Below, piece by piece: positions 1-64,000 of a stretch of 64,000 bases of DNA. The notes beneath the pieces were generated by a model, which ran no database searches, had not been told where the DNA came from, and saw only the letters and a list, made by a program, of their open reading frames with translations. The DNA lies in IMG/VR virus record IMGVR_UViG_3300049793_000366, positions 310,001 to 374,000 of that record. One strand, given 5' to 3'. Both the position numbers and the translations under genes were made by a program. How positions within the stretch are numbered: position 1 is the stretch's first letter; each line of letters opens with the position of its first letter.

Positions 1-203
1 TGAAAAAACAAGGGAATATCGATTAATTGACTTACATTTGGACTTTAATCCAAGTGCCGGACTTAGCGGACGCAATCGTTCAAATGCGGCTTATAAAAAA
101 CACACACCTTGGTTAAGAGGATGTCTGTATCGTGTATGGTGTAAACCACTAGCATACGCTGCTACATCTGCTGCTGATTTATTGTTACAATAATAATTAA
201 AAA

Positions 204-797
204 ATGAAAAAAGTATTAGTAAATGTATTGGGACTATCTTATAGTCAAACGCAAAGCGGAGCTTATGCTGTTGTATTGTCTGAACCCAAAGGTAACAGGA
301 AGTTACCAATTATCGTTAACTCAACCGATGCACAAACAATTGCACTTAGGTTAGAAGGTATTAAAACACAACGTCCACTGACACATGATTTGTTTAAGTC
401 ATTCACAGAGGTCTTTAATGCGGATCTTGTTGAGGTTAGTATTTATAGCTTAGTAGAAGGTATCTTTATGACTAAGTTAGTATTTAATGATGGTGTTCAA
501 GATATTGAACTCGATTGTACAATTGGTGATGGTATAGCACTTGCTATGATTTACCAAAGTCCAATCTATGTCGCTGAGTTTGTAATCAGCTCTGCTGGTA
601 TTGTTGTTGATGAAGACGATGTTGCTCGATATGAAGATGGTGAGGACGTTGACGATGCCGAAATTATTGAAGAAAAACCAAGAAGAAGCACTGTCGAAGA
701 GTTGGAAATTATGTTACAAAAAGCACTTGATGATGAACAGTATGAAGTCGCTGCTCAAGTGCGTGATAAAATAAATTCGTTAAAAGAAAATCGCTAA
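204..797 (+). CDS. Bifunctional nuclease family (DUF151) protein with C-terminal UVR domain
   Basis: RKLPIIV, RPLTHDL, EGIF..KL and DGIALA motifs; C-terminal LQKALDDEQYEVAAQVRDKI is a UVR motif; Bacteroidota-like architecture. Confidence 0.85.
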   Translation: MKKVLVNVLGLSYSQTQSGAYAVVLSEPKGNRKLPIIVNSTDAQTIALRLEGIKTQRPLTHDLFKSFTEVFNADLVEVSIYSLVEGIFMTKLVFNDGVQDIELDCTIGDGIALAMIYQSPIYVAEFVISSAGIVVDEDDVARYEDGEDVDDAEIIEEKPRRSTVEELEIMLQKALDDEQYEVAAQVRDKINSLKENR

Positions 798-838
798 AAC
801 GTAATATCCATAAGGAAAATTATTATATATAGGATATT

Positions 839-1054
839 ATGACCTCTATTATTAAGATATACTGCTTACGTATTCGATTACGAAAACTCAAAAAAAGAAG
901 AGACGAGGCGATGGCCAAACTCATTTCAGCTCACCCAAGTAGGGCCGCTAAAATGGATAGACCTGAGGACTTAGACTCGAAATTATTTGAGGAAATAGAC
1001 AGACAGATAGTAAAGTATAAAAGACTTATAGAAAAAGCAAAAAAAGAGAGTTAA
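839..1054 (+). CDS. Hypothetical protein
   Basis: ORF follows a TATATA element and ends in a bidirectional terminator. Confidence 0.55.
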   Translation: MTSIIKIYCLRIRLRKLKKRRDEAMAKLISAHPSRAAKMDRPEDLDSKLFEEIDRQIVKYKRLIEKAKKES

Positions 1055-1069
1055 TTAACTCTCTTTTTT
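1041..1069. terminator. Bidirectional intrinsic terminator between convergent genes
   Basis: AAAAAGAGAGTTAATTAACTCTCTTTTT inverted repeat. Confidence 0.7.
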
Positions 1070-1641
1070 TATAGTAGCATATTTAAGCTTATAATTCTTT
1101 CCAGTGATGCTATCTCATTTCGAATATCTTCTCTATCTATAACAGGAACACGACTAGTATTTTGATGGAAAATATTACCACCTGGATAAGCATATCTTGT
1201 ACTCTTCACTAAATCCTTTTCTATTTTAGGATATAACTCTCTGAATAAATCGAGAGCATTATGTATTTTAATGTAGTCAGTTAGTATTTGAAAAAAATCA
1301 ACATCGTGTTTACTAAATGTATCGTGTATCTTTGGATTCATAGCGTATGTTTTAACCGCATTTAATATATCCTCTTTGACTATCTCTTCACCTCTCTTAT
1401 TGAGTAAGAGAAGTCTTCTATCTGGCTTAGAGAAGTTTTTTACAAAATAAAATGGCTTATCTAATTTATGTAGATGTGTTATTATTTTCTTAATCTCGGT
1501 ATAGTACCCAATGTCAAAATTTATAAGATAGCTATCGGAATTTGATTCGTATCTAAGTATTGGTCTTGTGTGTATATTGAAACAATACAAACAATCATCC
1601 TTTATACTCCAGCTATTATTTAATATTAATTTATCAAGCAT
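1069..1641 (-). CDS. Hypothetical protein with C-terminal R-motif (RIISLNMLL)
   Basis: 190-aa ORF; no recognisable family. Confidence 0.7.
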   Translation of the reverse strand: MLDKLILNNSWSIKDDCLYCFNIHTRPILRYESNSDSYLINFDIGYYTEIKKIITHLHKLDKPFYFVKNFSKPDRRLLLLNKRGEEIVKEDILNAVKTYAMNPKIHDTFSKHDVDFFQILTDYIKIHNALDLFRELYPKIEKDLVKSTRYAYPGGNIFHQNTSRVPVIDREDIRNEIASLERIISLNMLL

Positions 1642-1723
1642 CTATATTTTACTACTAAAAGTAAGAATGTTTAAATATAATAATAATATATAGTAATAAG
1701 AAATAAAAATACTAAAATACTAG

Positions 1724-3067
1724 ATGTCAGGAATAATTCAGGGTAAAAATGATATAAACGCTGTTGAGGTGCCTACTGATAAGTATCACATTGTTGTGGA
1801 TTTAGATGGTAAGCTTAAGAAGAAGTCATTCGATGGATCAATTGTTGATTTAGAGACTGGTGCCGCATATACAAGTGTTGAGAAGGTTTTCGAGTGTAAT
1901 ATAAACTATGATTTTGATGCAGGATTCACCGCAACAAATCTAACGAGTTTAATGGAACATAAGAATAGTCACATAGGTGCAAGTTTTTCTCATTATCAGA
2001 ATATGCTATGGACTCTATTTGGTGGTAACTTTGATGATGGTGGTTCTGCTTTATTTGAAGGTATGACTTTTTCATCATATGATGAATTAGCAGCTGAGAT
2101 TCAATCTGTTGCTGAAGGTGTTACAAATACTACGGTATTAATATGTTATTATCTAATAGATGGTTCATTACCAAAAGTTAGTTTTCAAGGTAGAAATTCA
2201 ACTTATTGGAGACTAAAAGGTGGTGATAACTATTATGGTAATACAGACTTTAAAACACTTAAATCAATAACACCTACTGGTCAAACATTATCATCAGTAG
2301 CAAGCTTTGTGACTGCTGTTCAAGCACAGTCAGAATTTCCAAATTATACAATGGAAACATTATGGATAACAAATGGTAGGAATTTATATGTAAATGAATC
2401 TAAAGTATCAAGTGACCATCCATTCAAAGGTATGTATGAACTTGGTGGTCCAAGTAGAAGTACTATGAATTTAGCACAGACAGTAGCTACACCACTATCC
2501 ACTTTTCAAGGTGAGTGTACACCTACAAATTATTGGAAATTATTTGCATTAGATAGATTTGGTAGTGGTAACCCTACGGTTGAGCTTAATCTAAGTTTCA
2601 GAGGTAGAGTATATGTTAGAAAATATAGTGTTAATAGTAGTTACTTCGCAATGGTTAGACCATGTGGTATAGATACGTTATTAATTGACTATATTGATAT
2701 TCCAGTTGGGTATAAACTATATGCAGTTTATACTAACTCAAATAATGTAACTAAGAAGGTTAAAGAGATTACATCAGCGGATCTTAAAACAAGACCAATA
2801 GAGGAAGTGAGAGATTTTGAAGGTGGTGGTCAAGGAAATAGTCAGTATTCAACTGGTAGACTTGGTTCTATATTTTTAGAAGAATTCATGACTACTGATT
2901 TAATATCTCGTAACAATACAAGAGCAGTAACAGAAAGAAAAGCATTAAGAGTACATCTGGTTTATGGTAAAGATGGTGTATTTAGTAATTATAGTGATTC
3001 ATACCTTACATTTAATCAAGAGTCATATAAAGGCGTAGGTTACTTTATGGTAAATAAAATTAAATAA
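1724..3067 (+). CDS. Putative late/virion structural protein
   Basis: 447 aa, rich in G/S/T/N; TAATATATA at 1684-1692 upstream. Confidence 0.55.
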   Translation: MSGIIQGKNDINAVEVPTDKYHIVVDLDGKLKKKSFDGSIVDLETGAAYTSVEKVFECNINYDFDAGFTATNLTSLMEHKNSHIGASFSHYQNMLWTLFGGNFDDGGSALFEGMTFSSYDELAAEIQSVAEGVTNTTVLICYYLIDGSLPKVSFQGRNSTYWRLKGGDNYYGNTDFKTLKSITPTGQTLSSVASFVTAVQAQSEFPNYTMETLWITNGRNLYVNESKVSSDHPFKGMYELGGPSRSTMNLAQTVATPLSTFQGECTPTNYWKLFALDRFGSGNPTVELNLSFRGRVYVRKYSVNSSYFAMVRPCGIDTLLIDYIDIPVGYKLYAVYTNSNNVTKKVKEITSADLKTRPIEEVRDFEGGGQGNSQYSTGRLGSIFLEEFMTTDLISRNNTRAVTERKALRVHLVYGKDGVFSNYSDSYLTFNQESYKGVGYFMVNKIK

Positions 3068-3103
3068 AATAAAAACTCTAATAAATTTTTAGAGTATAAA
3101 GAT

Positions 3104-3390
3104 AGTAGTGGCGCAAAACAGTTACGCGTATATGGAAGTCGTAACGCAAAACAGTTGCTCGTATATGGAAGTAGCAACGCAAAACAGCCACTCATGGGGA
3201 TTATCAAGTAGATAAGGAGTAATCCGAGGTTCGTTACCTCAATTCCCACAAAATTGACAGACGTTGTGTAAAAAATCCTGCTTAGGTCAGTGAACCGTAC
3301 AGCACACTCGATAGAAAGTCCACTTATTACATTAAGTTGTAGTTGCAGAGAAGTAGAGGTAAAAACGGGTAATCCTCTTGTTTGTCATTT
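3104..3390 (+). ncRNA. Structured ncRNA candidate with a threefold-symmetric junction
   Basis: Three GCAAAACA linkers separate helices AGTGGC/GCCACT, GTTACG/CGTAAC and GTTGCT/AGCAAC (compensatory changes); more hairpins downstream; GC-richer than flanks. Confidence 0.65.
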
Positions 3391-3396
3391 ATTACT

Positions 3397-4104
3397 TTAG
3401 AAATCAATCGGCATCTCAATATACAAGTTTATAATTCTTGTTCTGAAACCAATTTCCGTTAAGGGTCCAATTACTTTGAAATCGTCAACAATTTGTTTGA
3501 TTAAACTTTTAGTTTCATCATCCTGACCAGCAGTTGTTAATTTATTGGTAGCTTTTATATAATTAGATACACCAAAGTTAACATCGTTTAAATATAACGA
3601 AACCTGACTGTATGGATTACCATCTTTGTCTTCATCGTGCTTTATATCAATATTATCAATATCAATACCATATTTATCATTGACTAACTTTTCTAACTTA
3701 TACTTATTGATATACATAGTGAAGTCTTCTTCTTGTTCTATGAATATATCTTCTATTTTAATATCATCAAATGCTGATTTATAATAAAGCTTAAATTGTA
3801 TTGAGTAATTACGAACAACCATTAAGTCATCCATTACAAACTCTTCTTCAATCTTCTTAAGGTTTCTATTAACAAGTAATAATATATCTGAGATATCTCT
3901 ATATCTCTTAGCTTTCAATTCAATAGTTTCAGTAAGTTCGGTCTTAAAATTTATGGATATAGAAAGAAAATCACTTGAATTCTCATTGTAGTTAATGTCG
4001 ATATCGTCAGAATACGTATCTTCAATATTAAAGAAATATTCCTTTAAATCATCTATTTTAGAGTTTGTTGATTCGAATAATCTGAATGACTTTAACTTTT
4101 TCAT
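3397..4104 (-). CDS. Putative internal head protein (N-terminal MKKLKSFRLFES)
   Basis: Capsid-targeting-like N-terminus; TAATATATA 4 nt upstream of the ATG. Confidence 0.55.
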   Translation of the reverse strand: MKKLKSFRLFESTNSKIDDLKEYFFNIEDTYSDDIDINYNENSSDFLSISINFKTELTETIELKAKRYRDISDILLLVNRNLKKIEEEFVMDDLMVVRNYSIQFKLYYKSAFDDIKIEDIFIEQEEDFTMYINKYKLEKLVNDKYGIDIDNIDIKHDEDKDGNPYSQVSLYLNDVNFGVSNYIKATNKLTTAGQDDETKSLIKQIVDDFKVIGPLTEIGFRTRIINLYIEMPIDF

Positions 4105-4118
4105 TTACTATATATTAA

Positions 4119-4802
4119 TTAAAAGGATTTGATTTTGTTTACAGCTATCGTTTTTATGATAGGTAGAAGCGTTAAATCTATTGGGTAGTATTCTGACTCG
4201 ATTGCTAGTGTAAGTGGCGCTGGTAAGTCTGTTTCCCTCATTAATTTCAATTTTAAAGACTCATACACACCCAATCCATATTCCTCTTTAGATATCTCCG
4301 TAAAAGATATGTCGGAATTTGGTATACTATCTAAAATAACAGAATTTAAGCCATATCTATAAACTCTGACTTCTTTACCAGTTCTGAGCATAATAAAGCC
4401 CTCTTGTTTATATTGTGGTATGATACCAATCGTGTACCACTTCATTTGTGACTCAACTTCACGCCATATATCCTTACCAAAGTTAAATGCTTTTTTAAAC
4501 ATAGATATTGAGTATTTAGTGATGTCATCCAATTCAGACATTTCGGGAGAATTCTCCGGAGTATCATAAATGAGTGTCATTTTCTCAAAATCAAAACCCT
4601 TGAGTTCTTTTTTGATATAAAGCTCTCTGGTTGTTGACCATTTTTCGAGATTTTGTATATGATACTTAATATCAGGTAGGTGAGGATATAATATCCTATT
4701 ATCGAAGTCATGTTTAACATCTCTTAAAGCGGCTAATAATATCCACTTTTTATGTTCACAATCAACTGGGTATTCAATAAACCAATCAGGACTTAACTTC
4801 AT
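4119..4802 (-). CDS. Hypothetical protein resembling a Bacteroidota conserved protein
   Basis: Likely start MKLSPDWF at 4802; WF.E.PVD.EHKKWILLA.L and LYP.L motifs. Confidence 0.55.
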   Translation of the reverse strand: MKLSPDWFIEYPVDCEHKKWILLAALRDVKHDFDNRILYPHLPDIKYHIQNLEKWSTTRELYIKKELKGFDFEKMTLIYDTPENSPEMSELDDITKYSISMFKKAFNFGKDIWREVESQMKWYTIGIIPQYKQEGFIMLRTGKEVRVYRYGLNSVILDSIPNSDISFTEISKEEYGLGVYESLKLKLMRETDLPAPLTLAIESEYYPIDLTLLPIIKTIAVNKIKSF

Positions 4803-4861
4803 AGTAAACTTTGAAACATTTTTAATTATAAGTATATATTCCAAATTACGGCTCAACAAAT

Positions 4862-5653
4862 ATGGCAAAGAAAGACAAGATTAAACTAAAAGTAAATGGT
4901 GATAAATTCTCAGAGTTTATCGGTAAACTAAGCGACCTTACTGATATCGGTAATATCGTAAAGCTAAAGATGGATAGAGATAACATTCTCATATATTCTT
5001 TGGTTGGTGAAACTGCGGTATTAGCTTTCAAATCATATCTATTAAACACATCAGATTATTTTGAGTTCGAAGATTTCGAATTCACACTTGATTATGTTAT
5101 TAATGATGCTAAGAAGTTCGTAAAGAAATTTGGTTTCTTAAACACATCCAGTTTAGAGCTTGAAATATCGTTTAAAGATGCACCGGAAGATGAAAATATT
5201 AAACACGTTAGAGCTATCACCGCGAATGATGGTATATTGAAATTAGCGGCTGTCGGTGCTGAACAATTTAAAATAAGAGATATGTCCAAAGATAGATTAG
5301 CTAAAACTTTGGATTTAAATAATTCTAAATGGTCATTTAATGTTCACAAGGATTCTTTTACTCAGGTTAAGAAGTTATCAGCTATTGGTGATGATAAAAT
5401 ACTCAATATAAACATTGATGATAACCAAGTTAAGTTTTCAGAGTTGGGTAACTGGGAAATGTGTGTCTCTACAATTGATGGTAGTAAAAAATACAACAAC
5501 CTGGTATTTGGTAAGAAATATTTAAAGTCGGTTAACCTAAATGATGATTATGTTAGCTTTAATATCTTCGAGACGTTTATTCTGATTAAGGATAATGAGT
5601 CAAATTTTATGATGAGTTTTGAACAGAATTTTCAAGACGATGATACAGAATAA
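4862..5653 (+). CDS. DNA polymerase sliding clamp (PCNA/gp45-like)
   Basis: 263 aa; two repeated helix-strand units (FSEFIGKLSDL..IVKLKMDRDNILI; SFTQVKKLSAIGDDKILNINIDDNQVKFS) and LVFGKKYL, resembling PCNA; acidic tail. Confidence 0.6.
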   Translation: MAKKDKIKLKVNGDKFSEFIGKLSDLTDIGNIVKLKMDRDNILIYSLVGETAVLAFKSYLLNTSDYFEFEDFEFTLDYVINDAKKFVKKFGFLNTSSLELEISFKDAPEDENIKHVRAITANDGILKLAAVGAEQFKIRDMSKDRLAKTLDLNNSKWSFNVHKDSFTQVKKLSAIGDDKILNINIDDNQVKFSELGNWEMCVSTIDGSKKYNNLVFGKKYLKSVNLNDDYVSFNIFETFILIKDNESNFMMSFEQNFQDDDTE

Positions 5654-5984
5654 TATACCATTAAATAGTCTTCAACGGTTTACTTTAGAACTTCTTGATA
5701 TACTTGAATTAAAAAATCAATGTATATTAATGGATGATTATGGTTCTGCTGATGAATGTAGAAACCGAGAGAAAAAGTTATTAGATTCAACAGATGATTC
5801 TATTATAAAGGCTTTTAACTCTGATTTAAGATTTATAGCAAATAATACCGGAATACAATTAGATGAAAGTCGCACATCTGGTTTCTCAACAGTAAAGAAT
5901 ATTAAAAACATACGAAACCTTCTCACATATTATCAATCACTAAGAAACAATAAGATTAACCAAATACTTAAAAAAGATGAATAA
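5619..5984 (+). CDS. UVR-like domain protein with C-terminal R-motif
   Basis: LKNQCILMDDYGSADECRNREKKL; ends RNNKINQIL. Confidence 0.5.
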   Translation: MNRIFKTMIQNNIPLNSLQRFTLELLDILELKNQCILMDDYGSADECRNREKKLLDSTDDSIIKAFNSDLRFIANNTGIQLDESRTSGFSTVKNIKNIRNLLTYYQSLRNNKINQILKKDE

Positions 5985-6921
5985 TCAACTATTAGATTTC
6001 ATTAAAGAATTATCTATCAGAGATAAGAAAACACTATCACAAAAAGCACTTAAAAATTCGGAAGAATGTGGAGAATTAGCTAAAGCGGTTTTACCATATG
6101 ACGGTGCTTATTGCACAAATCACCGATTCACTGATAAGACTAAGATATTAGAAGAAGTAGCTGACGTTATATTAACGTCAATTTCAATTGCATATCATTT
6201 AGGATATACAACCGATGATATAGAAGAAATGCTTGACCATAAATCAAATAAATGGTCAGAGCTTCAAGCAAAAGAAGATAAAATAAAAGCACCAATTCCA
6301 TATGAGATTCATGTTACCGTTAAAAGGCCAACTGATATCGACAAGTATAAAATGGATTGTCAATCAATACAAGTTAAGCCCATTGTGCTGGATCTTGAAA
6401 ATAGTAAAGGTAATATAACTGATGTTATGACCTCTTCTAAATTTGTTGGTGATAACAGAGGTGCATATGAAAAGACAAAAGAGATATCTGCTTTTATGAA
6501 GTCGATGGGTTATGAAGTTTTGAGAGAGAAAATCGAAACTATACCTTGGCACCCAGCCGCACCGACGAAAAAGGGTGAGATGCCTAAGGATTGCTACTTC
6601 GAAAGTCATGTTGGTGTAAAAGTTAATGGTTCTGATAATAGAGATAGATTAACAGAGATTGCTAAGTTATACAATGCTCATATTTCGCGCAACTTCTTCA
6701 AGAAATTGGATAGTGGTGAGTATGTATTGATGTTAACACTAAGAGATTATGATTCCACATCAGAACTATTTAAGGGTCAAGTAGATAGTCTATTAAAAGC
6801 ATTATCATCCAATGATTTTGAGTATGAGAAAGAAATAATAGAGTTCTCTATATTTGACACTAAAGTATCACATGATTTTAATTGGTTAAATAATACAGCT
6901 ACCAAAGCTGAGTTAGTATAA
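5977..6921 (+). CDS. MazG-like nucleotide pyrophosphohydrolase fused to an unknown C-terminal domain
   Basis: KNSEECGELAKAV and EEVADV MazG motifs. Confidence 0.75.
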   Translation: MNNQLLDFIKELSIRDKKTLSQKALKNSEECGELAKAVLPYDGAYCTNHRFTDKTKILEEVADVILTSISIAYHLGYTTDDIEEMLDHKSNKWSELQAKEDKIKAPIPYEIHVTVKRPTDIDKYKMDCQSIQVKPIVLDLENSKGNITDVMTSSKFVGDNRGAYEKTKEISAFMKSMGYEVLREKIETIPWHPAAPTKKGEMPKDCYFESHVGVKVNGSDNRDRLTEIAKLYNAHISRNFFKKLDSGEYVLMLTLRDYDSTSELFKGQVDSLLKALSSNDFEYEKEIIEFSIFDTKVSHDFNWLNNTATKAELV

Positions 6922-6957
6922 TTTTTTTGTAAAGTCCATAATTATTTATATCTTTGT

Positions 6958-7347
6958 ATGAATATACCAGAAGAGTTAACTAAATTTATCACAGATTGGG
7001 TTTACAATTTACACAATCTGAATAATATTTCGCTTGAGAGTTTGATGAAGTTTACATCTGATTTAAATTATATTAATGATAGATATAAAACTACGTTTAG
7101 TTATGATGATGATACTGTTTGGTTATTTATTGTTGAAATGAAGGAGTGGGAACCAATAGCTTCTGCTGAGAAAGGATTAGTATTCAATGAGGATAACTAT
7201 ATACTTGATTCAGATGGTAGAGTGATTGCTATGAGAGGACAAGGTGATTCAAAAATTAAATCATCTGGGTGTATATGTTTTGAGGTTAAACAACTTAAAA
7301 GAGAACTGAGTATAAATGAAATTACAGATACAGAATCATCCACTTGA
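6958..7347 (+). CDS. Hypothetical protein with C-terminal R-motif (RELSINEI)
   Basis: ORF downstream of TATCTTTG promoter element. Confidence 0.6.
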   Translation: MNIPEELTKFITDWVYNLHNLNNISLESLMKFTSDLNYINDRYKTTFSYDDDTVWLFIVEMKEWEPIASAEKGLVFNEDNYILDSDGRVIAMRGQGDSKIKSSGCICFEVKQLKRELSINEITDTESST

Positions 7348-7585
7348 GGGTCGTCAAATAACTGATGGTAAAGAAGTGTATGGTATACAATCAGTGTTTG
7401 AAATGGGATTAGAGGGTCAAAAGTATATATGCTTATTGACATGGACTCCTGGTAATGTACCACCAGAATATAAGTCACACGGTCAAGTTGAGTGGGAGAA
7501 TATTTCTCTCGATGAGTCAACTTTAGTTGGAAAAACACTATTGAATATAATAAACGGAAATAAACAAATTTATAAACTAATATAA
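7316..7585 (+). CDS. Hypothetical protein
   Basis: ORF in a tightly packed cluster. Confidence 0.55.
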   Translation: MKLQIQNHPLEGRQITDGKEVYGIQSVFEMGLEGQKYICLLTWTPGNVPPEYKSHGQVEWENISLDESTLVGKTLLNIINGNKQIYKLI

Positions 7586-7587
7586 AC

Positions 7588-7938
7588 ATGGCAACAGCGA
7601 AGAACAGAAGTAATATCAATACATTTGATGATATATACGAAGATTTAAAAAATAGATTGAGTAATGCTAAGAAAGGCGAAGGTCTTAAGTTTTCAGAATT
7701 ACCTTCTGAGAGTCTTATCGAGTACTTAAAGAATGTTGGTATTCCGGTTAATCAACTTGAGAACGCTGTCAGCTTTTTGAATGATAAATTTAAAGGTATT
7801 AAGAAAAAGGTAGTTGAGACTCAAGAAGAGCATCACTTTAGCGAACCAATTATTCATATGGGTGAGCATCCTTTTGTAGAAACAAAACACAAACCGAGAA
7901 AAACAGTTTTCGGTCAAATAGTTAAAATAACCAAATAA
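7588..7938 (+). CDS. Hypothetical protein (possibly frameshift-linked to the next ORF)
   Basis: 116-aa ORF; the +1 frame is open from 7931 to 8218. Confidence 0.55.
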   Translation: MATAKNRSNINTFDDIYEDLKNRLSNAKKGEGLKFSELPSESLIEYLKNVGIPVNQLENAVSFLNDKFKGIKKKVVETQEEHHFSEPIIHMGEHPFVETKHKPRKTVFGQIVKITK

Positions 7939-8014
7939 ATATAAAGCCGCAGAAAATTATTCAAATAATCCGGTCCTACATGGACAGTATTGGGAAGACT
8001 TACATAAGCAGGGA

Positions 8015-8218
8015 TTGCCTAACTATATAAAGTTAGGTGATGAACTTGTTATTATAGTAGAAGTTCTCAATAAGAAGCGTAGTGGTAAAGGTACTGCTAC
8101 GCAAGTTTACTATAAGATAGAAGATGGTAGATGTTATCATGCTTCCAGATTCAGAAAGATGTCAATCGCAGATTTAAAGGTAATAAACAGAGATAATAAA
8201 TTAAAACAACTACTATGA
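8015..8218 (+). CDS. Hypothetical protein with C-terminal R-motif (RDNKLKQLL)
   Basis: Only a TTG start; frame is open upstream to 7931. Confidence 0.5.
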   Translation: MPNYIKLGDELVIIVEVLNKKRSGKGTATQVYYKIEDGRCYHASRFRKMSIADLKVINRDNKLKQLL

Positions 8219-8823
8219 GAAAAGGATTTGTCGTAAGAGAAAAAGGCTACGAATACAATGATAATTGGTATGACCACGATCCAGGTCAAGATAAATATAC
8301 TGAGCTTTTTAATGATAGGGAAACCGCATTGAAACACGCACAGAAATATACATCTGATTTTCTTGAGGGTCGAAGAGTATATGATTACTTCAACGAGAAA
8401 GACTACTTAGGTAAGTTAAAGAATATTTTAAATAGTGATGAATTCAACATCACACCAGGTACCGATGAATTCAATCAAGTTTGGGAACTTATCAAAGAAG
8501 ACATTGGTGAGGTTCTTGAAGTAGAGATTGAAGACGGTGACCCATGTGTAGTTAGTTACTCAGATGGTACTAAAATGTATTACAAAGATAATGTATTACA
8601 TCGTATTGGTAAACCAGCAATTGAAAGACCTGATGGAACTTGGTCATACTTTTACAAAGGTGCAAAACATCGCGTTGATGGTCCTGCTGAATACAGTGAA
8701 TATTCTGATGAAGGATATTACATAGATGGTGAGTATTACTGGAATATGGATGAGTTTAAAGCAGCAGCACACCAGTGGTTACAAGAACACAGAGATTATC
8801 AAATAGAGAGCGTTATTAAATAA
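8215..8823 (+). CDS. HRxDGPA-repeat protein with C-terminal R-motif
   Basis: LHRIGKPAIE and KHRVDGPAEY repeats typical of large viruses; ends RDYQIESVI. Confidence 0.65.
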   Translation: MRKGFVVREKGYEYNDNWYDHDPGQDKYTELFNDRETALKHAQKYTSDFLEGRRVYDYFNEKDYLGKLKNILNSDEFNITPGTDEFNQVWELIKEDIGEVLEVEIEDGDPCVVSYSDGTKMYYKDNVLHRIGKPAIERPDGTWSYFYKGAKHRVDGPAEYSEYSDEGYYIDGEYYWNMDEFKAAAHQWLQEHRDYQIESVIK

Positions 8824-9440
8824 TGATAACTACTGATGATATCTTAACCGAAGATTACCTATTAAAGATTATTAGGGATCCTTCGCTTATAAAAGCTGAT
8901 TGGAGAGATTTAAAACTGAGGTTGATGTTATCAGACATCGACTCTCAGTTAATTCCTGATATAGATAGTATAAGGTATAAACAAGATTCTTTCTTTAAGA
9001 GAGAAGAACACTATTGGAGTATAGCATCGAAAGTTCGTATTGGTATTATAACTGGTTCTCTATCATTGAAAGCATTTGGATTTATCAGCAGAGCGGCTAA
9101 AGATGTTGATATTATAGTAAGTGATAGAGTAAAGGTAAAAGATTTAAATTTGAATCAACATAGATATCCAGAATCAGATAGTGATTTAGAATCATTGGGT
9201 TATATATCATTTACGAAGTCTGGAATCTTCGGTAGTGTTAAGGGAATGTACGAAGTTGACTTCTTCGAGAATAAAAATGCAACGTTCATTGAGAAAGATG
9301 GTTTAAAATTTCATCACCCATTTGAAGTAATGGATAAGAAATTACAAATATTACAGAACAGAGGAACTAGCGATAGAGTTAAAGATATACAGGACTTTTA
9401 TAGCTTTCGTAATGTTTTAAGAAAAAAATATTTAGTCTGA
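8823..9440 (+). CDS. Putative nucleotidyltransferase (Pol beta superfamily)
   Basis: ITGSLSL...KDVDII (GS/DxD motif) and EVDFF. Confidence 0.55.
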   Translation: MITTDDILTEDYLLKIIRDPSLIKADWRDLKLRLMLSDIDSQLIPDIDSIRYKQDSFFKREEHYWSIASKVRIGIITGSLSLKAFGFISRAAKDVDIIVSDRVKVKDLNLNQHRYPESDSDLESLGYISFTKSGIFGSVKGMYEVDFFENKNATFIEKDGLKFHHPFEVMDKKLQILQNRGTSDRVKDIQDFYSFRNVLRKKYLV

Positions 9441-9494
9441 AACCTTTGTGTACAAAGGAAAGTCCAAAAAAGATTGAATAAAATTGAAAATAAA

Positions 9495-9526
9495 TTTGCA
9501 AAACGTATTTTAGTGTTGTATATTTG
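9495..9526 (+). promoter_or_regulatory. Bacteroidota-type promoter (-33 TTTG, -7 TATATTTG) for initiator tRNA
   Basis: TTTG 9495-9498 and TATATTTG 9519-9526. Confidence 0.65.
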
Positions 9527-9611
9527 TACTCAGAAAGAAAAAAATAAAAATTTTATTTTTCTTCATTAAACAACAAAAGGGAGAAATAAAATATAATATA
9601 TATAAACATAT

Positions 9612-9683
9612 TGCGGGATAGAGCAGGGGTAGCTCGCTAGGCTCATAACCTAGAGGTCGGGTGTTCGAATCACCCTCCCGCTA
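9612..9683 (+). tRNA. tRNA-fMet (CAT), initiator-like
   Basis: Cloverleaf; 1:72 mismatch; CTAGG-CTCATAA-CCTAG. Confidence 0.85.
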
Positions 9684-9744
9684 CAAAGAATACAAAAATA
9701 TCAGTCTGGGAATCAGGACTTTAAAAGAAAAAGTAAAATTTTTC

Positions 9745-9775
9745 TTGACAATCTGAAACTTTCACCTTATATTTG
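9745..9775 (+). promoter_or_regulatory. Bacteroidota-type promoter driving the leader peptide/tRNA operon
   Basis: TTGACA at 9745 and TATATTTG at 9768-9775. Confidence 0.65.
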
Positions 9776-9888
9776 CGTAAAAATAAAGAAGTTGTTTACC
9801 TCACAAACATCAGATATAGTACGAGGTCTTGATTGAAAAAACAACTCTTAAGGAATTTAATAACAAAAACTGAATAAATAAAATAGTA

Positions 9889-10020
9889 ATGAAAACTCTA
9901 ACAGTAAATATGAATCTAAATAATACCATGACAACGGTGGTGAATATTACGTTATGTAATATTAGACCGGAATCTGGGTTAGTTCCTATTTGCCTAAAAG
10001 AGAAAGATATCATGCGATAA
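9889..10020 (+). CDS. Attenuator leader peptide, 43 aa (MKTLTVNMNLNNTMTTVVNITLCNIRPESGLVPICLKEKDIMR)
   Basis: Translated by hand; contains the antiterminator segment; composition matches the downstream tRNA set. Confidence 0.75.
   Translation: MKTLTVNMNLNNTMTTVVNITLCNIRPESGLVPICLKEKDIMR
9970..9982 (+). promoter_or_regulatory. Antiterminator segment GAATCTGGGTT(AG)
   Basis: Exact 11-nt copy of the terminator 3' arm, complementary to AACCCAGATTC at 10045-10055. Confidence 0.8.
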
Positions 10021-10043
10021 CTTATTCACAAGCAAAAAGCTCT

Positions 10044-10076
10044 AAACCCAGATTCATAAAGAATCTGGGTTTTTTT
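10044..10076 (+). terminator. Attenuator intrinsic terminator immediately before the tRNA array
   Basis: AAACCCAGATTC-ATAAA-GAATCTGGGTTT followed by TTTT. Confidence 0.9.
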
Positions 10077-10078
10077 AT

Positions 10079-10154
10079 GCCTATATAGTCCAACAAGAGC
10101 AGAGACAGTCGGCTTAAAATCGACACAGTAAGGGTTCGAACCCCTTTATAGGCA
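10079..10154 (+). tRNA. tRNA-Leu (TAA), atypical short variable loop
   Basis: GCCTATA/TATAGGC; GTCGG-CTTAAAA-TCGAC. Confidence 0.75.
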
Positions 10155-10164
10155 CAACATATAA

Positions 10165-10236
10165 GGATCAGTAGCTCAGTGGTAGAGCAAGTGACTGTTA
10201 ATCACTAGGTCGTAGGTTCAAGCCCTACCTGGTCCT
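10165..10236 (+). tRNA. tRNA-Asn (GTT), U73 discriminator
   Basis: AGTGA-CTGTTAA-TCACT; canonical D and T arms. Confidence 0.85.
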
Positions 10237-10244
10237 CAAAAAAT

Positions 10245-10323
10245 AGGTATGTACCGAGCCACACTGATAATGTGGATATTCGTAGCGGTGTTGTAAACGT
10301 GGGTTCAAATCCCACCTTACCTA
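10245..10323 (+). tRNA. D-armless tRNA-Ile (GAT)-like RNA with expanded variable region
   Basis: Acceptor AGGTATG/CTTACCT; only 7 nt before the anticodon arm CCACA-CTGATAA-TGTGG; intact T arm. Confidence 0.6.
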
Positions 10324-10331
10324 CAAAAAAT

Positions 10332-10404
10332 GCCTGAATAGCTCAGTTGGTAGAGCGTCTGATTTGTAATCAGAAGGTCGTCGGTTCGAACCCGGCTTTA
10401 GGCT
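10332..10404 (+). tRNA. tRNA-Thr (TGT)
   Basis: Canonical cloverleaf. Confidence 0.9.
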
Positions 10405-10414
10405 CAAGTTAAAT

Positions 10415-10494
10415 GCCCAGATGGTGGAATGGTAGACACGCTGGTCTAAGAAGCCAGTGCTTTTAGCGTGAGAGTTCAAGTCTCTCTTTGGGTA
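10415..10494 (+). tRNA. tRNA-Leu (AAG)
   Basis: Type II Leu body; CTGGT-CTAAGAA-GCCAG. Confidence 0.85.
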
Positions 10495-10507
10495 CGAAAT
10501 AAAATAT

Positions 10508-10581
10508 GCACTCGTGGTCTAACGGACAAGGGCGAGAGTTTTCTAAACTCTAAGGTGGGGGTTCGATTCCCTCCGAGTGTA
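10508..10581 (+). tRNA. tRNA-Arg (TCT)
   Basis: AGAGT-TTTCTAA-ACTCT. Confidence 0.85.
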
Positions 10582-10588
10582 CAAAAAT

Positions 10589-10677
10589 TGATGATTTGCC
10601 GTAGTTGGCCGAACGGTCCAGACTGTTAATCTGGTGAGCGTTATGCTCCGTCACAGGTTCGAATCCTGTATCATCAG
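10589..10677 (+). tRNA. tRNA-Asn (GTT) with long (type II) variable arm
   Basis: TGATGAT/ATCATCA plus G73; CCAGA-CTGTTAA-TCTGG; variable hairpin GAGC-GTTAT-GCTC. Confidence 0.8.
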
Positions 10678-10682
10678 CAAAT

Positions 10683-10756
10683 AGTCGGGTAGCTCAGTTG
10701 GTTAGAGCGCCACACTGATAATGTGGAGGTCGTGGGTTCAAGTCCCGCTCCGACTA
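10683..10756 (+). tRNA. tRNA-Ile (GAT)
   Basis: Canonical cloverleaf. Confidence 0.9.
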
Positions 10757-10762
10757 CTAAAT

Positions 10763-10845
10763 GACACCATGGCCGAGTGGAGCTGAAAAGCGATAGGCAT
10801 CAGTCTGCAAAACTGATTACGGGGGTTCAAATCCCTCTGGTGTCT
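10763..10845 (+). tRNA. tRNA-Cys (GCA) with hairpin insertion in the D-loop
   Basis: U73; TCAGT-CTGCAAA-ACTGA; GCT-GAAA-AGC insertion. Confidence 0.8.
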
Positions 10846-10926
10846 CAATGGGTTCGGTTTTAGTCCGAATATGATAAGATTACCTGAGGTAGAAATACTA
10901 ATCAAGGGGCACCGAAAGAATTGAAT

Positions 10927-11011
10927 GGTTGGGTGGCGAAATTGGCAGTACGCGGTAGACTTAAAATCTACTGGTTTTAACACCGTGAGGGTTCAAGTCC
11001 CTCCCCGACTA
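10927..11011 (+). tRNA. tRNA-Leu (TAA), canonical type II
   Basis: GTAGA-CTTAAAA-TCTAC with long variable arm. Confidence 0.9.
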
Positions 11012-11018
11012 CAAATGC

Positions 11019-11093
11019 GCCTTCGTAGTCCAAACGCGCAGAGACATACGCCTTAGAAGCGTAGTGTTGTGGGTTCGAATCCCACCGAAGGTA
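11019..11093 (+). tRNA. tRNA-Leu (TAG), atypical short variable loop
   Basis: TACGC-CTTAGAA-GCGTA. Confidence 0.75.
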
Positions 11094-11104
11094 CAAACAT
11101 AAAT

Positions 11105-11176
11105 GCCCTGATGGCGTAACGGCAAGCGTTATTCTTTTACATGGAATAGGTAGTGGTTCGATTCCACTTCGGGGTA
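11105..11176 (+). tRNA. tRNA-Val (TAC), divergent
   Basis: ATTCT-TTTACAT-GGAAT. Confidence 0.7.
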
Positions 11177-11182
11177 CAAAAT

Positions 11183-11257
11183 AGTTGCATAGCTCAGTTG
11201 GTTCAGAGCATCTGCCTTACAAGCAGAGGGTCGTTGGTTCGAATCCAACTGTGACTA
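11183..11257 (+). tRNA. tRNA-Val (TAC)
   Basis: Canonical cloverleaf. Confidence 0.9.
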
Positions 11258-11265
11258 CAAAAAAT

Positions 11266-11338
11266 GCCCGTATGACGTAATCGGCAGTCGTACTTGTCTC
11301 AAAAGCAAGGTGTCTTGGTTCGAATCCAAGTATGGGTA
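11266..11338 (+). tRNA. tRNA-Leu (CAA), atypical short variable loop
   Basis: CTTGT-CTCAAAA-GCAAG. Confidence 0.75.
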
Positions 11339-11341
11339 CTA

Positions 11342-11513
11342 AACCGAAAGAGATATGTAAGGAATGACATATTCTTTCACATCAATGAAGTAATGAAGAA
11401 TATTCGAATAGTTCGGATTTACTTTGAATGTGTGGGGTGATGAGAGTGGTTAAAGACCACAAGGGATGGAAACAGTCCTGATGTTTGACAAAGCTCATCG
11501 TACTCTTTTGGTT
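11342..11513 (+). ncRNA. Multibranched ncRNA of about 170 nt inside the tRNA array
   Basis: Closing helix AACCGAAAGAG/CTCTTTTGGTT; internal stems ATATGT/ACATAT, CACAT/ATGTG, GATGAG/CTCATC, GTGGT/ACCAC. Confidence 0.65.
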
Positions 11514-11517
11514 ATTT

Positions 11518-11591
11518 AGTCACATAGCTCAGTTGGTTAGAGCATTCCCTTGACATGGGAAAGGTCACAGGTTCGAATCCTGTTGCGACTA
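11518..11591 (+). tRNA. tRNA-Val (GAC)
   Basis: TTCCC-TTGACAT-GGGAA. Confidence 0.9.
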
Positions 11592-11617
11592 CAAACATAC
11601 ATGAAGTACAAGTGTAT

Positions 11618-11691
11618 GGCGCAGTAGCTTAACTGGATATAGAGCATCTCTGTTTTAGGAGAAAGGTTTGGGTTCAAATCCCTTCTGTGTA
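11618..11691 (+). pseudogene. Degenerate tRNA (6-nt anticodon loop GTTTTA)
   Basis: D arm and GGTTCAAATCC T-loop retained; imperfect stems. Confidence 0.5.
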
Positions 11692-11699
11692 AAATATTA

Positions 11700-11783
11700 G
11701 CCGATGTGGCTCAGTGGCGACAGCACTTGCCTTGTAAGCAAGTCGTGATAAACGCATCGGGGGTTCGAGTCCCTCCATCGGCT
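11700..11783 (+). tRNA. tRNA-Thr (TGT) with long variable arm
   Basis: CTTGC-CTTGTAA-GCAAG; variable hairpin CGT-GATAA-ACG. Confidence 0.8.
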
Positions 11784-11798
11784 CATAAGAAGTGTAGT

Positions 11799-11871
11799 GC
11801 TGATATAGTTCAGTTGGTAGAACGCATCCTTGGTAGGGATGAGGTGACAGGTTCGATTCCCGTTATCAGCT
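11799..11871 (+). tRNA. tRNA-Thr (GGT)
   Basis: CATCC-TTGGTAG-GGATG. Confidence 0.85.
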
Positions 11872-11883
11872 CAAAGTAAAAAT

Positions 11884-11965
11884 GCCGTTGTGAACAGATG
11901 TGGTAATTGTGTTCGGCTCATATCCGAATTGGAAACTATTGTAGGTTCGAGTCCTACCAGCGGTA
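11884..11965 (+). tRNA. tRNA-Met or Ile2 (CAT) with enlarged variable region
   Basis: TTCGG-CTCATAT-CCGAA; 12-nt variable region. Confidence 0.75.
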
Positions 11966-12004
11966 CTAACAAATAAAAATAAACAAATAAAAAACAAGAA
12001 GACA

Positions 12005-13200
12005 ATGGGAACGAAAATTTAGACCATAAGGAACTCGGAAAGCAATTAAATCTTTTTTGCTTTTCAGAAGATGTGGGTAAGGGTCTACCACTATGGTTAC
12101 CGAAAGGTGCTATAATAAGAGAGGAATTAATTTCTTATCTTAAAAAGATACAACTCAAAATGGGTTATCAAGGAGTAGTAAGTCCACATATAGCAAATGT
12201 TAAGCTATATAAAATATCAGGACACTACGACAAGTATAAGGATCACGCATTTGGAGAGATATGTTGTCCTGGTGAAGAAAGTTATATGCTTAAACCCATG
12301 AACTGCCCTCATCATTGTCAGATTTATAAAAGTGAACCTCGTTCTTATAGAGATTTACCTTTAAGATTTGCTGAGTTTGGACAAGTATATCGGTATGAAG
12401 ATAGTGGTGCTGTTAATGGTTTATTACGAGTGCGAGGATTTTGTCAAGATGATGCTCACTTATTTTGTAGACCTGACCAAGTGAAGGTTGAAATTAACAA
12501 CATAATTAAACTCGTTCTTTATGTACTGAATGAATTTGACTTTAAAGATTTTAAAGCTCAAATATCTCTAAGAGATAGTTCTGATGATAAGTATATTGGG
12601 TCAGATGAAGTTTGGGAACAAGCGGAGTCAGCACTAATAGAAGCGGCTAAAGATAATGGATTAAACTACAATATCGAAAAAGGTGAAGCCGCGTTTTATG
12701 GTCCTAAGATAGACTTCATGGTTAAGGATTGTTTGAATAGAGAATGGCAATTAGGGTCAATACAATTAGACTATAACTTACCAGATAAGTTTGAGTTAGA
12801 ATATATTGATTCGGAAGGGAAGCCGAGTAGACCAGTTATGATTCATAGAGCGCCATTTGGTTCTTTAGAAAGATTTATAGCAATTTTACTCGAACACTAT
12901 CAAGGTAGATTACCATTTTGGTTATCACCAGAACAAGTGATGATTTTACCAATATCAGAAAAGTTTAATGATTTTTCAGATAGTATAAAGTCAAGATTAT
13001 TTGATAGCGATATCAGAGCAGTTGTAGATAGTAGGAATGAAAGATTGCCTAAAAAAATAAAAGATGCTCAATTAAATTATATCCCGTATATGATTGTGAT
13101 TGGTCAGAAAGAAGTAGATAGTGGAATTTTATCAATTCGTTCAAGAGAAGGAAAAGAAGAAAAGATTGATATTGATAGTTTCATTAAAAGTGTAAAATAA
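12005..13200 (+). CDS. thrS: Threonyl-tRNA synthetase lacking the N-terminal editing domain; start apparently needs a -1 frameshift
   Basis: KPMNCPHH, YRYEDSG, RVRGFCQDDAH, AFYGPKID, MIHRAPFGSLERF; conserved DHKELGK begins at 12022, upstream of the first in-frame start (GTG 12073); ATG 12005 is out of frame. Confidence 0.9.
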
Positions 13201-13223
13201 TAATTCCACCGAAAGGTGGATAT

Positions 13224-13296
13224 GCTCTCGTAGTTTAATGGAAAGAATCACACTTTCCTAAAGTGGCGGGTAGGGGTTCGAATCCCTTCGAGAGTA
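13224..13296 (+). tRNA. tRNA-Arg (CCT)
   Basis: GCTCTCG/CGAGAGT; CACT-TTCCTAA-AGTG. Confidence 0.8.
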
Positions 13297-13300
13297 CAAC

Positions 13301-13400
13301 GCCTGGGGAAGCTCTTAGTGGTAGGTAGCACTTCAGTAGCTTATATAACAGTCGGTTATGTGACAGGAAGAGGGTGTCGGTTCAATCCCGACCTTGGGCG
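13301..13400 (+). ncRNA. tRNA-like RNA with the anticodon loop replaced by a long hairpin
   Basis: Acceptor, D and T arms present; CTTC...GAAG encloses TTATATAAC-AGTCG-GTTATGTGA. Confidence 0.6.
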
Positions 13401-13456
13401 CAATAAAAATAGAAGATTAAATAAATTAATGTCTAATAAAAATAAAAATAGAAACA

Positions 13457-14635
13457 ATGAAAGGTTGGATAAAATCAATCAGAGAGTCCAAAGGACTACA
13501 ATTTCTCGCAGTGACGGATGGGCAACATGACCACCAGCTTACAATTAAAACAGGTGAAGCATTCATTGAGGGAAATCCGAAAGTGGGTGCTTCTTTTTTT
13601 GCAGAAGGTTTTGATTCTGTAACGCCAAGAGGTCTACCGGAGTTCGTAGTGACTAAGCTGACAATAGTTGGTGAATCAGATGATACATTTCCGATTCAAC
13701 CTAAGCATCATACGCCTGAGTTCTTAAGAAGTATTCCTGAGTTAAGGGGTAAAGCAAAAGGATTTCAAGCAACATGGAAAATCAGACATCACCTAACACA
13801 AGCGATTCATCGTTTCTTAGAAGATGAAGGTTTCTATCAGTACTACACACCGATAGTTACACACGCTGATTGTGAAGGAGCTGGTGAGACATTTGATGTA
13901 AAGAGTGATTGGATGTCAGAGAAACTAACGGTGTCTGGACAGTTACATGGTGAAGTTGGTATGATGTCTTTAGGAAAGATTTATACATTCTCACCTTGTT
14001 TCAGAGCAGAGAAGTCTTTAACTAAAAAGCACTTATCTGAATTCTGGATGATTGAACCAGAAATTGCGTTCTGTGAATTAGATGAGACAGTTGAATTTGC
14101 CGAGAAATTTGTAAAGTCAATAATTAAATATGTACTCACTAAATCAGAGTATGAATTTAAGCAACTCGGAATCGACCATCAACACCTCGAACCTCTCCTG
14201 GATAAGGATTGGAAGAAAGTAAAATATGATGAAGTATGTGAAACATTTAAGCTCACTTGGGGTCACGATATTTCATCTGAAACGGAAAAAAAGATAGTCG
14301 AGAAATGGGGACCAACATTCGTTACTGAATACCCAGAAGGATTGAAACCCTTCTATATGAAGAAAGATGGTAGAGTAGCAAAATGTTTTGATTTAATTTT
14401 CCCAGAAGTGGGTGAGTTAATCGGAGGGTCACAACGAGAAGAAGACTATGATAAAATAGTTGAGCAAATGACTCAAGCACACTTGGATCTGGATAAGATG
14501 CACTGGTATTTAGCAACACGAAAATGGGGAACAGTTCCACATTCAGGGTTCGGATTAGGTTTTGAACGTTTATTAATGTTCATCACCAAAGCAACTAAAA
14601 TTCACGATGTTATTCCTTTTCCGGTGAGCTATTAA
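13457..14635 (+). CDS. asnS: Asparaginyl-tRNA synthetase
   Basis: OB-fold KGWI, CEGAGETF, LTVSGQL, FRAEKS..KHLSEFWMIEPE, GELIGGSQRE, PHSGFGLGFER. Confidence 0.92.
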   Translation: MKGWIKSIRESKGLQFLAVTDGQHDHQLTIKTGEAFIEGNPKVGASFFAEGFDSVTPRGLPEFVVTKLTIVGESDDTFPIQPKHHTPEFLRSIPELRGKAKGFQATWKIRHHLTQAIHRFLEDEGFYQYYTPIVTHADCEGAGETFDVKSDWMSEKLTVSGQLHGEVGMMSLGKIYTFSPCFRAEKSLTKKHLSEFWMIEPEIAFCELDETVEFAEKFVKSIIKYVLTKSEYEFKQLGIDHQHLEPLLDKDWKKVKYDEVCETFKLTWGHDISSETEKKIVEKWGPTFVTEYPEGLKPFYMKKDGRVAKCFDLIFPEVGELIGGSQREEDYDKIVEQMTQAHLDLDKMHWYLATRKWGTVPHSGFGLGFERLLMFITKATKIHDVIPFPVSY

Positions 14636-14652
14636 AAAATAGTAAACTAAAA

Positions 14653-14919
14653 ATGAATAATATTAATATAACAGAAATAGTAAAGAACGGAAAAACAGAA
14701 TTAACACACGCAGTAGCAGGAGTACTCTATTATAGAACTGATACCAATACACACAGTTATATCTATGTGATTGATATGAATGATAGAGAAGATGTAGGTA
14801 CTGCTACATTCGAAGCAAGGCCAAAAACCTTATATTTGATGCGTTGGATTCGAAAGTCCATAGAGAATAATACAATAATCGTAATTAAAAAGAAATACAA
14901 TGAAACTGAATCTAAATAA
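14653..14919 (+). CDS. Hypothetical phage protein
   Basis: 88-aa ORF in the aaRS operon. Confidence 0.6.
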   Translation: MNNINITEIVKNGKTELTHAVAGVLYYRTDTNTHSYIYVIDMNDREDVGTATFEARPKTLYLMRWIRKSIENNTIIVIKKKYNETESK

Positions 14920-16075
14920 AATAAAAACAACTCCGAAAGGAATGCCCTTTGGCTTCTGTGTGTATGGGAAACCTACACCAGAAGTCCAAGCATGGGCTTC
15001 GCATTGGAATATCAAAGAGCAAGAGTCGGGTCCATATACGAATTTCATCTTACCTGATGGCTTAAGTATCGAAGAGATTTTTGAAGAAGCAAAAACATAT
15101 GAGTGGGTCGATGGTTTTAGTCCAAATTTAAATAAACATTTGCACTTAGGTCACTTATCTAATCTGATTATAGCCAAAGCAATGCAGTCAATGAGTGTAG
15201 GTAAAAACTACATAGCGATATTGGGTGATACGCTGTCTGGTCAGGTTGATAAAACAGATGCCTTGAAGAAGTATAATGAATATTGTCAGAACTTCGGGTA
15301 TAATATCAATCAACTCATTTTCGCCTCAGAACAAAAATTATCAAATGATATTTTAGTTGATGGTGATGGTGAATATACGGGAACGAAAATATTCAATATC
15401 AATGAAGACAAAGTTGTAGGAATTAAAAGCGATGGTTCAACATCCTATTTCTATCAAGATGTCTCACTTGCTCAAAAGTTAAACGCACCAACGTTGTATT
15501 TAACTGGATTTGAACAAGTGGGGCATTTTTCGTTATTGAAACAATTATTCCCGCATATAGAACACATTGGTCTTGGATTGGTAACAGTAGATGGTAAAAA
15601 GATGTCTTCATCTGAGGGTAATGTAATCTTCGCAGAGGATATTTTCAATCAACTACTTGATAAATTTAGTGGTGATGAAAAATTAGTTTGGAATGTAATA
15701 GCTGGGCAAATTTTAAAATCTACACCAAATTCTGTTAAGAATATCGATATGAAGCAAATTGAAAATGTAAAACAATCTGCTGGGTTGTATATCTCTTATA
15801 CGATGGCACGTATGTGGTCAGCGGGTATTGAATACATTGAAACTGATACTATCGAGGATCCTGCTCTTCTTTTTAAATCAATGAAAGCGAAGTTTAACTT
15901 ACAACCGAATATTCTATTCGAAGAGGTAATTGAACATTGTAAGAAAATTAATAACTTATATATAACACACAAAATAAAAGACAACGATGCTAATACAAAA
16001 TTATTTCAATCACTCACCAACGATTTGGTGACAACGACTAAAAAATTAGGATTATTTAAAATAAATAAATTATGA
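14900..16075 (+). CDS. argS: Reduced arginyl-tRNA synthetase (class I)
   Basis: FSPNLNKHLHLGHL (HIGH), KSDGSTSYFYQD, KMSS, GLYISYTMAR; only 391 aa. Confidence 0.8.
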   Translation: MKLNLNKIKTTPKGMPFGFCVYGKPTPEVQAWASHWNIKEQESGPYTNFILPDGLSIEEIFEEAKTYEWVDGFSPNLNKHLHLGHLSNLIIAKAMQSMSVGKNYIAILGDTLSGQVDKTDALKKYNEYCQNFGYNINQLIFASEQKLSNDILVDGDGEYTGTKIFNINEDKVVGIKSDGSTSYFYQDVSLAQKLNAPTLYLTGFEQVGHFSLLKQLFPHIEHIGLGLVTVDGKKMSSSEGNVIFAEDIFNQLLDKFSGDEKLVWNVIAGQILKSTPNSVKNIDMKQIENVKQSAGLYISYTMARMWSAGIEYIETDTIEDPALLFKSMKAKFNLQPNILFEEVIEHCKKINNLYITHKIKDNDANTKLFQSLTNDLVTTTKKLGLFKINKL

Positions 16076-16323
16076 AAAACAAGGATGATAATTGGTATGA
16101 AAACCAAGTCCAGGATATAAAAAAGCGTAAAAGAGCTATGTGTAAAGCCATAAGTTCATTTGCGTATGGAACTGACTTTATGGGTGGAAAACTTACTAAC
16201 AAGAGAATCAAGGAGTTAAAGAATTCACTCACAAAAGAAAAGCGAGCTGCTAAACGTTCTAATAAACAATTCGTGGAAAAATTAATAGAAGATGAGATAG
16301 AAAATTTTGAGAATTCAAAATAG
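16072..16323 (+). CDS. Basic hypothetical protein
   Basis: 83-aa ORF overlapping the argS stop. Confidence 0.55.
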   Translation: MKNKDDNWYENQVQDIKKRKRAMCKAISSFAYGTDFMGGKLTNKRIKELKNSLTKEKRAAKRSNKQFVEKLIEDEIENFENSK

Positions 16324-16362
16324 TTTTTTATCTTTGTCCGGAAATGATGAATAAAAAAGAAT

Positions 16363-16528
16363 AAACCGATTGGAGGATGCGTAATTTGGTGAGCTGGGAG
16401 AGCAGCTCCGCAAGGGTACACACTTAGGATAAGTAGAAATACTCGTCTCTATCATGGTGTGTGAAGCAGGGTTAAAACAGTTTAAGACACCCACAACCAG
16501 ATTCCTGATAAAACCAAATCCATCGGTA
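16363..16528 (+). ncRNA. Structured ncRNA candidate of about 165 nt upstream of tRNA-Arg
   Basis: ACCGAT/ATCGGT and ATTTGGT/ACCAAAT closing stems, GAGCTG/CAGCTC, CACAC/GTGTG, AGTA-GAAA-TACT; own TATCTTTG promoter at 16329. Confidence 0.6.
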
Positions 16529-16534
16529 TATTTT

Positions 16535-16606
16535 GGTCTCATAGTTAAATGGATATAACAGTAGCCTTCTAAGCTTCTATTCCAGGTTCGATTCCTGGTG
16601 AGACCA
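16535..16606 (+). tRNA. tRNA-Arg (TCT)
   Basis: GGTCTCA/TGAGACC; canonical Arg D-loop. Confidence 0.9.
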
Positions 16607-17099
16607 CAAAACCAGAGTGTATTTCTCTGTGACAATTTGAACAGACTAACGCACATTTATCAAGTTCTATTTTGGCGTTGTTGTCAAATTTCCAAAGTCT
16701 TCGGTGTGCTATTGTGAAATCTTTATGTTCTGGTTCAATGTGATGAAATTCAAGTGATGCGTAACACCTATTGTAACCACACAACACGCAATTACCACCT
16801 TTGTATTCAAGACATTTTATTTTAAAAGCTCTCTGTCTTTCGATAGTTTGTTCAGTGGTACAAATTTTACAATATGTTAATAGCTTATTAGAGTTTTTTC
16901 TTTTATAAAACTCATCGACTGGTAAATGTGAGTCACATCTTTTGCAATATTTAATATCAGTATAATTAACCGGATTCGTCTTAAGTTCATATTTATTTAG
17001 CCAGTATTTTACTGTACCATATGAGCATTTCAATTCTTTAGCAATTTTACGTATTGATATATTTTTATCCACTAATTTTTGTAAATCTTCTTTAAGCAT
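16569..17099 (-). mobile_element. HNH homing endonuclease with N-terminal HTH
   Basis: SIRKIAKELKCSYGTVKYWL HTH; CVLCGY..SLEFHH..CALVCSNCHREIH; likely start at 17099. Confidence 0.85.
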
Positions 17100-17192
17100 T
17101 AAACAAACATCATTTATTTGTATATATTTGTATCTCAAAATGAAAAAAATATATTTTTGGCACATTGTCCGAAAATGTTTAATTTTACAAAT

Positions 17193-17402
17193 ATGACAAA
17201 CAAAGATTTACAAAAAGTAGCATTCATATCATTTATAGTTTGCTTTCTTGGTATAACATTCTTTTTCGGGATGTTAGCATCAATACATCCAGCCGTTAAA
17301 GTAACATTAACGGCTTTCTTTATGCAGATGCTTATGATATCACTAACATGGTCAGCATTTATGACCTTAACTTATAGAATTGCATATGGAAAAAAGAAGT
17401 AA
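17193..17402 (+). CDS. Small membrane protein
   Basis: Two hydrophobic segments. Confidence 0.5.
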   Translation: MTNKDLQKVAFISFIVCFLGITFFFGMLASIHPAVKVTLTAFFMQMLMISLTWSAFMTLTYRIAYGKKK

Positions 17403-17787
17403 ACAAATAATCGTAATGCGTAAAGACCTTAATATGCGTAAAGGTAAAATGGTCGCTCAAGGCGCACACGCATCTATGAAAGCAGTTTTAGACATGGGTA
17501 ATTTTAAACGTGAGTCTAAATTAAACTTCGTTCTGGAAATTGAAGAAGAGTCTGCTGTGATGAATTGGTTAGAAGGTAAGTTTACTAAAATTTGTGTATC
17601 AGTTGATTCGGAAGAAGAATTGATGGCAGTTTATGAACAGGCTAAAAATGTTGGTCTTCCTGTTGGTCTTATTACGGACTCTGGACTTACTGAATTCAAT
17701 GGTGTTCCAACCTTAACTTGTTGTGCTATCGGACCCGCCTGGGCAGAAGATATTGACAAAGTTACCAACAATCTAAAACTTCTATAA
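17380..17787 (+). CDS. pth2: Peptidyl-tRNA hydrolase type 2
   Basis: KQIIVMRKDLNMRKGKMVAQGAHA, KICV, DSGLTEF, TCCAIGP. Confidence 0.92.
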   Translation: MHMEKRSKQIIVMRKDLNMRKGKMVAQGAHASMKAVLDMGNFKRESKLNFVLEIEEESAVMNWLEGKFTKICVSVDSEEELMAVYEQAKNVGLPVGLITDSGLTEFNGVPTLTCCAIGPAWAEDIDKVTNNLKLL

Positions 17788-17945
17788 TGAAACTTCTAAT
17801 AATGCAGTGTACACATAGTAATTTTTGGTATGCTGACTTAATCGGAATTGAATTCGATATAGTTAGTGAATCTGTTAGAGATTACAATGTAGTACACAAT
17901 GGTACTATTAAGAGTATTCTCAAAATAGATGCTGTAAACATATAA

Positions 17946-18017
17946 GGGCAGGTGGACGAGAGAAATAGTCGGAAGCCCGCAAAGCTTCATACGGTGGTTC
18001 AATTCCATCCCTGCCCT
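17946..18017 (+). tRNA. tRNA-Cys (GCA) with C33
   Basis: GGGCAGG/CCTGCCC plus U73; GAAGC-CCGCAAA-GCTTC. Confidence 0.75.
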
Positions 18018-18031
18018 CTAAATTTAACGCA

Positions 18032-18307
18032 ATGTTTTTAAGCTTTAATGAATTAAACTTCACTGACCAAGTTATAATTGACTCATATATAAATATGGGA
18101 TATACACAACTGAATGGTGTTACCGCAAGTAACCCACATCTTTCTAAACAAGAATCCGGTAAGGAACTTATTCTAATGAGAGATTATAGTGGTATGTGGA
18201 CAGAAGCAATAGTTGATAATACACAGCAATTTAAATTACCAATACCGACTATATCATATACACCACAAGAGCTTTTAAGAAAATTACAAATCGATAAATT
18301 AATATAA
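18032..18307 (+). CDS. Hypothetical protein with C-terminal R-motif (RKLQIDKLI)
   Basis: 91-aa ORF. Confidence 0.6.
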   Translation: MFLSFNELNFTDQVIIDSYINMGYTQLNGVTASNPHLSKQESGKELILMRDYSGMWTEAIVDNTQQFKLPIPTISYTPQELLRKLQIDKLI

Positions 18308-18308
18308 A

Positions 18309-19316
18309 ATGGAATTTAGTAAACTATTAGTGGACAAAATCTCAGCAATTAAGGATAACAAAATTGCAACTATCATACTTGATAAGTATGATGATATCTA
18401 TGACGCACCATTTGATTATATCAATACAGGGTCGCGTAATGATTTGATTTCATTTTTACCGGAGAGTAAGCAAGAGAAGGCTTCTGAGAATGGTGATGAA
18501 TGGTCAGACTATCGCAATGAAGTTAAAGTTGGTAGATTTGTAAAACAATTCTTACACGAATTAGGTGATATTACTATATCATATACCGACCAGGACGTTG
18601 AAGATTTTGTAAATAAGTTTAAAGCCGCATCCACTAATGAGAACTATAAATTTGAAATAGTAGAGGGTGAAGATATCAGAACATGGTATTTAGATGATAA
18701 CTACGTTGAGTGTGGATATGGTTCCTTAATGGACTCGTGTATGAAAGATGAATACAAACAAAAGTATTTATCGCTATATGCTAAAAATAAAAAACAAATT
18801 AAATTAGTTTGTTTAATTGATAAAGAAAGTGACCTATTAATGGGTAGAGCATTATTATGGACATTAGATGAAAGTCCAAGTCCAAGTAAATTATTTATGG
18901 ATAGAGTTTATGTAGCAGAAGAATATTTATTCGAGCTATTTAAACAAAAGGCAGAAGAAGAAGAGTGGATGTATAAAGCTAATCAGTCAAATGATATAGC
19001 AAGAGGACAAGAATTTATCCACAAAGGTAAAAAATATCAAGGCTTAGCTAAAGTAAAATTATCAAAGTGGAGATTAAGCTACTATCCATATGTTGACTCT
19101 ATGACCTTCTTTAACGAGAAGAAAGGTGTCCTATTAAACAGAGGATTTAAAAATGCATTTCAATTACGCTCAGTAGATGGTGACGGATCTAATTGTTGTG
19201 ACTCATGTTCCGGTAAATGGGAATATGATTGTGACGACTGTTATGGTGAAGACACAAGCTGTGAAAACTGTGAGGGTAAAGGTGTGATTAAATGTGAAGA
19301 GTGTAACTTTGGATAA
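18309..19316 (+). CDS. SCM/RALLW/MDRxY family protein, paralog 1, with C-terminal Zn finger
   Basis: Shares motifs with ORFs at 23132 and 53520; four CxxC pairs at the C-terminus. Confidence 0.7.
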   Translation: MEFSKLLVDKISAIKDNKIATIILDKYDDIYDAPFDYINTGSRNDLISFLPESKQEKASENGDEWSDYRNEVKVGRFVKQFLHELGDITISYTDQDVEDFVNKFKAASTNENYKFEIVEGEDIRTWYLDDNYVECGYGSLMDSCMKDEYKQKYLSLYAKNKKQIKLVCLIDKESDLLMGRALLWTLDESPSPSKLFMDRVYVAEEYLFELFKQKAEEEEWMYKANQSNDIARGQEFIHKGKKYQGLAKVKLSKWRLSYYPYVDSMTFFNEKKGVLLNRGFKNAFQLRSVDGDGSNCCDSCSGKWEYDCDDCYGEDTSCENCEGKGVIKCEECNFG

Positions 19317-19317
19317 G

Positions 19318-20190
19318 TTAGAAACAACTTAGATATCTTTCACCACGGTCAGGCAGAACAGTAATAACATTACCTTTCATATCTGGGTACATTTTAAGTA
19401 GCTTCTCAGCCGCTAAAACGTTTGCACCAGAACTTATACCAACAAATAATCCGGACTCGGTAGCAAGTCTAATAGCTCTTTCTTTAGCTTCTTGTGTAGA
19501 TACAACTATTACATCATTTACTTCTTCAAGATTGACTAAGAATTTGCTACCGTCACCGATACCTTGTATTCCATGTAATCCTGGTTGACCACCACTCATA
19601 ACCGGAGATTCTGCTGGTTCAACAGCAACGATTCTCATATTTGGATGATATTGTTGTAGTAATCTTGAACAACCCATTAGCGTACCACCAGTTCCAGTAC
19701 CAGCTAAAAATGCGGCTATCTCTGATGTGTGTTGATGAAGAATCTCAACAGCAGTTCCTTCGTAATGTGCTTTTATGTTTTGTGGATTGGCAAATTGGTC
19801 AGTATTGAAATAACCATTTTGTTTTGATAATTGGTCGCGTAATGAAATAGCCGCTTCGAAATCACCAGCACCTACTTCAATTAATTCAGCACCATAAAAC
19901 CTAAGCATTTGCTTTCTCTCATCACTCATATTAGATGGCATAACAATTTTTACTTTATAGCCTCTCTCTGCACCCAAAAAAGCAAAAGCAATACCCGAAT
20001 TACCAGATGTTGCTTCTATTATTGTATCTCCTTTGTGAAGTAGTCCGTTTTGTTCCGCATCATTAAGAATATAAGATGCCATTCTGTCTTTTATAGAGCC
20101 ACTTGGATTACATCCTTCAAATTTAGCCCAAACTCTATCGCTGACTTTTAATAATGGTGTTTTCCCAACACAATTTGATAATTTATTCAC
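19318..20190 (-). CDS. cysK: Cysteine synthase (O-acetylserine sulfhydrylase, CysK/CysM family)
   Basis: GKTPL, KFEGCNPSGSIKDR (PLP lysine), EATSGNSG, GTGTGGT, GISSGA; likely GTG start at 20190. Confidence 0.92.
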   Translation of the reverse strand: MNKLSNCVGKTPLLKVSDRVWAKFEGCNPSGSIKDRMASYILNDAEQNGLLHKGDTIIEATSGNSGIAFAFLGAERGYKVKIVMPSNMSDERKQMLRFYGAELIEVGAGDFEAAISLRDQLSKQNGYFNTDQFANPQNIKAHYEGTAVEILHQHTSEIAAFLAGTGTGGTLMGCSRLLQQYHPNMRIVAVEPAESPVMSGGQPGLHGIQGIGDGSKFLVNLEEVNDVIVVSTQEAKERAIRLATESGLFVGISSGANVLAAEKLLKMYPDMKGNVITVLPDRGERYLSCF

Positions 20191-20305
20191 GCTTCGTAAA
20201 CTACTTTTTTGCGGGCATAGAAGGGAGCGAATCTTCATATGCCCATGGCTTGTAACCATTGCACGGTCCTAAGACGTACATAAAAATTATTTATTATATA
20301 TTAAT

Positions 20306-21334
20306 TTAACTAAAGCCTTTAGAAGATTTTAATGATTTAACTATTTCAATCTCTTCATCAGAGAGATTTTTTGGTATTTTGACGTTTACTTTTACATAGA
20401 AATCGCCACGATTTCCATAATTAACATCCGGTAATCCCTTACCTGGTAGTCTATATAACTTACCAGATTCAATACCATTTTCGACAGTTACTTTGAATTG
20501 AGATTCAACACCATCGATTAATAGTTCACAACCAAGAATAGCATCTGGTATTGATATGTATTCTTCAACCATTAAATCATTACCGTTTCTTTTAATAGTC
20601 GGGTGTTTTTCCTCTTCTATTAAAATTTGTAAATCACCAGCAGCTGCATTCGCGGCGTAATTACCATAACCAGCCATACTCAACATAAGACCATTATAAA
20701 CACCTGGTGGTATTCTAATGTCGATTGTTTCTGTTACCGATTTAACTCCACTACCAACACAAGTTTTACACTTATTAATAATGTTTTCACCAGTTCCACT
20801 ACAAGATGAACAAGTATATGCTTGATTTATTCTACCATATGGTGTAGATTGAACTTTAACTTGTTGCCCAGATCCACCACACATAACACAAGCTCTGATA
20901 TCAGAACCACCTCTACCGCTACAATCATTACACGGTGTATTGCGATTATACTTTATCTTTTTCTCACAACCATTTAATATATCAGATAAATCAACAGTTA
21001 CTTTAACTCTTAAACCCTGTCCTTTTCTTTGTTGCTGTCTACCTCTTTGTTGACCAAATATGTCACCAAACTGACTAAATATATCACCCATATCGAATCC
21101 ACCACCAAAGCCACCACTTCTACCATCTGCTGTTCCGAATGTATCGTAATTTTGCTTTTTCTCAGGGTCAGATAATACCGAATATGCCTCTGCTACTTGT
21201 TTAAATTTCTCTTCGGCTTCTTTATTATCTGGATTTTTATCAGGATGATACTTAATAGCTAATTTTCTATATGACTTTTTAATTTCATCCTCAGTAGCTC
21301 CTTTTTTTAATCCTAATGTCTCGTAATAATTCAT
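20306..21334 (-). CDS. dnaJ: DnaJ chaperone
   Basis: J domain HPD, G/F region, four CxxCxGxG repeats. Confidence 0.95.
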
Positions 21335-21552
21335 ATCAATAACGTATTTATTTGTTTTCGCCTATGTTCGGCTTTTATTTCTTCTGGTGTCATTACTTCA
21401 ACCAATGGTGAACCACATGAACCCATATTAGTCCTAATATCTATTAATGAACCTAAATTCCCTATCCAAATATTTGGATCTGCGGTGGGTATCATCGGAG
21501 CGCCAAGATTATCAATTATTTGTGGCATCGACTTCACTTGGTTCTTCTTCAT
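21331..21552 (-). CDS. Hypothetical protein with C-terminal R-motif (RRKQINTLL)
   Basis: Small ORF in the grpE-dnaJ cluster. Confidence 0.55.
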
Positions 21553-21847
21553 CCTCTTTACTACGTAGCATCTCTAATAAGTTCTCATAGTTAATCGAAA
21601 ACAATTCAGACACTTCATCAACGCTTAATTGTAAGTTTAAATCACTTAAAATCTCGTTAATGCTTATTATAATGTCTGTATTTACTTCACCATTAGTTTC
21701 AATAACATACAAATCAGGGTTTGTATCTATCTCTATTTGGAAATCATCCTCAGTCATTTGACCTTGGTCTAGTAACCAGCTTAGATTAAGAAAGTTATTT
21801 TTCTTCATAAGATTCTTAACCATTGATTTGTATAGTTCTTCTTTCAT
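21512..21847 (-). CDS. Acidic hypothetical protein
   Basis: 111-aa ORF. Confidence 0.6.
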   Translation of the reverse strand: MKEELYKSMVKNLMKKNNFLNLSWLLDQGQMTEDDFQIEIDTNPDLYVIETNGEVNTDIIISINEILSDLNLQLSVDEVSELFSINYENLLEMLRSKEDEEEPSEVDATNN

Positions 21848-21852
21848 TTGAT

Positions 21853-22353
21853 TTATTTTTTTCCTAAAATTATTTTTGGATAGCGAATTACTTTACCATT
21901 TAAAATATATCCTTTAGAAAGGACTTCAACTATTCTATCTTCACCAACAGGTAAAACAGATACTACTTCGTGTAAATCAACGTCATATACATCTGTCTGT
22001 ACCTCTTGTATACCTTGACTAGTTATGAACTTTGTCAATTTATCAAAGATTAGGTTTAAACCACTTCTCTGTGATTCATCAAGTTTATTTATTTCAGACT
22101 TAGCATACTTTAAATCATTATCCAAGTCAAGAACACCGTTTAATGCTTTTATTTTAGCATATTCGACAGCATCTTCTTTGTCTTTCTGAGAACGCTTTTT
22201 ATAGTTCTCAAATTCAGCGTATAATCTAACGTATTTATCGTTAGCTTCATCTCTATCCTTCTTAAGTGTTGAGATGGTTTCTTTACAAGAGCATTTTTTT
22301 ACTTCTGTGGCTTCATCCTTGTTACAGCCACAATTTTCACCGCAATTACTCAT
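21853..22353 (-). CDS. grpE: Nucleotide exchange factor GrpE
   Basis: RLYAEFENYKKR, YDVDLHEVV, KGYILNGKVIRYPKI. Confidence 0.9.
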   Translation of the reverse strand: MSNCGENCGCNKDEATEVKKCSCKETISTLKKDRDEANDKYVRLYAEFENYKKRSQKDKEDAVEYAKIKALNGVLDLDNDLKYAKSEINKLDESQRSGLNLIFDKLTKFITSQGIQEVQTDVYDVDLHEVVSVLPVGEDRIVEVLSKGYILNGKVIRYPKIILGKK

Positions 22354-22576
22354 TTATACCAAGCATTTTTTTTAAATATTCCATACTGACCATAGGTTCC
22401 CCCATTTTAGCAAGCTCCATCATTATCTTAATCTTCTCAGCTTCCATCTCATTTTCTTTTAGGCTATCGATATTCCGAATAGCCCTATTAAACAAGATTC
22501 TTTGTTTATCAGATAAATATGAATACTGCTGTATCATCCTATCCAATTTCAATTGGTCTAAGTCAACTTCGTTCAT
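22346..22576 (-). CDS. Hypothetical protein
   Basis: ORF coupled to its neighbours. Confidence 0.55.
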   Translation of the reverse strand: MNEVDLDQLKLDRMIQQYSYLSDKQRILFNRAIRNIDSLKENEMEAEKIKIMMELAKMGEPMVSMEYLKKMLGINE

Positions 22577-23067
22577 TAGTAGTTATGAAAACTTAAGCAT
22601 TTTTTAACAGCATTTGAAACATAAAACTCGTGAGTTCCAGTTTGGTCAGTGATGTTTAATATTTGAAGACCAGCTAAATCAACCTTTAATTCGTCTACAT
22701 AAGCTTGTAAATCAGCTAATCCTTTAGCATATCCTGTTTCTGGTACCCAGAATTTTGTTGGAAATTTGTCAAAAAACTTATCAACCAATAAATCGATAAC
22801 TTTCTTTTTAATAACAACGTCATCACTACATTTCACAGACTTAACAGTAAGGTAGTGATACATATAGTCATTGAATTTGTGGATAAGGTTATCCGACTCA
22901 ATTACCTTCAATAAGCCACAAACAAGAGCATCCCTTTCAGATAATTCCACTTCTTTGTCTTCTTTAATCAACTGTTCGATATTCTTGTCGGATCCTAATA
23001 CGTAATGTACGTAGGTGTCCCATACGCAGCGTTTTATTAATCCAGTTGGGCAAATTTGTATTTTCAT
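22576..23067 (-). CDS. Hypothetical protein
   Basis: 163-aa ORF. Confidence 0.65.
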   Translation of the reverse strand: MKIQICPTGLIKRCVWDTYVHYVLGSDKNIEQLIKEDKEVELSERDALVCGLLKVIESDNLIHKFNDYMYHYLTVKSVKCSDDVVIKKKVIDLLVDKFFDKFPTKFWVPETGYAKGLADLQAYVDELKVDLAGLQILNITDQTGTHEFYVSNAVKKCLSFHNY

Positions 23068-23131
23068 ATGATTACAATAATTTTTATGAAATTATATCCC
23101 TTATTAGCAATAAGTTTTAATATATACTTAA

Positions 23132-25261
23132 ATGAAACATCTTAACCAATTTTATAACCACTTATTACTTGAATCCGTAATATTAGCATCCGACGAGGTT
23201 TCTGAGATTCTGTCAAAATGTATCAAAACCAAAGTCGGCTTAGAGCTTTGGCTAATAATTGGTGATAAAAAAGATGTAACTACTGATTTTAACACACTTG
23301 GGTTAAGCGATAAGAATGATGAGTTATTCTTCCTTCCTGACGCTAAAACGCAGAAATTGGTTGATGCTGGTGAAACACCATTTGGTAAAAACAAGCAGGC
23401 TATGAAGATTGGTAGAATTGCTAGAGCAATTTTATCAAAAAATGGTATAACCGTAAGCGATAAGGATATTGAAGAATTTGTTAATGAGTATAAAGCTCAA
23501 TTCGATATACAGAAGAATAAGGAATCAAATGTAGAAGTAATAAAGCTTGTAGAAGGCGAAGATATTAGATTCTGGTATAACGAAGATAATTATCAAGATG
23601 ATGGTTTATATGGCACTGAATTGGGTCAATCTTGTATGAGATACAACCGTTGTCAAGAATATCTTGACATATATGTTGAGAATCCTGGTCAATGTAAATT
23701 ATTAATATACCTAAATACTGATAATCAACTAAAAGCAAGAGCTTTGGTTTGGAAATTACATTATCCAGATGAGCATTACTTTATGGATAGACCATATACT
23801 ATTAATAGCTCAGATGCTTTAGTTATGGCTCAATGGTTATGTGAGAACTTACCAGGTGATGAACCGATAATATTTTATAGTAAAAGACCAACACATGATA
23901 GAGTAGCGCAACGTTCAATTAGTGGTGCTGAGGTAATTTTATCAAAATCTGAATTTGATTACTACCCATATATGGACACTTTTATGTATTTATCAACCAA
24001 TGATGATAGAATATCTACACAAGAAGACGAAGGTGATTATGAATTACAATCGACTGATGGGTATCGTACTGAAACAGGAATTTATTGTGAATACGAAGGT
24101 GATAACTATCCAGAGAGTGAAGTTGTTTACTCTGATTATCATAATGTAAGTATGCGTGAGTCTAATGCTACTTATTCTGATTATCACGATACATATATAT
24201 GGAGTGATGATGCAGTTCGTTCTGAAAAGTTGGATGATTACATACATAAAGATGTAGCAGTATATTCAGAACACTTAAATGACTACTTAGTAGGAGATGA
24301 TTCAGTTAAAGTTTATTTAGATGCTGATGATGATACATCTGATTACTACCCAGAGGATGATAAAGATATATTTGCTGAAGATGGTTACAGTGGTAATAAT
24401 TATTTACTTGATTTACTAATTGAACAAGATGAAGTTTTTATACTTAAGAAATATGCTATAAAGGTATATTCATCATCTGATAATAAACCAGAGATGTTAT
24501 TAGATCCTGTTATCTCAGAATTAGATGCTAAGTTATTTAGAGTTAAGGTTAATATATCAAGTGAGAAGATAATGGATAAAAGAGAATACTATGACTTTAA
24601 AATTAAAAATCATGGTCCATATGACGCTTGGATAGAACTTGTGAATAACACCAAAGCTTCTAAGACATTAAAGAATAGAAAGATATCTGAATTAGTAGAA
24701 GCACACCAAGCACTGATGCTTGATACTGATTATAAATTTGAATACCTTATCAGTAAAGAGGGTGGTGTAGAAGAGATTTTAAGTAAGTGGAAAAATAAGA
24801 TAGCTGACTTTGCTAAAACAATAAAGAGAAAAGATATTACCGATGCTGCTAAAGAAGCATTAAGTTATCGTACTGCATTGTTTGGTAATTATTATTACAC
24901 TGAGAAGAAAGATTTCATCGAAGCTGATGAAGATACTAAGAAGAGATTAAATGAATTGGTTACAATTATGTTTAAATGTTTACCAAGTTATTTAGGTGCC
25001 TATAAAAGAAAGGGTTTCTTACACTCATACACAAGTGGTTCATTAGGTGATAGAGATATTCTATACTCTATATTGAAGCCTACATTACAAGATAATCTTC
25101 CGGAAGTTAGTAAAGATGAACTATCAAGACAAGGTTCTAAAATAGTAAACACATTTAGAGCCGTTTATAGTCAATTATTGAGTCCTGTTTTTGAAGATGG
25201 TGGTAATGATTTAGCGAAACTATTACAGTACGCTCACAGTAAAGGTGAATTAAAAATCTAA
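23132..25261 (+). CDS. SCM/RALVW/MDRxY family protein, paralog 2; putative internal head protein
   Basis: N-terminal MKHLNQFYNHLLLES; TAATATATA promoter; YSDYH-type repeats. Confidence 0.7.
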   Translation: MKHLNQFYNHLLLESVILASDEVSEILSKCIKTKVGLELWLIIGDKKDVTTDFNTLGLSDKNDELFFLPDAKTQKLVDAGETPFGKNKQAMKIGRIARAILSKNGITVSDKDIEEFVNEYKAQFDIQKNKESNVEVIKLVEGEDIRFWYNEDNYQDDGLYGTELGQSCMRYNRCQEYLDIYVENPGQCKLLIYLNTDNQLKARALVWKLHYPDEHYFMDRPYTINSSDALVMAQWLCENLPGDEPIIFYSKRPTHDRVAQRSISGAEVILSKSEFDYYPYMDTFMYLSTNDDRISTQEDEGDYELQSTDGYRTETGIYCEYEGDNYPESEVVYSDYHNVSMRESNATYSDYHDTYIWSDDAVRSEKLDDYIHKDVAVYSEHLNDYLVGDDSVKVYLDADDDTSDYYPEDDKDIFAEDGYSGNNYLLDLLIEQDEVFILKKYAIKVYSSSDNKPEMLLDPVISELDAKLFRVKVNISSEKIMDKREYYDFKIKNHGPYDAWIELVNNTKASKTLKNRKISELVEAHQALMLDTDYKFEYLISKEGGVEEILSKWKNKIADFAKTIKRKDITDAAKEALSYRTALFGNYYYTEKKDFIEADEDTKKRLNELVTIMFKCLPSYLGAYKRKGFLHSYTSGSLGDRDILYSILKPTLQDNLPEVSKDELSRQGSKIVNTFRAVYSQLLSPVFEDGGNDLAKLLQYAHSKGELKI

Positions 25262-25590
25262 AGTAATTTTCTTTCGATAACGTAAGAGTTTTCTTCACTT
25301 AATAATTTATAAGTGTAGTGTATGTGTTCACACGTTTCTGAAAATTGTGATACATCATCAACACTTAAATTAAACCACTCACCGCTTATTCTTTTTTCTT
25401 TAAATCTTCTTTTCAATGAAGATTCTATTTTCGTTCCCCACTTAGATTGAAAGGTATCAATTAATGTCAAGTTAGATGCATTACCTGTTTGGAATTCTCG
25501 CATTCTATCTTCTGGTGTTCTTCTAGTCCAACCAATTTTATATACAATCGTATCTTGTAATTCAGCAGATACTAAATAAACTGTTATCAT
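25258..25590 (-). CDS. GIY-YIG family nuclease (T5orf172/MUG113-like)
   Basis: VYL..YKIGWT..PEDRMREFQTGN..IES..GEWFNL. Confidence 0.85.
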   Translation of the reverse strand: MITVYLVSAELQDTIVYKIGWTRRTPEDRMREFQTGNASNLTLIDTFQSKWGTKIESSLKRRFKEKRISGEWFNLSVDDVSQFSETCEHIHYTYKLLSEENSYVIERKLL

Positions 25591-26285
25591 TTAACATTAT
25601 GAATTGATTTTAGGTGTAAGTAAAGCAAGTGAGCATCATTACAATCTTCAAGTGGTTTCTTAATATCTTTATTACAAAGAACATCACCACTTATTGTTTT
25701 TAGAAATGTTGAATAAGAGTCTGTGAAATTATTATTCTCTATAATAGCTTTAAACATATCAGTCTTGGTGAATTTACCACCAGATGTACCTTCGTTGTTT
25801 CTCCATTCTAATTTTGGCTTCTTCTTACCAACATCTATTGGTTGATATGTTAACTTACAAGCTTCGAGTTTCAATGAGAGTGGTGATATAACCAATAGGT
25901 CAGCAGATACTCTCTCCATTATCTTTCTTCTTAGTAGTGTACCAAAAGTAACTAAGTCAATTAAGTCACCAGCTTCCGAACCAAATGAGTAACCTTCAAT
26001 TGCTACTTTTGTTTCTTCATTTGGATTTATATTATCTAAAATATCAGAAATTATTTGATTAGTTACCAAATCATAATCTGACATCTTTATCAATTCACCC
26101 TCAGAATAACTTTCATATCTTCTTAAGTTAATGAACTTATAATCTATGTGTTGCTCACATAATTTAAACCATTTAGACATCCCTGTTTTACCATAAGCAG
26201 TTGATTCTCTGCAATAGTTTAGCATTTTCCCATTAACATTAACGGCTGTTGATATAATTGATGGGTCTAACGCGACTAAATTCAT
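25587..26285 (-). CDS. RuvC-like Holliday junction resolvase
   Basis: VALDPS, VAIEGYSFGS, EDCNDA acidic motifs of the RNase H fold. Confidence 0.75.
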   Translation of the reverse strand: MNLVALDPSIISTAVNVNGKMLNYCRESTAYGKTGMSKWFKLCEQHIDYKFINLRRYESYSEGELIKMSDYDLVTNQIISDILDNINPNEETKVAIEGYSFGSEAGDLIDLVTFGTLLRRKIMERVSADLLVISPLSLKLEACKLTYQPIDVGKKKPKLEWRNNEGTSGGKFTKTDMFKAIIENNNFTDSYSTFLKTISGDVLCNKDIKKPLEDCNDAHLLYLHLKSIHNVK

Positions 26286-26343
26286 TAAAACTTATTTATT
26301 TTAGAAGTATATATAGAAGAATACTAACTTCATCGATAACTTT

Positions 26344-26724
26344 ATGGAAAAATTATACAGCATATACAAGCAATTATTTGGCATGGAAAACCAAAAAACA
26401 CCAGAGGCACCAACGACTGATAACGAATGGACTATGTTAGATGAAGGTGATTACGAAAAAGTTAAGCATAAGCTTGATAAAATGATTAAAGACTACAATT
26501 TAAGTAGACATGAGACCGAAACCGAAATTGACGGACAAAAATATACGGTAGAAAGTTGGTTGACTGATAAGGGTGAAATGGTCATACAGCGCATCTATCA
26601 GGCAAAACCAAAAGAAAAACCAGATTTAATCAAAGAACTGCAAGATAAACTAAATCAAGCAGTTACGGATGAGAATTACGAAGAAGCCGCTAGAATTCAA
26701 TCAGAATTAAATAAACTTCTGTAA
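26344..26724 (+). CDS. UVR-domain protein
   Basis: LQDKLNQAVTDENYEEAARIQSEL. Confidence 0.75.
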   Translation: MEKLYSIYKQLFGMENQKTPEAPTTDNEWTMLDEGDYEKVKHKLDKMIKDYNLSRHETETEIDGQKYTVESWLTDKGEMVIQRIYQAKPKEKPDLIKELQDKLNQAVTDENYEEAARIQSELNKLL

Positions 26725-26744
26725 ATATTTGCACAGTTCAAATA

Positions 26745-26759
26745 TTGTCCGTATATTTG
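26745..26759 (+). promoter_or_regulatory. Extended host-type promoter TTGTCCGTATATTTG
   Basis: Variants also at about 28090, 39338, 39613, 46966 and 51818; plain TAnnTTTG at 6949, 16329, 41852, 44979, 49857. Confidence 0.65.
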
Positions 26760-26779
26760 TGTTATATTAAAAAACACGG

Positions 26780-27253
26780 ATGCACGGAGCTAAACTATCA
26801 AACGACACAGCATTAAAATTCATCATGGCGGGTAAAGCTATCTTTACTGCGTTGAATAGTGTTTCATATAATCGTTTTACATTCAAAGTAAATAAGAAGA
26901 AAAACCATGACGTGTGGTTCGTATCTGTTCTTCGTGGACAAGATAATTCAAAAGACTATACATACTTCGGTGCTATCGTTAATGGTGTTTTCAAACACTC
27001 TCCGAAATCAACCATTACACCTGATGCTCAATCAGTAAAGGTGTTCGCATATCTTTATAGTAAACTTGTTACGGGTACATTACCTGAAACAATTGAAATA
27101 TGGCACGAAGGTAAGTGCGGTAAGTGTGGTAGAATGCTTACTGTACCAGAATCAATCGCAACTGGAATGGGTCCTGAGTGTGGACACAGAAACAAACCGA
27201 AGACGAAGCGTGAAGAAAGACAAATCAAACTTGATATCTTAATTAAAGACTAA
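26780..27253 (+). CDS. DUF6011-like Zn-finger protein with C-terminal R-motif
   Basis: CGKCGRMLTVPESIATGMGPEC; ends RQIKLDILI. Confidence 0.7.
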   Translation: MHGAKLSNDTALKFIMAGKAIFTALNSVSYNRFTFKVNKKKNHDVWFVSVLRGQDNSKDYTYFGAIVNGVFKHSPKSTITPDAQSVKVFAYLYSKLVTGTLPETIEIWHEGKCGKCGRMLTVPESIATGMGPECGHRNKPKTKREERQIKLDILIKD

Positions 27254-27438
27254 TGCAAAATATAGTAATACTTTTAATATTAATATTATGTGTGCTGAGT
27301 ATGTTTGTGATAGCATTTCTATTAGCACCAATTATTAACGCGATATTAGCCTCATTTGCTGGGCTATTTGTCGGGCTTGCTTTACTGATAAGTATCGGTA
27401 ATAGTAGCAGGGTCAATACATTAATAAGCAAAATCTAA
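27253..27438 (+). CDS. Small membrane protein
   Basis: Two hydrophobic helices. Confidence 0.5.
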   Translation: MQNIVILLILILCVLSMFVIAFLLAPIINAILASFAGLFVGLALLISIGNSSRVNTLISKI

Positions 27439-27469
27439 ACAAACAATTAAAAACAAAAACAAAAAACAC

Positions 27470-28024
27470 ATGGGAAAATTAGGAGCATTAATCTTAACAG
27501 GAACAATTTTAGTTCTGGGTATCTTTGGTATGATTTGGTACTTCGGTGTACAAAATGATGAAGTAGGACTTCGTAACAGATACAACAAACAAGAGAAGAA
27601 CGTAGACCTTTGCTTTGACGAAATGTTCAAAGTATTGAAAACAAATGCCGGTATCACTGACAAAGCAAAAGACGCTTTCAAGGAAATCTATATTCCTATG
27701 ATTGAGGGTCGATATTCAAAAGGTGATGGTTCACTTATGAAATGGGTACAAGAGCAAAATCCTACCTTCGACCAGTCAATGTATACCAAGCTTATGAATC
27801 AAGTAGAAGCTATGCGTAGAACATTTAAAGATGAACAAAGCAAATTACTTTCTATTAAAGAAGAACACGATAATTTACGAACAAAGAAACCATCGAGTTT
27901 TGTTGTAGGTTCTGTTCCTGAACTTGAAGTTAAGCTAATTACATCTGCTGAACAGAAAGAAGTAAGACGTACTGGTGAAGAAAATGACTTCGAATTATTC
28001 GATAAGAAAGAAGATAAGAAGTAA
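27470..28024 (+). CDS. Membrane-anchored coiled-coil protein (LemA-like)
   Basis: N-terminal TM segment and helical body; WVQEQNPTFD. Confidence 0.55.
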   Translation: MGKLGALILTGTILVLGIFGMIWYFGVQNDEVGLRNRYNKQEKNVDLCFDEMFKVLKTNAGITDKAKDAFKEIYIPMIEGRYSKGDGSLMKWVQEQNPTFDQSMYTKLMNQVEAMRRTFKDEQSKLLSIKEEHDNLRTKKPSSFVVGSVPELEVKLITSAEQKEVRRTGEENDFELFDKKEDKK

Positions 28025-28041
28025 CTCTAAATAAAATCAGA

Positions 28042-28076
28042 GAAACCCTATCAAGCTAAGATAGGGTTTCTTTTTG
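28042..28076 (+). terminator. Intrinsic terminator
   Basis: GAAACCCTATC-AAGCTAA-GATAGGGTTTC followed by TTTTT. Confidence 0.8.
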
Positions 28077-28123
28077 GTTATCTCGAATTTTGTCCGTATA
28101 TTAGTCAACACAAAAAACACACT

Positions 28124-29404
28124 ATGGAATATTTTTCGCTATTCATACCAGTTATACTAATTGCTGTTCTGTTTTTCTTCTTTAAGAGACAAACTGCAAT
28201 ATGGGAATACTTCATACCGACAGTATCAACAGTCATTGTCGTACTATGTATGCACGGTTGTATGCAGTCCTCAAGAACAACCGATAATGAATTCTTAACT
28301 GAGAAAATTACACAATGCGCCCATGAGGATCCTTGGGACGAAGAGGTTTCATGTCGCCACGAGATACCATGCTCTCACCCAAAGTACTGTGAAGACAGCG
28401 ATGGTAAGGGTGGTACACATCAATGTGGTTACGAACATTCAAATGATGGTTACTACCATTTATATGATGTTGACTTTCACGACCACCAATGGTACTTCAT
28501 AACAGAGAGTGGTAATAGTGAATCATGTTCAGAAGCATATTATAATAAATTAAAAAAAGAGTGGAGCAACGAATCATTCGTAGAAATGAATCGTAGAAAT
28601 GTTCACTCTATCGATGGTGATAAACAAGTCACTAATTGGAAAGGAGAATTTGCTCTTACTGAAACTTATACATGGGAAAGAACCTATGAGAATAAAGTAC
28701 AAGCATCCGATAACATTGTAAACTTCCCTGATGTTGATACAAGCGATGTTAGTAGATATGGTTTATTTGAATATCCTTCTGTTTCAAATCTTAATCACAA
28801 ATTCATATTATCAAGTGGGTTCTATGTATCACAAGCAGACCAAGACCACTTACGAAAAGTAAACGCACATATCGGTCCCACTAAGCAATGCCAAATATTT
28901 GTATTACTATTCAAAAACAAATCGGCTCAGTCAGCACTGAAACAGAGGTGGTATTGGAAAGGTGGTAACATGAATGAATTCATTGTATGTATTGGTGTTG
29001 ATGATTTAGGCAACGTACAGTGGAATGAAAACATTACTTGGACAGAAAAACCAATGTGTGATATTCAAGTGCGTGACTTCGTTCTCTCTCAGAAGAAATT
29101 AAATCTTAGTAAAGTAATTGACTTTGCTTATACTGAAATGAACACTGAATTTAAACGCAAAGATTTTAAAAAAGATTTTGACTACTTACAAATTGAATTA
29201 ACAAGCGGACAAGTATCTGGTATCTACTGGACAATAGTAATCATCAATATATTAATGGGTATATGGATTATTATGAACGAGTTTGGTAACGAAGAAGCAG
29301 AGGCAACTAGTGTATCATTTTTTAATAAACAAAGAAGACAGGGAACAACAACATACAGAAGTAAAAACCGAATAAAAGAAATATTCGATAGATTTAATTT
29401 ATAA
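28124..29404 (+). CDS. Membrane protein with a large extracytoplasmic domain
   Basis: Two N-terminal and one C-terminal TM segments; WKGGNMNEFIVCIG. Confidence 0.65.
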   Translation: MEYFSLFIPVILIAVLFFFFKRQTAIWEYFIPTVSTVIVVLCMHGCMQSSRTTDNEFLTEKITQCAHEDPWDEEVSCRHEIPCSHPKYCEDSDGKGGTHQCGYEHSNDGYYHLYDVDFHDHQWYFITESGNSESCSEAYYNKLKKEWSNESFVEMNRRNVHSIDGDKQVTNWKGEFALTETYTWERTYENKVQASDNIVNFPDVDTSDVSRYGLFEYPSVSNLNHKFILSSGFYVSQADQDHLRKVNAHIGPTKQCQIFVLLFKNKSAQSALKQRWYWKGGNMNEFIVCIGVDDLGNVQWNENITWTEKPMCDIQVRDFVLSQKKLNLSKVIDFAYTEMNTEFKRKDFKKDFDYLQIELTSGQVSGIYWTIVIINILMGIWIIMNEFGNEEAEATSVSFFNKQRRQGTTTYRSKNRIKEIFDRFNL

Positions 29405-29405
29405 C

Positions 29406-29879
29406 ATGACCATTAACGAATTCTTCAAGCGAAATAAATATGCGATAATCGCACTACTATCATACATACTAACGGTTGTATTATTTACTGACCTAACCAA
29501 TCGGTTTCAGTTAGCAACACTATTGATAGCAATCTTAACGATGCCACCATTGTTTAATTTTAAAATAACAGTGCGTAGCTTTTGGATTAGTTTATTAACA
29601 GGTTCTTTCATCAGTATCTATCTTATGCCACCGGGATTTCATAGTATAGCAGTAGATAGTCAACCAGTAAACGCATTCATCACATTTCCAAATCAAGGTG
29701 TGGTTATGTTTTGGGTTATGATAGTTGTATTAAACGTAATGAATGGTTTACATAGAAGTATCAATCTAACACGATTGACTGCTGTGAAGGAAAATTTAGC
29801 AGATAAGCGCGATGATGTTCTTGATGAATTATTGACCCCTATCAAGCGAAGACTTAAAGACATTAATTATTTTTTATGA
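29406..29879 (+). CDS. Multi-pass membrane protein with R-motif (RDDVLDELL)
   Basis: About four hydrophobic segments. Confidence 0.6.
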   Translation: MTINEFFKRNKYAIIALLSYILTVVLFTDLTNRFQLATLLIAILTMPPLFNFKITVRSFWISLLTGSFISIYLMPPGFHSIAVDSQPVNAFITFPNQGVVMFWVMIVVLNVMNGLHRSINLTRLTAVKENLADKRDDVLDELLTPIKRRLKDINYFL

Positions 29880-30340
29880 CCCATCCACTGAACCCAATGC
29901 CGAGTATCATACCATCAGGATTTCATCCTGGTGCTTTTGGTGCTTTGAGAAAACACGATGTACACACTGGTATAGATTTATATTGTAACGATGGTGAGTC
30001 TGTTTATGCTATCGAAGATGGTGTTGTGGTAAATATATGTGACTTCACGGGGCCTAAGGTTAATCTACCTTGGTGGAATGATACACGAGCTATTCTTATT
30101 GAAGGAAAAAGTGGTGTTATTCTATACGGTGAATTATTGGAGTGTGTTAAGTTAGGTGATAGCGTAAAAGAAGGTCAGCTTATCGGTAATATCAAAAGGG
30201 TTTTGAAAACTGATAAAGGCTTACCAATGGATATGCTTCATCTTGAATTATACGACACTGGTTATAGAGGTGATGGTGAAATATGGAAACACGATGAACT
30301 GAAACCAGAAGCTCTTAAAGACCCTTTAATTTTATTATAA
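29876..30340 (+). CDS. M23 family peptidase
   Basis: HTGIDL, VYAIEDGVV, HLEL. Confidence 0.8.
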   Translation: MTHPLNPMPSIIPSGFHPGAFGALRKHDVHTGIDLYCNDGESVYAIEDGVVVNICDFTGPKVNLPWWNDTRAILIEGKSGVILYGELLECVKLGDSVKEGQLIGNIKRVLKTDKGLPMDMLHLELYDTGYRGDGEIWKHDELKPEALKDPLILL

Positions 30341-30480
30341 TGCTTGACGGAATAGACATACCTGAACCACCAAACCCAAGAGAAAATCCAGGGTGTTTCA
30401 TTTTGTGGTTACTTCTTGTTGGTGTAATAATATTTATTGTAGTAGTAGGATTGAAATGTACAATGTAATTTGAATATAAA

Positions 30481-30915
30481 ATGGGCAATGATAAAAAATG
30501 GTTAGATAAAACAAACGAGGAACTTGAAGCAGAATACTTTCGAGCATACTATGATTTGCGTAAATATAAAACCAGCGACACTGATTGGGAAATTTCATTT
30601 GGCTTACATAGCCCAGGTGGTGGTACAATCGGTGAGATAATAATGCACTGGGTACATCTTGGTGACAGGATGGTACCACAGTTACAAGCATTTGATGATT
30701 CTTGGCGAATATTAAGTTGTTTTTCGGATTTAATGGCTATATTAGCCAAACACGATTCTGATAATATTACACCAGATGATTTTATTAAAATACTCAAAGA
30801 GAATAATTTTCTTAACCCACAAGAAATGTGGGATGGTGATTTTATTTCCGATGAAATGTTTAAGCAGTACCAAATACAAAGGCAACGAAATAATAATTTA
30901 AAACAATTAATATGA
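30481..30915 (+). CDS. Hypothetical protein with C-terminal R-motif (RNNNLKQLI)
   Basis: 144-aa ORF. Confidence 0.65.
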   Translation: MGNDKKWLDKTNEELEAEYFRAYYDLRKYKTSDTDWEISFGLHSPGGGTIGEIIMHWVHLGDRMVPQLQAFDDSWRILSCFSDLMAILAKHDSDNITPDDFIKILKENNFLNPQEMWDGDFISDEMFKQYQIQRQRNNNLKQLI

Positions 30916-31286
30916 TAAATTTAGAATACGGTGATGGTACATATGATATGACATGGTTCATTGTCGATTTAGATAATAACATTGCTCAATTAACCACAAA
31001 TGGTTTTGGATTCATACCAAAAAATGATGAGAGCGGTGAAGTATTATTCGACTGGGTTGAGAAACTAAACAGCGATAAAAAAGTAAACAAAGCAACACCA
31101 GTACCGAATGGCTATTGGTATGAGTTAGCTCAGAAAGGTTTATTTGCTTTTGATTATGAAGATGATAACTATACATTAGTTGCTCTTCCCGCTGAACCAA
31201 TAAAATATCAAAACAACTGCCCTAACATTGTTAGAGTCAATTTCAGATTCGAGGATAGAACAACTATAAACTCTTCTGATTTCTAA
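30912..31286 (+). CDS. Hypothetical protein
   Basis: 124-aa ORF. Confidence 0.6.
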   Translation: MINLEYGDGTYDMTWFIVDLDNNIAQLTTNGFGFIPKNDESGEVLFDWVEKLNSDKKVNKATPVPNGYWYELAQKGLFAFDYEDDNYTLVALPAEPIKYQNNCPNIVRVNFRFEDRTTINSSDF

Positions 31287-31670
31287 TACTATAATTACAT
31301 ATGAATTACAATAAGATACGAAATAACATCAGACAAATCATGTTTCAAAACAGATTTACACTGAGAAATAGAAACCAAATAATAGCCAAGTTTAATAAAC
31401 GATACCCAGCTACCAGAATCAACAGTGGTGTGTTTGTGAAAGCTATTATCGAAGTATCTAACACATCAGGCGCATTATAGTATGAATATATCAAACAGTC
31501 ACGGAGCAATGATAGTGTGTTGGTTTGACACACCATTTGATAAAATAAATCAACCAGCAATAGATGAATTCAAACAAGCTGGATTATTAATTGAATCTAA
31601 TGGTGAACTATCATGGCATCAAGATGCAATAAAGCACTACAATGAATACCAAGAATGGTTAAGAAAATAA

Positions 31671-31700
31671 AAAAAGCCGCTTTGATTAAAGCGACTTTTT
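31671..31700. terminator. Bidirectional terminator
   Basis: AAAAAGCCGCTTT-GATT-AAAGCGACTTTTT between convergent genes. Confidence 0.7.
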
Positions 31701-31702
31701 GT

Positions 31703-32755
31703 TTATTGACAAATAGTTCTTATAATTCTCTCACAAGCTTCATATGGATCTACATTCGATGCTGGTCTTCTATCTTCTAAATAACCAGGTGTCGTTGTAT
31801 CATTAATAGTAGATGGAATACGAATAGATGCAGTTCTATCACCAATGCCATACTTGAACTGATTGATACTACAAGTCTCATTAGCACCAGTTAAACGTAA
31901 TTCATTGTGTTTACCATAAACAGCAATGTGTTCAGCTACAACTCTTCCCATCTTCTCACAAGCTTCAAATACTAAATTCTTTTTATTAGCAATATCTTCT
32001 CTCATTTGTTTAGTAGAGAAGTTGATGTGCATACCGCTACCATTCCAATCTTTACCTTCATAGGGTTTAGGATGTAATTCAACATAATAACCCATATCTT
32101 CTGATAATCTTTCAGCAATGTAACGAGCTACCCATAATTGGTCACAACCATCTAAGTCATATCCGGAAATTTGATATTCCCATTGACCCAATGTTACTTC
32201 AGCATTAATTCCATCAATTCCAATATTCGCGTATTCGCATAAATCAGCGTGTTTCTCAACGAAGTCTCTTCCTTTTACATTGTTACCACCAACAGCGCAG
32301 TAATAGTCTCCCTGAGGGCGAGGGAATGTACCATTTTCAGTTGGCCAACCAGCAGGCTTCTTACTATATGAATCATATAAGAAATATTCTTGCTCCATAC
32401 CCCATCTCATTTCTGGATTGTATTTAGCAACAGTCTCAGCTAATTTAGCACGTTTATTAGTAGCGTGTGGTGTCATGTCAGTATTATAAACCTCAGCAAC
32501 GATAATCAATCCCTTGTCTTGTTTAAAAGGATCTCTGAAAACGTTAACTGGCTTAAGCAACAATTCCGATTTAGAAGTCTCTGCCTGATTCGTAGATGAA
32601 CCATCGAAATTCCAAATCGGAAGCTTACTAACGTCTTTTTTATATTCTTCGAATAAAGAAGATAAATCAGTGTCTTTTGATATTATTTTCGTTTTAGACC
32701 TGATGTGTTGTGGACTATTTCCATCCAACCAAATGTATTCTAAGTGAATATTCAT
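31703..32755 (-). CDS. glnII: Glutamine synthetase type II
   Basis: EYIWLDG, WNFDGSST, GINAEV..GQWEYQ, DWNGSGMH, RLTGANET, YLEDRRPASN. Confidence 0.92.
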   Translation of the reverse strand: MNIHLEYIWLDGNSPQHIRSKTKIISKDTDLSSLFEEYKKDVSKLPIWNFDGSSTNQAETSKSELLLKPVNVFRDPFKQDKGLIIVAEVYNTDMTPHATNKRAKLAETVAKYNPEMRWGMEQEYFLYDSYSKKPAGWPTENGTFPRPQGDYYCAVGGNNVKGRDFVEKHADLCEYANIGIDGINAEVTLGQWEYQISGYDLDGCDQLWVARYIAERLSEDMGYYVELHPKPYEGKDWNGSGMHINFSTKQMREDIANKKNLVFEACEKMGRVVAEHIAVYGKHNELRLTGANETCSINQFKYGIGDRTASIRIPSTINDTTTPGYLEDRRPASNVDPYEACERIIRTICQ

Positions 32756-32938
32756 ATTTAATATTATTTTTTGATTATAGTCTATATATAGAGGGTAGTT
32801 TGCCAAAAAACCACACTTTTTTACAAAAGTTGCTCAAAAAATAGGGGGTATAACCCGGAAATGTAGTGTTTTTCAGAAACTCACTCAATTTTTAATTTTT
32901 AAAAAATTTTTAAAAATAATCAATTTAATATATAACGA

Positions 32939-33808
32939 ATGAAACATTTAATGCTATTCGAGAATTTCGAAGTGAATGATAAAATACAAGCAATTATTGA
33001 CACAATCAATACAAATGAAGGCTTCGAAGTTATTCATACTAAAGCTCTAAATGATACTCTCTTCTTAAAGGTTAAGATACCAAGAGTAGAAAGACCAGAC
33101 TATGGTTTTATGTCTGAGGTTAATAGAATACCTTACGTTAAAGGTGTTTATGGTAAAGGTTTCTTTATGGGTAAGAAAGTAGACAACTGTGCCTATATTC
33201 AATTCAACTTATTATTGAAGCATGGTGTAACTGATGTAAGTCTATCAGCAGGGTTCGGTAGAATAATAGCATTCCTACAAAAGTATAATATTAAAAGCAT
33301 CGATGAGTTCAATGATATAATAGCAAGATCCGCAAATGACTTAAATAAGTACATAAAGATATGCGATAAACCAAAAGCAGAAAAAGTGAAACTATACTCA
33401 CTTAAAAGTTCTGCTGTTAAATTCTTAGTAAAAAATGGTGGTATCAGTGATGTGAAATTTCATAAGGGAGAATACGAAGACTTAGTATTATTCATTACAA
33501 ATACTGATAATATATCATTTCATATGCAAGCAAGAAAATTCTTCGATAAGTTTGGAGTCTATCCTGAAAGTTTAGATAAGATAGAAGATGATGTGTATAA
33601 GTCAAAACAATACACAGAAGAAGATATTCAAGACCAAGATAGAATGTTTGATGCTATGAAAATATTAGCATTGATAAATCAGAATATACTTCAAATATAC
33701 AACTACTTCAATGAGAAGATATTTGACTTGAATAATTATTTCTATAACCCAAGTCATATTGGTGGTAATGATATGCTACCAGAAGATGGTTATGAACCAT
33801 ATCTATAA
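32939..33808 (+). CDS. Putative internal head protein (N-terminal MKHLMLFENF)
   Basis: Capsid-targeting-like N-terminus; TAATATATA 4 nt upstream. Confidence 0.55.
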   Translation: MKHLMLFENFEVNDKIQAIIDTINTNEGFEVIHTKALNDTLFLKVKIPRVERPDYGFMSEVNRIPYVKGVYGKGFFMGKKVDNCAYIQFNLLLKHGVTDVSLSAGFGRIIAFLQKYNIKSIDEFNDIIARSANDLNKYIKICDKPKAEKVKLYSLKSSAVKFLVKNGGISDVKFHKGEYEDLVLFITNTDNISFHMQARKFFDKFGVYPESLDKIEDDVYKSKQYTEEDIQDQDRMFDAMKILALINQNILQIYNYFNEKIFDLNNYFYNPSHIGGNDMLPEDGYEPYL

Positions 33809-34849
33809 AGACATATCTAATATCATCGGTATCTTATCCGCTTCGTAATAAGAGATTCTAATTAATTCAATATTATTCTGTAAACACCAACTAGTTTTAA
33901 TAGCATCATTAGCTTTTAAATTAGCAAACGCCTGTTGACCACCAAAGTGTTCATTAGCCTTGAAGTGTTGCTCACCATCATACTCAATCAATACCTTCTT
34001 AGAAGGAATCCAAAAGTCAAACGGCAATTCAAATACATTACGACACGTAGTAAATTTCTTCTGCCTTATAAATGGTATGTGATTATCTTTTAAATACTTT
34101 GCAATAGTTTTCTCACCACGAGATTCACTACAATGCGGGCAACCATACCCTCTTATATGTGATAATGGTGTTTGTTTAAATTCACCATGTATAGGACATA
34201 AAATAATTACTTTAATCTGACTTTTAAAATACTCTACTTTTGAATAGTCATATTTACTCGAATGAACCAATACTGACTCTCTTATAAAAGTTTCAGTAGT
34301 TTTTCTTATAGATAGATGTATATTCTCTGGTCTTGCCCCACTTAAGTGGGTAGTAGGTGTTTGTTCATATATTTTATTTTTATGAATTATCTTTACCTTA
34401 CTATTTGCATTTATATATTCAACTAGAGAGTAATCATAACGGTCACCATGAATATTGGTAGCAAGTTCAATGAAGTTATCGGTGTCTGATTTATTATTCT
34501 CAGGAGCATATCTTAAATGTGATGTTGCTACTTGTTCATATACCTTATCGTTGTATATTATTTTAATTTTAGATAATGCATTTTTATATTCAACCAAAGA
34601 GTAATCATATTTATCACCCCATTTTTCACGAGCTTCTGTGATGAATTGTTCAGTTGTTTTTCTTGCTGTATTTTTCTCAGGGCATCTACCCATTAAATGT
34701 TTATGTGGTGTTTGTTCATATACAATACCATCTAATATAATCTTCACTTTCGTATCATAGTTCACATATACTACTTGTGAGTAATCATACTTATCACCAT
34801 GTATTTCTTTAGATTTTGATATAAATAAATCTGTTGTCCATTTCTCCAT
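33803..34849 (-). mobile_element. Homing endonuclease with four HGDKYDYS repeats and a C-terminal Vsr/PD-(D/E)xK-like nuclease domain
   Basis: Repeats FI..A...HGDKYDYSLVEY; CPIHGEF..CPHC; FDFWIP..LIEYDGEQH. Confidence 0.8.
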
Positions 34850-34949
34850 CTATATTATACGCCCTCCCTTTAGAAAGTTTTTAGGTTATTTTATAAGTAG
34901 CTTTTCACCGCTTATATATATGTTATAAAATAAAAATAATTTTACGAAA

Positions 34950-36176
34950 ATGGCTAAAAAGCAACAAGAAGACAAGAAACCTGGATTCTCATTCTCCAAA
35001 GTAGGAGACTTAATGAGTAGCATATCCAAAAATGTACCTATCTTAATTGATAGAGAATCAAAAGAAAGAAAATTCATTTCGACTGGTGTTTATTTACTAG
35101 ACGCTGCTATGTCATCACACTTATTAGGTGGTGGTATTCAATCAAATCGTATTACAGTATTAGCTGGTGAATCTGGTTCTGGTAAATCATTTATCGCATA
35201 TTCTGTATGTAAGAATGCTCAGAAACAAGGTTACTGTGTTATCTACATTGATACTGAATATTCAGTTGAGTTAGATGAGTTACCAAAATTCGGATTAGAT
35301 AATAGCCCAGATAAATTCATGTTAGTTAGAACTAATAAGGTTGAAGATATTAACATCGCATTAACACAATTAATTGACCAATTAAAAGAAGAAAAAATGT
35401 CTGGTAACACAATTCAACCAATGATAATTGTATTAGACTCAGTTGGACAATTAGCATCTAACAAAGAGCGAAATGATTTGATTAAAGGAGAAGTTAAACA
35501 AGATATGACTAAGGCTAAGGCCATCGGATCATTATTTCGTTCAATTAACACTGACCTTGGATACCTTGATATACCTATGATTTGTTGTAATCACACATAT
35601 CAAACAATGGACCTTTTTCCACAGGAAGTATTAAAGGGCGGAAGGGCCATCGTATATACAGCAAGTGTTATAGGGCTTATGTCTAAGTCAAAATTTAAAA
35701 CTGGTGAAGAGGATGAGATGGATTTAGGTCAGTCAGGTATCACAGTTTTATTTAAGACTATGAAGAATCGTTTAGCTAAACCAAAGAAGATTAGATTTGA
35801 CATTTCATTTACAACTGGTATGAATCCATATTCTGGTTTAGATGCGTTCTGTCGTCCAGAATTCTTCGAACAAGTTGGTGTTGCTCAGGGTAAAATGGAA
35901 GTTGATAAGAAAACTGGTGAGATTAAATTTACACCAGGTGGTAATAGATGGTATGTTCGTCACTTAGATAAATCAGTAACAACAAAACAATTATTGACAG
36001 CAACCGTATTTACACCAGATGTATTGAAGGCGATGGAACCAATTGTGAATAATTATTTCTCTTATAAATCACTTGATGAGATTGAAGAAGTAGAAAGACA
36101 ATTAGAAGCATTAGATGAAGAGATAGGTATTGACCCAACTGATATTGATGCTGACAACTTTTTCGATAAAGAGTAA
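34950..36176 (+). CDS. uvsX: RecA/UvsX recombinase
   Basis: ISTG, AGESGSGKS Walker A, YIDTE, IVLDSV, NHTY, KNR; phage-type. Confidence 0.88.
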   Translation: MAKKQQEDKKPGFSFSKVGDLMSSISKNVPILIDRESKERKFISTGVYLLDAAMSSHLLGGGIQSNRITVLAGESGSGKSFIAYSVCKNAQKQGYCVIYIDTEYSVELDELPKFGLDNSPDKFMLVRTNKVEDINIALTQLIDQLKEEKMSGNTIQPMIIVLDSVGQLASNKERNDLIKGEVKQDMTKAKAIGSLFRSINTDLGYLDIPMICCNHTYQTMDLFPQEVLKGGRAIVYTASVIGLMSKSKFKTGEEDEMDLGQSGITVLFKTMKNRLAKPKKIRFDISFTTGMNPYSGLDAFCRPEFFEQVGVAQGKMEVDKKTGEIKFTPGGNRWYVRHLDKSVTTKQLLTATVFTPDVLKAMEPIVNNYFSYKSLDEIEEVERQLEALDEEIGIDPTDIDADNFFDKE

Positions 36177-36205
36177 TAGAACTCTCGAAATAGCTTATAA
36201 TACTA

Positions 36206-36240
36206 AAGGCCGCTCAAAATAGAAAAAGAGCGGCTTTTTT
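36206..36240 (+). terminator. Intrinsic terminator
   Basis: GCCGCTC...GAGCGGC followed by TTTTTT. Confidence 0.7.
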
Positions 36241-36382
36241 ATTTGATATATAGCTATTATGAATATGAAAATGAAAACAAAACCTAGCAGAACAACACCT
36301 AAGAAACAGGAGCAAAATGTTCCTAAGTGGGTAAAGAAACCATCATGGTTTAGAACGACTGATAGAAAAATCAAAGAAGTGA

Positions 36383-36835
36383 TTAAGATTCAGTCTTCAC
36401 ATCAAATCCAATAACAATATTAGTAGGTAGAATTATGGGTGTAGCTATTAGCTTACACCCTGCTTCTATTATGGAATCAAGTGTTCTGCCTTGAGCAGTA
36501 GCTAATGTATTTATGTTTATGGATTCAATTCGAATTTCCTCTGTATCAATATTAAATGTATAATTTATACTTGATACGATGTGTGATATATCGGAAAGTG
36601 ATATGATACTTCTATCATTGTTATCATCATGTAATCTTCCATACACTGATGATTTATTACCAACTTTTCCGGAAATGACTACTTCTTCTAATATATCTGA
36701 TAGTTTACGATGTCTATTATTCTCGCTATATAGTAGCTTTTCAAGCTTAAGGTCTCTAACAATAATTGGATCTAAAATAGCTTCAAGTCTACTCAACTTA
36801 AAATCCGTTATATCACATGGTAATGTTAAATCCAC
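36383..36835 (-). CDS. Degenerate prohead-protease (T4 gp21)-like protein
   Basis: YGRLHD..ISLSDISHIV..TLATAQGRTLDSIIEAGCKL..GFDV parallels GELxHP..INLxxVSHxI..ILxTPxGxxxxxLxxxG; SSRG catalytic motif absent. Confidence 0.5.
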   Translation of the reverse strand: MDLTLPCDITDFKLSRLEAILDPIIVRDLKLEKLLYSENNRHRKLSDILEEVVISGKVGNKSSVYGRLHDDNNDRSIISLSDISHIVSSINYTFNIDTEEIRIESININTLATAQGRTLDSIIEAGCKLIATPIILPTNIVIGFDVKTES

Positions 36836-37020
36836 AACTTTCTTCTTTTTTGGTTATATCATATTTATCTTAAATGTTCGCATATGTTATTATTAAAAAT
36901 ATTCGGTGCTATTAATTTATTAGCAATTATCGTTATTATCATCCGTAGTGTAAGGGTTAGACCTGCTAAAAAGCACTGTGAGAAATGTGAAAATAAGTTC
37001 ACTCTTTATTGTAGGCACAA

Positions 37021-37275
37021 ATGATTAAGGTAGAAACTATACGTGATATAGATGACTCTACCAAAGAGGGTAAAATGTTAATGTCGGCATTGGCTGTATT
37101 AACGTCTATAACACATGAACAAATAAATGATAATGAATATGGTGGTAATACTCATCCAGATGAGGTTACTGAGCGCATAGCTGATTTAACGAATCGTATT
37201 TACTATGAGTTTGAATATAAACAGTTACAAGAAATTAACAAGCGCGATAACGCTATAAACCAAATATGTCAATAG
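37021..37275 (+). CDS. Hypothetical protein with C-terminal R-motif (RDNAINQIC)
   Basis: 84-aa ORF. Confidence 0.6.
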   Translation: MIKVETIRDIDDSTKEGKMLMSALAVLTSITHEQINDNEYGGNTHPDEVTERIADLTNRIYYEFEYKQLQEINKRDNAINQICQ

Positions 37276-37844
37276 ATAATATCTTCGGTGAAATAAGTCT
37301 TGATACGAATAAAATCATATGTCATTCTGGTGGTGCTGATGGTTCAGATACCGAGTGGAGTAATGCGTGTAAAGAGCTTGGTATAAAAACCAATGCTTAT
37401 TCCTATAAAACAAAGTATCATAATTCAGAAGATAAGATTGAGATATCAGAGGAAGATTTTCAAGAGGGTATTCGTGAAGTACATCGTGCTAATAAATATT
37501 TAAAGCGACATGGTATTAGTAAGTATATTAATTTATTAGCTCGTAACTGGGCGCAAGTTAAGTATTCAACACAAGTGTTTGCTATTGGTACTATCAATGA
37601 GTCACAATTAGTAAATGGTGGTACTGGATGGGCTGTGATGATGGCTATATTGAATGAGCGAGAGGTGTTTGTATTTGAACAGGATAAGAATAAATGGTTT
37701 ATTTGGTCTGATGCTCAGAATAAATTCATTGAATATGATACACCGAAAATATCCAGTTATAATTTTGCGGGTATTGGTACCAGAGAGATAAATTCTAATG
37801 GTGTGAAAGCGATACACGATGTTGTCAATTTACTAAGAACATAG
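37266..37844 (+). CDS. SLOG-superfamily (DprA/YspA-like) nucleotide-binding protein
   Basis: HSGGADGSD, GGTGWAV, FAGIGTR. Confidence 0.6.
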   Translation: MSIDNIFGEISLDTNKIICHSGGADGSDTEWSNACKELGIKTNAYSYKTKYHNSEDKIEISEEDFQEGIREVHRANKYLKRHGISKYINLLARNWAQVKYSTQVFAIGTINESQLVNGGTGWAVMMAILNEREVFVFEQDKNKWFIWSDAQNKFIEYDTPKISSYNFAGIGTREINSNGVKAIHDVVNLLRT

Positions 37845-37867
37845 TGTAAATTTTTAATATAAAAACA

Positions 37868-38209
37868 GTGAAAAATTTGATATCAGTTATTGCAATATTT
37901 ATTCTTGCTCAGTTGTGTGTTTGGTTACAAACATATGGTCAGTATAAGTGGGCATGGATGGCTAAGAATGATTGGTTCTTATTGATAGCGGCTGTTCCTA
38001 TATCTTGGTTGTGGTTAACTGCTACGAGAATGGGTATGGTAACATTTGATAATCAGAGTTGGCCATTGAGGTTTCTTGGGTTCTCTACTGGTATTATAGT
38101 TTTCACAATATGTTCCCGGTTCATTTTAAATGAACCAATAACACTCAAATCTTTAGTATCAGTTGGACTGTGTTTATTGATTGTGTGCATACAAATATTA
38201 TGGAAATAA
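37868..38209 (+). CDS. Four-TM DMT/SMR-like membrane protein
   Basis: Four hydrophobic helices; FILNEPITLK. Confidence 0.6.
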   Translation: MKNLISVIAIFILAQLCVWLQTYGQYKWAWMAKNDWFLLIAAVPISWLWLTATRMGMVTFDNQSWPLRFLGFSTGIIVFTICSRFILNEPITLKSLVSVGLCLLIVCIQILWK

Positions 38210-38212
38210 ACA

Positions 38213-38560
38213 ATGACAAATTTGCAAATCGACTACAAAAAGCCTATATTCGTATATTATATTAATATAGAAGGATTATCTCGTCAAAGGGCGGAAGAAG
38301 AAATACAAGCGATAACGGATAATATGCTTCAACAAGATGTACAGATGTGGTTTGTACCATGTGGTAGTAGACCAGCAACTATTGAATGTGTATATCCTGG
38401 TATGAAAGATGCTGAGTTCAATGATAGAATGAAAGCTCTGATTGATAAGATGATTAGTATATTGGATGGATTTATGGATGGTTCGAGTAAGGATGATATC
38501 ATAATGAAGTTGAAAATGCAAGTAAAAGACATCTTGATAGATGGTATTATAAATGGCTAA
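38213..38560 (+). CDS. Hypothetical protein (C-terminal KDILIDGII)
   Basis: 115-aa ORF. Confidence 0.6.
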   Translation: MTNLQIDYKKPIFVYYINIEGLSRQRAEEEIQAITDNMLQQDVQMWFVPCGSRPATIECVYPGMKDAEFNDRMKALIDKMISILDGFMDGSSKDDIIMKLKMQVKDILIDGIING

Positions 38561-38996
38561 CATAGATAAAATATTAGAAAAGGTTAAGCAAGAGGGTGAC
38601 TATAAAAAGTTTATCCACCGTGGTTTATTTTGCGAAATTCGAAGGAATGGCGACCTTGGTAATCTATGTGGTTATGTTACTATACCTATGTATTCCAAGC
38701 TTTTGGAAGGTAGCCTTCTTGAAGAAGGTGCTATTGATAATATAGTTAGCCCTCATGGTGGTGTTACGTTTAATAACGTATCGAAGAATGGTGATTACAT
38801 TATTGGATTTGACTGTGGTCACTCTGGTGATTTAATACCAGGTATGGCTAAATTCTCATCATTCACAAATGGTGTATATCGTGATATGGAATATGTAGAG
38901 AATGAAGTTCGTCAAATGGCGAATGATATCGCTGATGCTGATAAAACAATTGAAATTCAGTTCAGAGAAGATAAAATTGATGATATAATAAATTGA
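38553..38996 (+). CDS. Conserved phage protein (CGYV..HGG.T..GFDC.H) with C-terminal R-motif
   Basis: Motifs as listed; ends REDKIDDII. Confidence 0.65.
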   Translation: MANIDKILEKVKQEGDYKKFIHRGLFCEIRRNGDLGNLCGYVTIPMYSKLLEGSLLEEGAIDNIVSPHGGVTFNNVSKNGDYIIGFDCGHSGDLIPGMAKFSSFTNGVYRDMEYVENEVRQMANDIADADKTIEIQFREDKIDDIIN

Positions 38997-39319
38997 CCAA
39001 TGAACACTATAAAGTTGTAGCAAATAACTACAACGGATCCATGTCTATTAACATAGACCCAACTACTGTCACTCATTCTTTTTGGGTATTAGACAAACTC
39101 ATAACAGTTAATATAAATTCAGTTGATGTATTACCACTCGCTAATATAGTGACTATGGTAAATACATTTGGTGAAAAATATTGGCATCAGTTTGATGCTC
39201 AGATAGTTATGGATAGAATTCCATTTGAAATAAGAGCTTATATCGATGAGTATATAAGAGCCTATTCGCGTGAGCTTAAAATAGATGATGTTTTAGAAGA
39301 GCCGGAAAAAGCGGATTAA
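38993..39319 (+). CDS. Hypothetical protein with C-terminal R-motif (RELKIDDVL)
   Basis: 108-aa ORF. Confidence 0.6.
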   Translation: MTNEHYKVVANNYNGSMSINIDPTTVTHSFWVLDKLITVNINSVDVLPLANIVTMVNTFGEKYWHQFDAQIVMDRIPFEIRAYIDEYIRAYSRELKIDDVLEEPEKAD

Positions 39320-39373
39320 ATTTGCATAATTAGATTTTTGTCCGTACATTTGTTTAAACTAAAACAAAAATCT

Positions 39374-39565
39374 ATGAGCTTAACAAAACGTCATTACGAA
39401 TCTCAGCGAGAAAATCTAATTGAAAGTGGTTCAGATTGTGTGAGTGATTTAGACCTTATGTACAATGATTGGTTACAATCACAAGAGTATCAAAAGTTAG
39501 TTGAATCTGGTGAACTTGTACCAGTATCAGTTAAACAAAAAGAGTTCTGTGATTTACCATTTTAA
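39374..39565 (+). CDS. Small protein ending in DLPF (SSB-tail-like)
   Basis: Own promoter at 39345 and terminator at 39572; C-terminus EFCDLPF. Confidence 0.55.
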   Translation: MSLTKRHYESQRENLIESGSDCVSDLDLMYNDWLQSQEYQKLVESGELVPVSVKQKEFCDLPF

Positions 39566-39571
39566 TAATAC

Positions 39572-39598
39572 AAGACTGTTAATAGCAGTCTTTTTTTG
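39572..39598 (+). terminator. Intrinsic terminator
   Basis: AAGACTGTT-AAT-AGCAGTCTT followed by a T run. Confidence 0.75.
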
Positions 39599-39629
39599 TT
39601 TTTAACAATTAATGTCCTATATTTGTATA

Positions 39630-40001
39630 ATGAATTCAACCGATGATAAACCAGTAGAAAAGACTTTCGTTGAATGGGCTAAGAATCCCATTTCAAAAAA
39701 AGCTGAGAAATTGCTTGTATTAATAAACAAATTTAATAAAGCAACTGATTTAGAAAGTAAATATTCACTTACATATCGTATAGTTAAGTTATACCCACAG
39801 TTATCTGTTGGAGAAGCTACCACAGCAGCTAAGAGCTTAGGATATACATTGAGTGTTATGAATGATTCAATCACTTCTTTGTCTACATTCAATGAAGCAT
39901 ATCGTAGTCTAAAGAAGTGGAAAGTATTGAGACCGAATAGCTCGGTTAATATGTTCTTCAATAATATAAACACAAATAAAACCCAAAAAACAAATCGATG
40001 A
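39630..40001 (+). CDS. Hypothetical protein
   Basis: Follows TATATTTG at 39618. Confidence 0.55.
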   Translation: MNSTDDKPVEKTFVEWAKNPISKKAEKLLVLINKFNKATDLESKYSLTYRIVKLYPQLSVGEATTAAKSLGYTLSVMNDSITSLSTFNEAYRSLKKWKVLRPNSSVNMFFNNINTNKTQKTNR

Positions 40002-40390
40002 AAAAGGAAAATGTAAAATTTATTTTATTAGTTGCATTAGCACTTACTTGTATATTAATGGTTGCTAATGTAGAGAGGTTCGTAGCTTTTTTAGAGCGTA
40101 TTTCCTCAAGAGAAGCTGTCGCAAGTATGTCAATGTATATACTCGGTGCTATGCTATTGGGTATGGTTGGTTATATTGCGTATGGTATCATACGAATGAT
40201 TAAGTTCGAGCGTAAATCATCTAAGTTTAGAAAAGAGCTTAAGTTGGGTGATGCTGTTGAGATTAGTTCTCCGACTTCATATAGACTCGCTGGTGATGTT
40301 ACTGTCATAGATGATGAATTCGTTACTGTTTCTGTTAAGGTTCGTAAGGGAACTATTTATCCACAAACTGAGAAGAAGAATGAAATTTAA
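39998..40390 (+). CDS. Membrane protein with a YajC-like C-terminal domain
   Basis: Two TM segments, then FRKELKLGDAV..GDVTVIDDEFVTV. Confidence 0.5.
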   Translation: MKKENVKFILLVALALTCILMVANVERFVAFLERISSREAVASMSMYILGAMLLGMVGYIAYGIIRMIKFERKSSKFRKELKLGDAVEISSPTSYRLAGDVTVIDDEFVTVSVKVRKGTIYPQTEKKNEI

Positions 40391-40619
40391 ATTTGAGATA
40401 GAAGCTGGTTTTATTGTTAGAAATACAATAAGAACTGAATTGAATAATTCTAAGCTAAAGCTTGAGTATGCTTATCCTAATTGTTCGGTAACGATACACG
40501 AAGAGAAGACTGTGTTCGAATCTGTATTTAAGATACAAGGTGTTAATCTACCTGACACTGATGAAGTAGAACGAGTGATTAGAAAATGGTTCAAACAAAT
40601 TGAAAACGCAACAAATTAA
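40380..40619 (+). CDS. Hypothetical protein
   Basis: Likely start MKFKFEIE. Confidence 0.55.
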   Translation: MKFKFEIEAGFIVRNTIRTELNNSKLKLEYAYPNCSVTIHEEKTVFESVFKIQGVNLPDTDEVERVIRKWFKQIENATN

Positions 40620-40635
40620 TCTATAATAAATAAAC

Positions 40636-41220
40636 ATGATAACTTTTCTATTAATTGCCCTTACTGGTGTTACATCCTATGTTGGATTCAACAATCAAAC
40701 ATTTTTCAATAAGTATTTATATCGACCATATGCTATTAAGCAGAATAAAGAAGTGTGGCGGTTTGTTACATCTGCTTTCTTACACGCTGATTGGATGCAC
40801 TTCATATTTAATATGTTGTCTCTATTCTTCTTCGCACCGATTGTTGAAGCAGAAATCGGTATACTTGGTTTTCTAACACTATACATTAGTGGTTGCGTGA
40901 TGTCTTTAGTTCCTAATTTCTTGAAGAATAAAAGATTCAGTGGATATACTGCGATTGGTGCCTCTGGTGCTGTATCATCTGTTGTATTCGCTGCTATTAT
41001 GATTGCGCCATTTAGTAAGATGTCACTATTGTTTTTACCAATACCAATGTCTTCATGGTTATTCGGTCTTATTTACTTATTTATTTCGTGGTATATGTAC
41101 AAACGAGATACGGATAATGTTGGACATGATGTTCACATTTATGGTGCGCTATGGGGATTGTTATTTATGATTCTTGTAGACTATCATTATATTATTAACC
41201 TAATAACAAATTTTATTTAA
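40636..41220 (+). CDS. Rhomboid family intramembrane protease
   Basis: WRFVTSAFLHADWMHFIFNM, GASG, H..GALWG. Confidence 0.92.
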   Translation: MITFLLIALTGVTSYVGFNNQTFFNKYLYRPYAIKQNKEVWRFVTSAFLHADWMHFIFNMLSLFFFAPIVEAEIGILGFLTLYISGCVMSLVPNFLKNKRFSGYTAIGASGAVSSVVFAAIMIAPFSKMSLLFLPIPMSSWLFGLIYLFISWYMYKRDTDNVGHDVHIYGALWGLLFMILVDYHYIINLITNFI

Positions 41221-41221
41221 T

Positions 41222-41656
41222 ATGAATTGGAATTGGATCAAACGATTGCTTGGGATTAAAGATAAACCACAAGCAAAGCAAACAACTAAACCGTTACCAC
41301 ACAAAAAGACAATTAGTGGTAGTAGTTATACATCAAGTAATAATAACAATACTAACAATGATGATTATTTAACTAATCCATCAAATCCGTATAGTATGAT
41401 GAACCCGATGAACCCGATTAATCAAATGAATGATGAATCAGAGTCTAACCACTCAAATCACTCTCATTCACATAATGATTATCAGGCACCAGAGAACAAC
41501 GATTATCATTCGCACTCGAATCATTCCAATAACGAGTATCACTCAAATGATAATAACAACAATAATGATTATAACTCTGGTTCGAGTAACTATGACTCCG
41601 GTAGTTCTAATGATTATAGTTCATCACCTGATACTACATCATTCAACAGTGACTAA
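41222..41656 (+). CDS. Low-complexity N/S/H/D-rich protein
   Basis: NDYHSHSNHSNN-type repeats. Confidence 0.6.
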   Translation: MNWNWIKRLLGIKDKPQAKQTTKPLPHKKTISGSSYTSSNNNNTNNDDYLTNPSNPYSMMNPMNPINQMNDESESNHSNHSHSHNDYQAPENNDYHSHSNHSNNEYHSNDNNNNNDYNSGSSNYDSGSSNDYSSSPDTTSFNSD

Positions 41657-41876
41657 GTACTGTAAACGGTGTCTAATGACTATGAGTGCATTTTTCAGTG
41701 ATGGGACCAAACTTCATCACGATTATTTATATTGCAGTAGATGTGATAGAACATGGCGAAGCTATGAGTGCGTTACTCCGCATAAAATAAGGAGCCGTAG
41801 GTTACACGACCTTCTACATGGTGTGCGTTTGGATAATTAGATTTTTTTCACTATATTTGTTGTAAAGTAAATAACT

Positions 41877-42521
41877 ATGCCCGTATATAATAAATACCGT
41901 TATCTTTTTCCACCTCGACCAGAGAATGCTATTCCTATCGATGATATTGAAACGTATGATAACGATTCAATGATTGCTCAACCTAAGTTGAATGGCTCTA
42001 ACTGTGTAATATTTACTAATGGTATTGAAATGCACATTATGAATAGACATAATGAGTATATCACTAACTTTCAGCTATCGAAAGAAGAGCTTATTACCAC
42101 TCTTTTCAAATCACAACCAGGTAACTGGCAGATTATTAATGGTGAGTATTTGAATAAGTCTAAGAAAGACGAGAATAATCAAACGTTTAATCACAAGCTG
42201 GTTATTTTTGATATACTTACATTCAATTCTGATTATCTTGTTGGTAAAACATTCACAGAGCGCATAGAGTTACTGGATGAATTGTATGGTCAACAAGAAT
42301 GCGAGAAAGACTACCTATATAAAGTTACAGACAATGTATATCGCGTAAAAAGCTATAATAGCGATTTTAAAGCACTATACGAAAGCTTATCGAAGATTGA
42401 CATGATTGAGGGTCTTGTGATGAAGAGGAAGTCTGCTAAACTCGAATTGGGTGTATCTCAAAAGAATAATACCAAGTCACAAGTAAAAGTTCGTAAACCA
42501 ACAAAAAATTATAAATTCTAA
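41877..42521 (+). CDS. ATP-dependent ligase-like nucleotidyltransferase (adenylation domain only)
   Basis: QPKLNG motif I, INGEY, IFDIL, EGLVMKR, VKVR. Confidence 0.75.
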   Translation: MPVYNKYRYLFPPRPENAIPIDDIETYDNDSMIAQPKLNGSNCVIFTNGIEMHIMNRHNEYITNFQLSKEELITTLFKSQPGNWQIINGEYLNKSKKDENNQTFNHKLVIFDILTFNSDYLVGKTFTERIELLDELYGQQECEKDYLYKVTDNVYRVKSYNSDFKALYESLSKIDMIEGLVMKRKSAKLELGVSQKNNTKSQVKVRKPTKNYKF

Positions 42522-42719
42522 TGGAATTTTCTGACAAAAAGTTAGATAGATATACTAATGCTGTAACTACTTTTGGAACAAGTGGTAGTAGATACGTTGA
42601 GGGTAAGCAACTACAACGTGATTTAGCCTTCATGAATAAAAAATACGAAGAAGGTGGTAAATGGGAAGAAGGTAAGAAACACGCTATTAAAGAACTATTT
42701 AAAAAGATTTTTAAAACTA

Positions 42720-43301
42720 ATGGCTAATCACGCGAAGGTATGTACTGGTAAAACTCTTGACCCAAATGAGGTTAATGATATAGTACAGAAACTAAATAAA
42801 GAAAAACTCAATGGTATATTCACACTTAAATATGATGTGAATTACCCAGGTGGTTGGGCTGACCATCAATGGACTCTTCAATATAAAAACGAAGACTACA
42901 TTGCTCTTCAATTTTGGTTATCAGATGATGTAGAATATGGCGAAGAGAAAGATGGTGAATACACTGAGTATGATGAACCAAAAATTCTATCTAAACAAAG
43001 TTGTATTGAATTCAGACATGGGCATTCATATAACTTCATGTGGTGGGTTGAAGGTGTATTCAGAGAGAATCTTGGTAAACACTACGATGCTCGTATGTGG
43101 GATGATGGTTGTGGTTGGATAGAAGAAGAGCGTAGATTGGATAGATACGAATCATTCGAGTCGTATGTGCGAACATTATGTAAAGATCCTAAGAGTAAAA
43201 AACTTGTGAAGGAAATGAAAGATTTTAAATTTCCTGATTGGCAAGTAGAAGATATCCCGAAGGAACTTATTGATGCACTTAACTTAGATTTTAAAGTATA
43301 A
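42720..43301 (+). CDS. Hypothetical protein
   Basis: Likely start MANHAKV. Confidence 0.6.
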   Translation: MANHAKVCTGKTLDPNEVNDIVQKLNKEKLNGIFTLKYDVNYPGGWADHQWTLQYKNEDYIALQFWLSDDVEYGEEKDGEYTEYDEPKILSKQSCIEFRHGHSYNFMWWVEGVFRENLGKHYDARMWDDGCGWIEEERRLDRYESFESYVRTLCKDPKSKKLVKEMKDFKFPDWQVEDIPKELIDALNLDFKV

Positions 43302-43657
43302 TGGAAATTGTTCTATCTAAAACAGAATTCGAAACAGCTAACGCTCTGAGTAATTACAGAGAGTGTTCTGTTGCTAATTTAAAATTACCAATTGGTGATG
43401 AACGCTATGAGCTTATACGCGAAGGTAATGATAGAGCGCGAATTACTAATGAAAGATTTAAATTCACTATTGTTATTGATAAACCAAAAGCTGGGTATAG
43501 CCGATACAATGAGTGTATTAGATTTATAGATTGTGTTCTTTGTTCTTATGGTCAATACAACGGGTTTGAAAACATTCAGATTAATTTCTGGGCTACCGAA
43601 AAATTAAGCGAAGAAGATAGACGCAATGTTTTATTACATCATGTTCTTGAAGTATGA
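43301..43657 (+). CDS. Hypothetical protein with C-terminal R-motif (RNVLLHHVL)
   Basis: 118-aa ORF. Confidence 0.6.
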   Translation: MEIVLSKTEFETANALSNYRECSVANLKLPIGDERYELIREGNDRARITNERFKFTIVIDKPKAGYSRYNECIRFIDCVLCSYGQYNGFENIQINFWATEKLSEEDRRNVLLHHVLEV

Positions 43658-43938
43658 TTGAACACTATAAATATTATCTCTTACGTGAAACGAGTCGCAT
43701 TTATAAAAAAAATAAAGACGACAGTAAGAATAATGTGTTCAACAATACAATAACCGATTTACTTAGTGACCCTATAAAGTTTGGCTACTCTCTAAGAGAA
43801 GCGTGTAGTCGAGCGCATGAAATACTACTCACCGTAAAATCTAATTCACCAGTAATGAATTATGATGATTTTCTATCAGCAAGTAGAATTCAAAAGATTG
43901 ATAGAATAAATAACCCAGAACCTAAACATGGCTTGTAA
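43654..43938 (+). CDS. Hypothetical protein with C-terminal R-motif (RIQKIDRIN)
   Basis: 94-aa ORF. Confidence 0.55.
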   Translation: MIEHYKYYLLRETSRIYKKNKDDSKNNVFNNTITDLLSDPIKFGYSLREACSRAHEILLTVKSNSPVMNYDDFLSASRIQKIDRINNPEPKHGL

Positions 43939-44278
43939 CTCAATGGGTGCAACTTACAGTTATAATTATTTAAATAGTGAGAAGCTTATCAATTGCTTTA
44001 TGTACGTAGGTAAAGAAGATGATAACTTCAACGGTGATTCATACTACGAAGATTATAATTTATTTATTCAGATAATGAATTCATGTGGTTCAGCTAAAAC
44101 AACTGGTCTAAGATATAGACGGGAAAGCTGGTTTCACAAGCTATTCAGATACGAGCCACAATTTTTCATTAAGAATAAGTGGTACAATCAAAAAGATTTC
44201 GTATCACTCAAAGTAAAAGATACTGATTTCAAAGCTAATCAGAGGCACGATAAATTAAATAGCTTAATCAACTCTTAG
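43928..44278 (+). CDS. Hypothetical protein with C-terminal R-motif (RHDKLNSLI)
   Basis: 116-aa ORF. Confidence 0.6.
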   Translation: MACNSMGATYSYNYLNSEKLINCFMYVGKEDDNFNGDSYYEDYNLFIQIMNSCGSAKTTGLRYRRESWFHKLFRYEPQFFIKNKWYNQKDFVSLKVKDTDFKANQRHDKLNSLINS

Positions 44279-44422
44279 TAGTTCATCTATTTTCTCTAAT
44301 CTACTCTGCATTTTCTTTCTCTGTAATTCAGCGTCACTCGTGATGTTTACGCTAATGGTAGCACAATGAAAGCCTGGTGACATTACGATATCATAAGTGA
44401 ATATTTCTTTAACTGTTACCAT
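44264..44422 (-). CDS. Small protein with C-terminal R-motif (RLEKIDELL)
   Basis: Near-consensus motif supports coding status. Confidence 0.55.
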   Translation of the reverse strand: MVTVKEIFTYDIVMSPGFHCATISVNITSDAELQRKKMQSRLEKIDELLRVD

Positions 44423-44482
44423 TTTAATTATATTTAATAAACTTCTTTTGGTTTTGTCCATAAATGATTATATATTTACATT

Positions 44483-44938
44483 ATGATAATTTTTGATTTA
44501 TTTATAGTGGTGATGTCTTTAGCTATGCTATTGATATTTATGCCAAGAGTTAGAAAAAAATTTAAAGAAGGATCTTCTGGGATGTGCGCTGGATGCGGCA
44601 TTAACTTAGCTGAGTTATTTACACAATCTATTACTGAAAAAGAAATGGATGATGCAATGAAAGCACATAGAAGAGGTACTTGTGATGCTTGTCAGACGCA
44701 AATAGAGCGAGAAGAACAGCTAAATGAAGTATTCACACCTAAGATTGTGTCCACAATAAAGCGGAAATCCGCAAAAATTGTCCAATATAAGTTCACAACA
44801 ACGATTTTATTTTTCTCGTCCGCAATCTTTGGAGTGATGCCTGTTTCCGGCGATATTAAGCTGGTTTTCAAGCTGTTACAGGTGATTACATTAGGTCTTG
44901 GGTGGACAATTCTTTTTATCTCATTAAAAAAAAGATAA
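44483..44938 (+). CDS. Membrane protein with a Zn ribbon and internal R-motif (REEQLNEVF)
   Basis: TM segments; CAGC..CDAC. Confidence 0.6.
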   Translation: MIIFDLFIVVMSLAMLLIFMPRVRKKFKEGSSGMCAGCGINLAELFTQSITEKEMDDAMKAHRRGTCDACQTQIEREEQLNEVFTPKIVSTIKRKSAKIVQYKFTTTILFFSSAIFGVMPVSGDIKLVFKLLQVITLGLGWTILFISLKKR

Positions 44939-45022
44939 AATAATTGCTAAAAAATTTGGATAATACAAAAAGATGTATTACATTTGTAGAGTAAATTATT
45001 AAAACACTATAAAAAAGCAGAT

Positions 45023-46165
45023 ATGAGTAAACTCGAAGAAAAATCAAAACAGTCGGCACATTTTAACGCTGACCAATTCGCAACCTTATCAGAGCGCGAG
45101 AAAACCTACTTCTCTATTATGAGAGGTAAATCTGGTGTACTTTACATTACATCAAAACCTGGAATTGCTAAGTCCAGTATTGCGCGTTCAATCGCGACAA
45201 AAATGGGGTATAAATACATGGATATTCGTTTATCTATGGTTGATGAAACAGACGTAGGTTTGTTCCCAAATTTGTCAAACATGACAATTAATAATCAAGA
45301 AGTGAAAGTGCTTGATTTCGCTATCCCGAAATGGGCTGTGAAATCAAATCAAGCACCGACAATCATTCACTTTGAAGAGCTTAACCGTGCTTCTTTACCT
45401 GTACGTAACGCGGCACTTCAAATCTTACTTGAGCGTTGTATCGGTACTGAATTTGAGTTCGGTAAAGACGTTCTAATGATGTGTTCTGGTAACTTAGGTG
45501 AAGAAGATGGAACTGACGTTGAAGAGTTCGATAATGCGCTTAACAACCGTCTTATCCACTACAAACACAGTCTTTCAACTCCTGAGTGGATTGAGAACTA
45601 CGCGAAAGATAATGTACACCCAACAATTGTGTCGTACATCAAAGCTAATCCTGAGAGGTTATACCAAGAGCCTGCTGAAGGTGTAAAAGCTTTCGCTACT
45701 CCGCGTTCTTGGACTTTCTTGTCCGACTTCATCATCGCTAACTTCGGTCACGATGCGACACCAAGCCAATTCATTCCTTTGGTACAGAAAGTAGCTGGTG
45801 GGTATGTGGGTAACTCCGCTCTGAAATTCGTACAGTATTGCGAAGATATGATTAAGATTAACATCAACGATGTAATCAATCGCTTCGATGATATCAAGGA
45901 CGACTTGAAGAAATACAACCGTGATAAGAACTCTGAGCTTATCGGTGCCTTCAAAGAAATCGACATCAAGAACTTGAAAGAGAAACAACTTCAAAATGCT
46001 GCAAAGTGGTTGAAGACTGTTGGTGAAGATGAATTAACTGGTTACTTGTTACACTTACTTGACACAGTTGATGTGGGTGACAAGCGAATCAAAGGCTTCA
46101 TGCTTGAGTTCAAAGAAGTGTTAATGACTATCAAGAAAATTAACAAGCCTGGTCAGACTAAGTAA
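45023..46165 (+). CDS. MoxR-like AAA+ ATPase
   Basis: SKPGIAKS variant Walker A, DIRLS, HFEELNRA Walker B, ALNNR, ATPRSW. Confidence 0.8.
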   Translation: MSKLEEKSKQSAHFNADQFATLSEREKTYFSIMRGKSGVLYITSKPGIAKSSIARSIATKMGYKYMDIRLSMVDETDVGLFPNLSNMTINNQEVKVLDFAIPKWAVKSNQAPTIIHFEELNRASLPVRNAALQILLERCIGTEFEFGKDVLMMCSGNLGEEDGTDVEEFDNALNNRLIHYKHSLSTPEWIENYAKDNVHPTIVSYIKANPERLYQEPAEGVKAFATPRSWTFLSDFIIANFGHDATPSQFIPLVQKVAGGYVGNSALKFVQYCEDMIKININDVINRFDDIKDDLKKYNRDKNSELIGAFKEIDIKNLKEKQLQNAAKWLKTVGEDELTGYLLHLLDTVDVGDKRIKGFMLEFKEVLMTIKKINKPGQTK

Positions 46166-46188
46166 TTAGTCTCTCAATATCAAAAATA

Positions 46189-46215
46189 AAAAAGGGACTT
46201 CGGTCCCTTTTTTTT
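46189..46215 (+). terminator. Intrinsic terminator
   Basis: AAAGGGAC-TTCG-GTCCCTTT followed by a T run. Confidence 0.85.
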
Positions 46216-46227
46216 ATATTTTTACAT

Positions 46228-46313
46228 AGACTATTCCAGGGTAAAGGTCACGAACTTACATATCTAATATATGCAAAGTGTGTCAAGTGGAGTTCGAGTC
46301 TCCATATAGTCTC
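46228..46313 (+). ncRNA. tRNA-like element with no clear anticodon
   Basis: AGACTAT/ATAGTCT acceptor and TGGAG-TTCGAGT-CTCCA T arm; non-canonical interior. Confidence 0.5.
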
Positions 46314-46485
46314 ACATGAAACAATTTATTAAACGATTATTTTGTAAGCATACTAACTATGTCTTATCAGGTGATTTCATAGATGATAGTGAAGCTTATA
46401 GAGGTGGTAGTGGTAAGTGTGTGAAGATGGCTAAATGTAATAGCTGTGATAAAGAATTTAAGAAAACCTGGTTTATATTCACATA

Positions 46486-46959
46486 ATGTTTATAGGTAAA
46501 ATAAACATATTATTATTCACTAGTATGAGTTCAACTGGTGTAACGCGACAAGAAGTGAAGTATAATATACTTAGCATACTTAGTCGTGCAAATAAAGTAT
46601 TATCACTTGACTCAATCAACCTAAATAAAAGAAATTCAAACAACAACATTGATTTAGAAAATCTTAAGCAAATTAATCCAGTATCTAATGACTTCACTAT
46701 ATATGAACCATATTTTGATTTCATTTTTGTTGGTGATTGGAGTAAACCATTAATATCAAACAATAGGACATACTTCGGTATTTCGGACAGTAAATTCCCA
46801 CTGGCTCTGAAAGATGATGAAAGATATAATATCGTAAAAGTTTATAACAATCATCAGATGATTTTTGTTAATAACTTAGAAACGATAGAGATATCAGAGT
46901 ATTACAGTCTACTGGAACAAGATATTCGTGATTATAATATCAATAAACTTGTAAATTAG
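46486..46959 (+). CDS. Hypothetical protein with C-terminal R-motif (RDYNINKLV)
   Basis: ORF; start uncertain. Confidence 0.6.
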   Translation: MFIGKINILLFTSMSSTGVTRQEVKYNILSILSRANKVLSLDSINLNKRNSNNNIDLENLKQINPVSNDFTIYEPYFDFIFVGDWSKPLISNNRTYFGISDSKFPLALKDDERYNIVKVYNNHQMIFVNNLETIEISEYYSLLEQDIRDYNINKLVN

Positions 46960-47012
46960 GAAAAAAGTCCGTATATTTATACACTAAATTAAAAAACACT
47001 AAATTATAAAAT

Positions 47013-49823
47013 ATGATAAATTCAAAAACACAGCAAGGATCAATCTATTTTCACGGAACCAATGGTCAACTATTTAATGGTTGTGCTTATATCGAAATTG
47101 GTCAGATATTAGGTACACTATATGCTAAGATGATAGCACAAGTAGACTTAATCAACGGTGTGATTCGAATGTCTCTTACTGATGAAACTATTTCTAAATT
47201 CTCATTAGACGAGAGTGATACAGCAAGAATAAATTCTGAGCTAAGTGATGTAGCAGATAAAGTGAATGATGGTTCTATCGAAGAAGATAGTAATCACACT
47301 ACTTGGGATTTCTATGAGTCAAGCGACTGCACTCAAGATAGATATAGTGTTACTGATGTTGAATACACAGCTAATAAAATATTACAAGCTAATCTTGGTA
47401 ATTCAAGTACACCTCCTCCGGGTTTAATGTCAACAGCAATGGGCATTCATAATCAAAGTGCTTCACAAAATTTAAAAAATAATTTAGGTAATCCATTCTC
47501 TAAGATAGATGATATCTTAGGTCAAGATACTGAGAAGAAAACCACTGAGCGTGATGATGCAATTGATAAAGTGCGTGATGTAGCAAACACTGGTTTAAAG
47601 ATTGGTAGAACCAGTAGAGGTGAATTAGCAGAAGTTGTTTTGAAGCTTTATAGCTTAGATGATTTATGCTATTCTATCCCAGGTACTCGTGTAGTAATGG
47701 TTGAAAGAAAAAAAGCAAACAATCGTGTTGGTAGTAATGAGTTCTATGTAGTTGAAGAAATTATTGAGAACACAGAAGTATATTTAGTTTTATCAAACAG
47801 TGATGATGAAGCAACACCGCGTAAAATACTTTACTCAGATATGAGACAAGACTCAATGAACGGTACTGCTATGCTTAAACACGAAGCATTAGAAGTAGGC
47901 GACTTGATGGATATTCATTTATTAAAAGTTGAACAAAAACCAATCAGCAAACTTATGTCATTATTCGAAGATGAACCAAAAGAAGAAGAGATTGAAGTGA
48001 ACGATACTCACTTAGATAAGTTAAATTCATTATTCGGTGACGATGATGAAACAGAAACACACGAAGAAGAGAAAGAAGAAGAACAACACGAAGAGAATGA
48101 AAGTTCTGTAAATAAAATTGATGAACTTCTTGCGGGTATCGAAGAAAAAGCAGAAGAGAAAGAAACACACGAAGAAGAAGTAAAAGAAGAACCTAAAATA
48201 TCATATGCTGCTCAGATGATTGCTGAGTCTATGAATACAATGAACGCTGATAAAATCGCTGAATTAAAAGAGCGTATCGCAGAGAAACAAAAAGATATTA
48301 AAAAATATCAATACGAAGCTAAATTAGCTGAACAGAGAGCTAAACAATCTGAGACTGATTTAGAAGTTTTATATTCTCGTCTTGGTCAAATGGAACCTAA
48401 GAAACCAGCAAATGGTTATGGCTTCGCAGTTGGTGTAATGAATGAAGAAAATGCAAGCATGGAAGTATTAATCATACGTGCTGCTGATTCATATACACAA
48501 GATGATTTCAAAAACACAGTTATACCAGAAGACGTGAAGAAAGAATTAGCTGAGCTAGGGCTTGAAATCGCAAGTGCTGGTTTAGGTGAGTCTACATGGA
48601 AGCAACCAGGTATCGATGCTGAAACTATTGAGAAGTTAAAAAATGGCGCTCGTATTTCATTGAAAGGTATGTACAAAGCATACCACGAATTAAAACTTGA
48701 CTTAACTAAAGCAGGGTTTGTTCACGATGCTAATCTTGAGTTATACATCGATAAGAAGAAAGAAGAATTATGTGCTTCTATTCAAACTGGTTCAAGTGAA
48801 ATGGATAACGAAATTCGTCAATCAATCGGATTATTCGATGCTGTGAATGAAGTTGCTCCGATGGGAATGGGTGGTAACACTCAAGTGGGACCAAACACAG
48901 TAATGCCATTTGGTAATCCTTACACTACTAATCCAGTGAATGTAAACCCAAATAGTAATGGGATGCAGATTAATCAACAAGGAACACAAACTGTGAAAAC
49001 AGATGATGGCTCTCTTGAAGTAGCAGTTGGTTCATATAGCAACATCGCTGATTTAATTAATTCATCACCTGAGTTACAGAAAGCATGGAATGACGACCAA
49101 GGTGGAATGATTTCTATCGAAGACTTCATGGATGATTCAGATAAAGAAGATATCGAATTAGCTATTCTTATTGACCTTGGCTTTAATCAAGCAACAGGTA
49201 AGAATAACATCACTGTAACAAATACTACTGATAGTGATTGGAGAAATCATAGAGTTATTGTTACTACAACCAATCAGTATTTCAATAAAACAAAAACAGT
49301 AGCAACAGAAGATGCGAATAAATATTCACACATCACTGATTCAACTAAGTTAGAAACTAATAGTGATTATACTACTGTTATCACTAATGATTATAGCGAT
49401 GTTGAAGTATCTGAGAATTTTGATGTTAGAGTTCAACTATTAAATAAGATTAAGTCTAATAGCGAATTTACTAACGGTATCACAGAAGATAACATCAGTA
49501 ACTTTGTATATGAGCTACAAGAGTTAAAAGGTTGGCCACAGATAGACCAATTCGATGGGAATGAGTGGTCTGGTGCTGAAAATTTAGACTTAGAGAACTA
49601 CGAAATCGTAGAAGTGTCCAAAAATCGCGTATCTATCTCTTGTGGTGGAGATTGGCAGTCACCTGCACTTGTCCATATTGGATGTGACGAAAAGGGTAAT
49701 CCAATCGTGTATAATGCTGAGTATCAGGAATATACAGATGGTATGTCGGATAGCGACATTGTGGACGCTTTTTCAATATCCAACATTCGTGACCAAAAAA
49801 TAACGGATATTTCAAAAAATTAA
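47013..49823 (+). CDS. Large acidic multidomain/coiled-coil protein between the MoxR and VWA genes
   Basis: 936 aa; Glu-rich linker, coiled coil, repeated KIDDIL/KLNSLF/KIDELL helices; ends RDQKITDI. Confidence 0.75.
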   Translation: MINSKTQQGSIYFHGTNGQLFNGCAYIEIGQILGTLYAKMIAQVDLINGVIRMSLTDETISKFSLDESDTARINSELSDVADKVNDGSIEEDSNHTTWDFYESSDCTQDRYSVTDVEYTANKILQANLGNSSTPPPGLMSTAMGIHNQSASQNLKNNLGNPFSKIDDILGQDTEKKTTERDDAIDKVRDVANTGLKIGRTSRGELAEVVLKLYSLDDLCYSIPGTRVVMVERKKANNRVGSNEFYVVEEIIENTEVYLVLSNSDDEATPRKILYSDMRQDSMNGTAMLKHEALEVGDLMDIHLLKVEQKPISKLMSLFEDEPKEEEIEVNDTHLDKLNSLFGDDDETETHEEEKEEEQHEENESSVNKIDELLAGIEEKAEEKETHEEEVKEEPKISYAAQMIAESMNTMNADKIAELKERIAEKQKDIKKYQYEAKLAEQRAKQSETDLEVLYSRLGQMEPKKPANGYGFAVGVMNEENASMEVLIIRAADSYTQDDFKNTVIPEDVKKELAELGLEIASAGLGESTWKQPGIDAETIEKLKNGARISLKGMYKAYHELKLDLTKAGFVHDANLELYIDKKKEELCASIQTGSSEMDNEIRQSIGLFDAVNEVAPMGMGGNTQVGPNTVMPFGNPYTTNPVNVNPNSNGMQINQQGTQTVKTDDGSLEVAVGSYSNIADLINSSPELQKAWNDDQGGMISIEDFMDDSDKEDIELAILIDLGFNQATGKNNITVTNTTDSDWRNHRVIVTTTNQYFNKTKTVATEDANKYSHITDSTKLETNSDYTTVITNDYSDVEVSENFDVRVQLLNKIKSNSEFTNGITEDNISNFVYELQELKGWPQIDQFDGNEWSGAENLDLENYEIVEVSKNRVSISCGGDWQSPALVHIGCDEKGNPIVYNAEYQEYTDGMSDSDIVDAFSISNIRDQKITDISKN

Positions 49824-49883
49824 CGAAACTTCCTTGCACAATCGGATAAAATAACTTATATTTGTAACAAATAAAAAAACACT

Positions 49884-51449
49884 ATGATAGTAAAAGACAT
49901 ACACGAGAAATTATTAGCTGGTATTCAGCAAATGTTAATTGATTTAAAAGTTAATTTACCGTACTACGGTGAGTTTAACCTCTTCGTTAACTTTCACGAA
50001 CAAGAGAGTGTGGGTACTTGTGGAGTAAACGTATCAGCTAAAGGTATGAACTTCTATTACAACCCAAAGTTTTTAGATAAGCTTTCTCAGAAAGAAGTTA
50101 ACTTCATCACTCTTCACGAAGATTTCCACTTACTATTTAATCACCCTCGTCGTACTGTAACCGGACAGTACAATCCGAAGCTTGCGAATATCGCTCAAGA
50201 TATGATTATCAATCATATCATCTGGGAAGATATCAACCACGACTTCGTTGAAATTCCTAAAGACGATAAAGGTAAGAACATGGCTTTGTTCGTACCAAAA
50301 GAATATCAAGATAAATTAATCTTTGAACCATTATACGAGTGGTTGAAAGATAAGAAAGAAGAACACGACAAGAAGAAAAAGTGCGATAGCAACTGTAAGT
50401 CTTGTAATGGTTCTGGTAAGCAACAACAGCAACAGGGTCAAGGACAAGGTCAACAAAACCAACAAGGTCAAGGACAGCAGGGACAAGGACAAGGTCAGGG
50501 TCAAGATGGCCAAGACCCACAAAATGGTCAAGGTCAAGGTCAAGGACAGGGCGAAGGTCAAGGTGATGGTCAAGGTGATGGTCAACACAATCATAACCAA
50601 AATCAAAGCCAAGGTGGTGGTGGAGGTACTCAACAACCATGCCCAGACTGTAATGGTTCTGGTCAAGGTGAGACTGATAGCTCTGGTAAACCATCTTACG
50701 GTCCTTACGGTAAAAACCCTAAGAACGAAAAAGGAAATATGGACACTCACTCTTTAGAGTCTATCTTTGACTCTATGGATAACAATGATGGTCAATATCT
50801 TGATAATCACATGGTAGACGAAATTCCTGAGGAATTGCGTGAGACAATGGTGAAAGACATCATGGAACGTCTTGCCGCTCGTGGTCTTGCTTCCGGTAAC
50901 ATGGAGACAACTCTTAACAAGCTTCGTAAGCAACGTAAAGATTACTTACGTGAGATTAAACGTTCTATCTCAAGTGTAATCTTTGGTACTACTAAACAAA
51001 GAACTATCACTAAGCCTAACCGCCGTGGTATCTCTGGTCTGAAAGGTAACCGTAAGGTTAAAACTAAGATTAACTGTATTCTTGATACATCAGGATCTAT
51101 GGGTGGTACATTTGAGAAAGTACTTTCTTACATCTACCGTAACGATATCGAGGTAAACTTGATTGAAGCTGATACTGATGTAAAATGGATTCAAACCATT
51201 AAGAACAAACGTAAGCTTGCTTCTTTACCTATCAAGGGACTTGGTGGTACGGTTTTACAACCAGCTATCAACTTAGTAGCAGAGCGATTCAATGAGTTCA
51301 ACACAGTTGTATTAACTGATGGTTACTGCGATAGTTTAGACTTATCAAAAATCAAAGGTCGAGTGCTTATGATTTCAATTGGAACTAAAGTACCAATCAC
51401 TAAGACGAATGGTAAAGTCAAACAAATACAAGTTGACCCAACCCAATAA
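49884..51449 (+). CDS. Metallopeptidase-like plus VWA domain protein (DUF2201-like), MoxR partner
   Basis: LHEDFH (HExxH), NIAQDMIIN, LDTSGSM MIDAS, GLGGT, LTDG; G/Q-rich insert between CxxCxGxG motifs. Confidence 0.85.
   Translation: MIVKDIHEKLLAGIQQMLIDLKVNLPYYGEFNLFVNFHEQESVGTCGVNVSAKGMNFYYNPKFLDKLSQKEVNFITLHEDFHLLFNHPRRTVTGQYNPKLANIAQDMIINHIIWEDINHDFVEIPKDDKGKNMALFVPKEYQDKLIFEPLYEWLKDKKEEHDKKKKCDSNCKSCNGSGKQQQQQGQGQGQQNQQGQGQQGQGQGQGQDGQDPQNGQGQGQGQGEGQGDGQGDGQHNHNQNQSQGGGGGTQQPCPDCNGSGQGETDSSGKPSYGPYGKNPKNEKGNMDTHSLESIFDSMDNNDGQYLDNHMVDEIPEELRETMVKDIMERLAARGLASGNMETTLNKLRKQRKDYLREIKRSISSVIFGTTKQRTITKPNRRGISGLKGNRKVKTKINCILDTSGSMGGTFEKVLSYIYRNDIEVNLIEADTDVKWIQTIKNKRKLASLPIKGLGGTVLQPAINLVAERFNEFNTVVLTDGYCDSLDLSKIKGRVLMISIGTKVPITKTNGKVKQIQVDPTQ
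50419..50630 (+). repeat. GGTCAA/GGACAA-type low-complexity repeat encoding a G/Q tract
   Basis: Direct inspection. Confidence 0.8.
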
Positions 51450-51453
51450 TAAC

Positions 51454-51480
51454 AAGCCCTCTTAACGGAGGGCTTTTTTT
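51454..51480 (+). terminator. Intrinsic terminator
   Basis: AAGCCCTC-TTAACG-GAGGGCTT followed by a T run. Confidence 0.85.
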
Positions 51481-51496
51481 CTTCTTTCATTTTCAC

Positions 51497-51817
51497 ATGA
51501 TAGCAATCAAAGCAAAGTTTATAGGTAGCGATAGTCTTGGGTTTAAACATGGCTATGACTATGATTTACATATACGACCAATACAACTCGTAGCGAATGA
51601 TGTTAATGCTATGAGCATACAACCATTTCCGTTAAACAAAGCTCAAGCTTGTGAATATCAAAGCTGGAATTCATTCACAAAAAATTGGAAAGTCACTGAT
51701 GTAAACGAAGCCGATTTAGCAGAGGGTGTTAAGATTTTTAAAAGTACTTATCATTCAATATTTGAAAATCTAAAATCGGAAATAAGAAACCTCAAAATAA
51801 TTAGGATAATTGATTAA
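51497..51817 (+). CDS. Hypothetical protein with C-terminal R-motif (RNLKIIRII)
   Basis: 106-aa ORF. Confidence 0.6.
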   Translation: MIAIKAKFIGSDSLGFKHGYDYDLHIRPIQLVANDVNAMSIQPFPLNKAQACEYQSWNSFTKNWKVTDVNEADLAEGVKIFKSTYHSIFENLKSEIRNLKIIRIID

Positions 51818-51837
51818 TTGTCCGTATATTTATTAAC

Positions 51838-52968
51838 ATGGATATCAAGAAAACATTTATAAAGCTTACTTCTAAAACGTATCCGTACGGCACTGAGGAT
51901 CAATTATTGAGCTTCTTACCTAAAGACATCAAGATAGATGAACACGGTAATTACTATACCAAGATTGGTAAAGACAGTAAAACTATTTTTGCTTGTCACT
52001 TAGATACAGCGTGTAAAGAAGAAGTTAAAGTAAAACATATTTTCAGAAACAACTTCATTGAGACAGATGGTAAATCTATTCTCGGTGCTGATGATAAAGC
52101 TGGTGTAACAATATTACTTTGGTTACATAAACACAAAGTACCAGGTACATACTATTTCTTCATTGGTGAAGAAGTTGGTTGTATTGGTTCGGGTCAAGCA
52201 TCTAAAGATGTAAAGCAATTTAAAAAGTATGACAGAATCATTTCATTTGATAGAAAAGATACTTGTTCTGTAATTACTCACCAATCTTGGTCTCGTAGCT
52301 GTTCAGACGCATTTGCTGACGGTTTAATAAACGAACTTAAAAAAGGTGACTTACATCTTAAGAAAGATGATGGTGGTGTTTACACCGACTCTGCTGAGTT
52401 TGTAAATGTTATTCCTGAGTGTACTAACTTATCTGTTGGTTATTATTCAGAACACACACATAACGAAAGACAAGATATAGTTTTCTTAGAAAAATTATGT
52501 CACGCTCTATTACTCGTTGATTGGGAATCATTACCAACTGAAAGAGATCCTAAGAAAACAGAATACAAATCATATGCTAACGATGATTATGAATATGGTT
52601 ATGGTTGGGGTGGTAGCTATCACACAACCGCTAATAAAAACTCTTCTGGTTTCAACGAAGGTTATGGTTTAGAAGACTTCTCTGTTGACCCATATACATT
52701 CAACGTAACTAAAAAAACAAGACGCTCTACCAAAAAGAAAAAAGGTGATGATGATTTCTTCATCAATGATAGAGACTTTTTCGAACCATTAAGTGATAAT
52801 GATTATGTCGTACCGGCTAAGAAATTTCACTATGGTATTTTGAAAGAAATTTACTTCGATGATAGATTAACTGAAGAAGAAATATCTATCGTTAAAGAAC
52901 AATACTTAGATATGGAAAATCCAGATGATGTAGCCTTTGCTAACCATTTAGATTTAATTCGTAGATAA
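51838..52968 (+). CDS. M20/M28-family zinc peptidase
   Basis: CHLDT, GADDKAG, GEEVG, SFDR, YTDS, GYYSEHT. Confidence 0.8.
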   Translation: MDIKKTFIKLTSKTYPYGTEDQLLSFLPKDIKIDEHGNYYTKIGKDSKTIFACHLDTACKEEVKVKHIFRNNFIETDGKSILGADDKAGVTILLWLHKHKVPGTYYFFIGEEVGCIGSGQASKDVKQFKKYDRIISFDRKDTCSVITHQSWSRSCSDAFADGLINELKKGDLHLKKDDGGVYTDSAEFVNVIPECTNLSVGYYSEHTHNERQDIVFLEKLCHALLLVDWESLPTERDPKKTEYKSYANDDYEYGYGWGGSYHTTANKNSSGFNEGYGLEDFSVDPYTFNVTKKTRRSTKKKKGDDDFFINDRDFFEPLSDNDYVVPAKKFHYGILKEIYFDDRLTEEEISIVKEQYLDMENPDDVAFANHLDLIRR

Positions 52969-52969
52969 A

Positions 52970-53323
52970 ATGTTTGAGAGACTAAATATATTTTCCAATA
53001 AAACAATTTTTGATTTAGTTCAATCATTGAAGGACTATGATGTTGATTTTAGTATCAACATGAATCTTGTTCAAGTTTCGTCCACAAATATACCCAAAGA
53101 TAAAATAATTTTATATTCCAAACTAGTTGATAGACAGGTAGCTAAGTATGAATTTAGTTTTAGAAAGGAATCTTTCGACAACAATAGCACGATAAAAATA
53201 TATCATGAACTGAACGTGTTATTGAAAAAGCTAAAATCTATTGGTTGCGATGCGGAAATCTCAGAAAACGATAAATTAATTATTGTTCTTGCGATTCCTG
53301 TAGATGTCGATAATTTGGTTTGA
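52970..53323 (+). CDS. Hypothetical protein
   Basis: 117-aa ORF. Confidence 0.55.
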   Translation: MFERLNIFSNKTIFDLVQSLKDYDVDFSINMNLVQVSSTNIPKDKIILYSKLVDRQVAKYEFSFRKESFDNNSTIKIYHELNVLLKKLKSIGCDAEISENDKLIIVLAIPVDVDNLV

Positions 53324-53506
53324 TTTAATCTTCTGCTCAGGAGCATTCCAAATTTTGGATTCCTTGATGTTATGAGAGACGGTGATATATCCACCTTTCT
53401 TGCTTAATATCTTCACAGGGGTTATCATATCGTTATACCAGTACTTTATTAGTACAATAGCACCTACTTCATGACGAAATGAATTAAACTCTAATATTAA
53501 CCTCAT
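53276..53506 (-). CDS. Small late protein (N-terminal MRLILEFNSF), SH3-like
   Basis: ATG 4 nt after TAATATATA (53511-53519, minus strand). Confidence 0.55.
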   Translation of the reverse strand: MRLILEFNSFRHEVGAIVLIKYWYNDMITPVKILSKKGGYITVSHNIKESKIWNAPEQKIKSNQIIDIYRNRKNNN

Positions 53507-53519
53507 AGCATATATATTA

Positions 53520-54596
53520 ATGATGAAACTCCAAATTGACAACAATTTCAAAAAATTTTTAGAAGTAAACGCAAATAGAAGCATAATCTGTGCTTTACTG
53601 AGCCACGGCGGTCCGGAATATCTCAATTTAAATGATTTTAACTGGATTAGGAAGTCGATTGTAAAAGATGATATGGTTTCATACCTACCATTAAAGAAAT
53701 ACGAGCAGTACAAGAATGAACCAGGATTCGAACCATTCGATGGTTATGGTAGAATGCAAGTAAAAGCTGGTAAGTTCGTGAATAAGATTCTAAAGCCGAA
53801 TACATTTACTGAATTTAAAATTAATGATGTTGAAATTGAAAAGTTTGTCAATCTATTAAAGTCAGATTCATATAAATACGAAAACTGCAAATTGGAAATT
53901 GTAGAAGGGTCTGATATAAATAAATATTATTCAGAGAATACATACTTCATCGATGATACATCGAATCAAAGAGGTACATTGTGGTCTTCTTGTATGAGAC
54001 ATACACATATGCACGAGTTATTCAACATCTATCGCGATAGTGCTAAGATGTTGGTTCTATTCACACCAGAGAAAACAGTTAGAGGCAGAGCTTTATTATG
54101 GGATGCGTTTAATCCTATTACCAATGTTACTTATAAGGTAATGGATAGAATCTATCACTATGACGAATCTGACACTGAGCTATTCTTAAAATGGGCAAAT
54201 GAAAATGGTTACATAACCAAATCACATCAAGATGCACATAACTATAACCTATTTGATGTAAATGGTGTCAGTACGCCACTTGAACTACAAGTTAATCTAC
54301 CAGTTGGTAGTTACGAGTTCTACCCGTATTTAGATACGTTTAAATTCTTTTGTTCAAATCTTAAGTGTGTTAGAAATTTCAATCGCTTAGGTCAAACCTA
54401 TTGTTTAATACAAACAAATGGTACGGCACAAGAAAGTTGTCCTTCCGAAGAAGAGGGAATCGATGAAAATTACACATATGATTATGAACCGAGTGCTGCT
54501 TACGATGATGAATTAGAATTAGTCGAAGAGGCTCCATCAGAACCAATCACAATTCAAATGACACTCGATAACCTTAGCGATATGATAGAGATATAA
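53520..54596 (+). CDS. SCM/RALLW/MDRxY family protein, paralog 3
   Basis: VSYLP, KAGKFV, IEKFVN, EIVEG.DI, GTLWSSCMR, GRALLW, MDRIY, YPYLDTF. Confidence 0.7.
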   Translation: MMKLQIDNNFKKFLEVNANRSIICALLSHGGPEYLNLNDFNWIRKSIVKDDMVSYLPLKKYEQYKNEPGFEPFDGYGRMQVKAGKFVNKILKPNTFTEFKINDVEIEKFVNLLKSDSYKYENCKLEIVEGSDINKYYSENTYFIDDTSNQRGTLWSSCMRHTHMHELFNIYRDSAKMLVLFTPEKTVRGRALLWDAFNPITNVTYKVMDRIYHYDESDTELFLKWANENGYITKSHQDAHNYNLFDVNGVSTPLELQVNLPVGSYEFYPYLDTFKFFCSNLKCVRNFNRLGQTYCLIQTNGTAQESCPSEEEGIDENYTYDYEPSAAYDDELELVEEAPSEPITIQMTLDNLSDMIEI

Positions 54597-54598
54597 AA

Positions 54599-55357
54599 TT
54601 AAATTTTATATCTCTTCATTACCTCAATTAGAAATGGATCTCTAACGATATCATCTTCGGTGAATTGCATAAATTCAATACCAGATATACCTTGAAATCT
54701 ATTAAAAGCATCTTCCAAACCAGATTTATCACTTTTACTAAGCTTTAAGTCTGACTGCTCTATATCACCCATTATAATCAATTTGGTGCCTTCTCCCATA
54801 CGAGAGATGAATAACTTCATCTCATCTATTGTGCAGTTCTGAGCCTCGTCTAAAACGCAAATACAACCAAGTGGGTTACCTTCATCATCATAGTGGCCAA
54901 ATGTATTACCTCTTAAATAGTTTAAGGGTACTTCTTTAACCAATTCATTACTCTTAAAATAAGTAACACTTTCTGAGCCAGCTAATTTTTTAAGGTTAGC
55001 CCAAAATGAGAACATATAGGGACTTAATTTCTCTTCTAATGTACCAGGTAAATGACCCATAGTTTTAGCAGCTTCAATTGAAGGTTTTGTTATGATGATT
55101 TGGTTTATTTTAAACTTATCATCCTTTAGCATTTTCAGAGCAGCCATCAAAGCAATATAAGTCTTACCTGTACCAGGCGCACCAGCGATAAACGTGATCC
55201 TACTTGATATGATTTTAGTAAATAATTCTTTTTGTTTTTGATTTTTAAACTTCGACTGAAATGTAAATGTTTTGTCTACTTTTTTATCAGCTTTTTTACC
55301 GTGTTCACCTGAATCCTCATTGGATTTCTTCTTGTGATTTTGACGTGGTTTGGTCAT
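54599..55357 (-). CDS. phoH: PhoH-like ATPase
   Basis: GAPGTGKTYIA, GHLPGTLEEK, YLRG.TF, LDEAQN, SRMGE, GDIEQSD. Confidence 0.92.
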   Translation of the reverse strand: MTKPRQNHKKKSNEDSGEHGKKADKKVDKTFTFQSKFKNQKQKELFTKIISSRITFIAGAPGTGKTYIALMAALKMLKDDKFKINQIIITKPSIEAAKTMGHLPGTLEEKLSPYMFSFWANLKKLAGSESVTYFKSNELVKEVPLNYLRGNTFGHYDDEGNPLGCICVLDEAQNCTIDEMKLFISRMGEGTKLIIMGDIEQSDLKLSKSDKSGLEDAFNRFQGISGIEFMQFTEDDIVRDPFLIEVMKRYKI

Positions 55358-55487
55358 GTAATCGGTTTTTTTTTAATTCCTAAAAAAGAATATAAAGTAT
55401 ATATTGATTTCCTGCTTCTTTATTGGTATATATGAAAAACCTCATCACAATCTGTTTTATATATACTCTAAAATGTAATGCACACCA

Positions 55488-55703
55488 ATGAAAGACAGGG
55501 AAGCACTGATATATGACCTAATTTTTTCCGAAAAAACTGACTATGAAATTAACGTGGCAGAATACATTGTGGATATTTATAAATACGATTATTTTATTTC
55601 AGATATAAAGAAAATACTTAAAAAGTCAAAAGTTTCAATACTTTCAGATAAAATCGACCTTGAACCTAAAAAAGTTATGTGGAAAATCAAGGTTAAAAAG
55701 TAA
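55488..55703 (+). CDS. Hypothetical protein
   Basis: 71-aa ORF after a TATATA element. Confidence 0.55.
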   Translation: MKDREALIYDLIFSEKTDYEINVAEYIVDIYKYDYFISDIKKILKKSKVSILSDKIDLEPKKVMWKIKVKK

Positions 55704-55719
55704 GCATAGACGAACATTT

Positions 55720-55728
55720 TAATATATA
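55720..55728 (+). promoter_or_regulatory. Putative phage late promoter TAATATATA
   Basis: Identical 9-mer also at 1684(+), 4109-4117(-), 9594(+), 20295-20303(-), 23118(+), 32926(+), 53511-53519(-) and 60877(+), each just upstream of a gene. Confidence 0.65.
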
Positions 55729-55749
55729 CTTCAAAGTTAATAAATTAGA

Positions 55750-58700
55750 ATGTGGTCACAGAATATCGATACTAAGCAGTGGACTCGTCAAGAAGATACA
55801 CTACCGAAACAAGATTATGAGCTATTAAAGCAAGAATTGGAGAAGACTAGATACTACTCCAAATGTCTTCATGGTACCACATATTTACCAATAAACAGAT
55901 TAGATGATGCCTATGATATATTAGGCTATACCAATGAATCGGGATATTACGTTGGTATTGGTACATCACCATACGCTCCGGCGGTTTCTGCCGCGCCATA
56001 TGAAATCGAGATTAACAACTCGACAAATGATGCATTTACAAAGTATAAAGCTGAATATGGTCATACACTTAAAAATCTATTTACACCTGAGAAGATAATT
56101 GACGAATCCGTTAAAAATTACGTATTTGTAGATGTTGCTACAACTGATGCTATACCTGGTGGTTTAACTGGTCAAAAGATAAATTTAGTAATAGATGGTA
56201 TACGAATTAGAGAAGGTCATAGAATTTTAGTAAAAAACCAGAAAACATTCGTTGTATTAAGCAATTTTGTTGACCCTGATACATATTTTACTGGTAATTA
56301 CTACATCAATAGAACTGACGCATTAAACACAGAATACTACTATTTTGGTAGTGATAATGGTATCTATATCTACAAAGATAGAACCTTAGTTAGAGAATCT
56401 GACTTAGATACTTATGAAGATTGTATCAGATATTCAATCGCTTGTAAAATGGGTGATGTGAATGCTGATAAACAATGGCATTTATCAAGACTTAAGAATG
56501 GATTCTATCCATTATATGTTAATGGTGACTATATCGAATTTACTGAGAAACACAACTGGATATTAAGAAATAGAGTTGATTACAATAACGTATTGGATAT
56601 TAATTATTACGATATCATCAGAATACCAGCAGAAACAATGAAGATTTTAGGTTATACCTATTCTATTCCTGAGAGAAAAATTTCAGTTGGTGAGTTCGGT
56701 GTTATATTAAATGTTCAGAATAATGTTCCAAACATAATACAGAATAAATATAAAGTTAACTTAAGGTCTATCTCTAAAACTAATAACTACTATTGGGTAG
56801 TGGGTGATGAGGGAACTTTATTGAGAGTTAATAAACTTACATATGAAATTGATAAAATTTCACTTAATACATTTAATAATTTATGTTCAATTAGCTTCTT
56901 CAATAATCTTAGAGGATTTATTGTTGGTGAGTATAACACAATCTTCGAAACGATAGATGGTGGTATTTCTTGGACACCTATTGTAATTGATGAATTCGAA
57001 GGATTCAAATACAACAAGGTTATTTATTACAACTTCAATAAGGTTTATATTGGTGGTGATACTGGTATCTACTTAGAGCTTGAATTCGCTAATGGCGAGT
57101 GGTCAGTTTATAAACGTACAGTTAAGAAAATTGTTGATGATGATGACGAGTTTGATTTAGTTGATGACATCAATGACATTATACCATATACATGGGGTAC
57201 AACAAATCCTTGGTCATTAACTTGGTCAGGTAGTGCTTCATTTGGAACTATATCTACTACGAAAGAATCTATGATACTTGTTACTAATAGAGACAATATC
57301 ATTGTACACAACATCAATAACTTTATTGAACATGAGTATTTATATTTAGATTACAATCAACCAGTTGGTAAGGTTAATACTATCGCGGCTAACACTGCGT
57401 CTTTCTACTTCGCATCAATTGATGATTTATTCTATTTCAATATAAACCAATTCCAAACAGTTGGTAGTGTTTCTAATATTATATCTATGAGTGGTTCTTA
57501 TGCTACTGCATTTGGTTCTGCTATTCCTAATATTAATAAACTATATAACTTTAATAATCAATCATTGGAAATTGCTGGTGATAACTCTGAATTATTCAGT
57601 GCTACTTATTCAGCAGCTACTCAATCAATATTAACAACTGCGTTTATCGATTCATTAAAGTCTAAATTACTTTTCTTAGATTATGAAATTGCGGGTAAGC
57701 TAAACTTCTTTGATGACAATCAGATTTATAGAATACCAAACTCAATTGATATTACTGCGGCTACTACATCTATTACTATAACAGCATCTACTAATGAATA
57801 CAACTGGTTATCTTATTACAAGGACAGTTTGAAAACTTGGAGCTACTATACATATTCAGCATTATTCCAATTGGATGATACTAATAAAATAGAATTCTCT
57901 AGTACGTTTAGAAAAATTGGTTCTACTAATACATTATCATTTACATCAAGTTCAATGACAATGGATCCAGCTATCGTAGTTGATTTAGCACCTACTATTA
58001 ATAAATATAAAGTATCAAATTTCATAGTTGGTTCTGCTTCTATAACAGCACCAAGCTCACCATACACAATATATGCGTGTGATGATATATTAGTAGTAGC
58101 ATCAAATACATTAGATGCATTAGTTGGTGAGATATTACTATTAGAATCTTCTGTTGTTAAAGCTAACTTTATGGTTAATAGAATTGATATCATTTCTGGT
58201 ATAAGATATTTCTATTGCTATACTAAACTTGCTCAGAATATATTAACTGAATTAAAAGCATCAACTGATACAATTACAATTACGAATTTAAATACATTTA
58301 ACAATTTACTTATTGATTTCAGTACAAGATTCAATGACCACCCAGTTGGTGTTGGTTATGTAACAGTTGTTAAGGGTAGTTTATTAACACTATCACCAAT
58401 TTTCAATAACTTCACCGCATATTATAATATGGGTACTGAAGTTGTTATTGATGCGATACCATATAGTATGTATTATCAGGATTCATTCCTTGATTTTGGA
58501 TTCAAACCTACGTATAATTTATTAGGCTATTTAAATAATATAGACCCTATTACATTTACAGCTAGTAAAGAGTTCAAAGCATTACCAAGATATTCAAGCG
58601 TACCATTTAGTGATTTATCTGGTGGTACATCATCATTCAACGGTATTTATATCGATACGAATGTTGGTACAAATAAGATTTACTTTAGTCCAAGTCTTAA

Positions 58701-60831
58701 AAATGAATGGGAAACATTCTACAAGTGGACTTTCTTAGATGTTGATGTTAACTACTCAGCAAACCCAACAGTGAACAGCGAGAAATTATTAATTACTGAT
58801 AAGTTCTATGATGAGTCACAAGATTGGTATGTATTAGAGTTTCATAAAAAGGTTAACTACTCAACAGGTATTACTATTTCAACATTTAATGTGTTATCAA
58901 GAAATAGACTTGACCAAATATCACATGACTTAGAAGAGTTAAGTAATATTCAAAAGACCAAATCATTTAAGAATTACAATATGAAGTTCGGTCAAGATGA
59001 TACGACTACTATTCCAAATTCATGGAGCTTTAGTAATCTTCAAGGAGAGCTTAATTTTAAATTTCCTACTGATTCATATGCTTTAGCTTTTACTGCTGAC
59101 CATGATATAAAAGAATCTATTTCTGGTATCGTATATGTTGATGATAACAATCACTTAGCGTTCAATACTGTAAGATTAACTCAGCAAATTTTGGCTGATA
59201 TAAATTACTTATCACAGGATGTTAATGGATATCTTATTGTAAATACATTACAAGAACATAGACTATCTGTAATGGATGGATTCCTATTGACATTGAAACC
59301 TGCACCGGGTTCTTCTTATTATCTGAACCCGCAATATAATGGTTATCTAACTGTTAAATCAATTATTGATAAGTTCACATTTGTTGTTGACATTCTATCT
59401 GGTTCGTTTACAGTTGGTGATATCGGTACAATAGAACACTTTAAGAAAGATCCATTCTTTAATTATCAACCAGTAGATATTATTGATGTTGGTATTGATA
59501 AGAAAACAAAACGTTCAGTTGCAATTCTTCCTGAGAATGTAATCTTAGAAGGATTCAAATATAAATTAGTAAACATCGACTTAACTAAATTCAAATTTAA
59601 TTTGGTTGATGGATTGAGCTTAGAAACAATTGTGAAGAAATATTCATGGTTGCTTGAAGCTGAGATTGACAATGCAATTATTGGTGAAGATGAAAATGGA
59701 CTTGTGTGGTACATGGGTACTTGGTTCTGTGGTCGTTGGTTTGGTGGTACTTGGTACTCTGGTGAATGGCTTGGTGGTGACTGGTATGGTGGTACATGGG
59801 ATTCGACGAAGGTTGATAATAAGATACTATCAGCTAAAGTTGATACGATAGTTAAAGATAGAAAATATTCGTTATGGAAGTCTGGTCATTGGTACGCTGG
59901 TGATTGGAAAGAAGGTACTTGGTATAATGGCACTTGGTATAACGGTAATTGGTCAGATGGTGAATGGTTTAACGGTATCTGGAATGATGGTGTTTGGACT
60001 AAAGGTTCATTCATTGGTGGAACTTGGGTTGAAGGTATATGGAATGATGGTCTATTCTCATCAAGAAATAAACCGGCTTACTGGTTACATGGTAAATGGT
60101 ACGGTGGTGATTTTGAAAATGGTATTTGGTACGGTGGTACTTGGGCTCAAAATAGAGGAAAAGTATCAAGATTTGGTACGAAGCCATCTAATTCGCGACC
60201 TGCAATTTGGCATGGTGGTAAATGGTTTGCTGGTCAATTCCACTCAGTATTGAATTTAGATGAGAACGGTAAACCACAAGTTTCAGACAGACATAGTTAT
60301 TCTATATGGAATACTGGTATCTGGATGGGTGGTGATTTCTATGGTGGTAAAGCTTATAATATCGATATGCGTAACGGTAAGTGGTATGGTGGTATTATGG
60401 AAGAATTACCGATATATGGTATAGTTGCAAGTACAGCATCGACACCAGCTACGAATGCGTTCGAATTCTACGGTGAGTGGAGATTTAATAATTTAGATAC
60501 TCTTTGGATAGTAGATAACTATATAAATGGAACATCTTCATTGGGAACTACTGAAGCTCCGAAAGCTTATCAAGTTCGAGATGTTGATATTGATTATACT
60601 GTACCTGGTAAGAAAACGACAGTTTATGTATTCTATCAAGATAACACTGTTGCACTTCCTGTAACGCCTGTATTATTCAGTACCCTACCAACGGGATATA
60701 GAATCGTTTCTCACGTCTCTAAATCAAAATGGTACTCCGGTATATGGGAGAATGGAATCTTCTCGGAGAGTGAATTCTGGGGTGGTATATGGTATAATGG
60801 AGTGTTTGATAACTCCAAATGGTATACATAA
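55750..60831 (+). CDS. Large virion structural protein (tail/baseplate) with beta-propeller segments and GxW pentapeptide repeats
   Basis: IDGIRIREGHRILVKNQ..NGIY tail motif; VGDEG and TIDGGISW (BNR-like); GxWxx repeats near the C-terminus. Confidence 0.7.
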   Translation: MWSQNIDTKQWTRQEDTLPKQDYELLKQELEKTRYYSKCLHGTTYLPINRLDDAYDILGYTNESGYYVGIGTSPYAPAVSAAPYEIEINNSTNDAFTKYKAEYGHTLKNLFTPEKIIDESVKNYVFVDVATTDAIPGGLTGQKINLVIDGIRIREGHRILVKNQKTFVVLSNFVDPDTYFTGNYYINRTDALNTEYYYFGSDNGIYIYKDRTLVRESDLDTYEDCIRYSIACKMGDVNADKQWHLSRLKNGFYPLYVNGDYIEFTEKHNWILRNRVDYNNVLDINYYDIIRIPAETMKILGYTYSIPERKISVGEFGVILNVQNNVPNIIQNKYKVNLRSISKTNNYYWVVGDEGTLLRVNKLTYEIDKISLNTFNNLCSISFFNNLRGFIVGEYNTIFETIDGGISWTPIVIDEFEGFKYNKVIYYNFNKVYIGGDTGIYLELEFANGEWSVYKRTVKKIVDDDDEFDLVDDINDIIPYTWGTTNPWSLTWSGSASFGTISTTKESMILVTNRDNIIVHNINNFIEHEYLYLDYNQPVGKVNTIAANTASFYFASIDDLFYFNINQFQTVGSVSNIISMSGSYATAFGSAIPNINKLYNFNNQSLEIAGDNSELFSATYSAATQSILTTAFIDSLKSKLLFLDYEIAGKLNFFDDNQIYRIPNSIDITAATTSITITASTNEYNWLSYYKDSLKTWSYYTYSALFQLDDTNKIEFSSTFRKIGSTNTLSFTSSSMTMDPAIVVDLAPTINKYKVSNFIVGSASITAPSSPYTIYACDDILVVASNTLDALVGEILLLESSVVKANFMVNRIDIISGIRYFYCYTKLAQNILTELKASTDTITITNLNTFNNLLIDFSTRFNDHPVGVGYVTVVKGSLLTLSPIFNNFTAYYNMGTEVVIDAIPYSMYYQDSFLDFGFKPTYNLLGYLNNIDPITFTASKEFKALPRYSSVPFSDLSGGTSSFNGIYIDTNVGTNKIYFSPSLKNEWETFYKWTFLDVDVNYSANPTVNSEKLLITDKFYDESQDWYVLEFHKKVNYSTGITISTFNVLSRNRLDQISHDLEELSNIQKTKSFKNYNMKFGQDDTTTIPNSWSFSNLQGELNFKFPTDSYALAFTADHDIKESISGIVYVDDNNHLAFNTVRLTQQILADINYLSQDVNGYLIVNTLQEHRLSVMDGFLLTLKPAPGSSYYLNPQYNGYLTVKSIIDKFTFVVDILSGSFTVGDIGTIEHFKKDPFFNYQPVDIIDVGIDKKTKRSVAILPENVILEGFKYKLVNIDLTKFKFNLVDGLSLETIVKKYSWLLEAEIDNAIIGEDENGLVWYMGTWFCGRWFGGTWYSGEWLGGDWYGGTWDSTKVDNKILSAKVDTIVKDRKYSLWKSGHWYAGDWKEGTWYNGTWYNGNWSDGEWFNGIWNDGVWTKGSFIGGTWVEGIWNDGLFSSRNKPAYWLHGKWYGGDFENGIWYGGTWAQNRGKVSRFGTKPSNSRPAIWHGGKWFAGQFHSVLNLDENGKPQVSDRHSYSIWNTGIWMGGDFYGGKAYNIDMRNGKWYGGIMEELPIYGIVASTASTPATNAFEFYGEWRFNNLDTLWIVDNYINGTSSLGTTEAPKAYQVRDVDIDYTVPGKKTTVYVFYQDNTVALPVTPVLFSTLPTGYRIVSHVSKSKWYSGIWENGIFSESEFWGGIWYNGVFDNSKWYT

Positions 60832-60890
60832 GTAATATATCATGATGTTGCATGAATGAAATTTAATATCGATTATTAATATATACAAAT

Positions 60891-61307
60891 ATGAAAAACT
60901 GGAAACAATTTAACGAAGATTTAAACGAGCAACCAAATGTTGACGCTGAGAAACCATCAGAAGATGAAATTAACAGCGACCAAGAGTTTAAAGATGCTAT
61001 TGTTGAAATAGTTCAGAAGTCAGTTAATTCTACTGAGGAATCAGTTATAAGCGAGTTTATAGACTCATATTTAAAGGATCCTGAAACAACAAATATAGAA
61101 GGGTTAATTAATGACTCTGATGTTTGGGATTTCTATGTGAAATGGACATCAGAAATTGATGAAGTTTTAAATGGTATTAAATGGTTTGATGAGATTCCAT
61201 CGGAGAATAACACATATGGTGTTTATGACTATGTTGTTAAATCTACCAGACGTGCTGTTAAAGAAGCAATAAGTGATATTAAAGAAGAGAAGTCTAAGAC
61301 GCAATAG
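60891..61307 (+). CDS. Putative internal head protein (N-terminal MKNWKQFNE)
   Basis: Capsid-targeting-like N-terminus; TAATATATA 5 nt upstream. Confidence 0.55.
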   Translation: MKNWKQFNEDLNEQPNVDAEKPSEDEINSDQEFKDAIVEIVQKSVNSTEESVISEFIDSYLKDPETTNIEGLINDSDVWDFYVKWTSEIDEVLNGIKWFDEIPSENNTYGVYDYVVKSTRRAVKEAISDIKEEKSKTQ

Positions 61308-61740
61308 TTTTAATCTTTCTATCTCTAATGAATATTTCTACTGGTGCGTTCAATTGTTCCTTACTTTCTATTTCATATTCAACTATCCAAGAATCTGTAT
61401 CAATACTATTGTGTGAGTAAGTAACTTCAATCCTAGTAAACTTTAAATTAAAAAATGATGATTGTATAGTCACATCTTTTTTATCGTGTAGATTCATCGA
61501 TAAGTATTTAAGCTCTTGCACAGCATCAAAGTATAATGGATTCGAAGAATCGTTGTATATTTTCAATACAACTGATTCTGAATCTTTATGTATGTGGAAA
61601 GATACGCTATGTATTCCAGCAGAACATATGTGGATATTTACATCCTTATCATAAAGCTTCGCATCAAATAGATTACTATAAATTGGTTCATAGTTAACTA
61701 ATTGTGATGCGGCACTATTTGTGAAGAAAGGTAGTGGCAT
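61294..61740 (-). CDS. Tail-tube-like protein (divergent) with C-terminal R-motif
   Basis: MPLPFF..YEPIYSNLFD N-terminus reminiscent of gp19-like tube proteins; ends RDRKIKTIA. Confidence 0.4.
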   Translation of the reverse strand: MPLPFFTNSAASQLVNYEPIYSNLFDAKLYDKDVNIHICSAGIHSVSFHIHKDSESVVLKIYNDSSNPLYFDAVQELKYLSMNLHDKKDVTIQSSFFNLKFTRIEVTYSHNSIDTDSWIVEYEIESKEQLNAPVEIFIRDRKIKTIAS

Positions 61741-63578
61741 TATTTAAGCAATTCATTTTTACGCAAGTCTGAGTCTTTACCAAACCATATGTTTAATGAT
61801 TGTGATGATAACTCATCTCTTGTTAATAATGTCAATCGAGGGTTATTGATAATCTCTTTATACTCATCATCAACAAGAGCCGCAAGACCCTTTTTATATT
61901 TAATTTCCCATTCCTTCGTAGTCGCATTAACTAACCAGTCATTATATTCCGTTTGTGAATAGAACGGCATTTTCTTTTTAGTTTTATAATGTTGAGCAAC
62001 CACAATCGGTGTTTCAGCTTTGAATACCATTTTGTGTTCAAATAATTCTGGCCAATATTTATATAAGAAATTAACTAATAGAGCTACGATTGAATAACCA
62101 TCATAATCCTGGTCACAATAGAATAAAATTCTACCATACCTTAGCGTACCTGGTATAACCTTCTGTCCTAATTTTAATCCCAACGCACCCATTAAGTTTA
62201 CAACTTCATTATTAGCAACAAGCTTAACGTTAGTCATCTCTGTTGCGTTTACGAATTTACCGCGTAAAGAAAAGGCACCTTGGTATTGTGGGTCTCTGTA
62301 TTTTCTAAATGCTGATGATGCTGAATCACCCTCGAATAAAGCTAAACTACATTTCCATCTATCTTTAGCTTTAGCATCAATTAACTTATCTACTTTTATT
62401 TTAGATAAATTTTTATTAAGTTCTCTTGCCAATTTATTATCATCAGCCGCTTTCTTTTGTTGAATCCAATCTAAAATTAAATCTACAATTTCGGATTTTA
62501 AAATATCCTTAATCATTTTATCAGTAACTTCGAATTGATATCCGAAATCTTTTATCTCTGTGATTAATTTCTCTTTAGTCTGTGAAGAGAATGCCGGGTT
62601 GACAACCGTAGCATTTAAGAAAATAAATAAATGGTTCTTCAATTCAGATGGCTTAACATCAACTTTATGTTTCTTCTGAAAGTATTCTCTTAGCTTGGTT
62701 AATATTTGGTTTAAAACATAATCAGTATGTGTACCACCGTCATATGTATCAGTAGAGTTAACAAAACTTATTTGTCTGAATCCATCATCAGATGGAGCAA
62801 CCGCTAAAGACCATGATTTATCTTTTGTTGTTTCAAAGAAATACTTTGGTGTGTAATACTTAACGTAATCCTCAAATGTTTTAATCTGAATTAATTTATC
62901 ATTGAAATATACTTTTATACTTGGATTACAACCAGCGATATCAAGTACACGCTTATGCAACAAACGCATATGTGATTCATCTATACCATTCATACCGAAT
63001 TTTTCATAATCAGGTGTGTATGATATTTGTGTGAAATTCTTAGTTGCCTTTTTAACCTTAGGTTGAGTCCTGTCTCTCATATTATTAGAGAACGCCTGAC
63101 TGTACTGGTTCTCACCATCACAGGTATCAATGATGAATTGTTTAGAATAGATATTAGTTAATGTAGAACCTACACCATTTGTACCAGCACCAGTCCTAGA
63201 TTCATCATCATTAAAGTTTGAACCAGCTTTCAGATTTGAAAATATCATTTCTGGAATCCACTCTTTATGTTCTTTATGTTTTACTACTGGTATACCACCA
63301 TTATCCCAAATAACAATAGTACCATTATTTATTGATACTTTAATTGTATTCAATTTTGAACCAGAACGTTTGTGTTCATCGACTGAGTTTGTAATAATTT
63401 CGTCGAATACTTTTAAAAATCCTGGATTATAAGTAATTGTAGTTAGCTCCATTTTACTTTCCTTGTTAGGAAGGTATTTGTTAGCCGTGTGTGGCTTAAT
63501 AGACCCGATATACATTCCTGGTCTCTTCAATACGTGTTCTATATCATCTAACTTCTTAAATTTGCTCTCAATGCTCAT
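61740..63578 (-). CDS. Type IIA topoisomerase, ATPase/TOPRIM subunit (T4 gp39+60-like)
   Basis: HVLKRPGMYIGS, EIITNSVD, GTNGVG, EGDSA, LRGK, DQDYDG, YKKGL. Confidence 0.95.
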   Translation of the reverse strand: MSIESKFKKLDDIEHVLKRPGMYIGSIKPHTANKYLPNKESKMELTTITYNPGFLKVFDEIITNSVDEHKRSGSKLNTIKVSINNGTIVIWDNGGIPVVKHKEHKEWIPEMIFSNLKAGSNFNDDESRTGAGTNGVGSTLTNIYSKQFIIDTCDGENQYSQAFSNNMRDRTQPKVKKATKNFTQISYTPDYEKFGMNGIDESHMRLLHKRVLDIAGCNPSIKVYFNDKLIQIKTFEDYVKYYTPKYFFETTKDKSWSLAVAPSDDGFRQISFVNSTDTYDGGTHTDYVLNQILTKLREYFQKKHKVDVKPSELKNHLFIFLNATVVNPAFSSQTKEKLITEIKDFGYQFEVTDKMIKDILKSEIVDLILDWIQQKKAADDNKLARELNKNLSKIKVDKLIDAKAKDRWKCSLALFEGDSASSAFRKYRDPQYQGAFSLRGKFVNATEMTNVKLVANNEVVNLMGALGLKLGQKVIPGTLRYGRILFYCDQDYDGYSIVALLVNFLYKYWPELFEHKMVFKAETPIVVAQHYKTKKKMPFYSQTEYNDWLVNATTKEWEIKYKKGLAALVDDEYKEIINNPRLTLLTRDELSSQSLNIWFGKDSDLRKNELLK

Positions 63579-63697
63579 ATAATTGGTGAAGTGTCTTTTT
63601 TATTATATATGCCATTACGCATTTTACCTTTCTAAACTTTTGTCGGGAAAGGGAATAAAAGTGTAAAAGTTATATTTTTAAAAAATAAAAAGTTTGA

Positions 63698-64000
63698 ATG
63701 TTAGAATCCAAGAGTATTTCACAGTTTTTAGCGGATGAGTATAAAGAGTTTTCTCTCTACACAATAGAATCGAGAGCTATTCCATCAGTAATTGATGGAT
63801 TTAAACCAACGCAAAGAAAAATCATACACGTATCAAGTGGTATATGGAAAACCGGATCTGAGAAGACCCTTAAAGTGTTTCAATTAGCCGGTAAAGTAGC
63901 CTCAGATGCATTCTATCATCACGGTAATGCTTCACTTGAGAGTTCAATAATAACAATGGCTCAGAAGTTTAAAAACAATATGCCATTATTAGAAGAAGAC
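63698..64000 (+). CDS. Type IIA topoisomerase, breakage-reunion subunit (T4 gp52-like), 5' part only
   Basis: Translated by hand: MLESKSISQFLADEYKEFSLYTIESRAIPSVIDGFKPTQRK...YHHG; runs off the window. Confidence 0.9.
   Translation, partial: MLESKSISQFLADEYKEFSLYTIESRAIPSVIDGFKPTQRKIIHVSSGIWKTGSEKTLKVFQLAGKVASDAFYHHGNASLESSIITMAQKFKNNMPLLEED

What the first reader, a model, noticed from the sequence alone, without database searches (positions are those of the whole stretch)
1069..61740. A shared C-terminal helix motif R-x-x-[KQN]-[IL]-[DNEK]-x-[ILV]-[IL] on more than 20 unrelated proteins
Seen at or near C-termini: RIISLNMLL (1069), RNNKINQIL (5619), RELSINEIT (6958), RDNKLKQLL (8015), RDYQIESVI (8215), RKLQIDKLI (18032), RRKQINTLL (21331), RQIKLDILI (26780), RDDVLDELL (29406), RNNNLKQLI (30481), RDNAINQIC (37021), KDILIDGII (38213), REDKIDDII (38553), RELKIDDVL (38993), RSRRLHDLL (41430), RNVLLHHVL (43301), RIQKIDRIN (43654), RHDKLNSLI (43928), RLEKIDELL (44264), RDYNINKLV (46486), RDQKITDIS (47013), RNLKIIRII (51497) and RDRKIKTIA (61294). 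Internal copies: RDLKLRLML (8823), RDLKLEKLL (36383) and REEQLNEVF (44483). It is conserved at protein rather than DNA level, occurs on both strands and on soluble and membrane proteins, and is absent from the recognisable core enzymes and from the N-terminally tagged late proteins. Inference: a genome-wide address tag for one receptor (localisation to a phage compartment, assembly on a scaffold, or a degron/AAA+ adaptor signal).
Basis: partly seen in the sequence, partly recalled or inferred. Interest (0 to 1): 0.86.

Follow-up and report, generated by a model that had tools for sequence, protein, structure and literature searches.

The report
Shared C-terminal tag on huge-phage proteins
About one in six proteins of this huge bacteriophage, nearly all small proteins of unknown function that are probably made early in infection, end in the same nine-residue helical peptide; this looks like a previously undescribed docking or address tag shared by a whole clade of giant phages.

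Summary
All 26 peptides exist. The strict motif hits 13 times in about 19,000 residues, and 11 hits end within 8 residues of a stop (0.5 expected). Shuffled tails give 0.02.

A matrix trained only on relatives flags 16 window ORFs.

Selection is on the protein: Arg and Ile/Leu codons follow genome usage. The tag is R-[DEN]-x-K-[IL]-[ND]-x-[IL]-[LI] plus 0-6 polar residues, with one conserved helix face.

It is modular. DUF6011 homologues occur with and without it, and AlphaFold models it as a separate, lower-confidence helix.

The window comes from a 508-kb phage contig related to the 635-642 kb 'Mahaphage' genomes with predicted Bacteroidetes hosts. In LR745206, 117 of 943 ORFs carry the tag (9 expected). 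It recurs on more than 50 other viral contigs but is absent from T4 and XacN1.

Tagged proteins are small, cytoplasmic, poorly conserved and lack known domains. They sit behind host-sigmaA-type promoters, not the promoter class of the capsid and tail genes.

The receptor is unidentified. An early-protein docking tag is the best reading. Clamp binding and virion packaging are disfavoured.

The parts
5943..5969 (+). Tag RNNKINQIL, 4 aa before the stop of ORF 5619-5984 (121 aa, no Pfam hit)
   Evidence: PSSM 21.6 bits against a 99.9% null of 9.4
8189..8215 (+). Tag RDNKLKQLL, the last 9 residues of ORF 8015-8218 (67 aa)
   Evidence: PSSM 19.2
8791..8817 (+). Tag RDYQIESVI, 1 aa before the stop of ORF 8215-8823 (202 aa, MORN-like repeats)
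   Evidence: 13.8. All 23 homologues keep the tag. AlphaFold models it as a separate helix 193-201 with pLDDT below 60 on a body of about 90.
18278..18304 (+). Tag RKLQIDKLI, the last 9 residues of ORF 18032-18307 (91 aa)
   Evidence: 11.3
21337..21363 (-). Tag RRKQINTLL, 1 aa before the stop of ORF 21331-21552 (73 aa), which overlaps the start of the phage DnaJ gene (20306-21334)
   Evidence: (13.8)
27218..27244 (+). Tag RQIKLDILI, 2 aa before the stop of ORF 26780-27253 (157 aa, DUF6011 protein). It is appended after the zinc-ribbon-like domain through a basic linker.
   Evidence: 12.1. 97 of 120 homologues carry the extension; about 20 end at the domain. At least 8 gains or losses on the tree. 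AlphaFold helix 143-156 at pLDDT 72-75 against 92-96 for the body.
29808..29834 (+). Tag-like RDDVLDELL, 14 aa before the stop of ORF 29406-29879 (157 aa). Near-terminal copy.
   Evidence: 15.5
30886..30912 (+). Tag RNNNLKQLI, the last 9 residues of ORF 30481-30915 (144 aa)
   Evidence: 11.7
37243..37269 (+). Tag RDNAINQIC, 1 aa before the stop of ORF 37021-37275 (84 aa)
   Evidence: 11.4
38964..38990 (+). Tag REDKIDDII, 1 aa before the stop of ORF 38553-38996 (147 aa)
   Evidence: 17.7
39269..39295 (+). Tag RELKIDDVL, 7 aa (acidic tail) before the stop of ORF 38993-39319 (108 aa)
   Evidence: 17.6
44243..44269 (+). Tag RHDKLNSLI, 2 aa before the stop of ORF 43928-44278 (116 aa)
   Evidence: 13.3
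44276..44302 (-). Tag RLEKIDELL, 3 aa before the stop of ORF 44264-44461 (65 aa)
   Evidence: 13.8
46927..46953 (+). Tag RDYNINKLV, 1 aa before the stop of ORF 46486-46959 (157 aa)
   Evidence: 16.3
49788..49814 (+). Tag RDQKITDIS, 2 aa before the stop of ORF 47013-49823 (936 aa, the largest tagged protein)
   Evidence: 11.2. Its homologue in LR745206 (731 aa) ends RDLKLEKILN.
51785..51811 (+). Tag RNLKIIRII, 1 aa before the stop of ORF 51497-51817 (106 aa)
   Evidence: 11.8
61300..61326 (-). Tag RDRKIKTIA, 1 aa before the stop of ORF 61294-61740 (148 aa), just downstream of topoisomerase II
   Evidence: 11.8. The gene in the same position in LR745206 ends RDIKLNSVLD.
1072..1098 (-). Marginal tag RIISLNMLL, the last 9 residues of ORF 1069-1641 (190 aa)
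   Evidence: 7.1; passes the 99% null but not 99.9%
7300..7326 (+). Marginal tag RELSINEIT, 6 aa before the stop of ORF 6958-7347 (129 aa)
   Evidence: 8.2
43885..43911 (+). Marginal tag RIQKIDRIN, 8 aa before the stop of ORF 43654-43938 (94 aa)
   Evidence: 6.4
41790..41816 (+). Marginal tag RSRRLHDLL in ORF 41430-41840. This ORF overlaps ORF 41222-41656 in another frame, so the gene itself is doubtful.
   Evidence: 6.6
38525..38551 (+). Degenerate tag KDILIDGII (Lys in place of the otherwise invariant Arg), 2 aa before the stop of ORF 38213-38560 (115 aa)
   Evidence: 3.8, weak. Orthologues in LR756502 and LR745206 end in RDWRLKEII... and RNWRLGELL....
43622..43648 (+). RNVLLHHVL in ORF 43301-43657.
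   Evidence: 0.4 bits
36689..36757 (-). Two tandem internal tag copies, RDLKLEKLL (aa 27-35) and RHRKLSDIL (aa 41-49), near the N-terminus of ORF 36383-36835 (150 aa)
   Evidence: 18.6 and 15.5
17509..17535 (+). Internal tag-like RESKLNFVL (aa 44-52) in ORF 17380-17787.
   Evidence: 14.9
8904..8930 (+). Weak internal copy RDLKLRLML (aa 28-36 of ORF 8823-9440)
   Evidence: 8.1
44708..44734 (+). Weak internal copy REEQLNEVF in ORF 44483-44938
   Evidence: 8.9

Best explanation
What it is. The motif is a portable C-terminal peptide tag. Its form is R-[D/E/N]-x-K-[I/L]-[N/D]-x-[I/L]-[L/I], followed by 0-6 mostly polar or acidic residues and the stop codon.

How it is built. It folds as a short alpha-helix. 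Its conserved residues (R1, K4, I5, I8, L9, flanked by D2 and N6) lie on one face. Positions 3 and 7 point away and are free to vary.

Where it occurs. It is attached to 16-21 of about 90 ORFs in this window. It is also on 13-20% of ORFs in a clade of AT-rich huge phages whose sequenced members are predicted to infect Bacteroidetes.

What carries it. The carriers are small (median 115 aa), soluble or anchored with the tag on the cytoplasmic side, poorly conserved between related phages, and almost never have a known domain. They lie mainly in transcription units behind host-sigmaA-type promoters, so they are probably early accessory proteins (host take-over or counter-defence candidates).

How it most likely works. 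It acts as a short linear docking motif. The conserved helix face plugs into a groove of one common cytoplasmic partner, so that more than 100 unrelated early proteins are handled by the same machine.

My favoured sub-reading is a tether or degron for an AAA+ protease or chaperone. That would mean either timed removal of early proteins or adaptor-like delivery of their bound targets.

Shown here: existence, enrichment, selection at the protein level, modularity, helical character, clade-wide spread, the class of genes that carry it, and the promoter association.

Inferred: that there is a single receptor, what it is, and what docking leads to.
For: Positional enrichment:
- Window: 11 strict hits against 0.02 in shuffles.
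- LR745206 genome: 71 strict and 117 core C-terminal hits against 0.35 and 5.1.
- An unbiased pattern search recovers the tag.

Protein-level constraint: codon use at R1 and at the I/L positions equals genome-wide usage.

Helix face. In 308 tags the information is concentrated at positions 1, 2, 4, 5, 6, 8 and 9 and is near zero at 3 and 7. AlphaFold gives a helix for the tag in both families modelled. Each has a break or linker before it and lower confidence than the body: 58 and below 50 against about 90, and 72-75 against 92-96.

Modularity:
- DUF6011 homologues at about 57% identity end either at the domain or with the 13-15 aa extension.
- At least 8 state changes on the tree.
- There are perfect internal copies between domains.

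Purifying selection. All 23 homologues of ORF 8215-8823 (45-72% identity) keep the tag.

Clade-wide and specific:
- 65 exact DNA-pattern hits in IMG/VR. Of these, 62 are in open frames and 51 lie within 8 codons of a stop.
- Their flanks hold 161 tags in 826 ORFs, against 13 expected.
- The same pattern in cellular genomes is near a stop in 5 of 120 hits.
- T4 and XacN1 controls give 0.

Carrier class:
- 123 tagged LR745206 proteins hit 4 Pfam families, one of them a false-positive ClpP. 123 length-matched untagged proteins hit 38.
- 90 further tagged proteins give 2 with Pfam hits.
- 2 of 20 tagged window ORFs have an LR745206 homologue, against 30 of 72 untagged.
- There is no paralogy among them.

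Cytoplasmic side. The 7 membrane-anchored carriers have an N-terminal TM segment followed by a K/R cluster.

Timing:
- Tags occur in 51 of 200 genes of TAnnTTTG-type units against 14 of 358 genes of [AT]ATATATA-type units (odds ratio 8.4, p = 1e-13).
- The contrast holds outside the core region and for proteins of 200 aa or less.
- The [AT]ATATATA class directly precedes the terminase, sheath, portal and major capsid genes.
- TAnnTTTG is the sigmaA -7 box of flavobacteria (PMC9723704).
Against: - No receptor was found. Nothing here shows binding.
- The tag profile matches no solved structure or known peptide-receptor pair and no Pfam or PHROG family.
- The promoter classes are motif-based inferences without expression data. 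In the window alone the contrast is not significant (5/15 against 1/15), and it is weaker in the pooled other contigs (odds ratio 1.9).
- Upstream of many tags there is no obvious flexible linker. The tag often continues a longer terminal helix, so it could partly serve the protein's own fold or assembly.
- Classical C-terminal degrons need a fixed distance to the free carboxylate. Here the tail varies from 0 to 8 aa and internal copies exist. If proteolysis is involved, it works through a docking site rather than an ssrA-like end.
Confidence: 0.58

Rival explanations
1. Packaging signal. The tag docks small proteins onto the inside of the prohead or a scaffold, so that they are packed and injected with the DNA. 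Encapsulin cargo-loading peptides work this way.
For: - The docking peptide is C-terminal with a short variable tail.
- The carriers are numerous, small, fast-evolving and effector-like.
- The tail is T4-type contractile (sheath, gp5-like and gp15-like homologues).
- The capsid of a 635-kb genome must be very large.
Against: - Tagged genes are depleted 6-8 fold in units carrying the promoter motif that precedes the capsid, portal, sheath and terminase genes.
- They are nearly absent from the structural region: 7 of 177 ORFs at 110-262 kb.
- Seven carriers are membrane-anchored.
- There are no PHROG structural hits apart from a false-positive ClpP.
- No flexible Gly/Pro/Ala linker is typical before the tag.
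Confidence: 0.1
2. Address tag for a phage-made compartment, condensate or cytoskeletal scaffold in the infected cell, acting as a client-recruitment motif.
For: - It is a genome-wide shared helical motif on cytoplasmic proteins.
- The pattern h-x-x-h-h resembles the amphipathic encapsulation peptides of bacterial microcompartments. This resemblance is from memory and was not tested.
Against: - The proteins one would expect to be concentrated are all untagged: DNA polymerase, UvsX, helicases, topoisomerase II, ligase-like protein and tRNA synthetases.
- No shell, tubulin or chimallin-like gene was looked for or seen in the parts annotated.
Confidence: 0.12
3. Binding motif for a sliding clamp or another replication or transcription hub. 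The tag has the spacing of a PIP box and resembles the T4 gp45-binding tails.
For: - T4 gp43 ends ASLDFLFG and gp55 ends SLDFLYEAND. These have the form h-D-x-h-h near the C-terminus, like [IL]5-[DN]6-x-[IL]8-[LI]9.
- The replication module is T4-like: homologues of gp41, gp43, gp44, gp46/47, UvsX, UvsW and topoisomerase II.
Against: - The polymerase part carrying YGDTDS ends VVMDIFGGFK, and UvsX homologues end D-I-F-G or NFFDKE. That is a different, acidic terminal motif and the better clamp- or SSB-type candidate.
- No replication or transcription enzyme carries the tag. An internal tag-like sequence in the UvsW homologue is the one partial exception.
- More than 100 competing small proteins on one clamp is hard to reconcile with replication.
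- The invariant Arg has no counterpart in clamp motifs.
Confidence: 0.06
4. No shared receptor. The tag is an intrinsic structural element that unrelated small proteins converge on or inherit, for example a helix end that stabilises the protein, caps it against exoproteases, or drives self-association.
For: - The tag often continues a longer terminal helix.
- Its hydrophobic positions follow a 3-4 spacing compatible with helix packing.
- The native C-terminal helix of ClpP (RYGMIDEIL) matches the relaxed pattern by chance.
Against: - An invariant Arg and a 66% Lys at fixed spacing on more than 300 unrelated proteins are not needed for generic helix stability.
- AlphaFold does not pack the tag with confidence onto either body.
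- Close DUF6011 homologues are intact without it.
- It is confined to one phage clade and, within it, to one promoter class.
Confidence: 0.1
5. Artefact of composition, gene calling or a DNA-level element at gene ends. Candidates are an AT-rich codon bias upstream of the next start, or a repeat or regulatory site read through in one frame.
For: - The genome has 33% G+C, so K, N, I, L, D and E are common.
- Gene ends overlap the next gene's initiation region.
Against: - Shuffles that keep the composition of the last 25 residues give 0.02 against 11, and 0.35 against 71.
- Arg is coded by both codon families at genome-typical frequencies.
- Rejected overlapping ORFs give 3 hits in 725.
- T4 at 34% G+C gives 0.
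- The tag is conserved in orthologues.
Confidence: 0.01

Closest known systems
Encapsulin cargo-loading peptides and bacterial-microcompartment encapsulation peptides
   Same: A short peptide at a protein terminus, shared by otherwise unrelated proteins, docks them to one partner. The microcompartment peptides are amphipathic helices with an h-x-x-h-h pattern. This comparison is from my own knowledge and was not tested.
   Different: - The consensus is different.
- An invariant Arg and a conserved Lys lie in the binding face.
- No Gly/Pro-rich linker precedes the tag.
- There are more than 100 carriers per genome instead of a handful.
- The carriers are not enzymes.
- The carriers are not co-regulated with the capsid genes.
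Clamp-binding tails (PIP box; T4 gp43 and gp55 C-termini)
   Same: A hub motif at the extreme C-terminus of many different proteins. The h-D-x-h-h core and the few trailing residues resemble T4 ASLDFLFG and SLDFLYEAND.
   Different: - The residues are aliphatic rather than aromatic.
- There is an extra invariant Arg four residues upstream.
- The tag is absent from the polymerase and other replisome proteins, which carry an acidic D-I-F-G type tail instead.
Adaptor tethers and degrons of AAA+ proteases (SspB ClpX-binding tail, ssrA, MuA C-terminus)
   Same: A C-terminal peptide hands a protein, or its cargo, to an unfoldase. Short-lived early regulators are common in phages such as lambda. This comparison is from my own knowledge.
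   Different: - Those signals are not helical motifs with this spacing.
- ssrA-type signals need the free carboxylate at a fixed distance.
- No phage is known to put one such signal on more than 10% of its proteins.
C-terminal translocation signals of Dot/Icm and other type IV secretion effectors; poxvirus PRANC/F-box ends
   Same: A large, fast-evolving repertoire of otherwise unrelated accessory proteins is marked by one C-terminal signal that connects them to a single machine.
   Different: - Those signals are compositional (Glu-rich, about 20-35 aa) or whole domains (about 50 aa), not a 9-residue helix.
- They occur in cellular pathogens or eukaryotic viruses, and the machines differ.
UVR domain (PF02151) C-termini
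   Same: The sequence R-D-x-I-x-x-L near a C-terminus looks alike at first sight. Two window proteins (204-797 and 26344-26724) end this way.
   Different: - The Arg-to-Ile spacing is shorter by one residue.
- It is preceded by the Y-E-x-A-A helix hairpin.
- Pfam detects UVR only in the untagged nuclease and in none of the tagged proteins.

Membership tests
PIP-box / T4 gp45-binding C-terminal tail | Core Q-x-x-h-x-x-a-a or (S/T)-L-D-F-L-(F/Y), with aromatic residues, at a protein terminus | tested here: inconclusive
   The spacing and the h-D-x-h-h core agree with T4 gp43 and gp55. However, positions 8 and 9 are I/L/V in more than 95% of tags, and position 2 is D/E/N rather than Q.
PIP-box / T4 gp45-binding C-terminal tail | Carried by the replicative polymerase and other replisome or late-transcription proteins | tested here: not met
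   The PolB part with YGDTDS ends VVMDIFGGFK and UvsX ends ...DIFG. The homologues of gp41, gp44, gp46, gp47 and topoisomerase II are untagged.
PIP-box / T4 gp45-binding C-terminal tail | Binds the clamp's hydrophobic pocket | not testable with these tools
   No complex prediction was available. The clamp gene was not identified by BLAST.
Encapsulin cargo-loading peptide / virion packaging signal | C-terminal peptide after a flexible linker, on cargo made together with the shell | tested here: not met
   - The location is C-terminal.
- Residues before the tag are not linker-like.
- Tagged genes avoid the promoter class and region of the capsid genes.
Bacterial-microcompartment encapsulation peptide | Amphipathic helix of about 18 aa on enzymes, in a genome that encodes BMC shell proteins | not tested
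   - The helix is shorter (9-13 aa) and the carriers are not enzymes.
- The whole LR745206 proteome was not scanned for shell-protein domains.
ssrA-type / ClpX C-terminal degron | Recognition of the last residues with the free carboxylate at a fixed position | tested here: not met
   The tail after the motif varies from 0 to 8 aa, and 12 strict copies are internal.
UVR domain (PF02151) | Match to the Pfam model; helix hairpin with Y-E-x-A-A ... R-D-x-I-x-x-L | tested here: not met
   UVR is found only in untagged proteins. No tagged protein matches.
Type IX secretion C-terminal domain (Bacteroidota) | Beta-sandwich domain of 70-100 aa on proteins with a signal peptide | tested here: not met
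   - The tag is 9-13 aa.
- The carriers lack signal peptides or have the tag on the cytoplasmic side.
- CHU_C was found only on an untagged protein of LR745206.
Mimic of the far C-terminal helix of primary sigma factors | Similarity to ...R-S-x-x-L-x-x-F-L-[DE] (recalled from memory) and binding to the RNA polymerase beta-flap | tested here: inconclusive
   The tag profile against all PDB sequences, which include sigma70, returned no sigma factor at E up to 10. Binding is not testable here.
Any curated protein family (Pfam, PHROGs) | Significant match covering the tag | tested here: not met
   No family covers the C-terminal motif in 20 window, 123 LR745206 or 90 IMG/VR tagged proteins.

The most novel reading that the evidence does not exclude
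The tag is the constant 'handle' of a very large, fast-evolving set of early phage proteins, more than 100 per genome. Each variable body would bind a different host target, such as a defence or housekeeping protein. The shared helix would tether it to one host or phage AAA+ protease or chaperone. That would amount to a phage-encoded targeted-degradation or sorting system, comparable in logic to viral F-box/PRANC proteins or to SspB, and not known for any bacteriophage.
Probability: 0.2. Interest if true: 0.95.

Novelty: new variant of a known kind. Interest (0 to 1): 0.8.

Why it matters
Huge phages carry hundreds of genes with no detectable relatives, and there is almost no handle on what those genes do. 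A single peptide that marks 13-20% of the proteins would be such a handle, for four reasons.
- It marks precisely the small, variable, domain-less proteins behind host-type promoters.
- It defines a functional class in the dark part of these genomes.
- It predicts one partner protein that can be fished out with a synthetic peptide.
- It gives a sequence signature to recognise this phage clade, and its probable early genes, in metagenomes.

If the partner is a protease, a chaperone or a sorting device, this would be the first proteome-wide targeting signal described in a bacteriophage. It could also be reused as a tag in Bacteroidota.

Searches of the held literature found no description of it.

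Tried and rejected
1. DNA-level element or composition artefact. Rejected by codon usage, tail shuffles, rejected-ORF controls and the T4 control.

2. Hidden paralogy of the carriers. No BLASTP hits among them after trimming the tag.

3. UVR domain. The spacing is different and Pfam finds it only on untagged proteins.

4. Known structure or peptide. The profile of 45 tags against all PDB sequences returned only a chance match to an engineered Protein A helix.

5. Sigma-factor tail mimic. Not retrieved in the same search.

6. Clamp-binding motif. The polymerase and UvsX carry another tail.

7. ClpP as a tagged protein. This is a false positive; its native terminal helix fits the relaxed regex.

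8. Membrane-targeting helix. The tag keeps acidic or amide residues at positions 2 and 6, is net neutral, and some carriers already have a TM anchor.

9. Hsp70-type extended binding site. The phage has DnaJ and a relative has GrpE. The conservation period of 3-4 residues fits a helix, not an extended strand.

10. Nascent-chain or termination signal. The distance to the stop is not fixed.

11. Fold searches of the two modelled carriers gave no significant PDB match.

12. Candidate neighbours in the window gave no lead:
- the AAA-like protein at 45023-46165;
- the peptidase-T-like protein at 51838-52968;
- the DUF2201 protein at 49884-51449.

13. Megablast of 16 kb of the window against phage records found nothing.

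Full report
WHAT THE WINDOW IS

The window has 33% G+C. It carries:
- 21 tRNA genes;
- three aminoacyl-tRNA-synthetase-like genes, a RecA/UvsX gene, a topoisomerase II large subunit, DnaJ, PhoH, a glutamine-synthetase-like gene, a PLP enzyme and a DUF2201 VWA/metallopeptidase protein;
- many small ORFs without any family match.

It is positions 300,001-364,000 of the viral contig IMGVR_UViG_3300049793_000366, which is 507,910 bp long.

Its nearest records are two uncultured phages: LR745206.1 (634,780 bp) and LR756502.1 (642,428 bp). Their topoisomerase II is 68-69% identical to the window's.

Genomes of 634, 636 and 642 kb are the 'Mahaphage' genomes of Al-Shayeb et al. 2020, predicted to replicate in Bacteroidetes (PMC7162821). 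Matching the LR records to that paper rests on their lengths.

A Bacteroidota host also fits two other observations. A relative encodes a protein with a CHU_C type IX secretion domain and SprB repeats. The promoter motifs described below point the same way.

Every listed peptide is present. The motifs themselves lie 0-14 residues before the stop.

Enrichment in the window:
Eleven of those end within 8 residues of the C-terminus, against 0.54 expected.
- Shuffling the last 25 residues of each protein keeps local composition. It gives a mean of 0.02 and a maximum of 1 in 1000 trials.
- N-terminal and mid-protein windows give none.

- In a complete related genome I enumerated all gapped three-residue patterns and asked which are enriched in the last 17 residues. 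All the top ones are pieces of the tag. R...h..h has 185 of its 586 occurrences in 4.3% of the positions, p = 1.6e-103.
- I trained a position matrix on 260 tags from relatives only and scored the window. Sixteen ORFs exceed the 99.9% null, where 0.1 is expected.

The constraint is on the protein:
- In the window the invariant Arg is coded by AGA, AGG, CGC, CGA and CGT.
- In LR745206, codon frequencies at Arg-1 and at the Ile/Leu positions equal the genome-wide ones.
- ORFs rejected as overlapping and non-coding carry the motif in 3 of 725 cases.

ANATOMY

From 308 non-redundant tags in 2006 ORFs:

| Position | Residues |
|---|---|
| 1 | Arg 100% (fixed by the search pattern) |
| 2 | D 50, E 23, N 14% |
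| 3 | free |
| 4 | K 66% |
| 5 | I 66, L 33% |
| 6 | N 39, D 27% |
| 7 | nearly free |
| 8 | I 62, L 30, V 6% |
| 9 | L 78, I 17% |
| after 9 | 0-6 (at most 8) mostly N/D/K/E/G residues, then the stop |

Residues upstream carry under 0.7 bit each, so there is no hidden conserved domain.

The alternation of conserved and free positions has the period of an alpha-helix. At 100 degrees per residue, K4, I8, R1, I5, L9, D2 and N6 form one continuous face. Positions 3 and 7 point the other way. This is my inference.

AlphaFold models of two carriers, built with alignments, agree.
- ORF 8215-8823: the body is at pLDDT about 90. The tag is a separate helix, residues 193-201, after a break at 192. Its pLDDT is 58, falling below 50.
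- DUF6011 protein: the body is at 92-96. A linker at 66 follows, then a helix at 143-156 that contains the tag, at 72-75.

IT IS A MODULE

The DUF6011 protein (26780-27253) has 318 homologues.
- Among the best 120, 97 end with an extension of 13-15 residues, typically ...SK.EKRDKFLELIL[GSA].
- About 20 close homologues (about 57% identity) stop right after the conserved G-x-G-P-E-C motif.
- On a tree built without the tail, the state changes at least 8 times.
- Homologues in cultured alphaproteobacterial phages align only up to residue about 135, that is, without the tag.

ORF 8215-8823 has 23 homologues at 45-72% identity. Those on long contigs sit on contigs of 617-711 kb. All keep the tag, apart from one C-terminally truncated sequence, P0137.

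Strict copies also occur internally: 12 in LR745206, for example RDKKIDHILNG at residue 201 of a 536-residue UvsW-like helicase. In the window, two tandem copies sit near the N-terminus of ORF 36383-36835.

SPREAD

| Sequence set | C-terminal tags | Expected or comparison |
|---|---|---|
| LR745206, 943 ORFs, strict regex | 71 of 83 hits | 3.7 |
| LR745206, 943 ORFs, core pattern | 117 of 197 hits | 8.7 |
| Sampled regions of LR756502, LR756504 and other large contigs | 4-21% of ORFs | about 0.3-2% |
| IMG/VR, one exact codon pattern for R-D-x-K-I-[DN]-x-I-L | 51 of 65 hits within 8 codons of a stop; 62 in open frames | 64 stretches on more than 50 contigs of 5-476 kb |
| The 826 ORFs around those hits | 161 | 13 |
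| Cellular genomes, same pattern | 5 of at least 120 hits lie next to a stop | 104 of them in open frames |
| 50 kb of T4 (34% G+C) and of Xanthomonas phage XacN1 | 0 | |

WHO CARRIES IT

- Size: tagged proteins are short, median 115 against 159 residues.
- Known domains in LR745206: the 123 tagged proteins match only 4 Pfam families. One is ClpP, whose native terminal helix RYGMIDEIL fits the relaxed pattern and is a false positive. The 123 length-matched untagged proteins match 38 families.
- PHROGs adds no virion protein.
- Of 90 further tagged proteins from IMG/VR, 2 have Pfam hits.
- In the window, only the DUF6011 protein among 20 tagged ORFs has a Pfam hit. Every recognisable enzyme is untagged.
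- Conservation: 2 of 20 tagged window ORFs have a homologue in LR745206, against 30 of 72 untagged.
- There is no paralogy among the carriers.
- Localisation: they are mostly soluble. The seven membrane-anchored carriers in LR745206 have one N-terminal TM segment followed by a Lys/Arg cluster. By the positive-inside rule, this places the tagged C-terminus in the cytoplasm.

WHEN THEY ARE PROBABLY MADE

Two motifs dominate intergenic regions in LR745206.

Class A is [AT]ATATATA[AC].
- It lies directly upstream of the homologues of the large terminase, tail sheath, portal and major capsid protein.
- It also precedes UvsX, UvsW, topoisomerase II and gp46.

Class B is TA-n-n-TTTG, often TATATTTGTA. 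This is the -7 box of sigmaA in flavobacteria (PMC9723704).

I propagated each motif along co-directional genes and counted tags:

| Gene set | Class B | Class A | Statistic |
|---|---|---|---|
| All LR745206 units | 51 of 200 | 14 of 358 | odds ratio 8.4, p = 1.2e-13 |
| Outside the structural/replication region | 49/190 | 14/253 | p = 2e-9 |
| Proteins of 200 residues or less | 46/149 | 14/215 | p = 1e-9 |
| Other contigs, pooled | 53/217 | 64/448 | odds ratio 1.9, p = 0.0016 |
| Window alone | 5/15 | 1/15 | not significant |

The 110-262 kb region, which holds the structural and replication genes, has 7 tags in 177 ORFs.

I infer that tagged genes are mostly read by unmodified host polymerase, that is, early. 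There are no expression data.

WHAT IT MOST LIKELY DOES

These properties are the signature of a short linear docking motif read by a common partner in the cytoplasm:
- a one-faced helix;
- an invariant Arg;
- portability;
- tolerance of a few trailing residues and of internal positions;
- retention on bodies that otherwise diverge beyond recognition.

What narrows the partner:
- The carriers are early-type accessory proteins, and the replication, recombination, translation and structural proteins are untagged. Targeting of the replication machinery to a compartment is therefore unlikely.
- Packaging into proheads is unlikely for the same reason, because carriers are not co-regulated with head genes.
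- Clamp binding was attractive. T4 gp43 and gp55 end in ASLDFLFG and SLDFLYEAND, which is the same h-D-x-h-h core. But the polymerase part with YGDTDS ends VVMDIFGGFK, and UvsX homologues end in D-I-F-G or N-F-F-D-K-E. That is a second, acidic terminal motif and the better candidate for a replisome hub.

What remains is a hub for early proteins. I favour a tether or degron for an AAA+ protease or chaperone, giving either timed removal or adaptor-like delivery. This is by analogy with unstable early regulators of lambda and with the SspB tail (my own knowledge). It is inference, and the variable tail rules out an ssrA-like end recognition.

COMPARISON WITH THE KNOWN, AND NOVELTY

No curated family, solved structure or paper in the held library describes this motif.

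In kind, it belongs with terminal targeting or docking peptides: encapsulin and microcompartment peptides, clamp-binding tails, protease tethers and type IV secretion signals. It fails the testable defining features of each (see the membership table).

A single tag on 13-20% of a phage's proteins, confined to its variable early-type genes and shared by a whole clade of huge phages, has no precedent that I could find.

I rate it a new variant of a known kind. The more radical reading is a phage-encoded adaptor repertoire for targeted degradation or sorting. I give that about 0.2.

LIMITS

- Gene calls are a greedy longest-ORF set, not a trained predictor.
- Promoter classes are motif-based.
- The count of control proteins with Pfam hits is known only as the number of families.
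- The clamp gene was not identified.
- No complex prediction could be run.

Noticed in passing
window 34950-36176 (+); LR745206 130568-131992 (-), 245176-246396 (+), 445044-446018 (-), 526083-526979 (+): There is a second shared C-terminal motif, an acidic run ending in D-[IF]-F-[GS] or D-D-F-F. It occurs on these proteins:
- the RecA/UvsX homologues (the window copy ends DADNFFDKE, relatives end ...DIFG or ...DIFS);
- the polymerase part with YGDTDS (ends VVMDIFGGFK);
- two other proteins.

It resembles the T4 clamp-binding tails and SSB-type tails, so it is a likely replisome hub motif distinct from the tag.
   Followed up: partly
window 26747-26760, 28092-28105, 39340-39353, 46967-46980, 51820-51833 (+); class A sites upstream of 1724, 19318(-), 23132, 25587(-), 26344, 32939, 33803(-), 34950, 54599(-), 55488, 55750, 60891: There are two promoter-like motif classes.
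- GTCCGTATATTT[AG]T contains the Bacteroidota sigmaA -7 box TAnnTTTG. It lies 18-46 nt before several starts.
- TAATATATA[AC] precedes the RecA/UvsX gene, PhoH, the 1693-aa protein and others in the window. In LR745206 it precedes the capsid, portal, sheath and terminase genes.

   Followed up: partly
window 9612-18018 and 12073-16075: An array of 21 tRNA genes is interleaved with three aminoacyl-tRNA-synthetase-like genes:
- a class II G/H/P/S/T type with an anticodon-binding domain (12073-13200);
- a class II D/K/N type (13457-14635);
- a weak ArgRS-like gene (14900-16075).

One tRNA call has an undetermined anticodon (11617-11693).
   Followed up: no
window 204-797 (+) and 26344-26724 (+): Two proteins end in a UVR-type helix (YE.AA..R..I..L). 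The first is a bifunctional-nuclease domain plus UVR by Pfam; the second is by eye only. The ending resembles the tag superficially but has a different spacing.
   Followed up: partly
window 18309-19316, 23132-25261, 53520-54596 (+): A three-member paralogous family (about 30% identity) with no Pfam match. It has homologues in LR745206 and LR756502 and is untagged.
   Followed up: no
window 36689-36757 (-), in ORF 36383-36835: Two strong tag copies lie 5 residues apart near the N-terminus of a 150-aa protein (RDLKLEKLL and RHRKLSDIL). This is an unusual architecture. It could be a decoy, a regulator of the same partner, or a mis-called start.
   Followed up: no
window 20306-21552 (-): A full-length phage DnaJ (J domain, CxxCxGxG, C-terminal domain) lies directly downstream of, and overlaps by 4 nt, a tagged 73-aa ORF. 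A relative also encodes GrpE.
   Followed up: no
LR745206 232803-234344 (+) and 130568-131992 (-): The family B DNA polymerase is split into two genes about 100 kb apart on opposite strands. One holds the exonuclease plus the start of the polymerase domain. The other holds the YGDTDS-containing part.
   Followed up: partly
LR745206 120830-122440 (-): The UvsW-like helicase carries a perfect internal tag, RDKKIDHILNG, at residues 201-211.
   Followed up: no
LR745206 25768-27963 (+) (locus L018): A 732-aa phage protein has SprB and PKD-like repeats and a CHU_C type IX secretion signal domain. This supports a Bacteroidota host.
   Followed up: no
window 8215-8823 (+): The tagged 202-aa protein contains MORN-like repeats (YYKNNVLHR.GGPA...). 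Foldseek gives only weak, non-significant MORN1 matches.
   Followed up: partly
locus L206 and loci L119, L133, L197 (cellular genome collection): A few contigs binned into bacterial MAGs, among them a Bacteroidota MAG, carry C-terminal tags. L206 has 3 in 9 ORFs. These are probably mis-binned pieces of tag-bearing phages and could help assign hosts.
   Followed up: no

What the first reader, a model, noticed from the sequence alone, without database searches (positions are those of the whole stretch)
9745..11965. Leader-peptide attenuator whose codons mirror the downstream tRNA array: a candidate tRNA-depletion sensor
Seen: a promoter (TATATTTG at 9768), then an unannotated 43-codon ORF (9889-10020), then a perfect terminator (10044-10076) ending 2 nt before the first tRNA. 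An exact copy of the terminator 3' arm (GAATCTGGGTT, 9970-9980) lies inside the ORF at codons 28-31 and can sequester the 5' arm. The 26 codons before it read MKTLTVNMNLNNTMTTVVNITLCNIR, i.e. only Thr(6), Asn(6), Met(3), Val(3), Leu(3), Ile(2), Cys, Arg and Lys. The array encodes Thr x3, Asn x2, Met, Val x3, Leu x5, Ile x2, Cys and Arg(TCT), plus a pseudo-tRNA with a TTT-containing loop. The 11 amino acids with no tRNA in the array (A,D,E,F,G,H,P,Q,S,W,Y) are absent from those 26 codons and appear straight afterwards (P,E,S,G). All four Thr codons are used, and the two most frequent residues match the downstream ThrRS and AsnRS. Established: this is the geometry of trp/thr/his-type ribosome attenuators, and host defences (PrrC, PARIS AriB, some retron and TA effectors) destroy tRNAs. 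Inference: stalling on any depleted tRNA exposes the antiterminator and switches on replacement tRNAs and synthetases, giving a multiplexed inducible counter-defence. I know of no described attenuator controlling a phage tRNA array.
Basis: partly seen in the sequence, partly recalled or inferred. Interest (0 to 1): 0.96.

Follow-up and report, generated by a model that had tools for sequence, protein, structure and literature searches.

The report
Leader-peptide attenuators controlling phage tRNA arrays
In front of a giant phage's tRNA gene cluster sits a short translated leader made almost only of codons read by those same tRNAs, arranged so that a stalled ribosome would switch off a terminator. 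The same design precedes every multi-tRNA cluster examined in related phages, including three cultured ones, which suggests an undescribed feedback that makes phage tRNAs on demand.

Summary
The promoter, 43-codon ORF, 12-bp terminator ending 2 nt before the first tRNA, and the 11-mer copy inside the ORF are all there. That 11-mer occurs nowhere else in 64 kb.

- **Antiterminator:** 61 distinct homologous leaders have four different terminator stems, and the in-ORF copy changes with each one through compensatory changes.
- **Mirror in the window:** 24 of 25 codons (2-26) are decodable by the array, against a 0.33 background and 5-6 of 25 in the other frames.
- **Mirror elsewhere:** in two >630-kb megaphages, each of the seven multi-tRNA arrays examined has its own paralogous leader plus terminator whose codons match that array (Gln run before Gln tRNAs; Tyr/Glu; His/Phe/Trp/Lys; Arg CGN/Ser; Ile ATA/Gly/Ala; Pro/Asp). 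The true pairing is the single best of 5040 permutations.
- **Cultured phages:** Cellulophaga phages phi4:1 and phi17:2 and Maribacter phage Panino show the same design.

I found no prior description. Most likely this is ribosome-mediated attenuation that couples tRNA-array (and ThrRS/AsnRS) transcription to decoding capacity. The claim that it is a counter-defence is untested. Nothing here is experimental.

The parts
9745..9775 (+). Promoter: TTGACA (9745-9750), a 17-nt spacer and TATATT, overlapping the Bacteroidota-type -7 box TATATTTG (9768-9775)
   Evidence: Best promoter-like site in 8-19 kb. A TAnnTTTG box is conserved upstream of all homologous leaders. No further + strand box occurs before 12786.
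9889..10020 (+). Leader ORF, 43 codons plus TAA
   Evidence: The ORF is kept open in all 61 unique homologues, indels occur in multiples of 3, and the stop always lies between region 2 and the terminator.
9892..9966 (+). Sensor codons 2-26 (Thr, Asn, Met, Val, Leu, Ile, Cys, Arg)
   Evidence: 24 of 25 codons are decodable by the downstream array, against a 0.326 background (P about 3.5e-11); frames +1 and +2 give 5 and 6 of 25. In 61 homologues, 1385 of 1386 residues stay within M, K, R, T, N, L, I, V, C.
9943..9963 (+). Conserved hairpin AATATTAC / GTTAT / GTAATATT inside codons 19-25; candidate RNA polymerase pause or ribosome-timing hairpin (function inferred)
   Evidence: Predicted in every fold. 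It shows a compensatory change across homologues: AATA[T]TAC..GTA[A]TATT versus AATA[A]TAC..GTA[T]TATT or GTATTA. The 5' arm lies in the 22-mer used for retrieval; the 3' arm does not.
9970..9980 (+). Region 2: the antiterminator strand, an exact copy of the terminator 3' arm, at codons 28-31
   Evidence: Duplex with region 3 is -18.5 kcal/mol, z -5.7, 0 of 300 shuffles. The 11-mer is unique to this element in the window. It co-varies with the terminator in homologues.
10044..10055 (+). Region 3: the terminator 5' arm, which pairs alternatively with region 2 or region 4
10061..10076 (+). Region 4: the terminator 3' arm plus a T7 tract, ending 2 nt before the first tRNA
   Evidence: RNAalifold finds an 11-bp consensus stem in which 4 pairs change on both sides.
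10079..11966 (+). Regulated tRNA array: 17 ARAGORN calls plus 2 aberrant tRNA-like genes
12073..14635 (+). Probable downstream members of the same transcription unit: thrS (12073-13200), tRNA-Arg(cct) (13224-13297) and asnS (13457-14635). Co-transcription is inferred.
   Evidence: NCBIfam thrS scores 517.9 bits and asnS 389 bits, both above cut-off. Pfam domains agree. No + strand terminator-like site was found between the array and these genes.

Best explanation
This is a ribosome-mediated (leader-peptide) transcription attenuator that couples transcription of a phage tRNA array, and probably the ThrRS and AsnRS genes behind it, to the cell's current capacity to decode the codons those tRNAs read.

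The proposed sequence of events is as follows. Transcription starts at the promoter near 9770 and the 43-codon leader is translated.
- **Supply adequate:** if aminoacyl-tRNAs for Thr, Asn, Met, Val, Leu, Ile and Arg(AGA) are plentiful, the ribosome runs through codons 2-26. It then covers region 2 (9970-9980), or stands between regions 2 and 3, while the polymerase makes regions 3 and 4. The terminator (10044-10076) forms and the transcript ends 2 nt before the first tRNA.
- **Supply short:** if any of these tRNAs is scarce or uncharged, the ribosome stalls upstream of region 2. Region 2 pairs with the terminator's 5' arm, the terminator cannot form, and the array is transcribed.

Because the products are the sensed molecules, the loop is a negative feedback. 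The same module, with different sensor codons, precedes each multi-tRNA array examined in related phages, giving one sensor per tRNA group.

Shown here: the anatomy, covariation of the alternative helices, and frame-specific matching of leader codons to each array. Inferred: translation of the leader, the direction of the switch, the pause role of the conserved hairpin, and co-transcription of the synthetases.
For: **Anatomy and chance.**; the 11-mer occurs 3 times against 0.03 expected.

**Alternative folds.**
- Region 2 pairs with region 3 at -18.5 kcal/mol, against -16 for the terminator hairpin.
- 2:3 is the minimum-energy fold of the nascent transcript unless a ribosome covers up to 9988.

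**Covariation in 61 unique homologues** (82 motif occurrences from IMG/VR, metagenomes and GenBank, 74 with a complete unit).
- There are four terminator cores: CCCTCAG, CCCGAAC, CCCAGATTC and CCCAATTC. Each has a matching region 2.
- The two positions 5' of GGG are paired in 60 of 61, with pair types G-C 50 / T-A 9 / C-G 1 and A-T 51 / C-G 7 / T-A 2.
- A region 2 forms 10.9 of 14 pairs with its own terminator arm, and 5.8-9 in most pairings across stem types.
- The peptide encoded over region 2 changes (SEG, ESG, GSG, GLG), so selection acts on the RNA.

**Mirror in the window.** 24 of 25 sensor codons are decodable by the array against a 0.326 background; the other frames give 5-6 of 25.

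**Mirror elsewhere.**
- Seven leader-terminator-array units in LR745206.1 and seven in LR756502.1 were examined.
- The true leader-array pairing is the single best of 5040 permutations, by amino acid (0.415 vs mean 0.163; 0.356 vs 0.148) and by codon/anticodon (0.356 vs 0.131; 0.330 vs 0.118; frames +1/+2 give 0.08-0.17).
- Codon-level detail: Arg is CGN where the array has Arg(acg/tcg) and AGA where it has Arg(tct). Ile is ATA where the array has Ile(tat) and ATT where it has Ile(gat).
- Twenty further non-Asn/Thr units in metagenome loci behave the same way.

**Independent grouping of tRNAs.** In Cellulophaga phi4:1 and phi17:2 and Maribacter Panino, the array Pro-Glu-Gln-His-Leu-Leu-Arg(acg) is preceded by a leader with the run QRLHLQELEQP or QRLHQELEQP. 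Eleven consecutive codons (phi4:1) cover all seven tRNAs.

**Other families.** Candidate region 2 lies in the 3' part of the ORF in every family, with compensatory changes between genomes: AGATTCGA/TCGAATCT versus AGGTTCGA/TCGAACTT, and GTTCGG/CCGAAC versus TCGATTCGA/TCGAATTGA.

**Routing.** Terminators end 2-25 nt before the first tRNA in most units, and no + strand TAnnTTTG lies inside the window's array. Array transcripts must therefore pass through the terminator.
Against: - There are no expression data of any kind. Translation of the leader, termination efficiency and the direction of the switch are all inferred.
- Outside the Asn/Thr family, the candidate antiterminators are short and weak (-9.6 to -14.6 kcal/mol; z -1.2 to -3.3; several no better than 5-11% of shuffles). 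They mostly invade only the upper part of the terminator stem.
- In small arrays only 15-48% of leader residues match. All leaders share an Asn/Thr/Ile-rich N-terminus, so part of the window leader's composition is a family trait.
- No convincing anti-antiterminator (1:2) was found. Without a ribosome the model predicts read-through, unlike the trp paradigm.
- AAA (Lys) at codon 2 has no sound cognate tRNA, and the Cys and second Ile tRNA calls are uncertain.
- The Asn/Thr homologues were retrieved with an exact 22-mer inside the leader, so conservation of that 22-mer is by construction.
- The two megaphage genomes are related, so their permutation tests are not independent.
- It is unknown which RNA polymerase transcribes these units, or whether it obeys intrinsic terminators.
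Confidence: 0.8

Rival explanations
1. Same attenuator, but its selected function is specifically inducible counter-defence. Host anticodon nucleases or other tRNA-depleting defences cause stalling, and the phage answers by making replacement tRNAs.
For: The circuit would respond to depletion of any sensed tRNA (mechanism as). Each array has its own sensor. From established knowledge rather than anything tested here, phage tRNAs can compensate for tRNA cleavage by host defences. A peptidyl-tRNA hydrolase (PTH2) and aaRS genes lie in the same cluster.
Against: Nothing in the sequences points to defence rather than ordinary supply and demand, such as an AT-rich phage codon usage in a host with a different tRNA pool, or host tRNA decay during infection. 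The sensors cover nearly all amino acids, not the few anticodons that known nucleases target. The design also responds to amino-acid starvation.
Confidence: 0.3
2. Reverse or different coupling. The leader is translated, but efficient translation promotes read-through, either because a closely following ribosome hinders the terminator or pushes the polymerase (as in pyrBI), or because stalling triggers Rho-type termination. Array transcription would then rise with good decoding.
For: The antiterminators in the non-Asn/Thr families are weak, so another ribosome-dependent mechanism cannot be excluded for them.
Against: - The leader stop codon always lies 17-33 nt upstream of the terminator stem, too far for a terminating ribosome to cover the stem.
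- Strong co-varying 2:3 pairing has no role in this model.
- Positive feedback on tRNA supply would be unstable.
Confidence: 0.07
3. Translation-independent RNA sensor. The leader codons pair directly with tRNA anticodons, as the T-box specifier does, and the ORF is incidental.
For: The sensed molecules are tRNAs, and terminator/antiterminator alternatives are also the T-box output.
Against: - No T-box or other Rfam family matches 9000-19000 at E up to 1.
- The match to array anticodons is strictly frame-specific, with an ATG start and a stop placed before the terminator in all 61 homologues.
- Indels come in multiples of 3.
- Many different codons, each one to six times, are not compatible with a single specifier.
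Confidence: 0.04
4. Unrelated small gene with an ordinary terminator that insulates the array from upstream transcription. The array would be read from elsewhere, and the codon match would be chance or AT-bias.
For: The genome is AT-rich (GC 0.32-0.37), which favours Asn, Ile, Lys and Thr codons. TAnnTTTG boxes are no more frequent than chance in the window (91 vs 90.3).
Against: - For the window, P is about 3.5e-11 against local codon usage.
- The match recurs for Gln, Tyr/Glu, His/Phe/Trp/Lys, Arg(CGN)/Ser, Gly/Ala and Pro/Asp arrays, which AT-bias cannot explain.
- The true pairing is the unique best permutation.
- Region 2 co-varies with the terminator.
- There is no room for a promoter between terminator and tRNA.
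Confidence: 0.03

Closest known systems
Leader-peptide attenuators of amino-acid biosynthetic operons in Enterobacteria (trp, his, thr, leu, pheA, and the multivalent ilvGMEDA and ilvBN leaders)
   Same: A short promoter-proximal ORF carries regulatory codons cognate to the pathway's product. An intrinsic terminator sits before the structural genes, with a mutually exclusive antiterminator whose upstream strand is masked by a non-stalled ribosome. Several amino acids are sensed by one leader, as in ilv and thr.
   Different: - The regulated genes are tRNAs (plus aaRS), not biosynthetic enzymes, so the sensed species is itself the product.
- The element is viral and occurs as a paralogous set, one leader per tRNA array.
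- Up to about 8 amino acids are sensed at codon/anticodon resolution.
- No clear 1:2 anti-antiterminator was found.
- There is no sequence match to the Rfam or Pfam leader families.
pheST (pheM leader) attenuator of E. coli phenylalanyl-tRNA synthetase (from established knowledge)
   Same: A leader-peptide attenuator controls a component of the translation apparatus in response to charged-tRNA availability. The window's unit probably also controls thrS and asnS.
   Different: pheM senses one amino acid and controls only a synthetase. Here the primary targets are tRNA genes, and the leader mirrors a whole array.
T-box riboswitches
   Same: They read the status of specific tRNAs and switch a terminator/antiterminator in front of translation-related genes.
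   Different: A T-box binds uncharged tRNA directly through one specifier codon, without translation. Here there is a translated ORF with frame-specific codons, no T-box motifs and no Rfam hit.
Phage tRNA arrays as codon-usage complements or as replacements for tRNAs destroyed during infection (from established knowledge; not tested here)
   Same: The gene cargo is the same, and so is the presumed benefit of sustaining translation of phage mRNAs.
   Different: In the papers and searches I checked, such arrays are described as cargo, with no dedicated sensor. Here each array carries a cis-acting sensor of its own codons.

Membership tests
Ribosome-mediated (leader-peptide) transcription attenuator | A short ORF with start and stop lies between the promoter and the regulated genes, and is conserved as an ORF | tested here: met
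   The ORF is 9889-10020. It is open in all 61 unique homologues, indels occur in multiples of 3, and the stop lies 17-33 nt before the terminator.
Ribosome-mediated (leader-peptide) transcription attenuator | Regulatory codons are cognate to the product of the regulated genes | tested here: met
   24 of 25 codons are decodable by the array (P about 3.5e-11). The true pairing is the unique best of 5040 leader-array permutations in two genomes, and the signal is frame-specific. The same holds in the flavobacterial phages.
Ribosome-mediated (leader-peptide) transcription attenuator | An intrinsic terminator lies immediately upstream of the regulated genes | tested here: met
   The stem has 12 bp plus a T7 tract and ends 2 nt before the first tRNA. 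It is conserved, with 4 pairs changed on both sides.
Ribosome-mediated (leader-peptide) transcription attenuator | A mutually exclusive antiterminator helix uses the terminator's 5' arm | tested here: met
   For the Asn/Thr family the duplex is -15.6 to -26.1 kcal/mol (one outlier, L058, at -11.6) and co-varies across four stem types. It is weaker, and only partly significant, in the other leader families.
Ribosome-mediated (leader-peptide) transcription attenuator | The geometry lets a stalled ribosome leave region 2 free while a non-stalled ribosome masks it | tested here: met
   Constrained folds: 2:3 forms with the ribosome at codon 13 and not at codon 30. Region 2 lies downstream of the sensor codons in all families. 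This is a model, not a measurement.
Ribosome-mediated (leader-peptide) transcription attenuator | The leader is translated, and read-through rises when cognate charged tRNA is limiting | not testable with these tools
   This needs Ribo-seq, Term-seq or reporter assays.
Described leader families (Rfam Thr_leader, His_leader, Leu_leader, Trp_leader etc.; Pfam leader-peptide families) | Significant match to the family model | tested here: not met
   Only tRNA hits, plus weak sub-threshold matches inside the array or downstream genes, were found in 9000-19000 at E up to 1; none overlaps the leader. No Pfam family matches four leader peptides at E up to 10.
T-box riboswitch | Match to the T-box covariance model (specifier loop, T-box sequence) | tested here: not met
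   There is no Rfam hit, and the signal is frame-specific with an ORF.

The most novel reading that the evidence does not exclude
Phages of Bacteroidota, from 77-kb flavobacterial phages to >630-kb megaphages, carry an ancient modular system in which every tRNA array is autoregulated by its own leader peptide. Together the leaders would form a genome-wide, codon-resolved monitor of decoding capacity. Its main selective role would be inducible replacement of tRNAs that host defences or host shut-off destroy, which would make it a new class of sensor-coupled counter-defence.
Probability: 0.3. Interest if true: 0.95.

Novelty: new variant of a known kind. Interest (0 to 1): 0.9.

Why it matters
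Attenuation by leader peptides is a textbook mechanism, but it is known for amino-acid biosynthesis and a few synthetase genes, not for tRNA genes and not for viruses. If it works as the sequences imply, four things follow.
- **Regulated tRNA supply.** Phage tRNA arrays would be homeostatically regulated organs with one sensor per tRNA group, rather than passive cargo. The regulated product (tRNA) would be the sensed molecule, which is an unusually direct feedback loop.
- **Bearing on open questions.** It bears on why large phages carry tRNAs and synthetases, how they cope with host tRNA pools, starvation and tRNA-targeting defences, and how transcription and translation are coupled in Bacteroidota.
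- **Annotation.** It gives a simple rule: a short ORF plus terminator before an array predicts the array's isoacceptors. It also reassigns several annotated 'hypothetical proteins' as leaders.
- **Testability and use.** The design occurs in cultured Cellulophaga and Maribacter phages, so it can be tested directly. The leaders are also a ready-made set of codon-specific translation-speed sensors for synthetic biology.

Tried and rejected
- **Rfam and Pfam:** no known leader, T-box or other family matches the element.
- **MAFFT alignment of the 61 leaders:** it put region 2 of the rarer stem types in different columns. RNAalifold therefore recovered only the terminator, and I counted 2:3 pairs in register with a script instead. 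One sequence (L076) was mis-anchored there.
- **Other leaders of the window's own phage (IMGVR_UViG_3300049793_000366):** patterns taken from the Gln and His/Phe/Lys leaders did not find that contig. The second pattern was too short and mostly gave chance hits. The multi-leader system is therefore shown in relatives, not in the window's own genome beyond this unit.
- **Isolated tRNAs in the window (13224, 16535, 17946):** none has a leader or terminator of its own; they sit among protein genes.
- **Bacterial and archaeal genomes:** the motif is absent from about 185k species genomes, so this gave no host clue and no cellular counterpart.
- **Sphingomonas phage PAU:** its array shows no such leader or terminator, so the design is not universal among tRNA-bearing phages.
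- **Anti-antiterminator (1:2):** only a weak pairing next to region 2 appears in the full-length fold. I did not accept it.
- **Literature:** seven searches and four papers checked gave no prior description. The library is not exhaustive.

Full report
**1. What is in the window**

- **Promoter:** a promoter-like site (TTGACA, 17 nt, TATATT; 9745-9773) is the best in 8-19 kb. It overlaps a Bacteroidota-type -7 box, TATATTTG, at 9768-9775.
- **ORF:** a 43-codon ORF runs 9889-10020.
- **Terminator:** a 12-bp, 5-nt-loop hairpin with a T7 tract occupies 10044-10076. The first tRNA starts at 10079.
- **11-mer:** GAATCTGGGTT occurs three times in the 64-kb window, all inside this element: 9970-9980, its complement at 10045-10055, and 10061-10071. 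The expected count is 0.03.
- **Array:** ARAGORN finds 17 tRNAs in 10079-11966. Rfam adds two aberrant tRNA-like genes.
- **Downstream genes:** thrS lacking the N-terminal domains (TIGR00418, 517.9 bits) and asnS (TIGR00457, 389 bits) follow.

**2. Origin**

The window is identical to IMG/VR contig IMGVR_UViG_3300049793_000366, 508 kb (L006). Its nearest GenBank relatives at this locus are the uncultured megaphages LR756502.1 (642 kb) and LR745206.1 (635 kb).
- These came from a French lake and a Japanese subsurface sample (PMC9723777).
- Al-Shayeb et al. predict that all phages above 634 kb in their set replicate in Bacteroidetes (PMC7162821).

**3. The alternative helices are real**

- **Energies in the window:** region 2 pairs with the terminator's 5' arm at -18.5 kcal/mol (z -5.7; 0 of 300 shuffles). 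The terminator hairpin is about -16.
- **Nascent transcript:** for a transcript ending at 10056-10060, the minimum-energy fold contains all 11 pairs of 2:3 when no ribosome is present or one is stalled at codon 13. It contains none when the ribosome has reached codon 30.
- **Full length:** the terminator conformer is favoured (-48.9 vs -42.9).
- **Homologues:** an exact 22-mer from the leader retrieved 7 IMG/VR and 73 metagenome loci. With the window and the two GenBank loci these gave 82 motif occurrences, 74 complete units and 61 unique sequences.
- **Covariation:** the homologues show four different terminator cores (CCCTCAG, CCCGAAC, CCCAGATTC, CCCAATTC), and region 2 changes with them. 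In register, the two positions 5' of the GGG are paired in 60 of 61 sequences, with pair types G-C/T-A/C-G and A-T/C-G/T-A. A region 2 forms 10.9 of 14 pairs with its own terminator arm, and 5.8-9 in most pairings across stem types.
- **Selection on RNA:** the peptide encoded over region 2 changes accordingly (SEG, ESG, GSG, GLG), so selection acts on RNA pairing rather than on the peptide.
- **Terminator:** the stem itself has four pairs with changes on both sides.
- **Hairpin:** a hairpin inside the leader (9943-9963) also shows a compensatory T-A to A-T swap. I read it as a timing or pause element, but that is inference.

**4. The leader mirrors the array, here and elsewhere**

In the window:
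- 24 of 25 codons (2-26) can be read by anticodons of the array (23 of 25 using ARAGORN calls only).
- The background in neighbouring long ORFs is 0.326, giving P of about 3.5e-11. The other two frames give 5 and 6 of 25.
- Across the 61 homologues, 1385 of 1386 residues before region 2 stay within M, K, R, T, N, L, I, V, C.

The decisive result came from looking at other arrays in the megaphages. In the 150 kb of LR745206.1 and 100 kb of LR756502.1 that I fetched, each of the seven multi-tRNA arrays per genome is preceded by a short ORF and an intrinsic terminator. Six of the seven LR756502.1 units lie in that 100 kb; the seventh (Asn/Thr) comes from locus L001. The ORF is enriched in that array's codons:

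| Leader core | tRNAs in the array behind it |
|---|---|
| QQIQQQQ or QQQQQQQ | Gln tRNAs |
| SYESYYEE | Glu and Tyr |
| His, Lys, Phe and one Trp codon | His, Phe, Trp, Lys |
| Ser run with CGN Arg codons | Arg(acg/tcg) and Ser(tga) |
| ATA, Gly and Ala codons | Ile(tat) and Gly, with Gly(gcc) and Ala further downstream |
| PQPQDQD | Pro and Asp |

- **Permutation tests:** the true leader-array pairing is the single best of 5040 permutations in each genome. This holds by amino acid and by codon/anticodon with conservative wobble rules. The signal vanishes in frames +1 and +2.
- **Codon choice follows the isoacceptor:** AGA appears with Arg(tct) and CGN with Arg(acg/tcg). ATT appears with Ile(gat) and ATA with Ile(tat).
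- **More units:** twenty further units in metagenome loci agree; one other call was a false positive read inside a tRNA.
- **Shared N-terminus:** all leaders begin M-[KRTN]-[TN]-x-[NT]-x-N. I take this as a paralogous family trait, perhaps an initiation module. It means part of the window leader's Asn/Thr richness is not array-specific.

**5. Cultured phages have it too**

- **Cellulophaga phage phi4:1_13 (KT962245.1):** a leader containing QRLHLQELEQP plus a terminator precedes tRNA-Pro, Glu, Gln, His, Leu(tag), Leu(taa), Arg(acg). That run is 11 consecutive codons covering all seven tRNAs. A second leader, annotated as hypothetical protein Phi4113_075, is rich in Thr, Lys, Gly, Ile, Asp, Ala, Val and AGA. 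It precedes Ala, Lys, Ile, Gly, Met, Asp, Thr, Val, Arg(tct). A third, with Tyr, Asn, Ser, Trp and Phe codons, precedes Tyr, Ser, Asn, Trp, Phe.
- **phi17:2 and Maribacter phage Panino:** both show the same design.
- **Why this counts as independent:** tRNAs are grouped differently from the megaphages, and the leaders follow the grouping.
- **Region 2:** candidates score -9.9 to -17.6 kcal/mol.
- **Not universal:** Sphingomonas phage PAU lacks the design.

**6. Mechanism**

The best-supported model is classical ribosome-mediated attenuation with a new target.
- Sensor codons lie in mid-ORF, and region 2 lies in the 3' part of the ORF.
- The stop codon lies 17-33 nt before the terminator stem, and the tRNAs begin 2-25 nt after the T tract in most units.
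- Stalling on a hungry codon leaves region 2 free to capture the terminator's 5' arm. Unimpeded translation masks region 2.
- The products relieve the stall, so the loop is homeostatic.

Weak points:
- There are no experimental data.
- Antiterminators outside the Asn/Thr family are short (z -1.2 to -3.3).
- There is no clear anti-antiterminator.
- The polymerase is unknown.
Codon-usage mismatch, host tRNA decay or starvation would work equally well.

**7. Novelty**

- No Rfam or Pfam family matches.
- Seven full-text searches found no description of leader peptides or attenuators in front of phage tRNA arrays.
- The Lak-phage, huge-phage, marine-megaphage and viral tRNA-cluster papers were also checked, with the same result.
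- The mechanism class is known. The target, the viral setting, the one-sensor-per-array modularity and the product-as-signal feedback are new as far as I can tell. I therefore file it as a new variant of a known kind, with high interest.

Noticed in passing
window 10245-10323, 10763-10846, 10589-10678, 11617-11693, 11700-11784, 11884-11966: Several array members are abnormal tRNAs. Two tRNA-like genes carry an extra arm that itself looks like an anticodon stem-loop (Ile-GAT-like, Cys-GCA-like). Asn, Thr and Met tRNAs are 83-90 nt long, and one tRNA has a 2-nt 'anticodon'. Homologous odd elements recur in LR745206.1 and in IMG/VR loci. Lak megaphages were reported to have tRNA introns (PMC6784885).
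   Followed up: partly
window 10851-10926 and 11340-11517: Two stretches inside the array are not tRNA by ARAGORN or Rfam. A relaxed ARAGORN run gives only a poor intron-containing call in the second. Their function is unknown.
   Followed up: partly
window 9519-9684; L010 14800-14942: A stand-alone tRNA-Met(cat) with its own TATATTTG box and no leader or terminator sits just upstream of a leader unit, in the window and in LR745206.1. It is apparently an unregulated Met tRNA, possibly the initiator.
   Followed up: no
window 12073-18018: A translation-gene cluster lies behind the array: thrS without its N-terminal domains, tRNA-Arg(cct), asnS, a weak ArgRS-like class I protein (14900-16075; TIGR00456, only 43 bits), tRNA-Arg(tct), a PTH2 peptidyl-tRNA hydrolase (17380-17787; 114 bits) and tRNA-Cys.
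   Followed up: partly
window 16569-17165 (- strand): A 198-aa ORF with weak HTH matches and Cys/His motifs resembling an HNH nuclease overlaps the 3' end of tRNA-Arg(tct) (16535-16607) on the opposite strand. It may be a homing-endonuclease-like insertion next to a tRNA.
   Followed up: no
L089 3052-3171 (KT962245.1 Phi4113_075); L137 4239-4358 (Phi17:2_gp077); L138 2659-2754 (PANI_CDS0063): Annotated 'hypothetical proteins' in cultured Cellulophaga and Maribacter phages are leader ORFs of this kind, some with mis-set starts. In these phages the TAnnTTTG box lies only about 5-8 nt before the leader start codon, which suggests nearly leaderless mRNAs.
   Followed up: partly
L002 2940-2955; L004, L005, L010, L011 upstream of leader ATGs; L010 14840-14860: A conserved box, TTTTAATATATA, lies 10-20 nt before the leader start codons in the megaphages, and also directly before the stand-alone tRNA-Met. 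It could be a second (phage-specific?) promoter element or an initiation signal. It is absent from the window's own leader.
   Followed up: no
L001 3220-3423 (LR756502.1): In this genome a 67-codon ORF lies between the Asn/Thr leader's terminator and the first tRNA, so the attenuator there would control an ORF as well as the array.
   Followed up: no

Follow-up and report, generated by a model that had tools for sequence, protein, structure and literature searches.

Why should a phage carry, next to a canonical tRNA, a second tRNA with the same anticodon and a different overall shape? The question is raised by an array of tRNA genes at positions 10079-11966 of a 64,000-nt stretch of DNA (the window) from a 508-kb phage genome with 33% GC and 60 tRNAs. 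The source is a very large soil phage of Bacteroidota. Its genes also include one for a CCA-adding-family enzyme and two of the RNA-ligase family.

Architecture of the tRNA array

A first, sequence-only reading of the array had described shape-switched tRNAs lying beside conventional twins. Every tRNA it named was called at the same position by both ARAGORN and the covariance model Rfam RF00005 (gathering threshold 29 bits), and the six tRNAs flagged as atypical scored 42.3-59.5 bits, all above the threshold. Predicted structures and coordinates from both programs bear the description out, including the same-anticodon twins for Leu(UAA), Thr(UGU) and Asn(GUU) (Table 1; genes are denoted by their first position). 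The interval holds three further tRNA-like genes, 10244, 10763 and 11617, which that reading did not contain. Enlarged tRNAs were also detected outside the flagged interval of the same genome, i.e. Lys UUU with 85 nt, Lys CUU with 83 nt and Gln UUG with 82 nt, and the pattern reaches beyond the interval into the rest of the genome.

Table 1. Features of the tRNA array and the adjoining synthetase genes, in window coordinates
Feature	Position	Strand	Properties
tRNA-Leu(UAA)	10079..10155	+	class I shape, 77 nt, variable loop 5 nt; G1-C72, A73, 11-nt D loop without GG dinucleotide; ARAGORN, Rfam 51.8 bits
tRNA-Asn(GUU), canonical shape	10165..10237	+	G1-C72, U73; ARAGORN, Rfam 73.2 bits
tRNA-like element	10244..10323	+	Rfam 39.6 bits; no ARAGORN call
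tRNA-Thr(UGU), canonical twin	10332..10405	+	G1-C72, C2-G71, U73; ARAGORN, Rfam
tRNA-Leu(AAG)	10415..10495	+	81 nt, small Leu-type arm (11 nt), G1.U72, A73; ARAGORN
tRNA-Asn(GUU), added variable arm	10589..10678	+	90 nt; ARAGORN, Rfam 48.1 bits
tRNA-Cys(GCA)-like	10763..10846	+	U73, 3-nt variable loop; partial Rfam match 32.7 bits
tRNA-Leu(UAA), canonical class II twin	10927..11012	+	86 nt, 14-nt arm, G1.U72, A73; ARAGORN
tRNA-Leu(UAG)	11019..11094	+	class I shape, 76 nt, variable loop 5 nt; G1.U72, A73, D loop without GG; ARAGORN, Rfam 55.1 bits
tRNA-Val(UAC) variant	11105..11177	+	6-bp anticodon stem, 3-nt variable loop; ARAGORN
tRNA-Leu(CAA)	11266..11339	+	class I shape, 74 nt, variable loop 4 nt (GUGU); Leu-type D arm (A14 A15 ... 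G18 G19), G1.U72, A73; ARAGORN, Rfam 53.9 bits
tRNA-like gene	11617..11693	+	6-nt anticodon loop (GUUUUA); ARAGORN anticodon 'tt', Rfam 29.4 bits
tRNA-Thr(UGU), added variable arm	11700..11784	+	85 nt; ARAGORN, Rfam 59.5 bits
CAU-anticodon tRNA	11884..11966	+	83 nt, 11-nt variable loop; 3-bp D stem, G1.U72, A73; ARAGORN, Rfam 42.3 bits
Threonyl-tRNA synthetase	12073..13200	+	375 aa; Pfam PF00587 + PF03129
Asparaginyl-tRNA synthetase	13457..14635	+	392 aa; PF00152; TIGR00457 389 bits

The absence of the long arm from three Leu-anticodon tRNAs was confirmed: the variable regions of 10079, 11019 and 11266 fall below the more than 10 nt of a class II tRNA-Leu arm. The D loop of 11266 contains G18G19 (AAUCGGCAG), while no such dinucleotide is present in 10079 (AACAAGAGCAG) or 11019 (AAACGCGCAG). 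The latter is the sole UAG-anticodon tRNA of this genome, and the sequences nearest to it are Leu tRNAs of the short as well as the long kind.

Of the three tRNAs said to have gained long variable regions, those for Asn and Thr carry genuine arms. Asn 10589 has a 4-bp GAGC/GCUC stem with a 5-nt loop and four unpaired nucleotides, and the arm is present in the MFE fold. The arm of Thr 11700 consists of a 3-bp CGU/ACG stem, again with a 5-nt loop and four unpaired nucleotides. The variable region of the CAU tRNA is enlarged as well, yet 'long arm' overstates a loop without a convincing stem; Met, Ile (via lysidine) or another amino acid are its candidate charges. The added hairpins, found on Asn and Thr here and on Cys, Lys and Ile elsewhere, have 3-4 bp stems and often a GAAA-type loop. 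They leave 3-4 unpaired nucleotides on the 3' side versus one in the Ser arm, and the geometry of these add-on hairpins is unlike that of a Ser arm.

Other members of the array are altered in different ways. In the Cys(GCA)-like gene 10763 a GCU-GAAA-AGC hairpin is nested inside the D loop, while in Cys(GCA) of relatives it is the variable arm that bears the hairpin (L001:7780); the MFE cloverleaf of 10763 had a z of -2.59, and 0/200 shuffles folded as well. The Val(UAC) variant, with orthologs in L001, L003, L022 and L044, adjoins a canonical Val(UAC) at 11183-11258. Element 10244 shares its anticodon arm with tRNA-Ile(GAU) and has no proper D arm, a 23-nt variable region and a weak fold (z -0.48). 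It probably derives, by rearrangement or decay, from the long-armed Ile tRNA of relatives, in which intact Ile(GAU) genes of this kind occur (L001:6896, L022:310).

Conservation and recurrence

Switched-tRNA families recur in at least eight phage contigs, related or unrelated, in a comparative set whose frequencies are biased because much of it was retrieved by the short-Leu motif. Because 100% identical copies of short Leu UAA, short Leu CAA and long Asn are present in the independent assembly L044 and the families recur widely, the tRNAs are neither a product of chance nor an assembly artefact. The complete 369-kb phage G002 likewise carries short and long Leu, Asn and Tyr twins.

Against L044, a close relative, the switched tRNAs were 96-100% identical while the spacers were 67-90% identical, and 20 of 26 changed stem pairs were double compensatory. 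The individual values were 97% for Leu(UAG) 11019 and 96% for the CAU tRNA, the latter with a compensatory T-stem change and with 85-nt homologs in L045 and L046. The Cys-like gene was 100% identical, and element 10244 and gene 11617 were both 95% identical, the L044 copy of 11617 having the better T stem. Five anticodon-stem pairs of the canonical Asn 10165 were changed compensatorily. No counterpart of Leu(AAG) 10415 was found in L044.

Family alignments gave the same picture. The short Leu family, to which 11266 belongs (A2) and which also has an ortholog of 10079 in L003:6759, comprises 39 distinct sequences from more than 12 phage contigs with compensatory changes in 19/20 pairs. A73 and A14/A15 are invariant (columns 14-15 read AA in 39/39), and in nearly all of the 39 the last variable-loop position is a U. 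Pairs were compensatory in 13/18 cases for long-arm Asn (alignment A3, 7 sequences), where the anticodon loop CUGUUAA is invariant, and in 16/20 cases for Thr(UGU). Judged by these substitution patterns, the switched tRNAs are genuine genes under purifying selection. The short Leu tRNAs are most closely related to other Leu tRNAs. Among 185,579 prokaryote genomes, the D-arm motif of the short forms occurred in just 2 MAG contigs; the short Leu families are essentially confined to phages. Ser tRNAs kept the long arm in 16/16 cases, while Leu and Tyr can lose it, which matches the prediction of synthetase rules.

Identity elements, synthetases and codon meaning

In E. coli, tRNA-Thr is recognized by G1-C72, C2-G71 and the anticodon bases G35 and U36, and tRNA-Asn by the GUU anticodon together with G73. 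G1-C72, C2-G71 and U73 were invariant in 9/9 Thr(UGU) tRNAs, arm or no arm, and the Thr tRNAs of a Bacteroidetes MAG carry identical marks. U1-A72/G73 was found in 11/18 Asn tRNAs, the long-armed 10589 among them. The U73 noted as unusual in Asn 10165 is indeed there; yet it is the supposedly conventional twin that has the odd acceptor end, G1-C72/U73, and the long-armed copy that has the standard one. A73 was present in 54/54 Leu-anticodon tRNAs examined, long and short.

The identity set of bacterial tRNA-Leu consists of A73 and a tertiary core of U8-A14, A15-U48 and G18G19; bacterial LeuRS depends on both, while removal of the arm chiefly reduces affinity (PMC2377443). Because G18G19 matters for leucylation in A. 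aeolicus (PMC2377443) and is absent from 10079 and 11019, host LeuRS may charge these two short Leu tRNAs poorly.

Codon meaning was read off the phage GlnRS gene at those columns that 116 homologs conserve: UUA corresponded to Leu in 15/15 and UUG in 9/9 positions, AAY to Asn in 17/19 and ACA to Thr in 8/9. The codons of the switched tRNAs probably keep their standard meaning. We infer that each switched tRNA receives the amino acid of its anticodon, mainly from host-type synthetases, and reads standard codons in parallel with canonical twins.

The array is followed immediately by the genes for ThrRS and AsnRS. ThrRS is reduced to the catalytic and anticodon-binding domains, TGS and editing domains being absent; it matched TIGR00418 with 517.9 bits over profile positions 189-562, and its nearest full-length relatives are Bacteroidota ThrRS with 58-64% identity. 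AsnRS is 66% identical to the ORF at the same position of LR745206.1. The sequence-only reading had suggested that the long-armed Thr and Asn tRNAs may need these two enzymes as partners in semi-orthogonal pairs, which by extension would make the short Leu tRNAs substrates of a LeuRS-like core. The neighbourhood of the genes speaks for such a dependence, as do the joint occurrence of AsnRS and long-arm Asn in the window genome and LR745206.1, the synthetase genes adjoining cognate tRNA clusters genome-wide, the coexistence of GG-less short Leu tRNAs with a 421-aa catalytic-core-only LeuRS-like protein, and the precedent of a suppressor tRNA that forms an orthogonal pair with a phage aaRS (PMC12636597). 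However, the 642-kb LR756502.1 has a Thr(UGU) with a long variable region and short Leu tRNAs, one of them without GG, yet neither ThrRS nor any class Ia synthetase, and complete G002 has its twins without any PF00133, PF00152 or PF00587 synthetase. Moreover, the identity elements of the Leu, Asn and Thr tRNAs are unchanged, and long Thr and Asn share theirs with the canonical twins and with host Bacteroidota tRNAs. The proposed requirement for the phage enzymes is not supported, and we consider semi-orthogonal pairing quite unlikely.

Deliberate mis-decoding is extremely improbable. Here SerRS, LeuRS or TyrRS would charge the long-armed tRNAs whatever their anticodon, or the short 'Leu' tRNAs would receive another amino acid, as precedented by the nev-tRNAs (PMC3333845); AAY, ACA, AUG or UUR/CUA codons would thereby be recoded. 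G73 and G2-C71 of long Asn do resemble Ser tRNAs, and the CAU tRNA shares A73 and G1.U72 with Leu tRNAs. On the other hand, codon meanings in the conserved GlnRS gene are standard, long Thr retains U73 and the Thr acceptor pairs, long Asn has an Asn-type acceptor end, the added arms depart from Ser geometry, and the short Leu tRNAs are nearest to Leu tRNAs.

Shape switching and its possible benefit

With a probability of about one half, the array is best read as a set of genuine, selected elongator tRNAs whose architecture has been switched while the features read by synthetases were kept, escape from shape-reading toxins being the likeliest benefit. The short Leu tRNAs would be tRNA-Leu lineages that lost the variable arm and kept A73 and A14/A15, the CAA type also the Leu-type D arm; long Asn and Thr, like Cys, Lys and Ile elsewhere, would be cognate tRNAs bearing a small add-on hairpin. 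A second tRNA shape would sustain translation when a shape-recognizing toxin of the host or of a rival phage destroys or blocks the ordinary form, with the variable arm, the elbow and the D loop as the features in play. Indeed, the switched tRNAs differ in the variable arm or the D loop from the host-type tRNAs of the Bacteroidetes MAG. Toxin escape fits the data because the families are essentially phage-restricted, occur as twins and are under purifying selection. It appears the most likely explanation by analogy with experiments in other systems: the variable loop of tRNATyr is the cleavage site of Retron-Eco7 PtuAB, which a phage tRNATyr evades by a longer loop (PMC12673091), and MenT3 picks its targets by length and orientation of the variable loop (PMC11541572). 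In the candidate hosts no toxin reading tRNA shape was identified. In the Thr lineage the arm was gained or lost among orthologs, which counts against toxin escape and fits neutral tolerance too.

Such tolerance, i.e. neutral structural drift with variable-region indels accepted in large, redundant phage arrays wherever the synthetase ignores the region, and odd shapes as passengers, is a somewhat unlikely account. Among clear orthologs of Thr 11700 the arm is present in the window, in L002:7431 (86% core identity) and in L001:7870 and absent from L003:6681 and L022:916; the variable region of the CAU tRNA measures 7, 11 or 14 nt across relatives; array genes turn over fast, Leu AAG and long Leu UAG differing between the window and L044; decayed copies such as 10244 exist; and tolerance alone would explain why Ser is never short. 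Drift is harder to reconcile with short Leu and long Asn persisting in phages of differing GC content, with and without encoded CCA, with arm stems that stay paired despite differing sequence (GAGC/GCUC, GUC/GAC, AUC/GAU, GGA/UCC, ACAC/GUGU), with shape pairs recurring for the same anticodons in independent genomes, and with a conservation of switched copies against L044 that equals or exceeds that of canonical ones. A non-decoding role as decoys or sponges for tRNA-targeting effectors, or another RNA function, is very improbable. Overexpressed tRNATyr does neutralize PtuAB toxicity (PMC12673091), and 11617 with its 6-nt anticodon loop and 10244 without a D arm look undecodable; yet the Leu, Asn and Thr families show strict conservation of anticodon loops, discriminators and acceptor identity pairs, none of which a pure decoy would need.

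A wider version of the toxin-escape reading holds that huge phages keep a second, shape-switched tRNA set against architecture-reading effectors, and that in the clade of the window the GG-less short Leu tRNAs co-evolved with the catalytic-core-only LeuRS into a minimal, elbow-independent pair; in this combined form we regard it as unlikely. The set would comprise arm-less Leu and Tyr, arm-bearing Asn, Thr, Cys, Lys and Ile, and Cys with a D-loop hairpin.

An earlier description of shape-switched phage tRNA twins was not found in the literature searched. The long arm of tRNA-Leu was held to be universal outside animal mitochondria, a rule broken by a conserved, widespread and essentially phage-confined arm-less Leu family. 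Arms on Asn, Thr, Cys, Lys and Ile with cognate identity kept indicate that shape can shift far within synthetase rules. If escape from tRNA-targeting immunity is the driver, the counter-defence repertoire grows from point changes to whole-architecture switching, and host effectors that read tRNA class are predicted. The twins are natural matched pairs for the shape needs of synthetases, modification enzymes, EF-Tu, the ribosome and nucleases, and the switched tRNAs are candidate scaffolds for engineered tRNAs.

The genome matches the type of the huge phages of Al-Shayeb et al. 2020 (PMC7162821) in its size of hundreds of kb, in its dozens of tRNAs, in its many synthetases and in its predicted Bacteroidetes host; a class switch of tRNAs is not described there. 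Among GenBank entries it lies closest to LR745206.1 and LR756502.1. Metagenomes have also yielded unusual cloverleaf variants among bacterial tRNAs, the allo-tRNAs and further non-canonical forms (PMC5389517, PMC7609411), but the acceptor/T stems of allo-tRNAs are 8/4 or 9/3 and their identity is Ser or Leu. An allo-tRNA identity of the phage tRNAs was rejected from the ARAGORN structures, which give 7-bp acceptor and 5-bp T stems (7/5).

Animal mitochondria are the only other place with arm-less tRNA-Leu (PMC3333845), likewise with a Leu anticodon, a 4-5 nt variable loop and A73. In contrast to these, the phage T arms are full-size, GC-rich and canonical, the D arms are mostly canonical, and class II Leu twins coexist; the phage short Leu tRNAs are no product of mitochondrial erosion. 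Nematode nev-tRNAs resemble the phage Asn and Thr forms in bearing a long variable arm on anticodons other than Leu, Ser and Tyr, yet they are Leu-charged descendants of tRNA-Leu with A73 throughout (PMC3333845), whereas the phage forms keep their own acceptor identity and codon meaning. A nev-tRNA-like identity of long Asn and long Thr was rejected, as they have G73 and U73, respectively, rather than A73, and their nearest neighbours are not Leu tRNAs.

A further likeness is to phage counter-defence tRNAs, for which a general hypothesis has been put forward (PMC10264068). SP15 tRNATyr acting against Retron-Eco7 PtuAB (PMC12673091) and T5 tRNALys acting against PARIS AriB (PMC11464382) are phage isoacceptors which, like the tRNAs of the array, combine the host anticodon with an alteration of the part read by the nuclease, for SP15 the variable loop. 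In these cases the class is kept and a few bases or 5 nt of a loop are changed, while in the putative counter-defence tRNAs described here the whole class is switched, Leu having lost the arm and Asn, Thr, Cys, Lys and Ile having gained one.

Shapes and twins in the tRNA array

The tRNA genes were called by two independent methods, ARAGORN and Rfam RF00005, and both recovered every gene named in the sequence-only reading (see table). The three Leu tRNAs which it had described as lacking the long variable arm were 74 to 77 nt in length, and the long variable regions it had assigned to Asn(GUU) and Thr(UGU) proved to be stem-loop arms. The Asn arm was also recovered in the minimum-free-energy fold. 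The CAU tRNA, which had been placed in the same group, did show an enlarged variable loop of 11 nt, yet a convincing stem was absent. The supposed twins, i.e. tRNAs of canonical shape with the same anticodon, were found for Leu(UAA), Thr(UGU) and Asn(GUU); the Asn twin has G1-C72 and U73. Enlarged variable regions were also present outside the array, in Lys(UUU) (85 nt), Lys(CUU) (83 nt) and Gln(UUG) (82 nt).

Rfam detected three further tRNA-like genes in the interval that ARAGORN missed or could not name. The Cys(GCA)-like gene, for which there was no ARAGORN call, folded with a z-score of -2.59, and an equal fold was reached in 0 of 200 shuffles. More distant relatives carry a very similar hairpin in Cys(GCA), but placed in the variable arm. 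The element with the Ile(GAU) anticodon arm was 95% identical to its copy in L044, an independently assembled close relative, and intact long-armed Ile(GAU) genes are present in relatives; it resembles a long-armed Ile tRNA that has recombined or decayed. The T stem of the third gene has two mismatches in the window and is perfect in L044.

An A at the wobble position was seen in Leu(AAG), which is conserved in four relatives, and in Gly(ACC). Among bacterial tRNAs A34 is as a rule limited to Arg(ACG). In one further tRNA called by ARAGORN the anticodon loop was enlarged and the anticodon had four bases (ggaa).

Coordinates of the array and of associated genes; single numbers are gene positions
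Feature	Window	Genome or related locus	Properties
Promoter-like match and hairpin	9745-10077		
Short Leu(UAA)	10079		variable region 5 nt
Asn(GUU), twin	10165		
Ile(GAU)-like element	10244-10323		no proper D arm, poor fold; variable region of 23 nt, with a D-arm-like AGCGGU motif in it; anticodon arm is that of the neighbouring Ile(GAU) gene
Thr(UGU), twin	10332		
Leu(AAG)	10415-10495		
Long Asn(GUU)	10589		90 nt; 4-bp stem, 5-nt loop, 4 unpaired nt
Cys(GCA)-like gene	10763-10846		U73; 3-nt variable loop; GCU-GAAA-AGC hairpin nested inside D loop
Leu(UAA), twin	10927		86 nt
Short Leu(UAG)	11019		variable region 5 nt
Short Leu(CAA)	11266		variable region 4 nt
tRNA-like gene	11617-11693		conserved 6-nt anticodon loop (GUUUUA)
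Long Thr(UGU)	11700		85 nt; 3-bp stem, 5-nt loop, 4 unpaired nt
Long-armed Leu(UAG)	missing (11785-11798)	L044:5553-5635	
CAU tRNA	11884		
Arg tRNA	13224		
ArgRS-like ORF	14900-16075		391 aa
Arg tRNA	16535		
Cys(GCA) of relatives		L001:7780	
tmRNA		genome 59956-60348	
CUA-anticodon tRNA		genome 121630-121702	amber-reading
LeuRS-like gene		genome 128103-129368 (L005:8104-9369)	421 aa
tRNA, four-base anticodon		genome 407698-407772	
SrmL-matching gene		genome 415861-416961 (L007:10862-11962)	366 aa
Gly(ACC)		genome 420089-420171	83 nt

Conservation, lineage and identity

The tRNA array of L044, whose ThrRS is 91% identical, is collinear with that of the window. Short Leu(UAA), short Leu(CAA), long Asn and the Cys gene with the D-loop hairpin are 100% identical between the two, short Leu(UAG) 97% and the CAU tRNA 96%; identity of the intergenic spacers is 67 to 90%. 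Across the 17 tRNAs common to both, 26 stem pairs differ: 20 were changed on both sides and 4 on one side with pairing retained, and 2 were broken. The same tRNA families occur at greater distance in other related phage loci (L001/L045/L046, L002, L003 and L022). Judged from these comparisons, the shape-switched tRNA genes are real and under selection.

The content of the array turns over fast. L044 has a long-armed Leu(UAG) between long Thr and Thr(GGU), which is missing from the window, and it is missing Leu(AAG), which the window has. The sole UAG-anticodon tRNA of the window genome is the short form.

With the D arm of the CAA-type short Leu as a search motif we found 14 IMG/VR stretches from many samples, in which ARAGORN called 74-78-nt tRNAs with UAA, UAG or CAA anticodons. 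The cloverleaf derived from 39 distinct short Leu sequences showed compensatory changes in 19 of 20 pairs, with A14/A15 and A73 invariant and G1.U72 in 31 sequences. Among 185,579 prokaryote species, each represented by one genome, the motif occurred in just two contigs; one of these, 40 kb long and from a Bacteroidetes MAG, has Leu, Leu, Ser and Tyr genes in an array of four. Within the GenBank phage collection short Leu(CAA) was present in no cultured phage, the only matches being the two uncultured huge phages LR745206.1 and LR756502.1. The family of short Leu tRNAs occurs widely and is all but restricted to phages.

The short Leu tRNAs are members of the Leu lineage. Those of the window have Leu tRNAs as nearest neighbours, including the long-armed Leu(UAG) of relatives. 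A73 was present in all 54 Leu-anticodon tRNAs collected, short and long, and Leu(UAA) of a Bacteroidetes MAG itself likewise has G1.U72 and A73. The CAA-type D arm (GACG-UAAUYGGYAG-UCGU) has a three-pair stem and an AAUUGG loop, arranged as in bacterial tRNA-Leu. The anticodon is not read by LeuRS. G1.U72 with A73 is the commonest acceptor end of Leu (44/54), Val (10/16) and Arg (10/18) tRNAs in the window array and related loci, and is also found in some Ile, Lys and Met tRNAs of these arrays. Bacterial Leu identity resides in A73 and the tertiary core, and deletion of the arm chiefly reduces affinity (PMC2377443). A caveat is that substitutions at G18/G19 strongly reduce leucylation (PMC2377443), and short Leu(UAA) and short Leu(UAG) of the window have no G18G19 dinucleotide.

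The long-armed tRNAs, for their part, retain the marks of their cognate identity. Thr(UGU) has G1-C72, C2-G71 and U73 in 9 of 9 genes, whether the arm is present or not, and the Thr tRNAs of the Bacteroidetes MAG itself have the same residues. Most long Asn genes have U1-A72 and G73 with an invariant CUGUUAA loop, while U73 is found in long Cys and A73 in long Lys genes. Comparison with E. coli tRNAs gave no usable matches for isotype assignment. The added arms share a design of 3-4 bp, a frequent GAAA-type loop and 3-4 unpaired nt ahead of the T stem, and their pairing is kept despite sequences that differ from gene to gene. In the same phages Ser arms have 4-7 bp and 1 unpaired nt, and the unpaired nt number 2 in Leu and 3 in Tyr arms. 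Descent of the long-armed genes from Ser tRNAs by anticodon mutation is disfavoured by the acceptor and discriminator identity and by this geometry. Among long-armed genes there is nevertheless some copying between alloacceptors, as seen from a shared D loop, AGUGGC(C)GA, and from long Asn being 81% identical to a long Lys(CUU) copy. Across all loci 16 of 16 Ser tRNAs had the arm; Leu and Tyr tRNAs were sometimes without. Because SerRS requires the arm (PMC7609411), the fact that Ser is never arm-less fits a pool under ordinary synthetase rules.

Codon meaning was checked in the phage GlnRS gene against 116 homologs, using columns at least 80% conserved in the homologs. Codon and consensus agreed for UUA (15/15), UUG (9/9) and CUA (1/1) with Leu, AAU/AAC with Asn (17/19), ACA with Thr (8/9) and AUG with Met (9/10). 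On these counts codon reassignment was rejected; the codons keep their standard meaning.

Synthetases and phage genome

The ThrRS of the window (375 aa) is missing the N-terminal TGS and editing domains; the AsnRS has 392 aa. ThrRS is related to about 17 truncated phage proteins, followed by full-length Bacteroidota ThrRS at 58-64% identity. No AsnRS relatives were found in viral contigs with N-terminal patterns alone. IleRS, ValRS, ProRS, GlnRS, LysRS and SerRS are encoded elsewhere in the genome, as is a LeuRS-like protein that consists of the catalytic core, with no editing, anticodon-binding or C-terminal domain detected. As in ThrRS, the editing domains are missing from ProRS and ValRS of this phage. 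A gene amid synthetase genes and tRNA clusters matched the NCBIfam entry 'PheS-related mystery ligase SrmL' with 434 bits. An ORF with a weak ArgRS-like match (43 bits) is flanked by two Arg tRNAs; LR745206.1, L045 and L046 have an ORF of 392 aa in the corresponding place.

The sequence-only reading had considered that the phage ThrRS and AsnRS may be needed to charge the long-armed tRNAs. Other phages speak against this. In LR756502.1 neither a class Ia enzyme nor a ThrRS was found, although two short Leu tRNAs and a Thr(UGU) of 81 nt are present. In the complete phage G002 (369,145 bp, with terminal repeats) Leu(UAA), Leu(CAA), Leu(UAG), Asn(GUU) and Tyr(GUA) each occur in both shapes, and there was no match to PF00133, PF00152 or PF00587. 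Because twins occur in phages without the relevant synthetases, the twin arrangement is a recurring one that host enzymes can probably serve, and phage synthetases do not appear to be required for shape-switched tRNAs.

The window covers bases 310,001-374,000 of a single virus record of 507,910 bp with 33% GC, for which ARAGORN reported 60 tRNAs, a tmRNA and a CUA-anticodon tRNA; the latter two are also present in G002. IMG/VR classes the record as 'provirus', 97% complete. Because a 711,805-bp contig of another assembly carries the exact GlnRS and ThrRS proteins, the record may be a trimmed portion of a roughly 0.7-Mb phage genome. The closest GenBank phages, LR745206.1 (635 kb) and LR756502.1 (642 kb), are uncultured members of a huge-phage set with predicted Bacteroidetes hosts (PMC7162821). 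The window sequence was present in DNA runs from soil and freshwater metagenomes, and no RNA run was among the runs listed. A scan for promoters and terminators was no better than shuffled expectation. Ahead of the array there is a sigma-70-type match of 11/12 (TTGACA, 17 nt, TATATT), a consensus from which Bacteroidota promoters deviate. It is followed, after about 270 nt, by a hairpin of 12 bp with a U tract, the end of which lies 6 nt ahead of the first short Leu tRNA; the segment may represent a leader or a small RNA.

Possible roles of the altered shapes

In the literature searched, the coverage of which was incomplete, there was no account of phage tRNA-Leu without the arm, nor of Asn, Thr or Cys tRNAs that bear an arm and keep their cognate identity. 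The shape-switched forms are phage tRNA variants of putative function. Neutral tolerance of the shape change, instead of adaptation, is a serious rival because the Thr arm and the length of the CAU loop vary among orthologs. If the shapes are adaptive, a phage with two architectures for its heavily used anticodons would go on translating should one of them come under attack. Its genome has a CCA-adding-family enzyme and two RNA-ligase-family genes, a context that weakly favours such an escape from toxins; RtcB was not found in the genome.

There is precedent for the variable region as a target. PtuAB of Retron-Eco7 cleaves E. coli tRNATyr at the variable loop, and the tRNATyr of phage SP15 escapes by a longer loop (PMC12673091). 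Targeting by MenT3 was switched by deletion or grafting of the arm (PMC11541572). Taken together, these experiments demonstrate that tRNA-targeting toxins do read the variable region.
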